A stretch of 64,000 nt of DNA from Tubulanus polymorphus (taxonomy: Eukaryota > Animalia > Nemertea), in contig NC_134032.1 in NCBI RefSeq assembly GCF_964204645.1, forward strand, positions 9,474,275 to 9,538,274, read 5' to 3'. This document shows, piece by piece, positions 1 through 64,000 of the stretch. The notes under the pieces were generated by a model that was not told where the DNA came from, did no database searches, and was given only the letters and a program-made list of their open reading frames with translations. The translations under genes and the position numbers were made by a program. Numbering within the stretch: the first letter of the stretch is position 1; every line of letters starts with the position of its first letter.

Positions 1-468
1 AAAGAGGAGGCAGCAATAATTTGGAATGGTTCATATGTCATGGGGAATCTATGGAGGCAGCCATCTTTTCAGCAAAGCTGTATACCTAAGTAATTTAACC
101 CATTAGCACTCATGCCACCCGTATCCACCCTGCCTATTACTCCTCAAGCGGCCTGAATCCGCCCTGACACTTTTTTCGTATGCTGCACAAGAACGGTTGT
201 AGTGGAATTCGAACCCAATAACTTATGATAAACAAGACACCAAAGTCCTCAAAATACATTACAGAAATCAACATCGTCCTATTTGAAATTCTCGATTGAC
301 ACTACATGGTGAAATTCCTGAGTGATAATGGTTTAAGTAATTAGTGATGTTATAGGGTTATTCATGGAAGCAGTTATTTCTTTCTAGCTGGCATTGAAAA
401 GTTTGTAGTGCGGAATTTAGAATATAAATTGTTTTTTTCTTTCTTCTCTTTTCTTGCATCTGCCGCAG

Positions 469-3400
469 CACGGAGTGATGGAGATAACCAATCATACGAA
501 CGATATGCAAGCCGTATTGAACTTTAAACCGTGCGGTTGGTTCGGAAAAGACTTACACAAAATAGAGGGATTTATATATAATAAAAAGTAAGTTTTGAGA
601 GATACCTTGCGAAAAATCAATGCAATTTTAATCATCACCGTGGCTTATATTACCGATTGACTTTCACCTGTTAGTGAGCAACTGACCCATGTCTTTAAGA
701 AGTTTCCAAAGTTGTTACAGCCTGTGGGCTCTGTGACTGCACCCTCACTTATTGATGGTAATTCGGCATTTATATTGTTCATTTCATTGTTATCTTTAAG
801 TGAAAAATAAATGATATTTTAAGAACTGGGTCCAGTTTCACAAATGAGTTCTTCATCTTCAATTCTTTGTAGTTGCTTTTGGTAAATTCACTTTTTCGCT
901 ACGAAAATCAATACAGCATCTGCGAACAAGAGTTGCTCTTGGTCCATGGTCTCGTCCATGGTCTCAATTAGTATTGAAAATACCCGGTATTTAATTTTTT
1001 CAATTTTTCTAATTTTTTCCAGTAAAACGAAGTTAAAGGCATTGTACGGAAAGTGGATCGAAGCTTTATACAGTGTCAGTGTCGAGGTATATGAGACATT
1101 TTGTCGTTCTAACAACCGAAGTAACTCTAATAGCGCTACCAATTCTCCCTCTCACTCGGGTAAACCACCTCCGGTATGTACCGGTACTGTCCACCAGATG
1201 GCGCAGTCTTCTTCTCGCGGTCGTTTTTAGCTTGTCATCACGCGTGCTACTTAGAGATTCGTTCATTTATATATATATATATATATTTTTCCGATCATAT
1301 TTTCGTTATTGTTCACTACCTATGTTTTTATACCTCACGGGGGAAATTATATATGTAAGCTAGGAAATACAGTAGACTCTGTCTCTTACTCGGTTCAGTT
1401 CAGACCTGTAAAATTTTATACCGAGTTGGTGTAAGAGTAGTAAGAGTTACTGAAATACAGTAGTAGACTCTAAATTTAAAATCCCACAATTGTTGAAATC
1501 TAGAAAGTTTATTGAAAATACTTGAAATGTTTCGGGTGGTTACTTTCACCCTTCAAGAAGGATAGTAGTTACCACCCAAAATATTTCTTGGATTTTAGAT
1601 AATCTTTTTAGTCTTTTTCAACATTTGTGGGATTTTACATATATTCTTTCATCATGTTTATTGTGATCTACTGATTCAATAGAGTAGACTCCGTCTCTTA
1701 CCGCGGTAAAGTTGAGACTCATAGAATACTACCCCGAGTAGGTGTTGAATACTGGGCAAGAAAGAGTTTGTGAAATACTTTAGGCTCTGTCTCTTGCTCC
1801 GTCAAGATGAGACTTGTGAAATTCTAGCCTGAGATGCGTCTCAAATACTATGTAAGAGTTTGTAAAATACAGTACATTCTGTCTCTTACTCGGTTATACT
1901 ACCCCAAGTTGGGTCGAAATAGCGACTAAAATTTTGAGAGATAGACTAGACTCTGCCTCTTACTGCGGTATAGTCAAGACGGTTTAGAATTTTACCCCCA
2001 TTTAGCGTCGAATAAATGGTCTAGATAGAATTATGATAGTTTCATAGATATTTAGGGCACCTGTCAGTGTAGGAGTGTACTGTGCTGCTATCTGATGTTA
2101 GTATTCGTAACTAGAGTCACTGTTCACGATAGTTAACCGCATTGAAGCATGGTTATTTAGACCAGGCTGCACAGTCTCTCTAAGACCGGTCTTAAGTTAC
2201 TAGATGAACTGAACTAAAACTAGAACTAGAATGACCAGTCTTGAATCCAAGACTAGACCGTGCAACTGGCACCCTTTTTCCAGTACAAATAAGGCTAACA
2301 GCGAGATAGGATTTTTTAAGATTTTTTTTCAAAGTCTCTTTTAGATTTGTTTTTAATTTTCCTTGTTATAAATCTATTGCATTGCTTGATTTTATTGAAC
2401 AATTTAAGGCCATTTTAATCATATTTTCAAAATATTTTAATACATATCATTTTCTTATCACAAATATCTTTTATCATAGCACATATTTCTTGCATTTGAT
2501 AAAATTCAAACCTTTTTTTGATATTTCAAACTTTCTAGCCCAACCACCTTTCTTCACAGAACCCATGTGTAAACATATAGATATCTTAGATGTACAAATC
2601 TATTTATGAAAATGGTCCCAACATCTTGCATATTTGAGTTTCAATGTTTTTTTAAGCGAAATATTGGCTATCATGAAAGGTTTTTCCTGTATGAGTCTGA
2701 TCACCTCAGGTCTGACGCAGATTTTGAGCTTCTAAATGGGTTTAGATATAAGTTTGAAAATAAGTAGACATTGTTAGCCATATTTCAGTTCCACATAGCT
2801 TTAATTTGGCACAAAATATTTGAAGCATAATCATTTGTGATACAGTGTAGAAACAGTGTCAAAACAAATAACCAACCAGTGAAGTTTGAAGTCACCAGAC
2901 AGTGTCTGTGTGACTGTCTGTGTGGGGGGGGGTGTATTTGAGGTCCTGCTAGTGATTAAGGGGGAATTCCATGGAGTGAGAATGAGGACTGGTCTTTTTA
3001 TAAATCAGGCATCAATGGTTGGTGACAGTAATATGGTAGCCCTCTTCAAAACTCTCTCCTTTCCCTAACTAACTCTCTAACCTTCTTACCCTACTTTGCT
3101 TTTCACACTATTGCTTTTGATTGCATGATAACACTAAGTTCCTATTCCTTGGTGAACATTTGGAAAATCATGAATTTGTTTTCGGCATAGCTTCAGAAAT
3201 TGCAAAATTGTCAAATCTGCTCTAGCGACAATTTCATAGACAAATTTTAACTTGAATCTAGATTTGGCCAGTTTCAGCGACCTGTTTTGAATTGACCCAG
3301 TTGGGCTTAAGTAGAAAATACTGGCCTTTAGGTATGGCTCAGGTTTACGCTTCTAGCTACTTAAGTTGACATCTGGCCGCTTCTCAGCGCATGGTTCTCT

Positions 3401-6400
3401 AAGCTATAGTCAGTTAGTTAAGTTGGAATCAGATAAGTCATTGCATTACGGAAGTCGTCACTATTTTTTAATGCGGAGTTCAATCTATTAGGTGGTGTAA
3501 GTTGTAATTTGGATTAGTCATCAATAATGATGGTCTCAATGATGACTTAACTGGTTCTGACTGTATATATTTCTTGTTGTTTCGGTGTGAAGCTTTGTAA
3601 TGTCTCTGTCTTTTCAATTTTCACTGTAAAATTCTGTGTTATCATCTTTCCTGTCTCACCTGAAAAAAACTACAAAAACTGAATTTCATCGATTGAAAAT
3701 GAATTGAAAAGAAGATCCTTTAATCGCTTCAATACTTCATTACTAATCAATGACTTAACGAAATGATTATTTGATAACTTGTTGTGCAAATTATAATTGA
3801 ATAAACTTATCTATTTCTAATTGAATGCTTTAACCCTTTCGCTGCATCTACACTGCAGTGCGGTGTATAAATCGTTGATGGACTTTGCTAGTACACCACA
3901 TCACTGGGAATTGATGTTTTAAGAAGTTATCTATCTTGAAAGATGGCAGCACCTGTCAAACATAGTGACATATTAGTAACTAATGATACACCGCGCCGTG
4001 GTGTAGACACACTATAGCGGTATGCCCGTTATTCAACCCACTGGGGTGGAATTTCTCAAAATTTTCAAATGAAGCACTTTCGGGTATCATCAGCACTGAA
4101 AGGGTTAAGCCTCTAACAGTTACGAATTAACTAATTTCACTAATCAATGATTTCGATGCCTCAATTAATTTTCCTCGTTTATCTCCGCGTTACAGTCTTC
4201 AAACGGTGATATGATGGGTGACGAAGACAACTTGCCTCCGATGACCGGTTCGTCGTGTGACCTCGACCTGCCGACTCAGCGCTGCCTGTGGCAGGCAGAC
4301 CAGCGACCGGACAACAGTGCCCACAACTACAGCATGACGCTGTTCGCGCTGATGTTGAATGAAAAATCGGACGACTCATTGAAACTCGGACTGCCTCCGA
4401 CCGACTCACGGTTCAGACCGGATATGAGGAAATTGGAGGAGGGAGATCTCGGTGAGTATACACTGACACTTCAAACCCTGGGCCCATTTGCACAGTCGTA
4501 CTGGAGTCCGAAAGTAGTCCTAATTCTTGAGACTATTATGATCCACAGTTATGAGTTTGATATTTTGTCCGGTGCCCAGTTTCCAGTTGTTTTGAATTGA
4601 TTGAATGAAAAAGCTGATCTATTAACTTATTTAACTGCTAAAGATTCAGATTTTGACTATTTTTTTCGAGAGCATAGTGGCCGTCAGTGTTGGTTTCACT
4701 ACTGTACAGTCGTGCATGACTATTGACCTAAAATCTACCTACCCAGAAAATAGACATCCTATAATATCGTAAATACACAGGGGCCGGTTTTATAGACTGG
4801 TATAACCTTTAACCTTGGGGCTAATTCATTTGAAAATGAATTGAGTTAACCCCTGGGTTAAAGGTAATACTAGTCTATAAAATGGGCCCCAGGGTTTCAA
4901 CTAAATGAACATATATTTAGTGAATGATAGATAAATATCGGACTGACTACCATTTTTGGGACACACCGTGTCTGAACTCACACAACTAAGTACCACAGTT
5001 GTTAAACGATATATGCTTTGTATATCTAACATCTTATCTGAATGATATATAGATGGCGCTGCTGAGGAGAAAATGAGACTCGAGGAAAAACAGCGGGGTG
5101 CCCGAAAAGATCGCAAACGGCGGAAAAACGAATGGACACCCAGGTATGAATGAACGTTTTATCGTGATCCACGAGGTGTTGCTAGTACATGCATGTTTTT
5201 AGCCCACTTGGGTTATTGCATTCACTTTTCATCCGTCGTCCGTCTGTTCGTTGTCTTGATATTTGGTTTATACATGTATCTACCCTAGACACATCTTCCC
5301 AAAAACCATCCCTGCCAGAATCAAGATGGCCGACTGGCAGCCATTGTTGTTCGCCAAAATTAGCACTTTTTACACATTTTTGAAGTTTTTGAGGGAAATT
5401 CTGAAGACGCTTTTATCAATTACCTTGATCTTTCTTTTATATTTTAATCTACCAAGGGCCCATCAGCATAAGAAAAATTGGGTCGATCTGACTCAAGATA
5501 GCCGTCCTATGACCTTTTTAGTGCCCAAAAATGTCAATTCTAGGTCCTGTAGCTTCCTACTGGTTTGCCATTTCTCATTGCAATTTGTGATGGGTATTCT
5601 TTGGAAAGGGATGTTTTATACCTGAGACAGCTATTCTTGATCAGCCAATTATGACGCAATTTTCGGCCATCTTGGTGTCATCAGTACTCATTCGTAGGTG
5701 GGAAGCAGTTTTTCCACATTAAATTGATACCTAAGCATATTGTGTTACTATAATCAATTGGAAAGTTGTAGCCCATAACGTGTTCTATGATTTTGGTGAG
5801 TTTCAGGGTCATTGGTTTTTGTATATGGCCACCAGGGGGGCGTTGAATAACACAATAACTTAGTATTTCTATGTTATATTGGTACCTATGCATATTTTGC
5901 TACCACAATCAATTGCAAAGTTGTAGCTCATCACATCTTCCATGATTTTGGTGAGTTTTAAGGACATTAGTTATTCTTTATGGTCACCGGGGGGCGTTGA
6001 ATAGTAGAATAACTTAGTATTTCCTTATTAGATTGGTACCTAGGCATATTTTGTAACCACAATCAATTGGAAAGTTGTAGCTTATGACATCATCTATGAT
6101 TGTTGCGAGTTTCAAGGACATAAGTTTTTCTATATGGTCACCAGGGGGCGTTAAATAGTAGAATAGCTTAGTATTTCCTTATTAGATTGGTACCTAGGCA
6201 TATTTTGTTACCATGATCAATTGCAAAGTTGTATTTCATGATATGTACTATGATTGTGGTGAGTTTTAAGGTCATTGGGTTTTGCATATGGTCACCAGGG
6301 GGTGTTTAATAGTAGAATAACTTAGTATTTCCTTATTAAATTGGTAACAAGGCATATTTTGTTATCACAATCAATTACAAAATCATAGCTGCTGACATGT

Positions 6401-6693
6401 TCTATGATTGTGGTGGGTTTCAAGTTCATTGGTTTTTGTATATGGTCACTAGGGGCCGTTATGTATTGAAATTGTTAGATTGTTGGGCATTTGAAACCAT
6501 TTCCCAAGTGGGCATGGTGTCCCTGGACCCCTAGTTTCTTGAGCAAACAACATTTCTAACAACGCCTTCTTTTATTTTCATTTCTCGCAGATGGTTCGAC
6601 CCGGAGACGAACCCTCACACGTCGAAGGAGGACTGGGTATTCAACGGACGTTACTGGAACCGCGACTGGTCCGAGTCGCCGGATATATTTTGA
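469..6693 (+). CDS. OSBPL1A: Oxysterol-binding protein-related protein (ORP1/ORP2 subfamily), 3' part; exons 469-587, 1023-1173, 4196-4451, 5053-5143, 6591-6693 (5' exons lie upstream of the window)
   Basis: Spliced translation HGVMEITNHTNDMQAVLNFKPCGWFGKDLHKIEGFIY...LKALYGKW...[35 protein letters not shown]...RWFDPETNPHTSKEDWVFNGRYWNRDWSESPDIF* matches the OSBP ligand-binding domain C-terminus (LPxTDxRxRPD, EKxRLEEKQR, terminal YWxRxxxxxPDIF/Y). All introns GT-AG with compatible phases (2,0,1,2). An extra small exon in the 1174-4195 intron cannot be excluded; ORP1 versus ORP2 orthology is not resolvable. Confidence 0.93.
1366..2000. repeat. Degenerate tandem repeat (~60-95 bp units) in OSBPL intron
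   Basis: Recurring motif aaatacagtagactctgtctcttactcgg (exact or diverged) at ~1366, 1453, 1684, 1773, 1865, 1945. Confidence 0.7.
3834..4104. mobile_element. piggyBac-type MITE
   Basis: TTAA|ccctttc ... gaaaggg|TTAA (TSD 3830-3833 and 4105-4108); same family at 58800-59073 and partially at ~60020-60200. Confidence 0.85.
4781..4889. mobile_element. PIF/Harbinger-type palindromic MITE
   Basis: CAG|gggccggttttatagactgg ... ctagtctataaaatgggccc|CAG: 3-bp CAG TSD, GGGCC termini, near-palindromic; relatives at ~10136-10233, 8600-8705, 9296-9710, 2160-2272. Confidence 0.75.
5196..6537 (+). mobile_element. Helentron-associated (HINE/DINE-1-like) non-autonomous element with central ~122-bp tandem array
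   Basis: Starts in a T-run with agcccacttggg (5201-5212); its inverted partner cccaagtgggc (6503-6513) is followed by a short hairpin ggtgtccctggacccc and ctagttt; (GTCC)-like microsatellite at ~5232-5252; about 6 tandem ~122-bp units at 5740-6460. Confidence 0.7.
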
Positions 6694-9600
6694 CCGCGTC
6701 GCGACCCTAGGAGATTTTATCAGTAATCATCGACGCGACGAGCCTGTGTGTGTCGAGTTGCTCGCGCGCCGCAATCCTTTCGCCGCGCGCGTTAAGACGA
6801 TGTAAATAAATATATTTGCGAAAAATACGATGGCGGAACATTCCAGTTAAGAGAATACTGTGATGTTACTATATGCAGGATCTGAAGAATCTAGAAATAC
6901 ACGGGGGGTAGGGAGGGAGGACCGCTTACGAGATGGGTAGCGGCAGGCGATTAGAAGCTTAGAAAGAGTATAATTTTGCACGAGTGAATTCGATTGAAAA
7001 TTAAAATCGGGATCGCATTTTCTGAGCAAGGCTCGTTGAGGTCCGAGGATCGATAATGTAAAAGCTCAACGTTTTCGTTCATTTTGCGAACCGTTGGTTG
7101 TCACTCGAAGCATGCATCGTTCAATCTTGTATGCTTCCGGAAAACCCAGTGAATTCAATCGGACGTAATTAGGAATATAGAAACTGCGGCGAACCCAGTG
7201 GATCTGAACGACGGCGGTTCCTGTAATTTTGTCGGGCGAATTCCAGGGGATTTTTTCAAAAAAAATTTCAAATGTAGAATCGCAAACTTTTTAAGCGAGA
7301 TGGCTGAAATGGAGCAAAATCACCTGGCCATTTTTCGAGTTGCACTCAGCGACTTCCCAGCTTGGAATTCCAGGCAGCGGGAGGATGTGTTATATACGGC
7401 AGAAATCGTCATATTCGTACCATGGAGAAATTTGTTCAATCGATTTCCGCAAGTTGCGGGTGGAAAAGGTGAATATGCGGATTCGGACGGCGCGATGACG
7501 AATTCGTTCACGACCGGGTCCACACGACCTCGCAAATCGACAAACTCCACGTACTTGGCGGTATCAGACGCGTTCGATTGATGTAAATAGAAAACGTTAA
7601 AATTCAGGTTCACAAAATATCAATGATATCGACTCTAACGTGAAAATGATGTATTCATGAATAATTATCATAATAATAATATTTATTATTAATTTATTGC
7701 TGCACCACGTTAGATGATGTATGTACGTACGTACCCACGTTGGAAAAGATGGCCGCTGCCGGAAATCCCCCGGTGACATCATCAATTTGCCCCTATAGGC
7801 GCGTCTAGAAAGGATGGCTTCCTTCTTAAATCCCCCTATGACATCACTTATCACCGTAAAGGCAGTAACTTGAAAATAAGAGCTTCGTTTTTGAATCAAA
7901 CTGGTGTCATAGGGAGAAGGCGGCCATCTGGTAGTAAATCAAATTAAATATGTTGTCATAGGGGGATTCAATCATGCCGGTAGTCGATATCTTCTCCGTT
8001 AGGGTAACACATTCAATACGTTAAACGGCTTAGAATAAATGTTGCCGGAGTGTGATGGATGCAAATTTGTGATTTTAGAAATTTCTGTTGAAACTTCGTG
8101 TCTAGAATGTGTAAATAACGCACATGCAGTTTTATAACACTTGTCGGCACCAGCGTGTATTGTAAGATATTCAAAGAAGCTCGTCCTGTATTAAAACAGT
8201 CTCGTTTTTGTGTAGGATTTCAGGCCTGAATTTTTCCCTAATTCAACAAATCTATTTGTCCTCGAAAGTAAGTTTTCTACCGAGTTTTTGAAACGGTCTT
8301 TTGCGCGACTTTTTGCGCGTTGAGAGGTTTTGTCTTCTTGCACCACGTATAGCTTTTCTCTGCACTGATACGTTTTCAATTTTTGCGAACTTTTTTATAA
8401 ATCGAACGCAGTCGTCTTTTAGTGTGGATAGTTCGGCGAAAACCGGTCGGTTGACGTTAATTTTATAACGGATAATATGGACTCAATGATATGGGCTCAA
8501 AAATATCCGATTGTGTGAATTAAAAAGTGTAGCCACAGTCCGGTTACTGACTTCTTGGTACTGCAAATCTATAGCTTTAAGATAGAAGACCTCATCGTGA
8601 CCCAGTTCCACAGTGGTTTAAGATTAGACTCAGAGTTAACTCATTGAAAATGAACTGATTTTAACTCAGAGTTAACTCTAACTCACAACTGTGGAACTGG
8701 ATCCATATCTTTTCTTGTCTTACACCAGAGAGGGTTGGGAGGGGGATTTCCCGTACAAGGGGAGTATGTGTATTTGTATTTGTTAACTCAGGTAATTGTT
8801 AAAACAGATCTTGCTTTAATCAGTTTAAACCAGACCGAGAATCGGGAATGTCGAGTCGTTAGGACATTTTTTATGAATCAATTGGATAGAGAATGACTTG
8901 TGCAGTTTCTCGGTCAAAATTAACCTCTTCTAGGATCAAGATATTGATAGTAAACAGAGTGACCGTGATTGGGAAAACTGGGCAAAAAAACACTGGGAAC
9001 TTAGGTATTTCTCTCATGGAAAAACGCACGGAATTTGATAAAACACCGAAAAAACGTAAGGAAATGGTATTTAGGCTGAACTTTTCCCTCACGAATTGTG
9101 TTTGTTGGTCTCAACTTCCTAATCTTCGTTTCATATTGTAAGTTACGAATTCCTATAAAATGTAAAAGCTGAAAGATAGAATATTTACTGAGCTAGCTTA
9201 CTACTTGGGTCTGTCAAGGCATGGACGTATAAACTAGTTTATACGGCCTTGGTCAAGGTTACAACACTATGATCTTTATACTACTGCCGTTTATCAGGAT
9301 CCAGTTCCACAGTTCTGAGTTTACTTTGACTCTTCATAGCGTTAAAACATTGGAAATGAACAGGACCAGGTTTGACAGTTCTTATTAAGTCCAAGGGCGG
9401 ATCCCGGGGGACTAGTCCCCCTCAAAGTTTTTAGAAAAATTTGTTTTCCACTTTATTAAGATATATGTATTATTACCTCATGACAGCCATCAAATAGTCT
9501 TTGAGAACACCTAAATTTCGGCGCTCGTCATGTTGGGGTGCCCTTCGAGATTACTTTTGTGCACTTGAGTACCCTGGTCCTGCACCTTCCAAAAATCCTT

Positions 9601-12600
9601 GATGGCTGACTCTCTGAGTTAATCGTTAATCAAGAACTATGGAGAACCTGGTCTCGATTTTAAGCCAGCTGAAGTTAACTCAAACTCACAACTGTGGAAC
9701 CGGGCCCAGAACACAAAGAAAGTTCTGCCTATACTGGGAAAATGTGGGAAATTTGAGAGTAAAATGGATTGCGGTCACCCTGTTCATTTAATTCTATTGG
9801 AGTTATATCTAACCATAAGAACTGAGAATCTTGTTACTGCCGAATTCTTACTCGAACCTGTAAATATATTTGTCTTACGCGAGCTCATTTTGCAAACGGG
9901 CGCATACCCTAAATATACACTCAATGCTGAATTCTTTCCATCAAATGTCGATACCGGTTATATTACTGATTTTCCGTTTTGTATTACAGATGAATAATAT
10001 TCCACACCATTCATTGTACATAATATACGGTAACGATATTCGAACTAAAAGACTTTTCCACTATGTACGAAAATGTAAACTTCCACTCAATTTTTCTAGT
10101 CCTATTCCTCGACAGCAATTTTAGGAGTGGAGAACCAGGGTTCGGTTTTATATAGACTGGTTTTATCTATAAGTCGACTGAAAATGAATTGAGTTAGCCC
10201 CTGGGTTAATACCAGTCTATAAAACCGGGCTCTGGTGCCCACTTCCACGTACACCTCGCGTAACTCGGTGTTTGGTTCGGAATTCAGCACCCGAAAAATC
10301 CGCGAGGAAGTTGGAAAATGAATTCGTTCAAGTTTATCCAAGTTTGAGTCGTCAAAAAGCTTAAGTTGGCCATGTCTGAATTAGGCGGGGTTTACTATAG
10401 GTGTATAGTATAGTTTCAATGCCAGGGGCAGATTTAAGGCGTTGGTTTCAGGGGCCCTGACCCCTGTTTTCCTATCGAGATTGCTAAATCCTGGAAATAA
10501 TTTGACACGTTTAAGAAATGCATCTTTTTGCATGAATTTCTTCAAAAATATCTAAAACAGAGGGTGGGACCTCAATAGAGGCCTTTCACATTGCTGCTAT
10601 ACCCGGAAAATACCCTTTCTTCAGGATCCCGGCTTTTCGAATTTTCCTAGATCCGCCTCTGACTTCCTTGTTACGCAGGTATTAATATCAAGCCCGGAAC
10701 GACCCCTTCAGACAGTCGGTGTTGTAGCGTGCAGTTTTTGAAAACTTGCCGATGAAATGTCAAATTTCCGGCGGTTTTTTCATTAAGAAACGTCTCTGGT
10801 GACGTGCTGAACACATACGATGTATGGGCGATGACGAATTGCAGGAATAAATGACGATAAACGAGATCTATAAGGGGTACAGGATGTGTAGATTGATATC
10901 TGCGTAGGTTCCTATAGTCTGTATGTGGATAGTTATGAAACGAATTGATATTATTTGTGGGGTCTTTCTCGTACGAATTTTATTATCGATTCGTCTGCAG
11001 TTTTTATCGTCTAGTTCGCGTTTATTTTGTCGTTTGCATAATCCATGTCTACGTATGTTTTTGAATTTAACGGATTTCACGAGATACATAAATAAACTTC
11101 GTCATATATATTGTGTACTAAAATGCGTGAATGGATGAATAAATATGTGAAAGGGATTTTTAACTCTGGGAGTTCTAGTCCATCTCCGGGAGAATCCGGG
11201 TATATGCGCAATTGTGGAACCGGATTCACGAACTCGCACTCAACTGGTGGAGAATCTAGGGGTTAAGACCAAATTTAGTGAGCCCAATTTTAAACCCGTT
11301 GACTTTAAATGGCAATATACAAGTATCATTACATATCCATGATTGTACTGTTGAAATAATGTATGCGCGTGTGGGTCGATACGTGGACTCGTCACTCGAT
11401 CTGTTATATGTGTAATGAATAACTGCAATACACGGTTCTAATGTATCATAGTTGAAAAGAGAAATAAAAGTCGGTGTTATTAGAAAGAAATCGTTTTTGT
11501 CGCCTCCTCCCCGCTCTTCCCCTTTCTCTTTCTCAGCCGCTCTCTGGGTATACCAGTCGTCTTACTATTTGAGTGATTATTTAAAAAGGAATGAATTTGA
11601 ATACTAATGGGAAAGTGTTTTAATATCGGTGGTGATTGGTTCAGAACGTTTGAATTCGTAGCTGTGGTCCAATCAGCTAGTGCGATCCGGTATCTCCCTT
11701 CTGATTGGTTAATGCGCTGAAGCGGATCAGTGGTTTACAACGCTCTCTTGTGAATCCTCATTTGCCAGAACTGACGTGCCACGGAACTATGACTCTTAAT
11801 TCTAACTCCAACGGTATCCCTGTGATGACCAGTTTATATTGGCAAGCCATCGGCTCCAAACATTCCGAAAACAGTTCGATCCAAAAAGTGAGTTAGTCCA
11901 TCTGACCCTCATGCTACTCTAACCCGGGACTTTAGCAGCTTCTAGCCCTGAGCTGAGTTGTGTGTGTCAGACGAAGTTTAGAGAATTTGGTCATTACCAA
12001 GTCCAGTTGGGTAGTGCGGTTAAGTGGTCCCATATCATTAAAAGAATATCCAAGGGCAGTTGAACGATGTACTACCCCAAAAAACGTGCAAATCTTAAAA
12101 GTCTTTAGAACCACGAACCTGATGACGAAAATTCACCTAAAAGTACTACATGTATTGAAAAATAATAACGCACCAAAATGATCTAGAACATGTGAACACG
12201 TATAGGGCATAAATGGATCAACATATATTTTTCTAACAAAACATCAGACACAACGCATCAAATAGGGGGGGGGGGATGGAATCCATTTTAAAAAGGGGGG
12301 ATTTTCGGGGTTTTATTTTTATTGCACCCTCCCCGAGACGGATCAATTATGTCCATGGCAATAAACTTGTTACAAATTCCTGTCTACTAGCCTGGCCTGG
12401 TAATCGCGGAACTGTTTTTCCGGTACCTAAAATTATCATTTCCCTGCCGCCGGGGATGAGAACTTGACCTTTCTACGTTTATCTTGACCCAGGGATGAGA
12501 GGAGTTTACGCATAATATGTCAAAGGTAAACCTCGGAATTCTAGGTATACCTGTGTTCTCAGCACCGGTAATTAATTGTTCTTATTTCCAAATCCGCCAG

Positions 12601-12682
12601 ACTGATTCACATCTGTAAAGATTTATCCCCATCTCCCTTTTCATATGACTAAAATCGGCTTACGAGCTTACCGCGTATTTGT

Positions 12683-12758
12683 TATATAATAGAGCATTTC
12701 ACACCGATAAACTTGAATTTCGAATTCTTTTTGAAGCCACGCGTGTCGAAAGGTGAGT
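12683..12758 (+). promoter_or_regulatory. TATA-like box and short non-coding first exon of the defensin/toxin-like gene
   Basis: tatataat at 12683-12690, followed ~60 bp later by a consensus donor AAG|GTGAGT (intron starts 12753); the next strong acceptor ttttgtttcacag ends at 13391. Confidence 0.55.
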
Positions 12759-13412
12759 CTGATTTTGCGTTCAATCGTTTTTCAGCGAGATCACTATGAG
12801 CTCTTTCACATTTCTGAACCAGGTTTAAACGTAGGACTCGGCTAGGCCTAAAGTTTCTTTTTTAAAACAATAAATTTATTTCAATAATATACATTAGTAC
12901 AAGACTTACAAAATAAACTTACAAACCGCATTTAAAATGCATTATATGCAAGTATTGATGAAAATGATGAAAATAATTAATGTACATAGATGGCAGACCA
13001 AATAAAAAGGTGAGGAAAAAAAGAAGAAAGGGAAAGTATCCGGGTACCAGCTAATTGCAGCTCTAAATGGTGGTATGATTGGCTGTGACAAACTTTGCTA
13101 CGGTTTTTGTTAATTTAATATTTGATTCAAAATTTAAGTTGGGGCTTCCATGTAGTAAAAACTTAGTGTTTTCGGTCATAGCTATCGTATAGAGTTAAAA
13201 GTTGGTAAAATGCCTATTTTATCCAGTTGAGTCGGTGGGGACCATAAGCACACCGGATAAGAAAGTTTTGAAATTCTAAAATTGTTTCTTGATATCATGA
13301 AAGTAAAGCTTTTACAAAATCATTGTATCGTATAGTCAATTAGGTATATTAAGTAATTCAAGTATAGGTAATTAACATTTTTGTTTCACAGATAACTTTT
13401 GTGATCGAGAAG

Positions 13413-14658
13413 ATGAAATTATAAGTGATTATAGTTTGTTTGGGAGTATTATTTCCAGGCCTGACCGCCTTAACGAAGCTTCCAAGTCCTTACAGTAAGT
13501 ACGATAAGAGTAAAAATCAGTTCCCCAGTCAACCTGATCGTCTTCCTTTTGGTGGATACGAACCTTGTGGTATCGTAAGATTCTGCCACGTGCCTCATCC
13601 GTGTGGATTTTAGGAGCGCATCAAGCCTCATAGGCTGACTGATGGTAGGACACAAGAAAAAGGACGAATCACCGAATATTGTATCATTACTGGTACAATC
13701 CATCATCTTATTTTAAAACATATACTATGGTATCACATGTATGTATATACATAATCAGCTTGCATCACATGCACAATTGAGATTCATCATTGAGAGAAAG
13801 TCAAATAATGCGCCTTTTTCGAGTAAATCGCGACGGCATGCGACCGTTCATCAAACCGTCTCGGGAATTGATCCATGATGGTGTCGTGATAGGCACGTTC
13901 TTCGAGGAACTCTGTGGTCTGGATATGAAACTGATGGTAGAATGTTGAATAATTAACAATACTTGACAGAGAAAATTAAAGAAGGCAATTTAGCTGTACA
14001 CAGAATGTGATCAGCAGTCATTTTGCGCAATTGTGTCACCTTATGGAGGCCACAAATGGAATTGTCCATTCTCTATTTTTCACAGCAGTTCAAAGTCTAC
14101 ACCGCACTAGCGAAATCTGCTGGATACCATTGCCACAGTAGTCGATGCTGCTGCACAGTAGCGCACAGTGGATCATCGGTTGCCACAGGGTCATTATTTG
14201 ACAACTCCATGGGCATCCCTTAAATTTTCAAACGTCGACGAACGTTGGCACATGGTCTGCATTTGCTAAATTAGCAAAATAAAATCGATGCATGCAAAGT
14301 AAACGGGAACTTGTCTACGTATCGGCCTCAGATTGCACCAGAACCAAATTTTCAAAAATCGTCTGGGGGACGATGAGATTCCCATTCTATTCCTAAAAAA
14401 GAACTCCCCAAAAAATTCTGGGAGCGCCCCTGAAACTCTTAATATGTTTTCGTTTGTTTTTCTCTCACAGCTTTTGGAGAATGGATCGATGATATATGGA
14501 CTCATTCGTGTAACTGCCCGGGTCGTCCAAGTGAGAGCGGGGTCTACTACGTCGGCCGTCGTGGACTGGCGAATAAATGCCCGACAGGGATGGGTTATCG
14601 ATTTTATTGTCTGAAGGGAACTTGGAGCGATATAAGCACTTGCTGTCATAAAAATTAA
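13413..14658 (+). pseudogene. Secreted beta-defensin-fold peptide precursor resembling sea-anemone BDS/APETx toxins; coding exons 13413-13494 (alternative donor after 13644) and 14471-14658; in-frame TAA at codon 4
   Basis: Exon 2: ATG AAA TTA TAA GTG... = MKL*VIIVCLGVLFPGLTALTKLPSPY (signal-peptide-like) ending at A|GTAAGT (phase 1). Exon 3 after tttttctctcacag (phase 1): (T)FGEWIDDIWTHSCNCPGRPSESGVYYVGRRGLANKCPTGMGYRFYCLKGTWSDISTCCHKN*. Cys frame CxC-x20-C-x9-C-x10-CC with GVYY and CPxxxGY motifs; ATTAAA at 14685. Confidence 0.72.
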
Positions 14659-15718
14659 ACAGAAAAATCTGTCAGAATGCGCGCATTAAAATGATTTGCC
14701 CGTTGCAAAAATGCTTCTTGGACTCAATAATTTCAATGGTTTTTACAACGTCTATGATAGCTTATCGGATTTTGTTCCAAGCACTACGAACCGTTACATG
14801 CATGATTATTGTCGTATGTTTTGATTTCATAGTCTTCTGATCGGAAGAAACCATTTTCTGAACCGGTCGGTCACCAGATGCAAATATGACATGACCACTG
14901 AAGCAGTACGGTAGGTTCCAGATCTCTTAGCTATAGCCATACGAATCATGTTAGTACTAATAAGTGCGACAAATCTGTATATGCGTAGTATTTTTCCTGC
15001 TTCGCGATATTTTCAAGGTCGTTACGAAGAAAATAGAATACAGTAGGCCTAGTCTTACGTTATTCTTCATTTTCCTTGCAAAATTTATGTTCAGCCCTCA
15101 GGGTTATAAGATGTACCGGTACAATTTTTGGGGTTATAGAAATGAGGTAATTTATTTCGAATTTTCGCGTCACTTCTGCTGTTATTAAAAAAAACTAACA
15201 AGAAATCTAATTCATCATGTTCAGTCGCAATCAGCGATTAAGAAATACTCAGGAACTTACAGGGATGAAGCGGTCGTACGATTCGGACTTTATTCGTAAT
15301 CCTAATTATTTATTTGTGTAGAAGAACTGACATGCACGAGTCAATATAAGTACTAAACATGTATTTGAATATATGTTGAATATATAATGAATGCGAAATT
15401 CTTTATGCTTTACGGTGACTTTTGTCCATATGCGTAGTACATACCGGTATGTAAAAAAATGTATTCTACTACAAAAACAAGATTTGCGTGTAAATGAGGA
15501 ACACCACTATTCAGGAACATGGATTACATACCTTTGTAAAAGAATGTTCAAAAGAAAAATTATGTATTGTGAGCTTTTTGCTCGATTTTTTTCTGTAGAC
15601 AATTGTAGGCCGAAGTGTCAGCTTTGACTCATTCATCTAAAATTTATTCTGGTTTTCGTGAACGGTACTGGTCGCAATAGCGGCTGGATATTTTACTAAA
15701 TTTTTGTAATCATGGCCA

Positions 15719-16487
15719 TATTATCTCATATGCCTCGGAGAATAAAAGATGTAAACAAATAAATCAAATTTAAGATACCGAATGCTTATAAACATGGCGG
15801 AATACCCAACATATGGCACCAGCTTTCATTAACAAAACAATAGCTAATGGCCGCGCAATGAAAACTTCTAAAGCGAATATTGTCTAAAAATCTAAAACTG
15901 TTTATGACTGCGAATGCCACAATTTTGTATGGTTTATTTCCAATGTAAAAACATACCATCGTTGATCCAGCGTTAGCTGAAACTGTCGACGCAAGCCCCA
16001 ATAAATCATTTGCAATCGTCAGAATCCACCACAATGACGCAAAAGCGGACTTGAAGATAGCGCTTTGTGCTGTTAGTCGACCGAACCAGAACGGATATAG
16101 ATGACCATATCTAAAGGTAAGTCTGTCGCTTGCCGCATAACACACCCGCATCGAAAACAAATCGAGTGATTGAGACACTGGTTGCTCCTCTGAGGATTTA
16201 TCTTGAACTTTTGTAGGATCTCAGAGGTAACGGTGATTATAGTAACGCAAGCTGCCTCAATTATCAGTAATGCCAAACTAACAATACAGACAATCTACAG
16301 GACTGCACTGAAACCGGGTCTTACAAGAACTATACTTATCTTCTTCCAGTCGGCCAGATTTGTGGACAGATCAATGACATAAATCCTGGGGAACGTATGC
16401 TGCTTCCTCGTCAGTTGAGCCGTTGTCAACCAAACCTTTTTGATCCGCATCTTTATCTTCCGTTGTCAGTTTAAATTCATCGAGCTT
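15719..16487 (-). pseudogene. Decayed SLC18A-like transporter copy (psi-A)
   Basis: RLTFRYGHLYPFWFGRLTAQSAIF...ANAGSTMV in the ORF track; start codon mutated (AAG at 16485-16487), frameshifts, and a large internal deletion joining the TM5 region to the TM11 region near 15885. Confidence 0.88.
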
Positions 16488-17609
16488 GTCAGCTAACGGG
16501 TGCGGTACGAATATTTCAATGTCGATCGAGAGTTGTGTCTCCTCCCGTTATATGACTTAACCCAGTTTAAGATTAACCCCTACTGAAAAATATTGCTCGA
16601 AGATTTTTCCATGATGATTTATGGTCAAATGATATTGTGATTAGAATTGATTATTTGATTCCATAATATGGTTAAGATCAGGAAATCAAACTTGAATATA
16701 ATTATAAATCAAATTATTTTAGCCTAATAATTATCTTGAAATGTATATCCCCATTTTGTACTCTTACTTAAAGCTGTATCTTATCAACTGTAGACCTACT
16801 GAAAAAATGATGATTTAATCAATCTCTGATATATCTATAATTTTGATTTAGTTTTGAAATAGTTATGACTAGGTGCTCAAACTAAACATAACTATGATAG
16901 AATAACCAATCAATTATACTTATCATTGAAATGTTAGCATAATCATGACAAAATGAAAATGATTAAATATAGTAATTGTAAAATAATCTAAAAATAATTA
17001 AATAGAGTAATTGTTATTCAATGTAGTTATGATTAGGTGATTAAATTGATTAATCCACAAGATAGTTAACGATAAAAGATTTGAATGTAGTTAATGAATC
17101 AATAATACATCATTCATGTTTATTAAGAACAATATAAAATGACATTCATGTCGCAGATAAAACACAATGATTAGGTGTATACCCAACCAAAACTGTAGCT
17201 CATGGAATGCAAGTGTCTATATCGACCCTTCGTAGCTCAGGTGGTAAAGCTAGTAGAACCGGGTTCTTACCGGGCAGAGCTCGTAGAAGTTTCTACACGA
17301 AATAGAAACGGCAAATGCGGCCATCTGATTGGTCGGTGACGATGGACCGGGTTCTAAATATTCCGAGAACGAAAATGTGGTTTAAACGAGTATGAATTTG
17401 AATTCATACATTAGCTTAATTAAACACGCGTTTTTCGTTGGCGACAGATGTACCAGACTCAATCTCTGCCAATTAATTTGCATGCAGGAAAATCCTGTTT
17501 AACCGGCTTTTTCACGCGGTGCTATCTAACCGGTTATCCTTCGGAAAGGCTTCAAAATTTAGAATGATGCTCTAAAACCATCATTCAATCATCGCTGATA
17601 TTTATTACG

Positions 17610-18490
17610 TTACCATGCTTCTAAGGTCACCACAAAAATTGTAGAGTTCGAGACGGAAAGAAATATGTAAATAGAATTTGAAATACCGATACTAATAAAT
17701 GTAGCCGTATACCCAACGTACGGCTGTATGGAACCGATATTGAAAAGTAAGATAAAGACTGGCTTAAACATTCGAAGCGAATATTGTCTCTTGATCGTAT
17801 TTCTGATGAGCAATATCTGACACCAGCAAACTTAACGCTTATAAATAAATCAAATCCGTCAAATTGCAAAACCGAACATATATAACCATCGTATCGACAC
17901 AACATCAAAATTTCTACAATAATGTCTGATGTATTTTCGAATGCCCTGGATATAACTGTTGACCCGGACTTAGCCACGAATGCTTCCGCCGGTCCTACTA
18001 ACGTATGTGCATAATAATCTGCTGAATCCACCACAATGACGCCAAAACACACATGAAGATAGCGCTTTGTGCTGTTCGTAGACCAAACCAGAATGGATAT
18101 AGATGACCATATTTGAAGGTAAGTCTGCCACTCAGTACATTATCAAAAATCATTCCCGCATCGAAAGTAAATCGAGTAACACGGAAACCTTTACAGTTAC
18201 CCGTTGGTCCTCCGAGGATTTTTTTTTTAATTCTTGAAGAATCTCAGAAGTAACGGTGATTATATACCACTACGTCATGCTGCAGCACAGTAATGCCTAA
18301 CAAACAATACAGACAATAAAAACTACAGGACTGCACTGTGAACCTGGTCTTACAGGAACTAGAACCTCTCTTCTTCAGGTACTTTGTAGACAGTATCAAT
18401 GGTAGCTATGCATTCTGTTTCCTAGAAAATTGCGTCTTTTTCAACCAAATGTTCTCTATCTTCTCCGTAACTTTCAAACCATTGGGCACC
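17610..18490 (-). pseudogene. Decayed SLC18A-like transporter copy (psi-B)
   Basis: Fragments homologous to the intact copies (IQPYVGYTATFISIGI; tagatgaccatatttgaaggt; acaggactgcactg), with many indels and a central deletion. Confidence 0.85.
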
Positions 18491-18789
18491 ATCGCTGGCA
18501 TCTTTGGCCATCGGATTACCTTGTTTTCACCACACTCATTTTTTCTCATTTCTCGAATTTTCATTATTGCGATGCTTAGTATTTTCGATCATATCTGAAT
18601 AGATCGATCATGGTGTTTGAGGTAGGTGAACGTTCTGCTCTTACAGAACCGTTTATTGAAATAAGGCCCGGAAAAACTAGCATGTATATTACTGGCATGT
18701 ATTCTGATATACGGACTTGCTTTTTATGAATTATGTTTTAGTGGCTTAAATGTCTATGTAACTGTATTATTGTACGTACTGACGCAAAT

Positions 18790-19200
18790 TCTGCGTATAA
18801 GACCTCCACTGGAGACAAAACAGAGGAACTGTAGATTTTGCAATGGAACTGATCTTGAAGATGAATATCATTTTATTCTAAAATGCTCTAGATTTAGTAC
18901 ATAGATTTATTTATTCAGTTATTGAGCACACAGAATGGGAACGAATTTCTGAAATCAGGTGAATACTGTTGCATAGGTCTGAAAAGAATCCAAACATGTA
19001 TATGATTTAGTTTAACATCAGCGTTGGTATATCCTCGACTTCACTACTTTACAAATTGATGGGTGCCGATACAGAAACGGCGTTATATTTTCCGAAATGT
19101 ATTGTATCGCATTGAATGTACTGTATTTATAGAAATTTATTGTAATGAAATTAAGAACCATGATGGTCTATTTCAATAAACTTAAACTTAAAACTTAAAA
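18790..19200 (+). mobile_element. 3' fragment of non-LTR retrotransposon (RTE-X/CR1-like); duplicated at 25202-25640
   Basis: RNCRFCNGTDLEDEYHxILKCSRF zinc-knuckle-like ORF2 C-terminus; ends in aataaa(cttaaa)n tail. Confidence 0.75.
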
Positions 19201-19932
19201 CATATATTCTGACTCTAAAACAAGTTTTAGATTCCATAGTTCGTACATGTCAAACAGGTTTTTTATGAGAAGGATAAATTTAAAGCCCACTAACTTGTTT
19301 CGGTCAATCTAAAGATTGCGAATGGTCTCTGGAAGGTACATGAACGTATATTTCATTATTTCAATGAAAATAATACAGAAATACGTAGACTATGATAGAG
19401 TCAGTGAATTAACGATAGCAGTCTGAACAAGGCCAAAAAGACTGTACAAGCACTGGCAGATTTCTCGTGAAAAAAGTTAAACGATAAGTAACACGATTGA
19501 TATCATTCTAATGATTATTTTGCGCTTTGAAACTTACCACGAGAAATTCGATGAAGGTTCGAGTAAACAGACAAAATTTCACTACGAGCGTGTTTTGCCG
19601 ACACTTCAAGGGACGTAATTAGTAGGTTGTTACTGCGAAGTATTCGAGCATTAGCCCAGGTAAGGTAACAAATCTCAGTCGACACTTATGCTTTATGGCA
19701 CATCCTTTGATCCGTTAGGGAATTAGAAAAAAAACCATCTCTTGTGACTTGCGAAAATATTGCGATTATCAATCAATGAAAAAATTCCAAAAGCATCGCC
19801 GCCTACCATATCAACGTGCCAGTGCAGTTTGAGCAAAAGTAAAGTATAGTAAGGTAATGTAAAGTTTATGGAGCAGCCACCTTCGACTAGTTCGCCATCT
19901 GGCGGAAAATTATGTCAGTCACTGATCTCATA

Positions 19933-21315
19933 TTACGTCATCACCAGATTATCTCCTATCCCTCTAAGAATAGAAGACGTAAGCGAATAAACCAAATTCA
20001 AAATACCGATGCTTATAAATATGGCTGTATACCCAACATATGGTTGCATGGCACCGGCTATCATCAGCAAAACAGTAGCTAATGGCCGACCAATAAAGAT
20101 ATCTAAAGCCAGTATTGTCTCGTAATGTTGATCGTATTTCTGATCTGCAGCATCTGACAACCAAGAATAATAAAATCCACCGAACAGACTAAGTGCCAAC
20201 GTATAGATGCTATCCGGACCGAAAGCGTGCCAGATATTACTAATAAACGGATAAGAAAACATTGAAATTGTCGCTAGAAGGCAATAAATCATAGCGTAAA
20301 TCCATCGGTAGTTTCTAGTTTTAGACACAATAAATCCAAACATGTTTGTAGCAATAATGAAGAGAACTGCTGATGACAGTCTTACAGTCGCTAGTTTCCA
20401 ATTTGCCATCGTAAAACTGTCCAAAATCCATAATGGTAGCAACGTGTAATATGTGATATACATGGTACAATCCATAAAGTTGATGCCGAGTAAGACAACT
20501 GTTTGCGCGTCAGTGAGCATTGCTTTCACAACGCTGAGCTGGAATTGAGATTCTGTTTTTGAATCGCCGATGTTGTTCGGTATATCCACGAAGGTGCGAA
20601 TAAGAATCGTTATCCCTATCGCAGCAAAAAGGATCCAGAATGGAGTAGCGCGCCCGATCAATTGAACCTCGTACAAAGCAACCGCAAAACCAAAGGCGTT
20701 TCCACCAAATCTACAACTGTATATAACCGCAAATGCCAAGATTCGGTCCGATTTATTTTCAAAAGTAAAAGATAGCATCGTTGACCCGGCATTAGCTACA
20801 AATGCTACCGCAAGTCCTACTAACGTATTTGCAACCGCCAGAATCCACCACAATGACGCAAAAACAGAAATGAAGATAGCGCTTTGTGCTGTTAGTAGAC
20901 CAAACCAGAACGGATATAGATGACCATATTTAAAGGTGAATCTGCCACTCAGTACATTACCAAAAATCATTCCCGCATCGAAAGTAAACCGAGTAACGGA
21001 AACCTTTACGGTTACCTGTTGGTCCGCCGAGGATTTATTTTGAATATCCTGTAGGATATCAGAAGTAATGGTGATAATAGTACCACAAGTTGCTTCCATT
21101 ATCAATAATGCCAAACTAACAATACACACAATAACTACAGGACTGCACTGAAACCGCATCTTACAAGAACTACACTTTCCTTCTTCTGGTATATCACTGT
21201 GAGAGAGAGTATCAATAGCTCCGTATTCAGTTTCCTCGCCAGTTTCGCCATTGTCAACCAATTCTTTTTTATCCTCATCCTTATCTCCTGTCGTCATTTT
21301 AAATTCATTGAGCAT
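19933..21315 (-). CDS. Intronless MFS transporter, divergent SLC18A (VMAT/VAChT) family, copy 1 (460 aa)
   Basis: ~12 hydrophobic segments; long ungapped matches to recalled VMAT2 sequence (LPLWILDSFTMANWKLA ~ LPIWMMETMCSRKWQLG; IATNMFG ~ IGTNIFG; RWIYA ~ RWLCA; PFISNIWHAFGP ~ PFAKNIYGLIAP; VGYTAIFISIGILN ~ IGFPWLMTIIGIID). Confidence 0.9.
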   Translation of the reverse strand: MLNEFKMTTGDKDEDKKELVDNGETGEETEYGAIDTLSHSDIPEEGKCSSCKMRFQCSPVVIVCIVSLALLIMEATCGTIITITSDILQDIQNKSSADQQVTVKVSVTRFTFDAGMIFGNVLSGRFTFKYGHLYPFWFGLLTAQSAIFISVFASLWWILAVANTLVGLAVAFVANAGSTMLSFTFENKSDRILAFAVIYSCRFGGNAFGFAVALYEVQLIGRATPFWILFAAIGITILIRTFVDIPNNIGDSKTESQFQLSVVKAMLTDAQTVVLLGINFMDCTMYITYYTLLPLWILDSFTMANWKLATVRLSSAVLFIIATNMFGFIVSKTRNYRWIYAMIYCLLATISMFSYPFISNIWHAFGPDSIYTLALSLFGGFYYSWLSDAADQKYDQHYETILALDIFIGRPLATVLLMIAGAMQPYVGYTAIFISIGILNLVYSLTSSILRGIGDNLVMT

Positions 21316-23012
21316 CGTTACTGATGACTATACAACTGGTTGCGATTGGTTTCATGTGAATATCAGATCACACTCGATACTTACTGCAAAATAACGTTCA
21401 CAGTGGTTATCGATAAAATCTGTGATCGGATGTTACCAATTAGGTTTAGTTAGAAGTTCCATGGTGCTAATCTTGTCAAAGAATAATCAATACGTTCACC
21501 CCAGTCCACGTTCGATACATAGTAATGTTATTTTTTTCAAAGCATATGTTACTTGTGGTGACCTCCGTATAGCACAAGGAATGAGTGAATAAAAGCTATT
21601 TTTAGAATACCCCAAGTATACGGATTTTGTTAGACATTTATTACTGCCCTTTTATGGTACGAATTCGTAATGAATGATCGCGACACTGCTTAAATTGACC
21701 TCAAAGCGAACTTGCATTTTCTAAGTAGCACTGCTCATTACTGACTTTCTTTTCAATCTGCATGCAAATGCAAGCGGTAAATGCATGCACATGAGAAATT
21801 GCACATGAGAAATGAAAGGCGAACATAAAACAGAGAAAACTAAAACTGGTTTAATCAAAAGCTTTGATGAGCAGATGGGTTTTGAGATGAGATTTAAAAA
21901 TATCAATTGAAGGACTAGATTTAATTGGACTAGGTAAATTATTCCACAGTACTGGGGCAGAGTACGCAAAGCCGCCTCTACGCCTGGCTGAGACAGGATT
22001 TTTGCGGGGAATTACTTACCCAAGGTTACTTCGAGCCTACTGCCTAAACATGAAACTGAAGAATAATGCTATTCTTATGTCCAGTTTATAGTGAACGTCA
22101 CTTTGAGTTGTTTTAACTTCAAACAATCCCTAAAGGAGTTTTAATTATAGTATCAGCATAGACTTCATCGTATTTCGACGAAGTCTTCTAAAAGGCTCTT
22201 GAGTCCGTCCGGAAATGATTGCTCACAAAATGCTGCGTATCGATACTCTTCTTTTAATTGTACTGTACAATTTCGATGAGCGATTAGTGCCATTTAAACC
22301 ATTACCAATCAAACAGGAATCAATATGAAAAGAATTCTGCGAAAAGTATTAAGACGTATAGCGCTGGTCACTTCAGTGTATTTCCACCTTAAAGACTCCC
22401 ACAAAGCAAGTATTACCAATAGCATCATTATTTAATACAATTTCATTATCAGTTGTCTCGAAGAATAAAAGATATAAACGAATAAGTAAAATTTAAAATA
22501 CCGATGCTTATGAATATGGCTGTATACCCAACATATGGTTGTATGACTCCAGCTATCAATAGCATAACCGTAGCTAATGGCCGCCCAATAAAAACGTCTA
22601 AAGCCAATATTGTCTCGTAATGTTGATCGTATTTCTGATCTGCAGCATCTGACAACCAAGAATAATAAAATCCACCGAACAGACTAAGTGCTAATGTATA
22701 GATGCTATCCGGACCGAAAGCTTGCCAGATATTACTAATAAACGGATAAGAAAACATTGAAATTGTAGCTAGAAGGCAGTAAATTATAGCGTAAATCCAT
22801 CGGTAATTTCTAGTTTTAGACACAATAAATCCAAATATATTTGTAGTAACAATAAAGAGAACTGCTGATGACAGTCTTACAGTCGCTAGTTTCCAATTTG
22901 CCATCGCAAAACTGTCCATAATCCATAATGGTAACAGCGTGTAATATGTGATATACATGGTACAATCCATAAAGTTGATTCCGAGTAAGACAACTGTTTG
23001 TGCGTCAGTGAG
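20663..23012. repeat. Near-identical segmental duplication with 32970-35320 (offset 12307)
   Basis: 5' half of copy 1 + 1.1-kb spacer + 3' half of copy 2 equals 5' half of copy 5 + spacer + 3' half of copy 6; identical spurious ORFs at 21721/34028 and 22432/34739. Confidence 0.95.
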
Positions 23013-23809
23013 CATGCTTTCACAACAATGAGCTGGAATTAAGTTTCTGTTTTTGAATCGTCGTGGTTGTTCGGTATTTCAATGAAGGCACGCATGAGTA
23101 TCGTTAGCCCTAAAGCAGCGAAAATGATCCAAAATGGAGAAGCGCGCCCGATCAATTGAACCTCGTACAAAGCAATCGCAAAACCGATGGAATTTCCACC
23201 GACTCGAGAACTGTATATGACCGCAAATGCCACAACTCTGTCCGATTTATTTTCGAAAGCAAAATACACCATCGTTGACCCAGCGTTAATAACGAATCCT
23301 ACTGCCAGCCCTACTAACGAATTTGCAATCGTTAGAATCCACCAGAAAGACGCAAAAGCGGACATAAAGATAGCACTTTGTGCTGTTAGTAGACCGAACC
23401 AGAACGGATATAGATGTCCGAATTTGAAGGTAAGTCTACCACTAAGAAAAGTGCCAAAAAGCACTCCTGCATCGAAAGCAGATTTAGTAATCGAAACCTT
23501 TACAGTTATCCGTTGGTCCTCCGAGGATTTGTTTTGAACTTCCTTCAGGAGATCAGATGTAACGAAAATTACAGTTCCACAAGCTGTTTCCAGTATCAGT
23601 AAGACCATACTAACAATACACACAATAACCACAGGACTGCACTGAAACCGCATCTTACAAGAACTCGTCTTTTCTTCTTCTGTTACTTTAGAGAGAGTAT
23701 CAACAGCTCCGTATTCGGTTTTGTCGACAGTTGCGCCATTGTCAACCAATCCTTTTCTATCCGCATACTCATCTTCCGTCGGCACTTTCAGTTCATTGAG
23801 CAGCATCAT
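22449..23809 (-). pseudogene. SLC18A-like copy 2, split in the central loop (N-half 23039-23809, C-half 22449-23015)
   Basis: CAA>TAA at 23039-23041 plus a 1-nt deletion (agcattgc>agcatgc) near 23015; the C-half protein is identical to that of copy 6; otherwise no lesions. Confidence 0.88.
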
Positions 23810-23914
23810 TTGCGGTTGTGATGGGTGGTAATTGGTGAAATCGGTTGCTGGAAACATAACATAGATACGTCACATTTTTGTGAACGTCGCGGTAAAATAA
23901 AATGCAGGTCATTA

Positions 23915-24095
23915 CTAGATTATTATATGCTTCGGAGAAGATGCGATGTGAACAAATGAATATAATTTAGAATACCGATTTTTATAAATAATGCCCGTAT
24001 ACCCAAAACATGGTTGTATGGCTCCATTAAGCTAAAAATCGACTAACGAGAATATCAAAAGCGAATATTGTCTCGTAATATTAATCGCATTTGCA
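23915..24095 (-). pseudogene. Short C-terminal remnant of an SLC18A-like copy
   Basis: aataccgat...cgtatacccaaaacatggttgtatggctcc...gcgaatattgtctcgtaat resembles the TM11-TM12 coding sequence of the intact copies. Confidence 0.65.
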
Positions 24096-24463
24096 ATATG
24101 TTAATCTACCATTATTTGAATATACACCTAACTGCATACTTAACTTGATATTCTATTCATTGAACCCTTTTCGTAGTCTTTTTAACACCGTTAACTAACA
24201 GTAAGCTACTTGCCTATGTGCCAGTATGTCTTCTGGTATGAAACAAAATGAATTAAAAATAAATAATTTTCACACTAAAATGTTTCGATGTATAGGTTAG
24301 AAACTGAGGTCATATTTTTTTGTTTAGCGCGAAGCGTTCTATTCGCGTAGATATGTGACCGAGCTTGAACCCGGCTTGAGACTCGTCCGAGACATATCTA
24401 ATACCACAAACTCGTTGTACCAGCCTTTTACCGTTGAAATATAAATCCTCATTTCATATACCT

Positions 24464-27035
24464 TGACTTAACCCAGTTTAAGATTAACGCCCACTTAAAA
24501 ATATTGCTCGAAGATTTGTCCATGATGATTTATGGTCACATGATATTGTGATTAGAATTGATTATTTGAGTCCATAATATGGTTAAGATCAGGAAATCAA
24601 ACTTGAATATAATTATAAATCAAATTATTTAGCCTAACAATTATCATGAAATGTATATCCCCATTTCGTACTCTGTAGCTGTATAGTATCAACTGTAGAC
24701 CTACTGAAAAAATGATGATTTAATCAATCCCTGATATATCTATAATTTTGATTTAGTTTTGAAATAGTTATGACAGGCGATCAAACTAAACATAACTATG
24801 ATAGAATAACCAATCAATTATACTTATCATTGAAATGTTAGCATAATCATGACAAAATGAAAATGATTAAATATATAGTAATTGTAAAATAATCTAAAAA
24901 TAATTAGATAGAGTAATTGTTATTCAATGTAGTTATGATTAGGTGGTTAAATTGATTAATCCACAGGATAGTTATCAATAAAAAATTTGAATGTAGTTAA
25001 TGAATCAATAATACATCATTCATGTTTATTAAGAACAATATAAAATGACATTCATCTCGCAGATAATACACAATGATTAGGTGTATACCCAACCAAAACT
25101 GTAGCTCATGGAATGCAAGTGTCTATATCAACCCTTCGTAGCTCAGGTGGTAAAGGTAATAGAACCGGGTTCTTACCGGGCAGAACTCGTAGAAGTTTCT
25201 GCGCAAATTCTGCGTATAAGACCTCCACTGGAGACAAAACAGAGGAACTGTAGATTTTGCAATGGAACTGATCTTGAAGATGAATATCATCTTATTCTAA
25301 AATGCTCTAGATTTCACGATTTACGATGGAAATTTATAAAACCTTATTATTATAGATAACCATTTGTACATAGATTTATTCAGTTATTGAGAACACAAAA
25401 TGGGAACGAATTTCTGAAATCAGGTGATTACTGTATCATAGGTCCGAAAAGAATCCAAACATTTATATGATTTAGTTTAACATCAGCGTTGGTATATCCT
25501 CGACCTCACTACTTTACAAATTGACGGGTGCCGATACAGAAACGGCGTTACATTGAATGTACTGTATTTATAGAAATTTATTGTAATGAAATTAAGGACC
25601 ATGATGGTCTATTTCAGTAAACTTAAACTTAAAACTTAAAACATATTTCGGTCAATCCAAAGATTGCGAATGGTCTCTGGAAGGTACATAAACGTATATT
25701 TCATTATTTCAATGAAAATAATACAGAAATACGTGTAGACTATGATAGAGTCAGTGAATTGACGATAACAGTCTGAACAAGGCCAAAAAGGCTGTACAAG
25801 CACTGGCAGATTCCCCGTGAAAAAAGTTAAACGATAAGTAACACGATTGATATCATTCTAATGATTATTTTGCGCTTTGAAACTTACCACGTGAAATTCG
25901 ATGAAGGTTCGAGTAAACAGACAAAATTTCACTACGAGCGTGTTTTGCCGACACTTCAAGGGACGTAATAAGGTTGTTACTGCAAAGTATTCGAGCGTTA
26001 GTCCAGGTAACAAATCTCAGTCGACACTTATGCTTTATGGCACATCCTTTGATCCGTTAGGGAATTAGAAAAAAAAACAACTCTTGTGGCTTGCGGAACT
26101 TTTGCGATTATCAAACGATGAAAAAATTCCAAAAGCATCACCGCCTATCGGTGTTACCATATCAACGTGCCAGTGCAGTTTGAGCCAAAAGTAAAGTAAA
26201 TTATAGTAAGGTAATGTAAAGTTTATGGAGCAGCCACCTTCGACTAGTTCGCCATCTGGCGGAAAATTATGTCAGTCACTGATCTCATTACGTCATCACC
26301 AGATTATCTCCTATCCCTCTAAGAATAGAAGACGTAAGCGAATAAACCAAATTTAAAATACCGATGCTTATAAATATGGCTGTATACCCAACATACGGTT
26401 GTATGGCACCGGCTATCATCAGCAAAACAGTAGCTAATGGCCGACCAATAAAGATATCTAAAGCCAGTATTGTCTCGTAATGTTGATCGTATTTCTGATC
26501 TGCAACGTCTGACAACCAAGAATAATAAAATCCACCGAACAGACTAAGTGCCAACGTATAGATGCTATCCGGACCGAACGCATGCCAGATATTACTTATA
26601 AACGGATAAGAACACATTGAAATTGTCGCGAGAAGGCAATAAATCATAGCGTAAATCCATCGATATTTTCTAGTTTTAGACACAATAAATCCAAACATGT
26701 TTGTAGCAATAATGAAGAGAACTGCTGATGACAGTCGTACAGTCGCTAGTTGCCAATTTGCCATCGTAAAACTGTCCATAATCCATAATGGAAGCAACGT
26801 GTAATATGTGATATACATGGTACAATCCATAAAGTTGATTCCGAGTAAGACAACTGTTTGCGCGTCAGTGAGCATTGCTTTCACAACGCTGAGCTGGAAT
26901 TGAGATTCTGTTTTTGAATCGCCGATGTTGTTCGGTATATCCACGAAGGTACGAATAAGAATCGTTATCCCTATTGCAGCAAAAAGGATCCAGAATGGAG
27001 TAGCGCGCCCGATCAATTGAACCTCGTACAAAACA
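24464..27035. repeat. Segmental duplication of 16553-17295 joined to 18783-20680
   Basis: Colinear high identity; the junction at ~25200 (agaagtttct|gcgcaaattctgcg) skips ~1.5 kb present in the first copy. Confidence 0.92.
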
Positions 27036-27670
27036 CTCGCAAAACCAAAGGCGCTTCCACCGAATCTACAACTGTATATAACTGCAAATGCCACAACTCT
27101 GTCCGATTTATTTTCGAAAGCATAGGATACCATCGTTGACCCAGCATTAACTGTGATTGCCACTGCAAGCCCTAATAACGAATTTGCAATCGCCAAAATC
27201 CACCACAATGACGCATAAACGGACATGAAGATAGCGCTTTGTGCTGTTAGTAGACCGAACCAGAACGGATATAGATGACCATATTTGAAGGTGAGTCTAC
27301 CACTTAGAAAAGTGCCAAAAATCACTCCTGCATCGAAAGCAGATCGAGTGATTGAAACTTTTACAGTTATCCGTTGGTCCTCCGTGGATGTATTTTGGAC
27401 TTCCTTTAGGAGATCAGATGTAACGATAATTACAGTTCCACAAGCTGTTTCCAGTATCAGTAAGGCCATACTAACAATACACACAATAACCACAGGACTG
27501 CACTGAAACCGGATCTTACTAGTACAACATCTTTCTTCTTCTGTTACCTTCGAGAGAGTATCAATAGCTCCGTATTCAGATTCCTCGTCAGTTGCGCCAT
27601 TGTTAACCAATACTTCTCTATCCGCATCTTTATCATCCGTCGTCACTTTCAAATCATTGAGCAGCATCAT
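26288..27670 (-). CDS. Intronless SLC18A-like MFS transporter, copy 3 (460 aa)
   Basis: Intact ORF, paralog of copy 1; C-terminal half and 3' flank nearly identical to copy 1. Confidence 0.9.
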   Translation of the reverse strand: MMLLNDLKVTTDDKDADREVLVNNGATDEESEYGAIDTLSKVTEEERCCTSKIRFQCSPVVIVCIVSMALLILETACGTVIIVTSDLLKEVQNTSTEDQRITVKVSITRSAFDAGVIFGTFLSGRLTFKYGHLYPFWFGLLTAQSAIFMSVYASLWWILAIANSLLGLAVAITVNAGSTMVSYAFENKSDRVVAFAVIYSCRFGGSAFGFASVLYEVQLIGRATPFWILFAAIGITILIRTFVDIPNNIGDSKTESQFQLSVVKAMLTDAQTVVLLGINFMDCTMYITYYTLLPLWIMDSFTMANWQLATVRLSSAVLFIIATNMFGFIVSKTRKYRWIYAMIYCLLATISMCSYPFISNIWHAFGPDSIYTLALSLFGGFYYSWLSDVADQKYDQHYETILALDIFIGRPLATVLLMIAGAIQPYVGYTAIFISIGILNLVYSLTSSILRGIGDNLVMT

Positions 27671-29379
27671 ATTGTTGTTGACAACCGATGAGTTGGATTT
27701 AGTGACATATTACGCAAAATTGTACATTATTATTCACCAGCTCCGCACTTGCTGTTATGGATTTAACGAGGTGCTCAGACGTAAATTGGTTAACTAATTC
27801 GGCATTTAAATGATATTACAATGTTGCGCTTTTCGCTTGAATTACAAATGCCATTATGTTAGTGATAGGGCTGTGCCCTGAACGGGGTGGTGTACATTTT
27901 TAGGCCAGTCGTAGGCTGAGCCTATTACTATACAAATGGAGCAAATTTAAATGACGTGGTTTCCAGAGTAAAGGCTCTTTTACTGTGCAACTGAGCATAT
28001 ATTCATACAAATCATCCATTAAAGCATTATCCATTCTCAAACCCCTATGAAGCTGAACTTTGAAAGAGGTCCTCGTTAGAATTTATATGAGCTTTTTCGC
28101 AAAAATCTGATCGCAAAAATATCTGTTTTAAAAAGCCAATCACTGAGCAAAGACTCCTCTATGAATGGCTTAGCCGCAGAGATCAGCAGGTGTTCACGTG
28201 AACCCGCGGTATCGTCTACCGTTTTACTTCCGGGTTTCATTTTAAGATCTAAAATTGTATTTCAATATCAATTTCTGTGAAATCTTTAGTTGATTTGGTT
28301 TTTAGGAGGAATATTTTTATTTGCACTACAGAAAATATCATTGACAATTGTGTAAAGTCCGGGAAAATAGCTTTTTTCCAAATCGGATGGATGACCTTGT
28401 AATGCTAATTAGCCATGTGCTCAAACTGCAAATTCAATCAAATTTTATTCTGCAAAAAATATCAAATCCAATTCAATTTTACTTTATTGAACAAGGAAAA
28501 ACAGCAAAATCCAATTCAATTTTGTTTTATTGAGCAAATTTCAGAAAATTCAATTCTGGGCTGGGAGTGTATTTTGACGTATTCAACCCACAGAATGCAT
28601 CATTTGCCATTTTATGAAAAGCTGACAGGCTGGCCATAGTGCCCCTTGGGGCTCTTTTTATCATTGATGGTGTTAGGGTATATACACCATATGTTTGAAA
28701 TACGTAAGCACAGCGTTTCCTTGCGTAACAGCCACTCGACTCAACTGTTGAATGTCGGGGTCCAGAACAAAAGAAAAGGTATTTTCAGCTAAAGCAGCCA
28801 TGTCATAGGCATTAACAAGAAAATTAATTCTAATAAGTTAATCGACGCCTGCGAAAAAGATGTAGAATTTTTGGGATAAGCTAATGTGGAATTGCAAATT
28901 TGAAATCGAAGTTTTAAGAAATTTGGGGGATTATGAGATTCGGCGATTGGGTAGGTGACACGAGGTTTTAGTCGACTCGTAGTAATGGTCTTAATTTTTT
29001 CAATGAAAATTGCCAATAATTGATAACTTGCGACCGACTTCACTTATAATATAGTATTCCAGTTTAAAGTATAATATAGTATTCCAGTTTCTCGTATTTC
29101 GACGAAGTCTTCATAAAGGCTCTTGAGTCCGTCCGGAAATGATTGCTCACAAAATGCCGCGTATCGATACTCTTCTTTTGTACCGTACACTTTCGATGAG
29201 CGATTAGTGCCATTTTAACCATTACCAATCAAAAGTGAAACAATATGAAAAGAATTCTGCGAAACGTTCCAAGAAAGGATTAGAACGTATAGCGTTGGTC
29301 ACTTGAGTGTATTTCCACCTTAAAGACTCCCACATAGAAAGAATTACCAATATCATCATTATCTATTACAATTTCATTA

Positions 29380-30696
29380 TCAGTTGTCTCGTAGAATAAA
29401 AGATGTAAACGAATAAGTAAAATTTAAAATACCGATGCTTATGAATATAGCTATATACCCAACATATGGTTGTATGACTCCAGCTATCAATAGCAAAACC
29501 GTAGCTACTGGCCGCCCTATAAAAACGTCTAAAGCCAATATTGTTTCGTAATGTTGATCGTATTTCCAATCTAATACATCTGACAACCAAGAATAATAAA
29601 ATCCATCGAACAGACTAAGTGTTAATGCATAAATACTATATGGACCGAACGCTTCCCAGATGTTGCTAATAAACGGATAAGAACACATTGAAATTGTCGC
29701 TAGAAGGCAATAATTCATAGCGTATATCCATCGGCAATTTCTAGTTTTAGACACAATAAATCCAAATATATTTGTAGTAACAATAAAGAGAACTGCCGAT
29801 GACAGTCTTACAGTCGCCAGTTTCCAATTTGTTATCGTAAAACTGTCCATAATCCATAATGGTAGCAACGTGTAATATGTGATATACATGATACAATCCA
29901 TGAAGTTGATGCAGAGTAAGACAAATGATTGTGAGTCAGTGAGCATGCTTTCACAACAATGAGCTGGAATTAAGTTTCTGTTTTTGAATCGTCGTGGTTG
30001 TTCGGTATTTCAATGAAGGCACGCATGAGTATCGTTAGCCCTAAAGCAGCGAAAATGATCCAAAATGGAGAAGCGCGCCCGATCAATTGAACCTCGTAAA
30101 AAGCAATCGCAAAACCGATGGCATTTCCACCGACTCGAGAGCCGTATATGACCGCAAATGCCACAACTCTGTCCGATATATTTTCGAAAGCAAAAGACAC
30201 CATCGTTGACCCAGCGTTAGCTACGATTGCTACGTAGCGGACAAAAGCGGACATCAAAATTGCGCTTTGTGCTGTTAGTAGACCAAACCAGAACGGATAG
30301 ATGACCATATTTGAAGGTGAGTCTACCACTTAGAAAAGTGCCAAAAATCACTCCTGCGTTGAAAGCAGATCGAGTGCTTGAAACTTCTACAGTTATCCGT
30401 TGGTCGTCTGAGCATGTATTTAGGACTTCCTTTAGGAGATCAGATGTAACGAAAATTACAGTTCCACAAGCTGTTTCGAGTATCAGTAAGGCCATACTAA
30501 CAATACAGACAATAACCACAGGACTGCACTGAAACCGGATCTTACTAGTACAACATCTTTCTTCTTCTGTTACCTTCGAGAGAGTATCAATAGCTCCGTA
30601 TTCAGATTCCTCGTCAGTTGCGCCATTGTTAACCAATACTTCTCTATCCGCATCTTTATCATCCGTCGTCACTTTCAATTCATTGAGCAGCATCAT
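29380..30696 (-). pseudogene. SLC18A-like copy 4, disrupted
   Basis: 2-nt deletion at ~30298 (ggatatagatg>ggatagatg), deletion in the TM3-TM4 region at ~30233-30240, the same TAA + 1-nt deletion as copy 2 at 29946-29972, and many missense changes. Confidence 0.9.
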
Positions 30697-32260
30697 ATTG
30701 TTGTTGACAACCGATGAGTTGGATTTAGTGACATATTACGCAAAATTGTACACGTTCGTCAGATCCGTGCTTGGTTGCTGTTATGGATTTTACGAGATGT
30801 TCAGACGTAAATTGGTTAAGTAATCGGCACTTCAATGATATTACAATGTTGCTCTTTAAGCTTGAATTTCAAATGTCATTATGTTAGTGATATGGCTGTG
30901 AGGTGTACGGGGTGGTGTACATTTTTATCATTGTTGGTGTAACCGTTCGTATTTTGAAACACGTAAGCACAGCGTTTTCTTACGTAACAGCCACTCGACT
31001 CCGCCAGTCCTTTTTTATAATCCGGGGGCGGATCTAGGAAATTTTGAATGTCGGGGTCCAGAACAAAAGAAAAGGCATTTTCAGATAAAGCAGCCATGTC
31101 ATAGGCTAGTAGTGGGTCCCAATCTCGGTATTAAATATATTTTCATGAAACACGTAAAAAATATGGAATTTCCGTGGGGACGAGTTTCGAACTTTTAGAT
31201 TTCAACGGTATTTGTTTTGACCAAAAGGCCACCTCAATGTAGCGTAGGAGTCCGGGTCCCCCAGATTACCCCCTAGATCCGCCGCTGCAATCCTGAATAA
31301 TTAAATACATTCACCAGCACACTGCAAAAAGGAAGAAACGAAACAAAATAACATTCTATACAGTGTGTATTACAACGAACAAGAAGTTTTTCGGGTTCCT
31401 TTCACATAGGCCTACATCATAATGATGTACGGCATTAACGAAGAATAGAAAAACAAACAACAAATTTACAATTATTTTAATGGAGTAAATTTCCACGTGT
31501 AAAATGGTAAGAAAGGTAGTTTCTTGTTTCAAGTAGGCCTATGAAAACAGTTATTTGAGAAATTTTCACGTTTACTTTGATGATATGTGGTTTCCATTGT
31601 AGTTTTTTTTTATGTTCAAAATCCATCCGTTGATTGGGTTCAGGAACGAACATCTCTGACAATTGTGGAATGCATGGTATATCAGTCTTTTTCAATTTAA
31701 GGGCATATTGATAAGCAATTCGCCAGTCATTTGATATGTTCAATCAAATCTATATCATTGTGTTGAAGTGCGTAAGTGAAGTGATGCAATTTCTATCTTC
31801 GGTAGTGTAGAATAAAAGGTTATTCAACGTATTTACCCTGGTAGAATAAGTATCATTTATCTAAATGAGAAAAATATATCAGCCTATGACAGACCCCTGG
31901 GGTACACCGATCTTAGCGGTAAGTGAGGAAGAAATTAAGAATTTGTTCGAGACGTATTGTTCTCGATTGGAAGGATAAGAGTGTTGGTATTCGTCGGATA
32001 CCGTTATGTTCAAGGTCATTTAATGATGTATCATTATTACGCGTGTTTTAGGCTTTCGAATGGTCGAGGAAAATACCTTTTGTCCACATTCAACGCTAAA
32101 CTTTCTAATACTCACCCACGGTTTTGGGCCCTACTGTCCAAACAGACATTGAAGAAAAATGTTATCCGAATTTAGCATTCCAGTTTATTATGAACGACAC
32201 TTCTGGTTATTCTTGAGTTTTTAAAAGTATTATGAATACATTCATTATTTATTACAACTT

Positions 32261-33622
32261 TCAGATGCCTCGTAGAATAAAAGATGTAAACAAATAAATC
32301 AAATTTAAGATACCGACGCTTATAAATATGGCTGTATACCCAACATACGGTTGTATGGCACTGGCTATCATAAGTAAAGCAATAGCTAATGGCCGACCAA
32401 TAAAAACATCTAATGCGAAAATTGTCTCGTAATGTTGATCGTATTTCTGATCTGCAACATCTGACAACCAAGAATGATAGAATCCACCCAGCAAACAAAG
32501 GGCCAATGTATAGATGCTATCCGGACCGAACGCTTGCCAAATATTACTAATAAGCGGATAAGAAAACATTGAAATCGTCGCTAGAAGGCAATAAATCATA
32601 GCGTAAATCCATCGATAGTTTCTAGTTTTAGATACAATAAATCCAAATACATTTGTAGTTATAACAAAGAGAACTGCTGATGATAGTCTCACGGTCGCAA
32701 GTTGCCAATTTGCCACCGTAAAACTGTCCATAATCCATAATGGTAACAGCGTGTAATATGTGAAATACAGGATGGCATCCATAAAGTTGATGCCGAGTAA
32801 GACTACTGTTTGCGCGTCAGTGAGCATTGCTTTCACAACACTGAGCTGGAATTGAGTTTCTGTTTTTGAATCGTCGTGGTTGTTCGGTATATCCATGAAA
32901 GCTCGAATAAGTATCGTTAGCCCTAATGCAGCAAAAAGGATCCAAAATGGAGTACCGCGCCCGACCCACTGAACCTCGTACAAAGCAACCGCAAAACCAA
33001 AGGCGTTTCCACCAAATCTACAACTGTATATAACCGCAAATGCCAAAATTCGGTCCGATTTATTTTCAAAAGTAAAAGATAGCATCGTTGACCCGGCATT
33101 AGCTACAAATGCTACCGCAAGTCCTACTAACGTATTTGCAACCGCCAGAATCCACCACAATGACGCAAAAACAGAAATGAAGATAGCGCTTTGTGCTGTT
33201 AGTAGACCAAACCAGAACGGATATAGATGACCATATTTAAAGGTGAGTCTGCCACTCAGTACATTACCAAAAATCATTCCCGCATCGAAAGTAAACCGAG
33301 TAACGGAAACCTTTACGGTTACCTGTTGGTCCGCCGAGGATTTATTTTGAACATCCTGTAGGATATCAGAAGTAATGGTGATAATAGTACCACAAGTTGC
33401 TTCCATTATCAATAATGCCAAACTAACAATACACACAATAACTTCAGGACTGCACTGAAACCGCATCTTACAAGAACTACACTTTCCTTCTTCTGGTATA
33501 TCACTGTCAGAGTGAGTATCAATAGCTCCGTATTCAGTTTCCTCGCCAGTTTCGCCATTGTCAACCAATTCTTTTTTATCCTCATCCTTATCTCCTGCCG
33601 TCATTTTAAATTCATTGAGCAT
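32261..33622 (-). CDS. Intronless SLC18A-like MFS transporter, copy 5 (453 aa)
   Basis: Intact ORF; N-terminal ~215 aa nearly identical to copy 1, C-half distinct (DAILYFT, CLLGGFYHS). Confidence 0.9.
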   Translation of the reverse strand: MLNEFKMTAGDKDEDKKELVDNGETGEETEYGAIDTHSDSDIPEEGKCSSCKMRFQCSPEVIVCIVSLALLIMEATCGTIITITSDILQDVQNKSSADQQVTVKVSVTRFTFDAGMIFGNVLSGRLTFKYGHLYPFWFGLLTAQSAIFISVFASLWWILAVANTLVGLAVAFVANAGSTMLSFTFENKSDRILAFAVIYSCRFGGNAFGFAVALYEVQWVGRGTPFWILFAALGLTILIRAFMDIPNNHDDSKTETQFQLSVVKAMLTDAQTVVLLGINFMDAILYFTYYTLLPLWIMDSFTVANWQLATVRLSSAVLFVITTNVFGFIVSKTRNYRWIYAMIYCLLATISMFSYPLISNIWQAFGPDSIYTLALCLLGGFYHSWLSDVADQKYDQHYETIFALDVFIGRPLAIALLMIASAIQPYVGYTAIFISVGILNLIYLFTSFILRGI

Positions 33623-34755
33623 CGTTACTGATGACTATACAACTGGTTGCGATTGGTTTCATGTGAATATCAGATCACACTCGATACTTACTGCAAAATA
33701 ACGTTCACAGTGGTTATCGATAAAATCTGTGATCGGATGTTACCAATTAGGTTTAGTTAGAAGTTCCATGGTGCTAATCTTGTCAAAGAATAATCAATAC
33801 GTTCACCCCAGTCCACGTTCGATACATAGTAATGTTATTTTTTTCAAAGCATATGTTACTTGTGGTGACCTCCGTATAGCACAAGGAATGAGTGAATAAA
33901 AGCTATTTTTAGAATACCCCAAGTATACGGATTTTGTTAGACATTTATTACTGCCCTTTTATGGTACGAATTCGTAATGAATGATCGCGACACTGCTTAA
34001 ATTTACCTCAAAGCGAACTTGCATTTTCTAAGTAGCACTGCTCATTACTGACTTTCTTTTCAATCTGCATGCAAATGCAAGCGGTAAATGCATGCACATG
34101 AGAAATTGCACATGAGAAATGAAAGGCGAACATAAAACAGAGAAAACTAAAACTGGTTTAATCAAAAGCTTTGATGAGCAGATGGGTTTTGAGATGAGAT
34201 TTAAAAATATCAATTGAAGGACTAGATTTAATTGGACTAGGTAAATTATTCCACAGTACTGGGGCAGAGTACGCAAAGCCGCCTCTACGCCTGGCTGAGA
34301 CAGGATTTTTGCGGGGAATTACTTACCCAAGGTTACTTCGAGCCTACTGCCTAAACATGAAACTGAAGAATAATGCTATTCTTATGTCCAGTTTATAGTG
34401 AACGTCACTTTGAGTTGTTTTAACTTCAAACAATCCCTAAAGGAGTTTTAATAATAGTATCAGCATAGACTTCATCGTATTTCGACGAAGTCTTCTAAAA
34501 GGCTCTTGAGTCCGTCCGGAAATGATTGCTCACAAAATGCTGCGTATCGATACTCTTCTTTTAATTGTACTGTACAATTTCGATGAGCGATTAGTGCCAT
34601 TTAAACCATTACCAATCAAACAGGAATCAATATGAAAAGAATTCTGCGAAAAGTATTAGAACGTATAGCGCTGGTCACTTCAGTGTATTTCCACCTTAAA
34701 GACTCCCACAAAGCAAGTATTACCAATAGCATCGTTATTTAATACAATTTCATTA

Positions 34756-36141
34756 TCAGTTGTCTCGAAGAATAAAAGATATAAACGAATAAGTAAAATT
34801 TAAAATACCGATGCTTATGAATATGGCTGTATACCCAACATATGGTTGTATGACTCCAGCTATCAATAGCATAACCGTAGCTAATGGCCGCCCAATAAAA
34901 ACGTCTAAAGCCAATATTGTCTCGTAATGTTGATCGTATTTCTGATCTGCAGCATCTGACAACCAAGAATAATAAAATCCACCGAACAGACTAAGTGCTA
35001 ATGTATAGATACTATCCGGACCGAACGCTTGCCAGATATTACTAATAAACGGATAAGAAAACATTGAAATTGTAGCTAGAAGGCAGTAAATTATAGCGTA
35101 AATCCATCGGTAATTTCTAGTTTTAGACACAATAAATCCAAATATATTTGTAGTAACAATAAAGAGAACTGCTGATGACAGTCTTACAGTCGCTAGTTTC
35201 CAATTTGCCATCGCAAAACTGTCCATAATCCATAATGGTAGCAACGTGTAATATGTGATATACATGGTACAATCCATAAAGTTGATGCCGAGTAAGACAA
35301 CTGTTTGTGCGTCAGTGAGCATTGCTTTCACAACTCTGAGCTGGAATTGAGTTTCTGTTTTTGAATCGTCGTTGTTGTTCGGTATTTTGATGAAGGCACG
35401 CATGAGTATCGTTAGCCCTAAAGCAGCGAAAATGATCCAAAATGGAGTAGCGCGCCCGATCAATTGAACCTCGTACAAAGCAATCGCAAAACCGATGGAA
35501 TTTCCACCGACTCGAGAACTGTATATGACCGCAAATGCCACAACTCTGTCCGATTTATTTTCGAAAGCAAAAGACACCATCGTTGACCCAGCGTTAGCTA
35601 CGATTGCTACTGCAAGCCCTACTAACGAATTTGCAATCGTCAGAATCCACCAGAATGACGCAAAAGCGGACATAAGGATAGCGCTTTGTGCTGTTAGTAG
35701 ACCAAACCAGAACGGATATAGATGTCCGTATTTGAAAGTAAGTCTACCACTAAGAAACGTGCCAAAGATCATTCCTGCATCGAAAGCAGATCGAGTAATT
35801 GAAACTTTTACAGTTATCCGTTGGTCCTCCGTGGATGTACTTTGGACTTCCTTCAAGAGATCAGATGTAACGATAATTACAGTTCCACAAGCTGTTTCCA
35901 GTATCAGTAATGCCAAACTCACAATACAGACAGTAACCACAGGACTGCACTGAAAGCGAATCTTATAAGAACTACACTTTTCTTCATCTGGTACTCTAGA
36001 GAGAGTATCAATAGCCCCGTATTCCATTTCCTCATCGGTTTTTCCAACCAGACTTTTTCCATCCGTATCTTCATCTTCCGTCATCATTTCAAATTCATTG
36101 AGCATCATCATATTACGGTTGACAATTAACGATGGATGCAA
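34756..36141 (-). CDS. Intronless SLC18A-like MFS transporter, copy 6 (likely start ATG at 36111, ~451 aa)
   Basis: Intact ORF; paralogs begin at MM(M/L)LNE, which corresponds to 36111; the ORF-track start at 36141 is not an ATG. Confidence 0.9.
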   Translation of the reverse strand: MHPSLIVNRNMMMLNEFEMMTEDEDTDGKSLVGKTDEEMEYGAIDTLSRVPDEEKCSSYKIRFQCSPVVTVCIVSLALLILETACGTVIIVTSDLLKEVQSTSTEDQRITVKVSITRSAFDAGMIFGTFLSGRLTFKYGHLYPFWFGLLTAQSAILMSAFASFWWILTIANSLVGLAVAIVANAGSTMVSFAFENKSDRVVAFAVIYSSRVGGNSIGFAIALYEVQLIGRATPFWIIFAALGLTILMRAFIKIPNNNDDSKTETQFQLRVVKAMLTDAQTVVLLGINFMDCTMYITYYTLLPLWIMDSFAMANWKLATVRLSSAVLFIVTTNIFGFIVSKTRNYRWIYAIIYCLLATISMFSYPFISNIWQAFGPDSIYTLALSLFGGFYYSWLSDAADQKYDQHYETILALDVFIGRPLATVMLLIAGVIQPYVGYTAIFISIGILNFTYSFISFILRDN

Positions 36142-36594
36142 TTTGTGAAATATTATTACGTTAAAACGTTCATATTCACCCGATCCGTGCTCGATTGCTA
36201 TTAAATTCTACATTTAACGAGATGGTTCTTCGCGGTAATTGATAATGGTCATCGTATCAATAAATCGATTGCTTTTCTTTTCAAAACCTTGCGTGGCGAC
36301 GTTCGTATAGGTGTTGGGCTAGAAGAAAGATAAATACACGTACATTGATAAAAACGAATGTAAATAATCATTTGGAGTAACATCATTAGCACTTGTCTTG
36401 TTATATATCGGATTGTCCGGCAGAGGACTTATTGAAATGATAAACAACCAAGGTCTACAAGACTTCGCTGAATGATGAAATCTGTCGGTAGAAACAGCAA
36501 CGACAACATGGTGAAAACATAACATAGATAAAATACGTACTAACGTCACATCTATTGTGAACGTCAATGTCTTGTGGTCACTTAAAAAAGAAAA

Positions 36595-36770
36595 CAGATT
36601 ATCATATGCCTCGGATAGTATAAGATGGGAACAAATAGATAAAATTCATAATATCGATACTAATGAATATGGCCGTATAACCAAAATATGGCTGTATGGC
36701 ACCAGCCAACAATATTGAGATGACCGCTTAAAACTGACTTACCATCTAAAGCGAATTGTCTCGTTAAGCG
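36595..36770 (-). pseudogene. C-terminal remnant of an SLC18A-like copy
   Basis: atgaatatggccgtataaccaaaatatggctgtatggcaccagc ... catctaaagcgaattgtctcgt matches TM11-TM12 coding sequence. Confidence 0.7.
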
Positions 36771-36928
36771 AGGAGCACGACTGTATTTTTTCGCCCGATC
36801 GCGGCGATTCAATTCGCCAGCGAATTCGCCGACGAATTTTATACGCCCGATACGAGCGGGCACATGTAGCCACAGGGACTTGTCACAATTGATAGTGAAT
36901 AAATAAAACCAGTATTAATGGCCAACCC

Positions 36929-37772
36929 CAGTTTCCCTGTATAATAAAAAAAAACAAGGGTGGCAACTAATCGTCAATCTGAAAATGAACTCTCCACTTC
37001 AATCGACTGTAATTCCAAAGATTCTCGATCGATTTATATAAAATCAGCTTTAATACAAACTAGAAGACTTTCTGCTTCCAACGAGCCTATAACCATTACA
37101 ACAAATATCTCACAACGAAATCGGCGTTTATTTACGGAAGATGTACAGATTCTATGGTGGAGAGCAAAAGGCAGTTTTTTCACTTCAAAGAAGGATTATT
37201 ATGCAAGATCTTTGGGATAACCCCAGCAAACCATACATATTTTGAAACCAGACGGTCATACCTTTCCAGCTGTATCATTTATTTGTATATTCCATGCAGT
37301 TACAGAGCTTAGTAGCTCAAAATACGAAAATGAGGCAGGAAACAGCAATTTCAAATCAAAGTCAAATTCAAAATAACTTTATTTGTAATAAATGTTAACA
37401 AACGTATTATAGGATTGAAAAACAATGATGAACATAAAACAATAAAAAAACATTGATGAAGAATTGGTTTGTTTGGGTTATCTCTAAAAATTTCACATAG
37501 AAAATATTGTTTCAATTGAAAAAACTGCCATCTTACCGTCCACCATAGAATCTGTACACCTCCGTAAATAAACGCCGATTTCGTTAAAAGATATTTGTCG
37601 TAGTGATGGTTATAGGCTCGTTGGAAGCAGAAAGTCTTCTAGTTTGTATTAAAGCTGATTTTATATGAATCAATTGAGAATTTTTGGAACTACAGTCGAT
37701 TTGTAGTGGAGAGGTCATTTTCAGATTGACGATTAGTTGCCACCCTTGTTTGTTTATTATACCGGGATACTG
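36929..37772. mobile_element. Foldback/MITE with ~250-bp terminal inverted repeats
   Basis: 36929-37180 (cagtttccctgtataataaa...acaagggtggcaactaatcgtcaatctgaaaatga...) is the reverse complement of 37520-37772. Confidence 0.8.
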
Positions 37773-37809
37773 AGGATCCCTGTATAGGGATATTCACACG
37801 AAACATTAC

Positions 37810-38297
37810 AGGAAACAAGTACCGTTTCGTTGCTCTAATCATAATCTACCGATTGAAACCAGAAGATATGAAAATATCCCCCGAAATGAACGACTTTGTA
37901 CCAAATGTAACCTAGGGCAAATCGGCGACGAATACCATTTTATAATGGAGTGTACTTTTTTCGAAAGTTTAAGAAGTCGGTACATACCGCAACAAATAGT
38001 AACGTTTCCTAATATAAGAAAATTTATGAACCTTTTTACGTCAGAAAACCCAAACGTCCTAAGGAATCTTGCAGTTTTTATAAAAAAGGCACATAGCCTC
38101 ATCTAGCCTCACCTCATCGCTGTTCCTGGTATACACGAACTTTTCAAAATAACTTTTCAATTGTAAATATAACTAGTTATTGTATGACTAGCAACTGTTA
38201 TTGTATAACTACAAACTGTTTATTTTGTATGTATCCTGTGCTCGCAAAAAATGTACAATTTTCTGGAGCAATAAATTTAAATCTAAATCTAAATCTA
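37810..38297 (+). mobile_element. 3' fragment of non-LTR retrotransposon related to the element at 39813-45064
   Basis: FRCSNHNLPIETRRYENIPRNERLCTKCNLGQIGDEYHFIMEC; tail aataaatttaaatctaaatctaaatctaa. Confidence 0.85.
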
Positions 38298-39321
38298 ACT
38301 ATAGTCAGGTAATTTCAATCTTCGAAATAGCTAGAGATCGTTATACTTGAACGAGCTTGGCGACTATCAGGCAAATGTGATATCAATTCGTAATCCTTGT
38401 CATCAACCAAATCTTTCACTGTGTGTAATATGATGATCTGAATATTAACCTGATTCCACACGCCTGATTCAACTTACTTCATGCTCATATATTCTTTGGA
38501 CCCGTCTTCGAAGTCTCTTAACAAACCGTCAATAACTAAGCTACTTGCACGCGTGCCACTATGATTTTTGGTGTGAACCGACTGCTTGAATAAATCAAAT
38601 ACCACGCTACGCATGCAGAAGTCAGAGAGTATCATTGGTAATAACTAGTAAAATGTTAGGATATATTCAAAGAAATAAAATTTAAAAATGGTTTTAACGG
38701 TATTCAGAATGAATTCGAATTGGCTTGATAATCAAACAAATCTTTTACGAAACCATATTCGCGCAGGCGGCAGATGTGCCAGCCCATTAATTTGCATGTA
38801 TGAATATCCTGTCTAACCGGGTTTTTCGCGTGGTGTTATCTAACCGATTATCCCACGGAGGGCTTCACAATCTAGAATGCTCTAAAACTGATGGAATCGT
38901 CATTGACATTAATAATGTATGATTCAGATTTTAAGATTACCACATATATTTCAGAGTATGAGACGGAAACTAATATGTATTGATGACATAGTACACTTGC
39001 TCTCAAAAATTATCACCAAAATGTATCAAAAATATAAATTATGAAATGATTATATTCAAATACAAAATAAACGCTAAAGTTCATAATTGCAATCGATATT
39101 TTGAAACGACAATATTGATGACGTTTTACAAATCGACTTGCATTATGGACCCCCTTAGATAACGCATCAATCTATTAATGATTATTGTTAACGTTTCTTA
39201 CGGCGTGAAAGCGAGGATGCTATCTATTTTCATGAAGCCGAGTTTACGGTGAGCATTAAATTGCGTTCCAAATACTGAGCTGGAATTGGGCTGGGTAGTT
39301 GAATCGTTGTGGTTATTATTG

Positions 39322-39545
39322 TGGAGCGGTGTTGCCGCGTGGTAAGAGTGTTCGGCTCTGGGAAGCCAGGTCGTGGGTTCAAAGCCCGTACATTGCCGTA
39401 GTGTCCTCGGGCAAGGCACTTGCCTTCATTGCCTCTCTCCAAACAGGAGTAAATGGGTACCTGGCCTGATAGATGACTCCTGAGCGCTTGTTAGCCACTC
39501 GGTGTTCCTTCTCCCCAGGGAAAGATGATACATGTTAGAGTAAAT
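39322..39545 (+). mobile_element. tRNA-derived CORE-type SINE followed by (ATC/GTC/ATT)n microsatellite to ~39655
   Basis: A-box-like gccgcgtggtaa, B-box-like gggttcaaagcc, then gtgtcctcgggcaaggcactt...cattgcctc...gtaaatgggtacc resembling the CORE domain. Confidence 0.72.
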
Positions 39546-40146
39546 CATTATCATCATCGTCGTCATCGTCATCGTCGTCGTCATCATTATTATTATTATC
39601 ATTAGTATTAGTATTATTAGTATCATTATTAGTTTTGTTATTATCATATAATATGATTAGGTACACTAAACTATACCAGGTGCGGATCCAGGATTTTTTC
39701 CAGGGGGAGTTCACAAAAAAATGTTAACGTTAAACTGTCACCTTAAGTCTCTAATAATAGGGGGCCTATACGGCATATTGTTTGGCTAAACATAAGAGAG
39801 AGAATATGGTACCAAGGTATATAACTTACGCTGTTTGTATACAAGAACGCACGAGGGAAATCTCTCCAACAAAGTTGACGTTTTAGCTCGTTTAACGGAA
39901 AAATTGTCCTGCTTACTCGTTGGAAATGATAGTATTGATGCTCAGTGAAACGAACATGTAAGAATATACTGCTTCTATCTCATCCGTTAATGCTGTAATT
40001 AGAACTTTAAACTCTCAAAGCCTCCAAATTTGAACTTGGTTATTTCCACACGGCCATATATAAACGCTCAGTACAGAGATTCAACACAATCACTCGTTCC
40101 GCTTGACTGCGTTTACAGCTTGTAACACTGACTATAAACCGCTTAA

Positions 40147-41345
40147 ATGGGGCCTAAACCACGAGGAGTCAATTCGACAGTAAATACTGCACCCAAAAAA
40201 AAGTCACAAAATTCGAAATGTAAATCGGTGGCAACTCCTAAAGATAGTGCTAGTAAGCAGACGGAAACAGAGCAGCCTTCTACTGAGGAAAACCGCAAAA
40301 AAGAGATCGCTCAGAAGGCTCCCTAAATACCTCTGGCGACGCTCCCAATCCATCAAAAAAATGCGCAACAGAGGATCATATGGGCAGTGAGAGCGAATAT
40401 CAAACAGACGCCGAGGATGATGAAATCTCCAACAAAATGCTACTAAATGAGATACGCAAGATGAAAATTACTCTCGAAAGGAAGATCGACTGTAAGTTTA
40501 ATCAGCTCAAACAAGAGATGGAGTTATACAAAACTGAAATCGAAAAAAACATTGATTTCCAAATACAAAATGCGAAAGACGAACTGAGAACCGAACTAAG
40601 AAACGAATTCAGTAGCAAAATATGCGATTTAGAAAAAACAACTACACGTCAGCCGAGTGGTCAAAGATTGCGATTGCTCGAAGACCGTCTAATCGACCAA
40701 GAAGCGAGAGCACGCCGTAGCAACCTTGTTTTTGTAGGAGTGCCAGAATCAGATATGAATTGCGAATTACAAATTCGCGAATCGCTTATAAATTCATTTC
40801 AGATGGATAGAACACAGGTTACAAATATGGTATTCCAGCGAACACATAGGAACCCTACTTACGTGGGCCCAAACACCAAGTTGCCGCGATCTATAACCGT
40901 TAAGTTTAGAGATTATTGCGATCGCACTTCAGTCTATCAAGCGCGGAAAAATGCAATTACAGATACGAAAATCCGAATTTATGAGGATTTTCCACTGGAA
41001 ATACGAGCGAAACGCAAAATTCTCCTCGATAAGCTACGTGAAATCATAGCGAAAGAACCCCACGTGAAAGCATTTGTTACGTATGATAGGTTAGTGTATA
41101 AATCAGATTCATTCAAAGTTATCGATAGCGAAATAGTGAAAGTTACGCGTTGGTCACCAGTGGGTAACGGAAAACCAAACATGAGATCACCACCGACAGG
41201 AGCGAATACGCACAGCCGAAGCCTGGCCGATCAGGCAGTCCGAAACCCCACTATCGCCGCAGAACACCAACCGAAAAACCAACAAAAACCGGTGGACAAT
41301 CCGACACCAACGGCAGAAAACCCGATGGACAGCACAAAAACATAA
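40147..41345 (+). CDS. LINE ORF1 (coiled coil + L1-type RRM/CTD); likely starts at ATG 40147 with a 1-nt frameshift near 40300, open from 40380
   Basis: Coiled-coil heptads followed by RRSNLVFVGVPE, HR...PRSITVKF and IYEDFP...R motifs typical of L1-like ORF1p. Confidence 0.85.
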
Positions 41346-41366
41346 ATGTAAGAGCCTGATGATACG

Positions 41367-44300
41367 ATGCTCACCCTAGATCAACCGTTAAATCCCAAAT
41401 CCCCCAATGCGAATAACAATCTCATCGATCTAAGCGATATAATTTCGAATGCGCGAGCCGCGTTAGAAAACGAATAGGAAACTGTCGAGCGTAACATACA
41501 ATCGTCTGGCCTTCCTAACTTTGATAAGTTGCGGTTATATAGTTTAAACGTCGGTGGATTAAAAACAAAGATAGACTCCTTGGATTTCAACACCTTTTGT
41601 ACACTCGCAGATATTATTGTATTAACAGAAACTAAAATTGATGAAACAGACGAATTATGGGTCAAAGAATATTTTGATACGCTTGGTTTCTATGTGGTAA
41701 TGAACAATAGATTTAAATTAGCTCTGAGAAAATCGGGGGGTATATTAATTGCCATAAGGAAAGATCTTAATAGCTATGTTAAAGTTCTACCAAAAACATC
41801 AAGCCATGTACTTTGGGTTGAACTGAATAAGTCGTACTTAGGTTGGGATAAAAACCTGACCTTGGGAGGTGTATACATACCACCGGTGTCGAGTAGTTAC
41901 GGAAAAACTGAAATGTTTGACCAACTAGATACAGATATGATTAATTTAACGTCAGATAATGATACATTTATTTGTTTATGCGGCGACTTTAATGCATATA
42001 CTAAAGAGTTACCGGATTACGTTGTGCATGATGAAAATTTGATTAATATTCTAGCTATAAATGAGATATTCCATGAATCTGCTAATAGTCTAGCTGTAAT
42101 GATAAATGGTGGTTTTTTAAGCAGAAAAAATAAGGACAAATACGTGAATAACTGGGGTTATCGATTATTAGAGCTGTGTAAAAATCATAATATATTTGTA
42201 GCAAATGGAAGATTAGGAAAAGATCAGGGCGTTGGAGAATTTACTTGTGTAAAGGGCGTAAATCATCATGTTGTGGATTATATTTTAATGTCAGCTGAAC
42301 TTTTCACGAAATGCTCTGATTTTAATGTTATGGACTTTGACCGTATACGGTCCGATGTTCATTGTGCTATTTATTGTACTCTAGCCTCAGATTGTAATAT
42401 TGAAAGGAATGAGTTTCTACCACCCAGAGAGAAGGGCAAAATCCGGTGGTCAAAAGATAAAGAGGGTCTCTTTAGGAATGCTATTGACCAACAGAAATTA
42501 AGTCAGTTAAATCTTGATCTAAACGATAACAAAATAAATTGTGAAACTGCGAATAATATTTTAACGGAGACATTGATTGGAGCTTCCGAACGTACAATGG
42601 GTAGAAAAAAGATTGTTTCAGAAAATAATCGTAAAAAGCCGTTTTTATCTGACCCTGAAGTTTTAAAACACCGAAAATGTTATAGGCGAGCAAGAAAGAG
42701 CTGTAAAAGACACCCAACACCACAACGAAGAACACACATGAATTTGGCTTATAGGAAATACAATTTGGCTATTAAAAAAGCGAAACAAAAATACCTTTTG
42801 GATCAAAATAACCTTTTGAAAAAACTGTCGAAAACCGATCCAAGAGCTTATTGGAAGTTTTTTTCTAAAGCCAAACAAAATGTTTGTAAAGCCTCCCTAT
42901 CTGACCTTTTTCATCATTTTTCAAAACTAAATCAAATACCAACAGACGACGACGATGATAGTAATTATTTTGATGTAAATAACTTTATCGATGTTGACAA
43001 TGACGACGCCCTCAATCGAGTCATTACGGAATCGGAAATTTCTAAATGTATAAAGAAACTTAAGAATAACAAGGCACCTGGATGTGACGAGATACTGAAC
43101 GAATTCCTTAAAACCTCTGAAGATATAATAATGCCCACTTTAGTCAATCTCTTTAATAAGGTCCTGGAAACTGGGATTATCCCTGAGAACTGGACAATTG
43201 GTAAAGTTACACCTATTTTTAAGAACAAAGGCGAGCCACGTGATCCGGACAATTATCGGGGAATCACATTACTGAGTTGTATTAGTAAGTTATTCACAAG
43301 TATATTAAACGATCGTCTCCATGAATTTCTTGAATCAAATGAACTCCTGAATAGAAATCAAGCCGGATTTCGAAAAAATCATAGCATTTTGGATCACATT
43401 TTCACCCTTCACTCAGTAATTGACACCCTTTTTAGTAAGAAGCGAAAGCTCTATTGTATTTTTATTGACTACCAAAAGGCATTTGATACAATATGGCGAA
43501 AGGCACTGTGGCACAAACTTATCTCAACAGGTATCACCGGAAATATCCTAAACGTAATTCATAATATGTATAAACATATCAAATCCATGGTTCACGTGCA
43601 GGGTCAATCCTCAGGTTGTTTTCTTAGTAACATAGGATTGAGACAAGGGGAAAATTTATCGCCAGTGCTTTTTTCTATATTTGTCAATGACCTTTTGCTT
43701 CATTAATTGAAAGTGGTTGTCAAGGGATTTCATCTCCCTTCGAAAACGAAGATCTATGGGTTCAGCTACTAGTTCTGCTGTACGCAGATGATACGATCTT
43801 ATTGGCCGATAGTGCAAGTGCACTTCAGAAAAACCTCGATATGTTGGTCGCTTATTGTAAAAGGTGGAAATTAGTAATCAATATTAGTAAAACTAAAGCC
43901 ATTGTATTCGAAAAAAGGAAGTCTATTAGACAACCCGTATTTAATATCGATGGAGTATTAATCGAAACTGTATCTGAATTTAAATATTTAGGTGTGCTTT
44001 TTAATTATACAGGAAACTTTGCAAAATGTAAAAAGCTGATTTGTGACCACGCAAAGAAGGCGCTTATATTTGTTCTTAAGAAAGTTCAACATTTTTCTCT
44101 TGACTTTGATACTGCTTTCCAAGTCTTTGACGCAATGGTTGGATCGATTTCAACATCTGGTTGTGAGGTGTGGGGCTTTGGAAATTTTGATGTTATTGAA
44201 AAAATTCATTTAACATTTTGTACATATCTGCTAAGCCTCAAGAGGTCAACACCAAATTTGATGATATACGGTGAGACAGGAAGGTTTCCATTTGAAATTC

Positions 44301-44944
44301 GTATCAAAGTTCGTATGGTAAAATTTTGGGGACACTTGATCCTGCATGAAGAGACATACTCTGGTAAAATGTACCGCATTCTTTATAATAGTCATTTAAA
44401 TGGTTCGCAAAGTAAATGGATATCCTGTATCAAATCAATCTTACAGAATTGTGGTCTTGGTAATATATGGTTGGAACAAACTTTTCCGAATATTCCCTAC
44501 CTTGGGGAACTCGTAAAACTTAGATTAGAAGATCAATTTAAACAGACATGGCATGGATCGATGGTACTATCCTCTAAATTAGATACGTATAGAATATTTA
44601 AAACTGATTGGGGACAAGAAAAATATCTTTCATCACCTCCACGAAGTTTAAGAATCTCACTATGTAGATTTAGATGTTCCAACCATAAATTACCAATAGA
44701 GACTGGTAGATATGAAAACAAACCACGGAACGAACGAGTTTGTAATAAATGTAACGAGAATACTATTGGGGACGAATGTCATTTCATACTGAAGTGCGAA
44801 TTTTTCAACGCTTTTAGAATTTTGTATATACCTAACAGATATAGAATTGGCGCAAATCATTATAAATTCAAGCAATTGCTCAGTAATGAAAACCTGTATT
44901 ACAGTCTATCTAAATACATTACGACTGCTACACGGTTGTTATAG
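41367..44944 (+). pseudogene. LINE ORF2: apurinic endonuclease + reverse transcriptase + C-terminal Cys/His motif; TAG at 41475 and 1-nt frameshift at ~43703
   Basis: NVGGL, LTET, GDFNA, VDY, SDVH (APE); KAPGCD, NYRGITLL, QAGFR, FIDYQKAFD, GLRQGENLSP, LLYADD (in the shifted frame at ~43775-43792), FKYLG; SNHKLPIETGRY...CNKC...DECHFILKC. Confidence 0.93.
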
Positions 44945-45204
44945 CTAGGGCTATTAATATGTATAAATTTGCCAGCTTTTATATTTATACTATTCATACT
45001 ATTTTGTTATGCTCGGAAAAATTGTATATCTTTTTTGGAGCAATAAACTAAACTAAACTAAACTTTTGGTACTGTCCATCCGCAATGTCTTGAGTAAATT
45101 CCATCAAGAAAACGATTAAAAAACTTTTTTGATAGCTGAGCGGGGGGGGGGGGGGCACGACCCCTTACACTCGCCCTCTGGATCCGCACCTGCTATACGA
45201 TACT

Positions 45205-45640
45205 AGAAAGTAAGTCTACCACTGAGAGAAGTGCCAAAATCAGTCCTAAATTCCTTGAAAATCTAGAAACCTTCATAGTTACCTGTTGGTCCTCCGAGGA
45301 TTTATTTGGAAGTTGTTCTAGGAAATCAGGGTTGACGACGATTCAGTACCACAAGTTGGTTGCGATACATAAGATTAAATGCAAAATGTCACTTGGTAAT
45401 GTAAAATTACATTCTTTTTGCTTGAGCAATCCGTTTTCGAAGCATTATATTCGCAGCGAATTCTTTTTGTTCAGCAATCGGTTTTGGTGTGAAACTATCG
45501 GGATTTATTATTCTAAGTAGTAAATTGGTTAATTAAATCGGCATTTTAATGATATTGGGATCACTCGATAAGCTTGAATTTCAAATGTTATGACGTAACC
45601 AAATTTTGTATCATTAGGAGTGATATGGCGTTGCCGTATG
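45205..45640 (-). pseudogene. TM1-TM2 remnant and upstream flank of a further SLC18A-like copy
   Basis: gtaagtctaccactgagagaagtgccaaaatca...gttacctgttggtcctccgaggatttattt matches N-half coding sequence; taaattggttaattaaatcggcatt...aagcttgaatttcaaatg matches the upstream flank of copies 3/4. Confidence 0.75.
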
Positions 45641-48600
45641 TACGGAGTAGCGTAGGCCTACGGGCATTGGGAAACATAACGAAATCAGAAGGACGGACGC
45701 CGGGATAGCTTTCAATTTACTTAGAATTTGAGTTTATCTAAAAATAACATTTAAACTGCTTATTTTTGCATGTTCATAATTAATTCGATGGTAACGAAAT
45801 TATCTGTTACGTTTAACTTCTTTAAAAAAAGTGTATCTGATAGGCCTATAAAAGCCTTAACAGTTGTTATCCTGTTGCAGCATGCACACGTAGTTCAGCT
45901 GCCGCACTTATACATGTCAGCCTACTGTTGTTGAAAAGCGGGAAGAATGATATTCTTAAATGAATAGTCAAGTCGAGCAGTGACCGTTCGTTAACATCAA
46001 ATAGCTCAATTTCTACACGGATAAGGAGTTTGGAACGCTCATAGTTCTTTGGATGGTGAACTTTCCAAATATTCTCCTATACTAAGTGCAACTGGGATTG
46101 GACTGTGTCAAATATTCCCCCACAAAGAGTTGAGTGGATCGTGGGGTATGGACTAGTTTGAATATTCCCCTCTATACGGAATTACTGGGAGTTAGGGTCG
46201 TGAACTAACAGTGTGCTAACCAGACTTCTGAACTCCATAGTCCGATCAGTGTGGTCGCATGCACCGACCATTTAGCTGTGGTGGCCAGTCAAGTATGGCG
46301 ATTCTTGGTGAAAACCTTGGTCACTGAGTTATACCCGAGACAACCCGTCACAAAGAAAAAGAAAGTTTAGTGAAGAAAGTGCTAATGCTGGGTGTCGTTG
46401 AAACTGCTTTGTTTTCCCTTATCTACAGGCCTTTCTTGCGACTTCTCACAGCTCCTTCACCCATATAACCGATATCAAATGTTTTTGAATGGACAGAACG
46501 TGCAAAAAATGAGGGCCATTTGCAACACGGAAAAGTCGGCAGTCCGAGTATTCATCCCCGTCAGTCCACCGATTGATGTATACGCAACTTTCTTTCAAAG
46601 GTTATTCCGAAAACGAAACATCTATATTTTGGCTAGGAAAGTCTTTCATCATCACCTTAGTCATCGAAGTGGGCGGTGTTATATGTTGGATGCTGTCTAT
46701 CTTCGCGTATTTAGAAATAAAGAAAAGACACAGTCGAAAGATAAAGAAAAAATACCATCTTTTTTATTCACTCATTTCGTTCACTAATTCGTAAATTATT
46801 GTTCTCATTTCACGTACATGTAGTAATATTTCCACCTATTTTATTGACATTTTTCGGATTTTAAAATAGACCAATCAGCACACGTATATGCACTAATTGA
46901 CCAATCGGAGCACTTCGAGTACGTCCGACAACAATTTCACGTAGTCTTACATGAAGCATATGCCCCAAAACCGCTCAGAAATTTAACAGACAGAAAATGT
47001 GGATCGCAAAAGTAGGCATCATAATGTATTTCGATTGAAGCATGATAACACGTTCATAAATTAAATACTAATTATTCAAAATTTAAGTTAAGCTAATTTG
47101 CATGTCGATTAATACCATCACCGTGCTGATCGGGCAAGGATTTCTACTGAATTATGCATATAACATAAATTACTCAATTAGCGACGCGAGTTCATTACAC
47201 TCACCAGGTTAACCGAGTGAATTCACTTCTCTACGAACATATTATGAGAAAGTGTACTCGATTCATCGAGCGAGTACTCTTTACTCGCAGCGCTTATCGA
47301 ATAAGTTAAAACTCGGATTCACTCGGTCAGCACGATTGATTCGCCTATGAGTAACCATTAATAATTGATAGTAATATATTATCCAATTAGCATTTACGGT
47401 GATATTTTCGATTAGCGCTAATTTAGAGGCGTTAATTAGCGGTGTTCATTAAGCTCTGCAGGAATAAATCATTCCTAAAAATCCAATCACATCCCTTCCT
47501 CATTGAAAGAATTTGACGGAAAAGTCGTCCTCTCTCTCCCACAAATTATAGGTTTTTTTAAAATTATTATTTACGAAATTTTCAATAGTATCAAATAGTC
47601 CCTGAAGATATTTGTACAACACGACGATATTCGTTCAACCCGGAAAATAATACCAAACCACGAATTCATATTAAACCCTACCACCTACTTCGCGTCATCC
47701 TCGCTTGCCAGGGTCTGAATGATGCCCGCCGCCGAGCTGACGCAAACACGATCCCCGGCCGCAGACCCTTGTAATGACAGACCAATGTAGCCAGGGTTTG
47801 TGTTGGTGTGAGGCAATCAAATCCGGCCAAGCGAGGACGACTCCGCGTGAAAATACCACCAGTATTCAGATTTCATTGGGCAGGACACGAAGGGGAAAAT
47901 CATTCCCCGACATTTGGTTCGAATACCGAGTAATAGAAGACTCCGTCCTACACTAATGCAGGAATCGAACTGCTGCCTGCGCCCCTTCAGACACTTTAGC
48001 ACTGTTGTTCCTATTTCTGATCAGCATTCGCGAATGTTCAGCGCTTCATCCGAGACACTTACGACTGGAAAGTGAATGACTGCAAACACCAGACATTTTA
48101 TCAGCACACTTTCAAAAAGCGATCTTCCACACTTCGCATGTGTTCAGAACTTCACCAGAGACATTTTCAAATGGAAATGTACTACAAACATCAGATGTTT
48201 CATCAGCACACTTTCAACAACTGATCGTCCACGCCTCACAGGTGTTCAGCCAGACATTACTTATTTCATCGGCACACTTCACCCGAGACGCTTATAATCG
48301 AAAATGAACTACAGAAACATCAGACGTTTCATCAGCGCAGTTTCAATAACTGATTATCCAGACTTAATGCTACAATATAGCGACTGAAGGCTCCGGGGCT
48401 CAGATCGATACCTGCGACTGGTTCGGCCCCAGCCCCTCTCGGAATATTCATACCAGTACTCATCTATACGAACCCAGCTACTCTCCCTACAAACTGCACA
48501 CACGATCACATATATTCAGTTGCCAATTTATTTAAATCTATATTTACACAAATCTAGCACGCTGCATTATATTCTATCAACCGGGAACTGGTTCCGCAAT

Positions 48601-49132
48601 TGCCGGTGAGTAAATTCGACTCATACAGAGCCATAAAACTTAGGTCAATCTCTCTGTAAGAATGGCTAAGCAGAGTCAAATTAAACACCGACAAGCGCGG
48701 AACTGGGACCTGTTTTTCTAACAACGGCAACTTTCCAGGGGGAATAATTCGAAAAAATGGCGAATTGTCTTCGATGAATATGTTCAATTTTCCTAATCAT
48801 TCAAAAAACTTACATGGTCCCTCGCAAAAGTTTTCACCAGATTGTGGTCAGTTCAGCACCATTTTCTTGTGGGGAGGATTTATTAATCCAAATTTCGAGG
48901 GAAATTCAATTGGACCTCAGTCAATCTTACCTGACTCGGTGACTCTAACCTGACTCTCGAGTCAGATAAAACCAAACTTCTCAAGTGTCGAAAAAATCTT
49001 GGTTCGAGAGCCAAGTTAGAAGCCAACTTCTAATTCAAACTAACCCGAGACTCACGAGAGTCGAAGGAAACCCACTTTGGAAGGAGAGTCAAATTAAATC
49101 TGACTCCCATAGTAAAACTAACCTGACTCCAG

Positions 49133-49269
49133 GGGCTGGTTCGATAGTCGAGACCAAGAGTGGTCTTATATCTTAAGACTCAAGACTTAAAGACTGGTCT
49201 TAAGTTATTAGAATGGCTGGTGAACTAAGATGGTCTCAGAGACTGAAGTCATGACTATGGAACCGGCCC
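49133..49269. mobile_element. Harbinger-type MITE in the AK2 3' region
   Basis: CAG|gggctggttcgatagtc ... gactatggaaccggccc|CAG. Confidence 0.7.
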
Positions 49270-49398
49270 CAGAAAGACGAATTGAACCTAATTTTAGTCG
49301 AACTGACCTAGAGTCGAATTAAACCCATTTTATCGAAAAACTTAAGTTACATCCCCTGCTGGTGGCCGAGTTGTCGACGACGACGGCGTCTTTCTTCT

Positions 49399-53236
<3,838 letters not shown>

Positions 53237-54059
53237 GATCGAATTCGAAATAGAAAATCAGCTCTCACGAAGATTTGTAGGACCGAAAACGTTGGAGGGT
53301 AAGGGTGAAACGTAGTGCGTTACCGGCGACCTTGAATAGCTGCGCGGGGTCGAGCGTACCGGGACGCACCGGGCTTGAGTCAATACTGAAACTTTTACTT
53401 GGAACGACCACATAGATATAGCGACTTCACTGAGACCTTTTGAAGGTAATGACATACACAATATATATCAAAAATTAACAGCCTTCTTACTAGTGAATTA
53501 TTTGGATTCGAAATACAAGTGAATTCTGGTTTTGTATAGACTTGGCCATTTCGTTTTATGAGATTTAAATGTAGGGTTCGCGAAGTGTCCCGGCGCGAAT
53601 TGAATCCATGTAGAAAATGAAAACATTGTATGAAACGCTGATGTGTACTCAATGAGGCCACACTTCAAATATCCCAACTGATTTTGGGTGTAAAATGTCA
53701 AATTCAGCCTAAAATTGATCAAAAGTCTTTATTCAAATCAGTGCTCAAAGTATTCAAAGTCAGCAAAGCTTTGGTTTTTACATACTCAAATTTAGTTTTT
53801 CCGTTTAAGAATATTGATGAATATTCAATTACAAAATTATCAAACCTCATTTTACAAAGATATGGTCATTTTCAAATGATAGTCCCTAGGAAATAATTTG
53901 CAGAAATATTTATAAATTTCGGAGAAAATATCAACTAGTCACATGACCTACAAATTTCAAAATGGCGGACGGGGTGTATCTATAAAAAAGGAAAAGAAAA
54001 CACTGATCAGTATCTATTTTTTGAATGTTTGGCCGTGATTGGAGCGGGTCAGGGTAAAG
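53237..54059. promoter_or_regulatory. Probable bidirectional promoter shared by AK2 and SNX17
   Basis: Divergent ATGs only 823 bp apart; YY1-like aaaatggcgg at ~53959-53968. Confidence 0.6.
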
Positions 54060-57000
54060 ATGCATTTTTCGATTCCCGACACGCAAGAATTACTGGATGA
54101 GGCGGGAAATTCATTCACGGTAGGACCCTTGAAATTGACTTAACAGCTACTAACTTTAGTTTTACTTAACTAACTTTTCTTTACTACTACTTTACTACGT
54201 ACTTACACGCGACTACGTTACAGCCAGGGCTCAGGCCATGACCTACAACTACCAAGCCTGGAGGACCGACGGAAACAGCTCCGACTCACTTTTATGTTCC
54301 GGGTAGTGGAAGGGATGGTCCTGGCAATTCCCGTTACCAGCTTCCTGACACCAGTTAGGCCAGGGCGACGTTCTGTTAGAGCTAAAAAGTTTGTTGACTA
54401 TTCAGCTGCAAGCATTGTAGATCGCTCAGTAAGAAACAATAGCAAACCTTTCGTCATCCCAACTGCTAAGACAGCAATATAGACAGTCATTTTTCGTGCA
54501 AACAGCCCTGGACTGGAATCATCTGGACGAGGAACTCATCCAGTCAAGCAATGTTGATCAATTTCGGCTAATGATCAACAAGCGCATGTTGCAGCAGTAA
54601 AACCCTCTGCGCACTCCACTTCGTTGCAACTGAGCCTGTTAAGGATTACAAGCAACTATACATATAGTCAGTAACCTGTCTGTGGTTTAGTTTCACGATC
54701 GGATATTTTCACAAACCACAGTCAGGAATGGGAAGGTCATTTTTGTATGAAATCTTCGTCAGCCAATTTGACTGACGAGTAATTTGCCTGGCATTTCATT
54801 GTCTCTTAAGATATCCGTCTAATTTTTGTTGTAATCGACGCACAACAGATTCGTAGTTTGTCTGATACCTATAACACCTCACCTGACGATCTTAATCCAT
54901 GTGCAAATCGGCCGTAAAGTGAGAGTAAATCTCCGTAGAGTCAACAGCTGCCATTTTGAAAATTACTGGAGGTGCTGGCACCTGTGGACTGAGGCCAGGA
55001 CAACAGCACAAACTAACAAAGCGAAACGACGAAATTGAAAAATATTAAGAAATCAACACTTATTCACATTTTTCTTTTACCAGAATTTATTATTTAAATA
55101 TTAATTAAGGAAAACACGAAGATTTGAAATATAGGTTGCAAAACCATCAAAAATAAAAATTGTCGTTTCGTCTTGGAAGTTTTATATAAATCCTTGTAGG
55201 TCCCCTTGTCTTATCATGCCACATGTGCAATACAGAGAAATGGCGGCCAATGGCGAAATTTGTGGAGAAATTAATTAATTTCTCAAAATAATGTTGATTA
55301 ATCACTCGAAACATGCATAAAATTGGATTATTTCGAAAGGTACCTGTGTAAGTTTGTGAAATAAGCCATTAATTGTGGACTGAAGTGGATAGAAAGTATA
55401 TTTTTGAAGTGTTACTTTTTTCAACCGTGTTTTGGCCCTTGTCATCCCTAACGTTGGTATAAGCCCATCCGATTATAAAAGCTTACCACCAACGATTAGG
55501 TAACTAACAACTATACATACAGATACAGAAGGCCTACTTCCTTACTTGACTATTACTACCGTAACTTAAGTAACGAGATGAGTAGTACTATATAGGTTAA
55601 CTATTTATTAGACGCACAAGCTTTCGCTACTAATGTATAGATCATCAGGTGAATACCGTCACTTTTTTAACAGAAGGCCTCAACATAGTTAGTTACCTAA
55701 TCGTTGGTGGTAAGCTTTTTATAATCGGATGGGCTTATACCAATGTTAGGGATGACATTGACAAGGACCAAAACACGGTTGAAAAAAGTAACACTTCAAA
55801 AATATACTTTCTATTCACTTCAGTCCACAATTAATGGCTTAATTCACAAACTAACACAGGTACCTTTCGAAATAATCCAATTTTATGTATGTTTCGAGTG
55901 ATTAATCAACATTATTTTGAGAAATTAATTAGGCCTAATTTCTCCACAAATTTCGCCATTGGCCGCCATTTCTCTGTATTGCACATGTGGCATGATAAGA
56001 CAAGGGGACCTACAAGGATTTATATAAAACTTCCAAGACGAAACGACAATTTTTATTTTTGATGGTTTTCCAACTTTTATTTCAAATCTTCATGTTTTCC
56101 ATAACAAATAATGAAATAATAAATTTCTGGTAAAAGAAAAATGTGAATAAGTGTTGATTTCTTAATTTTTTTTAATTTCGTCGTTTCGCTTTGTTAGTTT
56201 GTGCTGTTGTCCTGGCCTAAGTCCACAGGTGCCAGCACCTCCAGTAATTTTCAAAATGGCAGCTGTTGACTGGACGGAAATTTACTCTCACTTTACGGCC
56301 GATTTGCACATGGATTAAAATCGTCAGGTGAGGTGTTATAGGTATCAGACAAACTACGAATCTGTTGTGCGTCGATTACAACAAAAATTAGACAGATATC
56401 TTAAGAGACAATGAAATGCCAGGCAAATTACTCGTCAGTCAAATTGGCTGACGAAGATTTCATACAAAAATGACCTTCCCATTCCTGACTGTGGTTTGTG
56501 AAAATATCCGATCGTGAAACTAAACCACAGACAGGTTACTGACTAGCCTCAACAGTATAATTAAGTTATTGACCACTTTGGCAATGTTAATAAAATTTAA
56601 CGATATGCGCAGTCGCAGTTGATGAATGAACGATAGCCTTAGTATAGTTGTTAAATCAAAAGTTATGGCACGATTATTGCTAAGAAAAAAGAGACGTCTG
56701 TGTATATTGCCATTGTCGAAGTTAACAAACATTATGGCCCGAACATTATTACATAACTTGTTTTAAGATTTGTTTATTTACATGACATATCTGCACTAAC
56801 ATGCCATGATGGGCAAAAATTCAAGGATATATACTGTTACAGAAAATTGAGCTCAAAATTCAGTATTGGAACTCTGGCCAGCGTATTTCTCGCATGGGAT
56901 CTTCCCACTAGACTACCCGAGGCTCGTTGCATCCCACTGTAGTATCAGGACAATTATCCCCTGACGATTGCCCCCTGTCTCTAATAGTGGGGGGGGGGTA

Positions 57001-60000
57001 ATTGGAGTGGGGGGTAATTGTCTAGGGGGCAATAGACCTGGGGAAGTTGTCCCTGAACCCCCACTGTATGTTCAAACTGTAATCCTAGCCCTAAAACAAC
57101 AAACCCTAAACCTATCGAGCCCCTTACCCTATCCTAACCACCTCAATTCCTAATGCTAAACCTTATTAGAATAGTTTCGGCCTAATTGGTATTTTGTTGA
57201 TTTATCATATTAAATATAGAAGGTGGCATGATAACGTTAACTCAAATAATGCTGCATCGGCATGATATTCACTTCATGAAAAAATTTCAAAACTGAACAG
57301 CGACAAGAATGAACTTTTTTCTCAACAACTGAAAAATGTTAGGTCTAAACTGCATTTGAGGTCACATTTCCACTGGATGGTATAAATGTTATCAAGGATT
57401 AGGGTTACCTATGGATGGTTAGATTTGGTACATAACAATTTAGACTAGGGTCATCTAAACTTGCAGTCGCTGCCAATTTTTAATTCTGTTTTATTTTAGG
57501 CGTTTAATATCAATGTGAATGGTGTTTTTCACTGCGCTGTGCGATATAAACAACTTCACAACTTTCACGAACAGGTAAGGAGCCAATCATGATTTAGATA
57601 CTGATGATGTAAAGAGTGTTATAAGCGAGTTCAACTCTAATATATTAGGCCTAAAGATGATGATGATGATGTCATAGGGAAAGTGGGGATTTTATTGAGG
57701 CAACTCGCTTAAAAACTACTTCTAATCAGGAAATGCTTTTGATTCAAAATGCTTCCTTACAGCCCACCGCAGGTGATTTTTGATCGCCAATAGACGCCTG
57801 CGATTCGGTGATAAAAATTGTTGAATGTTCGCCCAGCTTGGGTCCTAATTTTGCTGGAAACTACTTCTTTTTCAGAGTCCTTCCTTTTGGGTCTGAAATT
57901 GCTGAAAAAGTCCTTCTTAGTACTTCTTTTTGTCCTGGCCTTACTGCTGGAAACCCTGTTGAAGGTGCTTGATACTCCTTTAATTTGAAAAAAATGCTGG
58001 AAACTCCTTCAAAACCCCTTCAATTTTGAGAAATAGAAAATTATTGATAATGCCTGTAGTTGTACAGTAAACTCTATCTAAGTCGGAACAAATGGTGCCA
58101 GGATTTTTTCTTCGCCCAATTAGGTAGTTACCAAATTTAAAACAGAGTTTAGGTACCGGGGTAGTTTAAGGGATGAAACCGAAATAGACAGTACACTTAT
58201 TTAGGAGGAGTGTTCAGTTGGGAGTTGTGAGTGATGGGGGCACTTCCTTGAAAGCCCCTTATATCTAGGAATGGCCGATCCGTTGGGACCTTGGTCTGTC
58301 CGTGCCCAGGATCTGCAGTTCGTCGCGAAACTACTGTTTGTTACTTCAGCTGACAGATGACATTTTCTTTTCAGATCAAAAAATCGTTTAGTTCAAGTTT
58401 AGATCTGCCTCCATTTCCACCGAAGAAAATATTGTCGCTCACATCGATTCAGTTGGAAGAGCGAAGGTGTCTTTTAGAACGTTATATACAAATCAGTAAG
58501 TTTAGACATGTAGTAAGTCCCAAAATATGTCCGTGATGTAATGGCGTATTCTGCAATAATCAACACATGTTATTCCTTGGGCTACATATTCTCAAAAAAG
58601 GAATTTATTTTCTTTTTTCCTCGCGTTTTTCAGTAAGTCAGGAACCTCTGATTTCGAACTCGGATATTTTCAATGGCTTTCTACTTAACGCACAACAGGT
58701 AGAGTTAATTTTCTTTTTACCGAAGCCTTGCATCCAGTTTCATGAAAACTTTGAAACTTAACATTATTGTTGATATCGAAAATGTGAATTGTTACTTAAC
58801 CCTTTCAGTGTGTCTACTCCGCAGTGCGGTGGATCAATCAGTGATAGATTTTGCTAGTACACCGCAATGCGGATGTAATTTAGTAATTATCTCTCTTGAA
58901 AGATGGCAGCACCTGTCAAACATAGTGAAATACTAGCAACTAACGATACACTGCGCCGCAGTGTAGACGCACTATAGTGGTTTCCCGTTATTCAACACAC
59001 TAGGGTGGAATTTTTTTAAATTTTCAAATTATCTCCAGCACTATAGGGTATTAATTAGTCAGTACTGAAAGGGTTAAGTGGAATCTCATTATATCAAGTT
59101 TCCGTGGAACAGAAAATATATTCTTTACATAACCGATATTTCGTTATATCCATTTTGAAAATTGTCCTATTTGGGCCAACGTTTTAGGTTTTGTAATAGG
59201 CCTCACCGATAAAGCGTTATATCAGAGGTCGTTGTAACGAGGTTCCACTGTAGTAGTATTCGAGCGGTTAAATCAAGAATTTAGTTTAGTTTCGACTCTT
59301 TCTTGATATTGGTCAGAAACTGCGCTAATTTGCGGTGAACGATTTTGAATTCGCGAATTAATGGATAGAACTTTCTTTTATCTCAGGAAACTCAGCAAGC
59401 CGAACCGAAACCGGTGACGTTAGACGTGTGTCTTATGAACGGACATAAAATAACGTGCAGCATCACCTCAACCGACCAGACCGACTCGGTACTAGAGGTA
59501 CGTAAACATACCCAGTCTCCAGTGTTTTCGATAAGAAATTAACAAGCCAGGTCCCTTTGAAAAACAGGAGGGTCCCATAATATGTCACTCCCTGAAACGA
59601 AAGCTGGTTTGAAAAAACAGGTGGGTCCTTTAGAAATGACAGACAGGTCCTGGGACCTGGCTCTTATTGAAAACACTGGTCTCATGGTGTTCGTTGAATC
59701 CAACTATAGAACAAAAATCAAATCATTCTTAATGATCTCAGTGATTGTCGTATTCTATGATTAGAAATCAATTCACTTAATGTTATAGTCAAATTCTCAT
59801 CAACCTGATGTTGTCATATGGGCATTTATCCTTGTATCCTCGGTCGAAGAGTTATTGCGGTAATTAATTTGCTGATATCAAAGGGGGATTTATTGAGAGA
59901 AGCGTCTATACGGGTATTTGATTATGTCATATAGGGGATTTTTTTGGGTCAGTCCTGGAGAGTTTTGAAAAATGGAAATTTTGCTTCCAGGGTCCAGTTT

Positions 60001-63000
60001 CACGAAACAGTTAAACTCTAATTTTCGCTACGTGTATAAATCAGTGATGGGCTTAGCTAGTACACTGCATTGCAGTGTATCCATGTAATTAGTTTTTATC
60101 TCTATTGAAAGATGGCAGCATCTGTCAAAGATAGTGAAATATTAGCAACTAATGATACACCGGGTAGACGCACTAGAGCGGTATGCCTGTTACCAAAATG
60201 TCAACAAAATGCGGGGGGGGGATATGTTCTTAATGAGGACAACAATTCAAACTTAACGACTCCAACTTTTCATGAAACTGAATTCCGTCCCCCAAAAAAG
60301 CTATCTTATCTGCGGGAAGATTCTTCAATGTCATTGAGGATCAATGGAGGCTGAATGATTTATTTACTTATAATATGTACAAGATAATAAACATAATTTC
60401 TTTGGATACAATTTCAAAGATGAATAGGTACATGTATAAGAACGACAACCCCGAGCCTTAGGGGCTGAGCCTGATAGGTGGATTGCCGTGTGAAAAAAGG
60501 AATTAATAAACTGAGTGATAATTACATATATAATAATAAAAATATAAACAATATAATAGAGATAAAGTTATGATTATATGATAGTAATAATGATAATAAT
60601 AATAATAATAATAATAAGGATGGGAATGATAATACGAAGTTTCTGTTTCTTCTTTGAAACGTAAATTTACTGCAGCAGCTTAAATCTCAATCTAAATGCC
60701 GTTATTTTTTGTTTTCGAAACAGAGCGTAGCGTCGAAGATCGAGTTGGGAGACGAGTTCGTTTATTATTTCGGTTTGTTTTTAGTCAGAAAAGAATCGAA
60801 CGGCGACAATTCGAGTAAGTGTTCGACATGCATCGGGTGACGTCGTGGCTCGGGTCCGTCTCCGGTGGTTCGGGGATTGGAATCGCTCGAAAACGATCGC
60901 TTGAAATTATTTTCGTCATTTTTCAGTCGTACGTAAATTACAAGATTTTGAGTCGCCGTTTATTTCATTGAAAGCCGCGCTGAAAGATGGAGTTCACAGG
61001 ATTGTATTGAGAAAATGGTACGTATTATACTATAGATGATGTCATAGGTGGATGCCATCCATTTTCTGGAATTGTCTATAAGGCACTTTCATGATGATGT
61101 CATAGGGGATTTATGGAGGCAACCATCTTTTCTGGAAGATCGTAAATTGAAGCAATCATTGGGGGATTTATGGGATTTATCTTTTTCTGAAAGGGTCTAT
61201 AGATGACTGTGCGATTCGATTTGAAATGTCAATTGTCATATTTTGGTATTTCAGTATTTGGGATCCGAGTATTGAAGATGATTTGATGGATAATAGAATA
61301 GCGATGAATCTTTTATACGTTCAGGTAAAATATCTTCTAATACTTGAAATACTAATAATGATAATATTATAATGTTATTATTATTGTTATTTTTATTATT
61401 ATTACTATTGTTATTACGTGTACTATTTACAGGTTACTATGAGTATAGAAGTAATAATAATATTAATACGTGACTTTAAAAATACCATCGTAATTCAGAA
61501 GACTAAAAACATACCGTAAGATTGAGTCCTGCGAGGTACCAACGATAGTTAGGCCTATTAAATTTCATTCACTTAATTTTCTAGGCTGTGAACGATATTG
61601 AACGTGGTTGGGTTTTAGCGTCTAAAGAACAACACCGACAATTAGCGGCTCTTCAAAATAAAGGCTCCAAAAAAGAGGTGAATATTGAGAAATAATTTTG
61701 ACGCGAATCTGCAATTAATTGGGTACCAGCACACATGAGATATAAGTTTTATGATCTTAAGATTTTTAGATCTTTTAAAAAGAAGCCACTATGTTTTGTC
61801 GACAGCCATCAGCAGATGGATTGATCATCAGATGGAATCGAACAAAGTGTGCAACTTTTTATTTGTTCATTTTTTTTCTTAGGGGATTATTTTTCCCCCT
61901 TCCCGCCATTTGTAGTTTTGTAAATTTGAATGTGTGAATGTGTGCATGATTGATGAGTATAGGTGTTTTGAATGCGTGTGAGGGATAGGTGTCTCATACC
62001 CGACAAGCGACCTTGCTTTAAATGAGCACCTACCACTGATATTGCAACATCCTTTATAAATATAAAATTTGTTACAATTTCTTGTGGAAATAAAGTATTA
62101 TTATTATTACACGTTTTACTATTCCACTGTTTATTTCTAGTATTTGCGTTTGGCTCGTACGTTGAAATTCTACGGGTTCATACAGTTCAAAGCGTGTTAC
62201 ACGGACTATCCTCAACCCGACTGTCGTGTGGTCATCTACGCAGGAAACAGAGAACTCGTATTTAGGGTACAAACTGCAAATGTAAGTCTGATACGAAATT
62301 CTTTATCAAATATGATTGGTAAATCTGAACCCCTGCCAGAAAAGTACCTTATTGAATCCCACCTATGATATCATCGAATTACCCCTAAAACTCTTAGATA
62401 AAAATGGCTGCCTCCACAAATACCACCTATGATGTCATCAAATTACCTCTCTTTATACACTTCCAGAAAAGATGCCTGCCTTCAATTATCACTGACGTCA
62501 TCTCAATTATCCATATAGACCCATCCACACAAATATGATATCCCCGTGAATGCTTTGAATCATCCAAATAGATATATGGCTGCCTCCATAAATTCCCCTT
62601 TGATAAAATATCTATAGACGGACTAATCCAGTCATCATGAATACATATATGTTTATTTTTTTGGTAGGACCAAATAAAAGAAGGTCTTTTCAAGGTCACA
62701 CGGATGCGTTGTTGGAGAATTACCACGACGGTATGAAAGAATTTGGTTCCATTGGTTATTTTGCTCCCACAATCAATCTAACGAATCAAAAATGGTGAAT
62801 GGTCTTATCTATTGGGGAGAGCTGAAATCCTGGCCCTTATTCATTTTGGACGCTCGTCAATGGAAACCCTTCGTACCTGTTAATCCCAGATGGCATGCCT
62901 AACAGCAAGACATTTCAAGCCCACTTGAAAAAAGGAATAACTCTATTGAAATGATGGATCCTCACTTGCCACAAGTAAAATTTTCCACTGTCGCAGTAGT

Positions 63001-63673
63001 TGATGTCCTACTGTGCACTAGCGCACCTGGCGGATTCTCACTTGCCACATGTGAAATCCTTATTGTCACAAGGGTTGATGACCTGCTGTACGCAAGCAAC
63101 ATCTGGTGGATCCTCGCTTGCCACTAGTGGAATCCTCTGATAACAGTAGTTTGTACCCTACTGCACACTAGCACACCTGGTGGATCCTCACTTGCCTCTA
63201 GTAGAACCTTTTTGCAACAGTAGTCGATGTCCTACTGCACGCTAGCGCACCTGGTGGATCCTCACCAGCCTTGCCACAAGTGGAATCCTCAATTGCCACA
63301 GTCGACTATACGCAGTCCTCGTTGATAGAAAAACCTTCGGTATATATTTCAACGATGTCATGTATTGATTGTTTTTTCTGTGTTGTTAGTATCCGGACTC
63401 TGTGAATGGAAGCGGCGATGATCACCTGTCGAACGCCGGTCAGTTGGAACTCGCTTTCGAGTATCTAATCGCTAAAGATACGTTAAAATGGATCCGAATC
63501 ACGAGTGAGGAGGTACAAAAAATGGGAAACTTAATTGTCATTAATTTTTGGGATTCGAGAACTTTTGGAATGAATGTTCATTTTCGGTTTTTCAGGCTAT
63601 CTTGATGAGCATGTGCCTACAGGGTATGGTCGACGAGCTGCTCATGAAGAAACATGGAAAACGCATGAAGCGG
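54060..63673 (+). CDS. SNX17: Sorting nexin 17 (PX + FERM-like), 5' part; exons 54060-54119, 57500-57574, 58375-58495, 58634-58698, 59387-59497, 60724-60814, 60927-61017, 61255-61324, 61585-61677, 62141-62281, 62668-62730, 63390-63512, 63596-63673; continues past the window
   Basis: MHFSIPDT...FNINVNGVFHCAVRYKQL...PPFPPKKILSLT...VRKLQDFESP...NDIERGWVLASKEQHRQL...FKVTRMRCWRIT...LELAFEYLIAKDTLKWIRITSEEAILMSMCLQGMVDELLMKK matches SNX17/31; all GT-AG, phases consistent. Confidence 0.96.
54230..54664 (+). mobile_element. 3' fragment of CR1/L2-type LINE (tail continues at 55520-55529 after an insertion)
   Basis: LEDRRKQLRLTFMFRVVEGMV...RQSFF...DWNHL, typical CR1/L2 ORF2 end; tail reconstructs as aactatacatacagatacaga. 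Confidence 0.7.
54665..55510 (-). mobile_element. Non-autonomous DNA transposon, TAG termini, 9-bp TSD (AcademH-like), copy A
   Basis: TSD ctatacata at 54656-54664 and 55511-55519; ends tagtcagtaacct / aggtaactaacaa. Confidence 0.85.
55686..56545 (+). mobile_element. Same DNA transposon family, copy B, opposite orientation
   Basis: TSD gcctcaaca at 55677-55685 and 56546-56554; ends tagttagttacct / aggttactgacta; reverse complement of copy A with few differences. Confidence 0.88.
58800..59073. mobile_element. piggyBac-type MITE (same family as 3834-4104)
   Basis: TTAA|ccctttcagt ... actgaaaggg|TTAA. Confidence 0.85.
62955..63305. repeat. ~72-75-bp minisatellite in SNX17 intron
   Basis: Repeated ggatcctcacttgccac...cagtagttgatgtcctactg..cactagcgcacctggtgg, about 5 units. 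Confidence 0.8.
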
Positions 63674-63779
63674 GTAAGCCAATCATAATTTCACTTAATC
63701 GAAAATGATAGTAATGCATGTAGCAATGATAATTTTTTATGTTTATATTCATCATGTACAACAGTGTTTCAGTTGTAGT

Positions 63780-64000
63780 AACTAATCATAATTTTACTGA
63801 TCGTTGAAGTCTAGTAACTAATCGTAACTTCGCTAAATCGTTGAAGTCATCGACAATGAGAAAGTGCTCATTCGTAACTACGGTAATCATAATTTTACTG
63901 ATTGTTGAAGTTTAGTAAATAATCATGATTTTACTAAATCGTTATCAAGAATGAGAACGCGCTCATTAGTAACTGAAGTAATCGTAATTTTACTGAATCA
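63780..64000. repeat. Degenerate short tandem repeat in SNX17 intron
   Basis: Repeated taatcataattttactga(t)cgttgaagt motif. Confidence 0.65.

Follow-up and report, generated by a model that had tools for sequence, protein, structure and literature searches.

A young tandem cluster of intronless VMAT-related genes in Tubulanus polymorphus, probably encoding orphan carriers

The window analysed here, the whole stretch of 64,000 nucleotides taken from contig NC_134032.1 of Tubulanus polymorphus, carries on its minus strand, at 15.7-36.7 kb, four intact single-exon open reading frames (ORFs) of 451-460 aa together with two near-complete dead copies, two decayed copies and three remnants. The ORFs, and the tblastn and self-blastn searches by which the other copies were located, agree with the counts, coordinates and minus-strand placement that an earlier note on this DNA had given for all copies. 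The intact genes are gene 1 (460 aa, 19933-21315; MFS_1 E-value 1e-15), gene 2 (460 aa, 26288-27670; 3e-14), gene 3 (453 aa, 32261-33622; 8e-17) and gene 4 (451 aa from its ATG, 34756-36111; 7e-16), the last of which is extended by the ORF tool to a TTG start at 36141. Their mutual identity is 81-91% (85% between the proteins of genes 1 and 2, 91% between those of genes 1 and 3), and all four match Pfam MFS_1 (PF07690) with 53-62 bits against a gathering cut-off of 33.4.

All of the other copies are likewise on the minus strand. The near-complete pseudogene at 22449-23857, 94% identical in DNA to gene 4, is broken into ORFs of 272 and 188 aa: codon 255 has become a premature stop, and one nucleotide is missing from codon 263 (window position ~23015), a site where independent reads show no indel difference. 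The same two lesions occur in the pseudogene at 29380-30696 (the deletion at ~29946), which has in addition lost 2 nt at codon 131 and 42 nt at codon 154, and which over its 5' part shows 95-99% identity with gene 2. Decay has gone further in the copy at 15711-16484, which matches residues 2-206 and 400-459 of an intact protein on either side of an internal deletion, and contains several frame changes and four stops (tblastn 49-71% amino acid identity in three frames; DNA identity to intact copies 73-83%). A second decayed copy, at 17667-18393, covers residues 37-205 and 415-443 with frame changes (tblastn frames -1, -2 and -3) and 74-79% DNA identity. The remnants comprise the 3' end of a copy at 23919-24092 (69-70% identical in DNA to the intact genes at their 3' ends, and also a match to locus L032), a C-terminal piece at 36605-36727 (residues 413-453; tblastn 56% identity, E 6e-9) and, beyond a LINE insertion, an outlying remnant at 45197-45640. 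The similarity of this last to the copies lies at 45197-45361 (blastn 70-73% identity), with residues 81-119 matched at 45232-45342 (tblastn E 1.6e-5), while its flank up to 45640 resembles the decayed neighbour of a dispersed copy at C8:8.85 Mb (L032 1273-1894 against 45238-45640, 72-82%).

The copies lack coding introns and their neighbours are multi-exon, as previously proposed: exon matches of an OSBP-domain gene on the plus strand run from before the window to ~5147, and those of an adenylate-kinase gene on the minus strand from ~49504 to 51456. There is no space for an upstream coding exon in gene 1, because its open frame ends four codons above the ATG (464 versus 460 aa). The intronless state predates the array, being common to dozens of VMAT-like genes in the genome and to one Lineus VMAT-like gene.

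Since the copies are 85-95% identical, the array might be an artefact of assembly in which repeats were falsely expanded or mis-joined; the source project's short-read contigs are indeed fragmented here, and some reads have loose ends at 19190, 19871-19912 and 21815. Read depth, which the earlier note had named as a test of this point, was checked. In an independent sample (run X5), raw Illumina DNA reads cover positions 19000-24500 at a mean of ~8x at 97% identity or more, against an expected depth of ~7x (1,934 Mb read for a 268-Mb genome), which places this part of the array at single-copy depth. The copies are, moreover, set apart by many fixed substitutions and distinct lesions, and the halving of depth over 23232-24500 resembles a haplotype difference, not absence. 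We consider an artefact extremely improbable. As a separate observation, run X2, whose kind is not on record, covers genic and intergenic DNA alike.

The window cluster has evolved through duplication of a two-gene unit at the DNA level, through unequal crossing-over or gene conversion, and through pseudogenisation. The unit comprising genes 3 and 4 (32265-36121) is a duplicate of 19958-23818, giving a 3,863-bp two-gene unit with 95.3% identity, and gene 1 is a mosaic, its 5' 650 nt being 98-99% identical to gene 3 and its 3' part 95-98% identical to gene 2. Together with the stop and frameshift common to the two dead copies and the presence of decayed copies and remnants, the duplicated unit bears out the tandem, intronless, birth-and-death expansion that had been suggested. 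Retroposition, which had also been suggested, is not how the array grew, because flanking and intergenic DNA was copied together with the genes; even the dispersed copy at C8:8.85 Mb has 420 bp of upstream flank and the decayed neighbour in common with the array. The VMAT-like group as a whole may still go back to an old retroposition at its root. The array thus offers a clean small case of birth-and-death with gene conversion, including a dead gene that was later duplicated or converted.

Pairwise dN/dS among the intact copies is 0.28-0.41, which indicates purifying selection on them. Pairs that include pseudogenes give 0.40-0.44, near the intact-pair values, and therefore gene conversion blurs the signal of selection, so that a low ratio proves less about function here than it usually would.

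The window array is one cluster of a larger family, which we call family A, with at least 21 intact single-exon genes on four chromosomes of the T. polymorphus genome; its sister, family B, consists of five more distant genes. A profile search of 1.84 billion representative proteins found no close relatives in other species: all three matches below 1e-30 were from Tubulanus and the next, a Lineus VMAT-like protein, scored 103 bits, with the reservation that any relative at least 50% identical to a Tubulanus representative would have been clustered with it and so not be seen. A word-indexed homologue search returned three T. polymorphus proteins only and missed the annotated paralogue P0181, so we do not use it as evidence of absence. 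The lineage-specific expansion previously claimed is accordingly Tubulanus-restricted, but it does not stand alone, being part of a genome-wide family.

Several lines of evidence confirm the earlier identification of SLC18A as the nearest known family. The family profile searched against the PDB scored 111 bits with VMAT2 (5e-31) and 46 bits with VAChT (2e-11), the next MFS structure being EfpA with 19 bits (0.004). Twenty representative matches were looked up, of which 16 were usably named; all 16 were vesicular amine- or acetylcholine-transporter-like or plain MFS, and none was SLC18B1, the vesicular polyamine transporter, or another named MFS family. The vertebrate proteins at the top of the match list were VMAT1 or VMAT-like, none of them SLC18B1, and a closer affinity to SLC18B1 than to SLC18A appears unlikely. 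Horizontal transfer was considered and rejected, the nearest relatives all being animal SLC18A-like proteins. An AlphaFold2 model of the gene 1 product (pLDDT 88.4, pTM 0.86) has 12 long transmembrane (TM) helices, and in a Foldseek search with this model ranks 1-35 were taken by VMAT2 and VMAT1 (TM-score 0.7-0.88), followed by VAChT. The ESM Atlas look-up returned generic MFS neighbours only, with an arthropod VMAT cluster first.

Phylogenetic analysis, which had been proposed as a check, places the proteins outside both the VMAT and the VAChT clades. In unrooted trees, canonical VMAT and VAChT are united by a split that leaves out families A and B, which group together on a long branch (support 100), and AU tests (36 sequences, LG+G4; long-branch effects are possible) rejected an exclusive grouping of A and B with VAChT (p 0.003) as well as with canonical VMAT (p 0.0006). 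In these trees the canonical VMAT of T. polymorphus, a separate, multi-exon gene at C2:10.31 Mb that was seen exon by exon, is represented by VMATs of molluscs and vertebrates. The genome also has a separate VAChT orthologue at C4:3.856 Mb, an intronless gene for 588 aa whose product reaches 596 bits with human VAChT; with this, the far weaker profile score for VAChT and the AU rejection, the suggestion that the array is VAChT-derived does not hold.

In VMAT2, D33, K138, R189, E312 and D399 belong to the cavity wall and the proton/substrate network, and mutation of R189 nearly abolishes ligand binding (PMC10959523). In family A, in human VMAT2 numbering, D33 is replaced by V/L/I/M, K138 by F/Y, R189 by N/H/D/S, E312 by Y/F and D399 by G/T/N, so that five of the six titratable cavity residues are replaced and only the D426 equivalent (D405) is kept, in 20 of 21 sequences. 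Five residues past D405 there is a near-invariant new arginine, R410. D33, K138 and R189 are present in 34-39 of the 43 VMAT-like comparison proteins; family B has lost two of the three and family A all three. The losses were read from a HMMER alignment and from an independent MAFFT alignment of 69 sequences, and the cavity assignments come from alignment to VMAT2 at ~20% identity, not from model geometry; the TM1 and TM2 positions (D33 and K138) lie outside the confident HMMER stretch, with MAFFT concordant. Several cavity positions vary among paralogues (E/N/K/Q, N/H/D/S, G/T/N/D, R/L and N/H/D/E).

Both accessory regions are also affected. SLC18A proteins have a long glycosylated luminal loop between TM1 and TM2, and a cytoplasmic C-terminal tail with dileucine and acidic sorting signals. 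Luminal loop 1 of family A is short (in the model, helix 59-94, turn 95-100, helix 101-130; the HMMER alignment skips VMAT2 residues ~69 to 141), with one N-x-S/T sequon in 18 of 21 proteins. The C-terminal tail is missing, 18 of 21 proteins stopping two residues past the arginine that closes TM12, and all 21 have an N-terminal YG[AST][ILMV] motif. Strict-sense membership of SLC18A fails on the cavity residues, the luminal loop, the C-terminal tail and the placement of the clade.

These observations weigh against one alternative explanation, that the genes are extra copies of ordinary neurotransmitter loaders with VMAT or VAChT function retained. VMAT1/2 are the best database and structure matches, and the RefSeq name of family members includes "synaptic vesicular amine transporter-like"; yet the five residues whose roles were described for VMAT2 (PMC10959523) are all replaced, the genome has its own canonical VMAT and VAChT, and the AU tests reject an exclusive clade with either. 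We regard retained loader function as very unlikely, and from their sequences the family A proteins would not be canonical monoamine or acetylcholine/H+ antiporters.

A different objection is that the ORFs are largely non-functional or non-transporting, being either silent young frames kept by gene conversion or MFS-fold receptors or chaperones. The entire coupling network is gone, the dN/dS of pseudogene pairs is as low as that of intact pairs, and the four window ORFs are absent as exact sequences from the protein collection, where they may be unannotated or annotated differently. Likewise, sequencing run X7 (2015), which we guess to be RNA, no listed run being recorded as such, has no contig on the stretch. 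Against this, all 21 paralogues, although diverged down to 39-55% identity, have full-length open frames with ~40 invariant and ~60 near-invariant positions, including helix-breaking glycines and prolines and loop motifs, for which youth is no explanation; RefSeq has protein annotations for at least four of the family, and the model is confidently that of a complete 12-TM transporter. We judge non-functional or non-transporting ORFs to be unlikely.

Comparison with known transporters helps to place the family. With VMAT1/VMAT2 (SLC18A1/A2, vesicular monoamine/H+ antiporters), its best match in sequence and fold, family A has in common the 12-TM DHA1-type MFS architecture, the GxLTxxxG motif after TM2, the TM11 aspartate equivalent to D426, and D269, P294 and R337 as equivalents of D291, P316 and R357, but identity is only ~20%, and family A is intronless with more than 20 copies instead of one or two. 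VAChT (SLC18A3) is alike in its fold and its intronless coding region, though far weaker in similarity (46 versus 111 bits for VMAT2). The nearest neighbours in unrooted trees are orphan "VMAT-like" SLC18A paralogues of spiralians (Lineus longissimus XP_064623809 and XP_064651620; Owenia CAH1798159), which score ~100 bits at most against the family profile. The single Lineus gene checked is also intronless. Variation at E312 and D399 is already present in the group, most members of which keep the D33-K138-R189 triad (K138 is Gly in Lineus P0029) that family A is wholly without. Insect portabella is a further orphan SLC18A paralogue of this kind, and none of these genes is known to have expanded to dozens of copies.

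Taken together, we favour, with a probability of roughly 60%, the reading that a young tandem cluster lies here which belongs to a Tubulanus-restricted, intronless, VMAT-related (SLC18A-like) MFS family, and that the family members are orphan carriers of a non-canonical solute. Because the amine- and proton-coupling residues of the cavity are lost, a substrate other than a monoamine is likely. The proteins would offer an aromatic, charge-poor pocket to another small amphipathic solute; proton coupling, if retained, would run through the single TM11 aspartate; and the N-terminal motif, being of the YxxPhi type, would probably direct the proteins to the membrane of endosomes, lysosomes or granules. 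After SLC18A, the next fold neighbours in Foldseek are the bacterial DHA1 multidrug exporters LmrP and NorA, at 12-16% identity and far lower sequence scores (the PDB profile search found no sequence match of this type beyond SLC18A, with the sole exception of EfpA at E 0.004). Their hydrophobic, promiscuous pockets with few membrane-embedded acids provide the closest functional analogy to a charge-poor pocket. Variable cavity positions combined with fast turnover suggest a diversification of substrates as in transporter families related to detoxification and defence.

A more specific form of the favoured reading, which goes back to the earlier note's idea of sequestration, is that the proteins are dedicated sequestration or efflux pumps for a small-molecule toxin or pigment, defensive or accumulated, for example the guanidinium toxin tetrodotoxin (TTX), in epidermal or glandular vesicles. 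Loss of the monoamine and proton network with retention of the fold under purifying selection, fast turnover with paralogue-specific cavity residues, and the multidrug exporters among the fold neighbours all fit this proposal, as does the protection of cells by VMATs through sequestration of MPP+. TTX has been recorded in T. polymorphus and, by chemistry, in T. punctatus, but the T. polymorphus record is one of immunostaining only, with locality and sample "not stated" (PMC6410017). A pocket that has lost acidic residues, moreover, speaks against a strongly cationic substrate, TTX included, and we hold this form of the reading to be doubtful, if somewhat less so than the view that the ORFs are non-functional or non-transporting. 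Still more speculative, and in our view rather improbable, is that families A and B are a new SLC18-derived class without the Asp/Lys/Arg/Glu proton-amine machinery, amplified in palaeonemerteans and filling secretory or lysosome-related vesicles with a defensive or accumulated small molecule (a toxin, a pigment or a component of mucus). If such a class exists, its paralogue-specific pockets would make up a set of chemical-defence transporters on a par with the gene families that other animals use for detoxification.

Textbooks describe SLC18A transporters as neurotransmitter loaders of low copy number, and from worms to humans the residues that couple protons to amines are conserved. In this one animal lineage the VMAT fold persists, nearly all of the charge network is gone along with the two accessory regions, and gene number has risen more than 20-fold. 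For annotation, this means that the labels "synaptic vesicular amine transporter-like" and "vesicular acetylcholine transporter-like" do not imply neurotransmitter function in these genes. If the genes are expressed, they represent a natural experiment on the VMAT scaffold without D33, K138, R189, E312 and D399, and would point the way to a new substrate of vesicular or efflux transport in a phylum with chemical defences.

The earlier note described a minus-strand array of SLC18A-like transporter genes. Our ORF, tblastn (intact protein against the window) and self-blastn searches recovered the same inventory of four intact, two near-complete broken, two decayed and three remnant copies, all on the minus strand. 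The intact long ORFs, genes 1 to 4, lie at 19933-21315, 26288-27670, 32261-33622 and 34756-36111 (the last is listed as an ORF of 34756-36141, with an ATG at 36111 that yields 451 aa). Their proteins share 81-91% pairwise identity, and MFS_1 is the sole Pfam match for each (53-62 bits, cut-off 33.4). The near-complete broken copies are the first pseudogene (22449-23857) and the second pseudogene (29380-30696), while the old decayed copies (15711-16484 and 17667-18393) retain about 73-79% DNA identity and the remnants occur at 23919-24092, 36605-36727 and, outermost, 45197-45361. The claim of intronless copies beside intron-rich neighbours also holds: the frame of gene 1 opens just 4 codons 5' of its ATG, and its coding region is therefore a single exon, and the flanking OSBP-domain gene (plus strand, ending at about 5147) and adenylate kinase gene (minus strand, about 49504-51456) are both multi-exon.

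Other elements occur in and around the array. A LINE-type retrotransposon on the plus strand (40380-44944), with an ORF1-like frame of 321 aa (no Pfam match) followed by an ORF2 that carries endonuclease and reverse-transcriptase domains and is split into frames of 725 and 380 aa, separates the array from the outermost remnant. Self-blastn also detected a 744-bp non-coding repeat inside the array (16553-17294 and 24464-25200, 95% identical), which may be a transposable element or a piece of an older duplication unit, and, immediately upstream of the array, two inverted copies of a ~310-bp sequence (36926-37233 versus 37465-37775, 86% identity) that may represent a foldback or MITE-like element. 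A minus-strand ORF of 127 aa at 14266-14649 has no Pfam match. The window spans C8:9474275-9538274; about 32 kb past its end, on the strand opposite to the array (plus), lies a decayed family copy (C8:9570420-9571199), reduced to fragments with stops at 33-42% identity.

An assembly artefact was a concern, and read depth was checked over 19000-24500 with raw Illumina DNA reads from an independent sample of another study. Mean depth was about 8x at ≥97% identity, not below the single-copy expectation of about 7x (1,934 Mb of reads over a 268-Mb genome), and no indel difference was reported at the pseudogene frameshift. Depth is about half over 23232-24500 relative to the remaining stretch, the short-read contigs of the source project are missing at 23784-24335, and loose read ends occur at 19190, 19871-19912 and 21815. 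The half depth and loose ends are better read as individuals differing in haplotype or copy number than as an artefact.

The segment containing gene 1 and the first pseudogene (19958-23818) and that containing genes 3 and 4 (32265-36121) share 95.3% identity across 3,863 bp, and because intergenic DNA is part of the match, a two-gene unit was duplicated as DNA. Dispersal likewise took place at the DNA level, since a copy 618 kb away (C8:8.856 Mb, 78% amino acid identity) matches the array over 420 bp of upstream flanking DNA as well as in a decayed neighbour. The proposal of a retroposed array thus fails, as flanking and intergenic DNA were copied along with the genes. Both pseudogenes carry the same CAA-to-TAA stop at codon 255 and the same 1-nt deletion at codon 263 (~23015 and ~29946), which means that either a dead gene was duplicated or gene conversion transferred the tract bearing its lesions; two additional deletions are present in the second pseudogene. 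Mosaic structure is clear in sliding-window comparisons: the first ~650 nt of gene 1 match gene 3 at 98-99% identity and its remainder matches gene 2 at 95-98%, and the 5' part of the second pseudogene matches gene 2 at 95-99%. Shared lesions, mosaic genes, the duplicated unit and the decayed copies together bear out the birth-and-death turnover suggested from the sequence.

The array is one part of a much larger complement. A six-frame search of the entire genome of the palaeonemertean T. polymorphus returned 71 matches, and all ATG-ORFs of ≥300 aa in the fetched loci were scored with the family HMM, giving gene counts that are lower bounds. The window-type intronless transporters (family A) comprise at least 21 intact single-ORF genes (437-533 aa, >500 bits) on contigs C7, C8, C9 and C10; additional tandem clusters occupy C8:16.386-16.398 Mb and C8:11.17-11.19 Mb. 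A sister family (family B), scoring about 250 bits, consists of a tandem set of four almost identical intronless ORFs (508-513 aa) at C4:1.035-1.053 Mb (1035232-1052707; fetched loci L021, L035 and L036) and one 520-aa gene at C12:999966-1001063 (L020). More distant still are intronless VMAT-like ORFs, about ten of them scoring 44-65 bits; a dozen such ORFs of 448-557 aa, several of them paired, are scattered over C5:4.864-4.869 Mb; C6:17.78, 18.29, 20.62 and 20.94 Mb; C9:4.457 and 5.132 Mb; C4:3.07 and 21.61 Mb; C1:23.92 Mb; and C3:9.66 Mb. With all groups counted, the SLC18A-like complement approaches 40 genes. Family A, family B and the distant genes are single ORFs throughout, and the one Lineus VMAT-like gene checked is also intronless (a 1,422-nt gene for 473 aa); the intronless state is not peculiar to the window array. 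The canonical VMAT is multi-exon (C2:10,309,604-10,315,546, plus strand, at least 6 exon matches with 43-87% identity per exon to molluscan VMAT). An intronless 588-aa ORF at C4:3856107-3857261 (L025:1341-3107, minus strand) scores 596 bits against human VAChT and 379 against VMAT2 and, judged by these scores, is the true VAChT orthologue of T. polymorphus.

The SLC18A-like affinity stands. Gene 1 alone matches VMAT1/2 in the PDB at ~1e-17 and VAChT at 5e-6. With a profile of the 21 family A sequences, VMAT2 scores 111 bits (E 5e-31) and VAChT 46 bits (E 2e-11), and beyond these EfpA is the sole MFS structure matched (E 0.004). An AlphaFold2 model from a 69-sequence alignment (pLDDT 88.4, pTM 0.86) has twelve long helices, and Foldseek aligned it with VMAT2/VMAT1 in the first ~30 entries (TM 0.7-0.88), then with VAChT, then with the bacterial LmrP and NorA. 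Single-protein search, profile and predicted fold therefore concur on SLC18A as the nearest family. Maximum-likelihood trees recover family A as monophyletic (support 100) and, on a long stem, unite it with family B (support 100). Orphan VMAT-like proteins of spiralians (Lineus, Owenia and other Tubulanus genes) form a grade next to the A+B clade, which lies outside a 100-supported split uniting canonical VMAT, VAChT and arthropod VMAT-like proteins. AU tests on a 36-sequence set rejected A+B as forming an exclusive clade together with VAChT (p 0.003) or with canonical VMAT (p 0.0006); the trees are unrooted with a long A+B stem, and the outcome gives no dated origin. By these tests, A+B is neither VAChT-derived, as the earlier note had proposed and as the profile scores of 111 versus 46 bits also contradict, nor a recent VMAT duplicate.

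When an HMMER profile of seven family members was run against 1.84 billion representative proteins, 214 matched at E ≤1e-3 and only 3 fell below 1e-30, in a set clustered so that relatives ≥50% identical to a Tubulanus representative are hidden and close Tubulanus relatives may carry the family. All three are T. polymorphus proteins, two of family A and one of family B. The fourth-best match, at 103 bits, is a 'synaptic vesicular amine transporter-like' protein of Lineus longissimus; this heteronemertean, represented by its RefSeq proteome, thus lacks the family. Ranking below it are VMATs or VMAT-like proteins from fish, birds, molluscs, annelids and insects. Genes 1-4 were not found as exact sequences in the protein collection. 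RefSeq has annotations for four other members of family A and labels family B 'VAChT-like', yet family B scores 98 bits against VMAT2 and 45 against VAChT; the RefSeq annotation is partial and the names are misleading. We found no paper in the searchable literature on such an expansion or describing the family. Family A is a new, strongly derived version of a known transporter family.

The main polar network of VMAT2 comprises D33, N34, K138, Q142, R189, Q192, S196, S197, S200 and D426, and even R189K nearly abolishes ligand binding (PMC10959523). Substitutions were read from two alignments, one made by HMMER against the full-length human protein (VMAT2, 8ucj_A, native numbering) and the other made independently by MAFFT, which were concordant, including at the TM1 and TM2 positions that lie outside the confident HMMER stretch. 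Family A has V/L/I/M at D33 (M73 in gene 1), E/N/K/Q at N34 (E74), F/Y at K138 (F112), N/H/D/S at R189 (N163), T at D262 (T236), Y/F at E312 (Y290), G/T/N at D399 (G379) and N/H/D/E at D460 (N440). D426 alone is retained, as D405 in 20 of the 21 sequences, and a new near-invariant arginine, R410, stands five residues C-terminal of it; in the window clade an arginine (R312) occupies the gate position F334. Of the 43 other aligned VMAT-like proteins, 34 have D33, 36 have K138 and 39 have R189. Family B retains D33 and has lost K138, R189, E312 and D399, which suggests from the alignment a stepwise loss, K138 and R189 first and D33 later. The pocket chiefly loses charge: of four acids and two bases, a single conserved acid is left, joined by one new base. 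In the window clade there are one additional Glu and one additional Arg. VMAT has a long luminal loop 1, whereas family A has a short turn there (helix 59-94, turn 95-100, helix 101-130 in the model), with a single N-x-S/T sequon in 18/21 proteins. Eighteen of the 21 also stop two residues past TM12, and a YG[AST][ILMV] motif is invariant (21/21) in an otherwise variable, disordered N-terminal tail.

Among the five intact window-clade genes, pairwise dN/dS of 0.28-0.41 at dS 0.16-0.38 (Nei-Gojobori) indicates purifying selection. Pairs with pseudogenes reach 0.40-0.44, values that fit very recent inactivation or conversion from live copies and that weaken dN/dS as evidence that any one copy is functional. 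A stronger case for function comes from the family as a whole: at a divergence of 39-55% identity, every one of the 21 paralogues retains a complete frame, and together they share ~40 invariant and ~60 near-invariant positions.

Alignments and predicted structure show that family A has VMAT ancestry and an entire MFS transporter scaffold, from which the VMAT substrate and proton network and trafficking appendages are absent. Its members would remain alternating-access carriers whose solute would no longer be a protonated monoamine, with a predicted aromatic and hydrophobic pocket and a single Asp-Arg pair in TM11, where D405 would carry proton coupling if coupling persists. The invariant YxxPhi-type motif would sort them to endosomal, lysosomal or granule membranes. 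T. polymorphus appears in a review with TTX recorded by immunostaining alone (PMC6410017); a strongly cationic ligand is not favoured because the pocket acids are lost. Charge variation at several cavity positions among paralogues, together with fast gene turnover, points to diversified substrates, with toxins, pigments or dietary xenobiotics as candidates. The putative sequestration of a non-canonical solute, proposed in the earlier note, would be plausible.

Follow-up and report, generated by a model that had tools for sequence, protein, structure and literature searches.

An intronless family of SLC18-like transporters in Tubulanus polymorphus lacks the amine-site residues of VMAT2 and appears to carry its pocket charges at new positions

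The SLC18 transporters are cation/proton antiporters in which the set of buried charges is fixed. In VMAT2, amine binding and transport require both E312 and D399 (PMC10959523, PMC11695631), and the E312Q and R189A substitutions abolish transport (PMC10959523). Its luminal gate is composed of F135, W318, and F334, the last of which also contacts 5-HT, and its drug and substrate site is lined by L228, V232, and I308 (PMC10959523, PMC11695631), with L228 also described as lining the tetrabenazine site (PMC11695631). Two asparagines assist the essential acids: N305 hydrogen-bonds D399, and N388 is the hydrogen-bond partner of E312 (PMC10959523).

The window, a 64,000-nucleotide stretch of the 268-Mb assembly of the palaeonemertean ribbon worm T. 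polymorphus (contig C8, 9474275-9538274), carries an array of SLC18-like genes comprising four intact copies, two broken ones, and smaller decayed fragments, every one on the minus strand (Table 1). The protein encoded by the focal gene matches the Pfam MFS_1 profile with an E-value of 1e-15 (57.9 bits, the curated cut-off being 33.4) and is thereby a member of the major facilitator superfamily (MFS). No polymorphism is claimed for the lesions of the first broken copy: sequencing run X2 holds contigs free of both, but these match only at ca. 96% and may derive from the near-identical paralogue at 34756-36111. A LINE-type retrotransposon adjoins the array.

Table 1. Features of the SLC18-like array in the window and codons of the focal gene discussed in the text (residue numbers of the focal protein; VMAT2 counterparts named as such)
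Feature	Position	Strand	Remarks
Focal gene, SLC18-like MFS transporter, subfamily I	19933..21315	-	intronless ORF, 460 aa
Intact paralogue	26288..27670	-	460 aa, 85% identical to focal
Intact paralogue	32261..33622	-	453 aa, 91% identical to focal
Intact paralogue	34756..36111	-	451 aa counted from the first ATG, 81% identical to focal
Broken copy	22449..23857	-	Gln codon 23039-23041 changed to TAA; one base absent at ca. 23015
Broken copy	29380..30696	-	N- and C-terminal pieces; decayed middle with 3 TAA stops
Decayed copy fragment	15879..16484 (C8:9490153-9490758)	-	54% identity, 4 stops
Decayed copy fragment	18016..18366 (C8:9492290-9492640)	-	55% identity, 1 stop
Y31-G-A-I34, YxxO-type motif	21214..21225	-	Y31 and G32 invariant; tail otherwise variable, disordered
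Codon E74, TM1, VMAT2 N34 position	21094..21096	-	E in 8/11 of subfamily I; N in 9/10 of subfamily II
R109...D113, TM2 (R109 at VMAT2 gate F135, F112 at K138, D113 beside it)	20977..20991	-	D/E113 in 18/21
Codon N163, TM4, for VMAT2 R189	20827..20829	-	N/H/D/Y/S over the family
Codon R202, TM5, VMAT2 L228 position	20710..20712	-	R in 11/11 of subfamily I
Codon D282, TM7, VMAT2 A304 position beside N305	20470..20472	-	D in 8/11 of subfamily I; Y/F in subfamily II
Codon Y290, TM7, for VMAT2 E312	20446..20448	-	Y/F in 17/21 paralogues, acid in none
Codon R312, TM8, VMAT2 F334 luminal-gate position	20380..20382	-	R in 11/11 of subfamily I
Codon D368, start of TM10, VMAT2 N388 position	20212..20214	-	D in 10/11 of subfamily I
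Codon G379, TM10, for VMAT2 D399	20179..20181	-	G/T/N in 20/21; D only in paralogue L012
D405...R410, TM11, near-invariant Asp/Arg pair	20086..20103	-	D in 20/21, R in 20/21

Among proteins of solved structure, VMAT1 and VMAT2 are the closest to the focal protein. A phmmer search of PDB chain sequences gave E-values of 8e-18 for VMAT1, ca. 4e-17 for VMAT2, and 5e-6 for VAChT, and a profile built from 21 T. polymorphus paralogues matched human VMAT2 at 5e-31 (111 bits) and VAChT at 2e-11. The AF2 model, computed from the 21-sequence alignment, has 12 transmembrane (TM) helices (pLDDT 76.7, pTM 0.77) and is confident across the membrane domain, with pLDDT falling below 50 at residues 1-54. The first 43 matches found with this model by Foldseek are all VMAT1, VMAT2, or VAChT, with TM-scores by target of 0.76-0.85 (0.79-0.85 for the VMATs and 0.78-0.83 for VAChT).

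The focal protein shares with the two VMATs the 12 TM helices, the tryptophan W318, and an Asp at most one residue away from D426, but the sequence identity is only 18-22% and the differences are numerous. E312, D399, K138, and R189 are all substituted, new arginines are found at positions 228, 334, and 430 and at the F135 gate, and new acids at positions 139, 304, and 388. Moreover, the Tubulanus genes are intronless and form a clade outside the VMAT+VAChT group. The long glycosylated luminal loop 1 of VMAT2, of roughly 90 residues, is replaced by ca. 8 residues; in the AF2 model of the focal protein, 8 residues separate TM1 (59-92) from TM2 (101-130). The cytosolic C-terminal tail of the VMATs is also missing: most paralogues stop two residues past a conserved Arg closing TM12, the focal copy runs nine residues past it, and its twin at 26288-27670 is likewise extended (seven extra residues). 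VAChT (SLC18A3) has the same fold, and many VAChT genes are intronless as well; nevertheless, its sequence match to the family is much weaker, and its signature of W334, F338, and H341 with E312, D399, and D426 kept is absent from the focal protein, which has R312, A316, F319, Y290, and G379. As to SLC18B1, the vesicular polyamine transporter, which was considered as a possible parent family, its name is borne by none of the 26 matches whose names were compared among the 150 best.

A six-frame search of the genome revealed 21 or more intact paralogues, each a single exon coding for 437-533 aa and 39-91% identical to the query. Most of them lie on contig C8, where they make up several tandem arrays and are accompanied by many broken copies. 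Remoter single-ORF relatives comprise four clustered genes on contig C4 and a single one on contig C12. Databases hold annotated proteins for three of the 21 paralogues; these proteins, found by a word-index protein search, were rejected as independent relatives, as they come from the same genome and are identical to ORFs of the family (L008, L009, and L022). When 1.84 billion representative proteins were searched with the 21-paralogue profile, four proteins scored below 1e-30, all of them from Tubulanus, and nothing outside the T. polymorphus genome rose above the score level of ordinary VMATs. The best match from another genus, a protein of Lineus longissimus, reached 120 bits, to be compared with the 111 bits of human VMAT2 in PDB. 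The family is restricted to this one genome in current databases, and missing or unannotated palaeonemertean genomes may explain its absence from other species. No literature on SLC18 proteins in nemerteans was found.

In a maximum-likelihood tree of 86 rows, the 21 genes group with those of C4 and C12 in a single clade (SH-aLRT 100), whose branch has a length of 1.26 changes per column. A separate group of VMATs and VAChTs does not contain it (SH-aLRT 99). The AU test, performed on a reduced 37-row set under LG+G4 and with the tested group named after the tree had been seen, rejects a grouping of the Tubulanus clade with the VMATs (p 0.0003, lnL difference 51). The exact placement of the clade is uncertain owing to its long branch. 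Descent from a VMAT by retroposition is disfavoured as an origin of the family, the tree and the AU test both being against a sister position to the VMATs, with long-branch effects possible. The clade falls on the same side as a loose group of orphan proteins from lophotrochozoans (Lineus, Owenia, Lingula, and Macrostomum) together with further ones of Tubulanus, and the Lineus match mentioned above belongs to this group. Most of the sampled orphans also lack E312 and D399. Unlike the Tubulanus clade, however, they keep K138 and R189, and they have neither the TM5 and TM8 arginines nor the TM11 Asp/Arg pair.

Residues were mapped onto VMAT2 by means of a printed VMAT2 alignment with native numbering, an independent MAFFT alignment of 134 SLC18-like proteins, and a HMMER profile, the alignments of TM1 and TM11 being uncertain by one residue. 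The substitutions listed in a preliminary description, for which human VMAT2 had been aligned by hand (R189 to N, L228 to R, E312 to Y, F334 to R, Y341 to F, and D399 to G), are all reproduced by the formal alignments. The respective residues of the focal protein are N163, R202, Y290, R312, F319, and G379; V232 is replaced by N206, and W318 is kept as W296. The Arg reported there in TM11 (R410) and the new Asp in TM7 (D282) are present too, and the residue set is common to all four intact copies of the window. Three elements said to be conserved are correct, albeit with a tolerance of a few residues. The TM1 acid exists (E74), but aligns to N34 next door to D33 and not to D33 itself. R109 is the base described as lying near K138; it occupies the gate position F135, three residues before K138, the latter being replaced by F112. 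The Asp close to D426 is D405, indeed within one residue of it, since HMMER opens a local gap and sets it at D426 and the ungapped MAFFT alignment sets it at A425. With Phe for K138, Asn for R189, and the TM1 acid at N34, the VMAT polar network D33-K138-D426 and R189 are not retained. Loss of the VMAT amine site from the focal protein is solidly indicated by these replacements, and probably no member of the family has the canonical VMAT mode of binding for monoamines or acetylcholine.

Among ca. 110 non-Tubulanus SLC18-like proteins in the MAFFT alignment, a single one has a base at position 228 and none has one at position 334, and this near absence argues against a chance origin of the arginine pattern. 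As L228 and F334 line the cavity and the luminal gate of VMAT2, R202 and R312 are predicted by homology to lie inside.

On the basis of their pocket residues the 21 genes fall into two classes, subfamily I with 11 members, including the copies of the window, and subfamily II with 10. In subfamily I, W296 is invariant along with R202 and R312, and G379 is found in 10 of the 11 members; the acids E74, D282, and D368 occur in most of them (Table 1), and one member, L006, has K in place of E74. In subfamily II, position 202 is N in six of the 10 genes and Y, S, I, or A in the others, position 312 is I, L, M, or V, position 296 is L, and position 379 is T or N; N predominates at position 74, an aromatic residue stands at 282, and C, S, D, or H at 368. 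Nearly family-wide are D/E113, D405, and R410, and no member has an acid at the position of VMAT2 E312 or an Arg at that of R189. In the tree, subfamily II is nested within subfamily I (SH-aLRT 83 and 94). The sister clades carry K (the C4 cluster) or R (L028) at position 228, keep D33, and have lost K138. Taken together with the nesting, this indicates that the TM5 base is an ancient feature of the clade which subfamily II has lost. It follows from the single transition from I to II that the acids and bases, gained and lost in concert, record one evolutionary event and not replicated covariation.

The preliminary description regarded the substrate pocket as charge-inverted relative to VMAT2. 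Counted by homology, the buried charges of VMAT2 are four acids (D33, E312, D399, and D426) and two bases (K138 and R189), and those of the focal protein are approximately five acids (E74, D113, D282, D368, and D405) and four bases (R109, R202, R312, and R410). The net shift would be about +1 with the sign unchanged, so an inversion is not borne out; moreover, the new acids E74, D282, and D368 accompany R202 and R312 in the 11 Arg-bearing paralogues. Each lost charge appears to have a replacement nearby. K138 in TM2 is lost and R202 is gained in TM5, opposite the TM1 acid E74; R189 in TM4 is lost and R312 is gained in TM8. E312 in TM7 gives way to D368 at the TM10 position of N388, its partner in VMAT2, and D399 in TM10 to D282 in TM7, beside the position of N305, its own partner. 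This arrangement suggests, as far as alignment can place the residues, that the ion pairs have been re-sited, D33-K138 becoming E74-R202 and E312-R189 becoming D368-R312. As acids and bases appear and vanish in step from one subfamily to the other, a movement of ion pairs fits at least as well as unpaired arginines that bind anions.

The pocket is also the more variable part of the membrane domain. Over 26 positions named as cavity, gate, or polar network in the VMAT2 papers and mapped onto the family, column entropy averages 1.84 bits, compared with 1.20 at the other 249 membrane positions (Mann-Whitney p 4.8e-5). This is the reverse of what one fixed substrate would lead one to expect, and points to specificity diversifying among the paralogues.

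Could the unusual pocket residues be a product of drift in decaying, non-functional retrocopies? The genes are intronless, two broken copies and several fragments lie in the array, most copies are missing from protein databases, and the gene is absent from the one possible RNA run (2015); the sequencing runs which do hold it contain assembled contigs spanning genes and spacers alike and look like DNA. Nevertheless, 21 ORFs of 437-533 aa are still open at 39-91% identity, the five closest copies give pairwise dN/dS values of 0.28-0.41 (dS 0.16-0.38), and 42 columns of the 21-paralogue alignment, helix glycines included, are invariant, in addition to the motif of the N-terminal tail. The pocket states are specific to, and consistent within, the subfamilies, and AF2 models the membrane domain with confidence. 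Decay is a very improbable explanation in view of this, and the genes most likely constitute a functional family under purifying selection.

If the genes are functional, two alternatives concern their cargo. According to the preliminary description, the cavity is net positive and its cargo, anionic or zwitterionic, is bound by two or three new arginines, which would mean a switch from the cationic amines of SLC18. Its premise that the E312/D399 amine site is lost holds: both amine-binding carboxylates are gone. In their stead, arginine stands at two positions lining the VMAT2 cavity or gate, where it is essentially unique to the Tubulanus clade among the SLC18-like proteins compared, and the K74 of L006 implies that some arginine has no obvious partner. 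Against this, about five buried acids face four bases, so that the net charge is not positive, the arginines come and go with E74, D282, and D368, and 10 of the 21 paralogues lack both arginines; in view of the acid excess and the coupled changes, an anionic cargo is possible but not favoured, and a zwitterionic one conceivable. The anion-carrying MFS transporters GlpT/UhpT, OxlT, and SLC17 bind their cargo by paired cavity arginines on helices of the N and C halves. The Tubulanus proteins have no detectable sequence relationship with them, their arginines are accompanied by matching acids, and no anion-carrying MFS protein is found among the 50 Foldseek matches listed. We regard this reading of the pocket as unlikely, and the fuller proposal, that the Arg-bearing subfamily, to which the copies of the window belong, fills an organelle or secretory granule with a small molecule of anionic or zwitterionic character, as decidedly improbable. 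If it were true, a candidate cargo would be a secreted or defensive metabolite of the mucus or proboscis glands, these would be the first SLC18-lineage carriers of non-cationic cargo, and the hypervariable pockets would represent a chemically diverse repertoire for vesicular loading. The other alternative is that the proteins are still cation/proton antiporters in which the moved acids bind another cation, e.g., a polyamine, a guanidinium compound, or an alkaloid; D282 would then stand for D399, D368 for E312, and E74 for D33, with D426 kept as D405 and the arginines acting as gating or pKa-tuning partners. The cavity acids (four) and paired bases (two) would equal those of VMAT2 at neighbouring sites, D405 is near-invariant, and the fold is VMAT-like; nemerteans are also reported to hold small-molecule toxins (PMC6410017). 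However, the spatial equivalence of the moved acids is read from sequence homology, most of these acids are absent from subfamily II, and such a site would be hard to rebuild, as E312Q and R189A abolish VMAT2 transport (PMC10959523). A retained cation site of this kind seems to us possible but doubtful.

The account that we consider fairly probable is that of a functional orphan family, found only in Tubulanus, which was derived from SLC18, has re-sited its charges, and is diversifying its pockets. The family would have arisen from SLC18 (VMAT/VAChT-like) stock outside the VMAT+VAChT group, being so far known from T. polymorphus alone; it has kept the 12-helix VMAT-like fold together with D405, the counterpart of D426 and by analogy the likely site of proton coupling. 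The VMAT amine site was given up by replacement of E312 with Tyr, D399 with Gly, K138 with Phe, and R189 with Asn. In subfamily I, one base may have passed to TM5 (R202), facing the TM1 acid E74, and another to TM8 (R312), facing the new TM10 acid D368, and a TM7 acid, D282, would have arisen beside the vacated D399 site; subfamily II would have come to bear neutral residues at all these re-sited charges. With the cavity-lining positions the most variable of the membrane domain, the paralogues may form a repertoire of differing small-molecule specificities. The family members are probably organellar and proton-coupled. A scaffold which has been kept, whose ion pairs seemingly all stand on new helices and have been removed again in a sister subfamily, would offer a naturally occurring test of the charges that an MFS antiporter truly needs; the orphan transporters concerned are also numerous and fast-evolving, and belong to an animal with chemical defences.

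An organellar location would fit with the N-terminal tail, which is acidic and disordered and comprises an invariant Tyr-Gly pair, after which come a small and then a hydrophobic residue; in the focal protein, Y31-G-A-I34 looks like a tyrosine-based sorting signal.

The genome also encodes canonical members of SLC18. A VAChT with the full VAChT residue signature is encoded by a single ORF (L035) at C4:3856107, and a multi-exon VMAT, seen exon by exon, is located at C2:10309604-10315546, with exons 43-87% identical to abalone VMAT. The genes of the window therefore add to the neurotransmitter loaders of this animal and do not replace them. It is worth mentioning that the lophotrochozoan orphans are automatically annotated as 'VMAT-like' and some genes of the C4 sister cluster as 'VAChT-like'; such names on the few annotated members would mislead inventories of nemertean neurotransmitters.

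The set of divergent SLC18-like genes in Tubulanus polymorphus is unusually large, extending from the tandem array in the window to a second array on the same contig, to sister genes on contigs C4 and C12, and to orphan genes elsewhere in the genome (see the table). The second array comprises four members of subfamily II (neutral residues at the positions of VMAT2 residues 228 and 334) together with L012, and some of its genes carry long Asn/Gln/Ser-rich insertions within the N-terminal tail. In the C4 cluster, K, N, and G occupy positions 228, 312, and 399, respectively, while the C12 gene has R at 228 and K at 334; D33 is retained in both. The orphans cluster with orphans of Lineus, Owenia, and Lingula, and E312 and D399 are missing from every one that was extracted.

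Features outside the window array in the T. polymorphus genome (G000)
Feature	Location	Strand	Remarks
Second tandem array	C8:16384533-16399149		five intact paralogues (L012, L014, L016, L018, L021)
Sister group of the family	C4:1035000-1053000 (L032)		four tandem single-ORF genes, about 508-525 aa
Further sister	C12:999966-1001063 (L028)		one 520-aa ORF
Additional SLC18-like orphans	C9:4457444, C9:5131653, C6:20622149, C5:4864606, C4:21610150, others		at least eight single-ORF genes
LINE-type retrotransposon	window 40380-44944	+	adjoins the transporter array

Annotated proteins were found in the protein collections for only three of the 21 intact paralogues; none was found there for the four intact window copies, which may therefore be unannotated. 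The RefSeq models for the C4 cluster, named "VAChT-like", are just 294-400 aa long, while the open frames are longer.

Within the window, the array at 19933-30696 resembles a unit of two genes, an intact copy followed by a broken one, duplicated with a spacing of about 6.4-6.9 kb. Contigs of run X2, derived from a different sample, have an additional T following 23014 and G at 23041, with which both lesions of the broken copy at 22449-23857 would vanish. The identity of these contigs is only about 96%, and their source may instead be the near-identical copy at 34756-36111.

The neighboring retrotransposon has its ORF2 in two open reading frames (41529-43706 and 43802-44944) with endonuclease and reverse-transcriptase domains; its ORF1 product (321 aa) matched no Pfam family.
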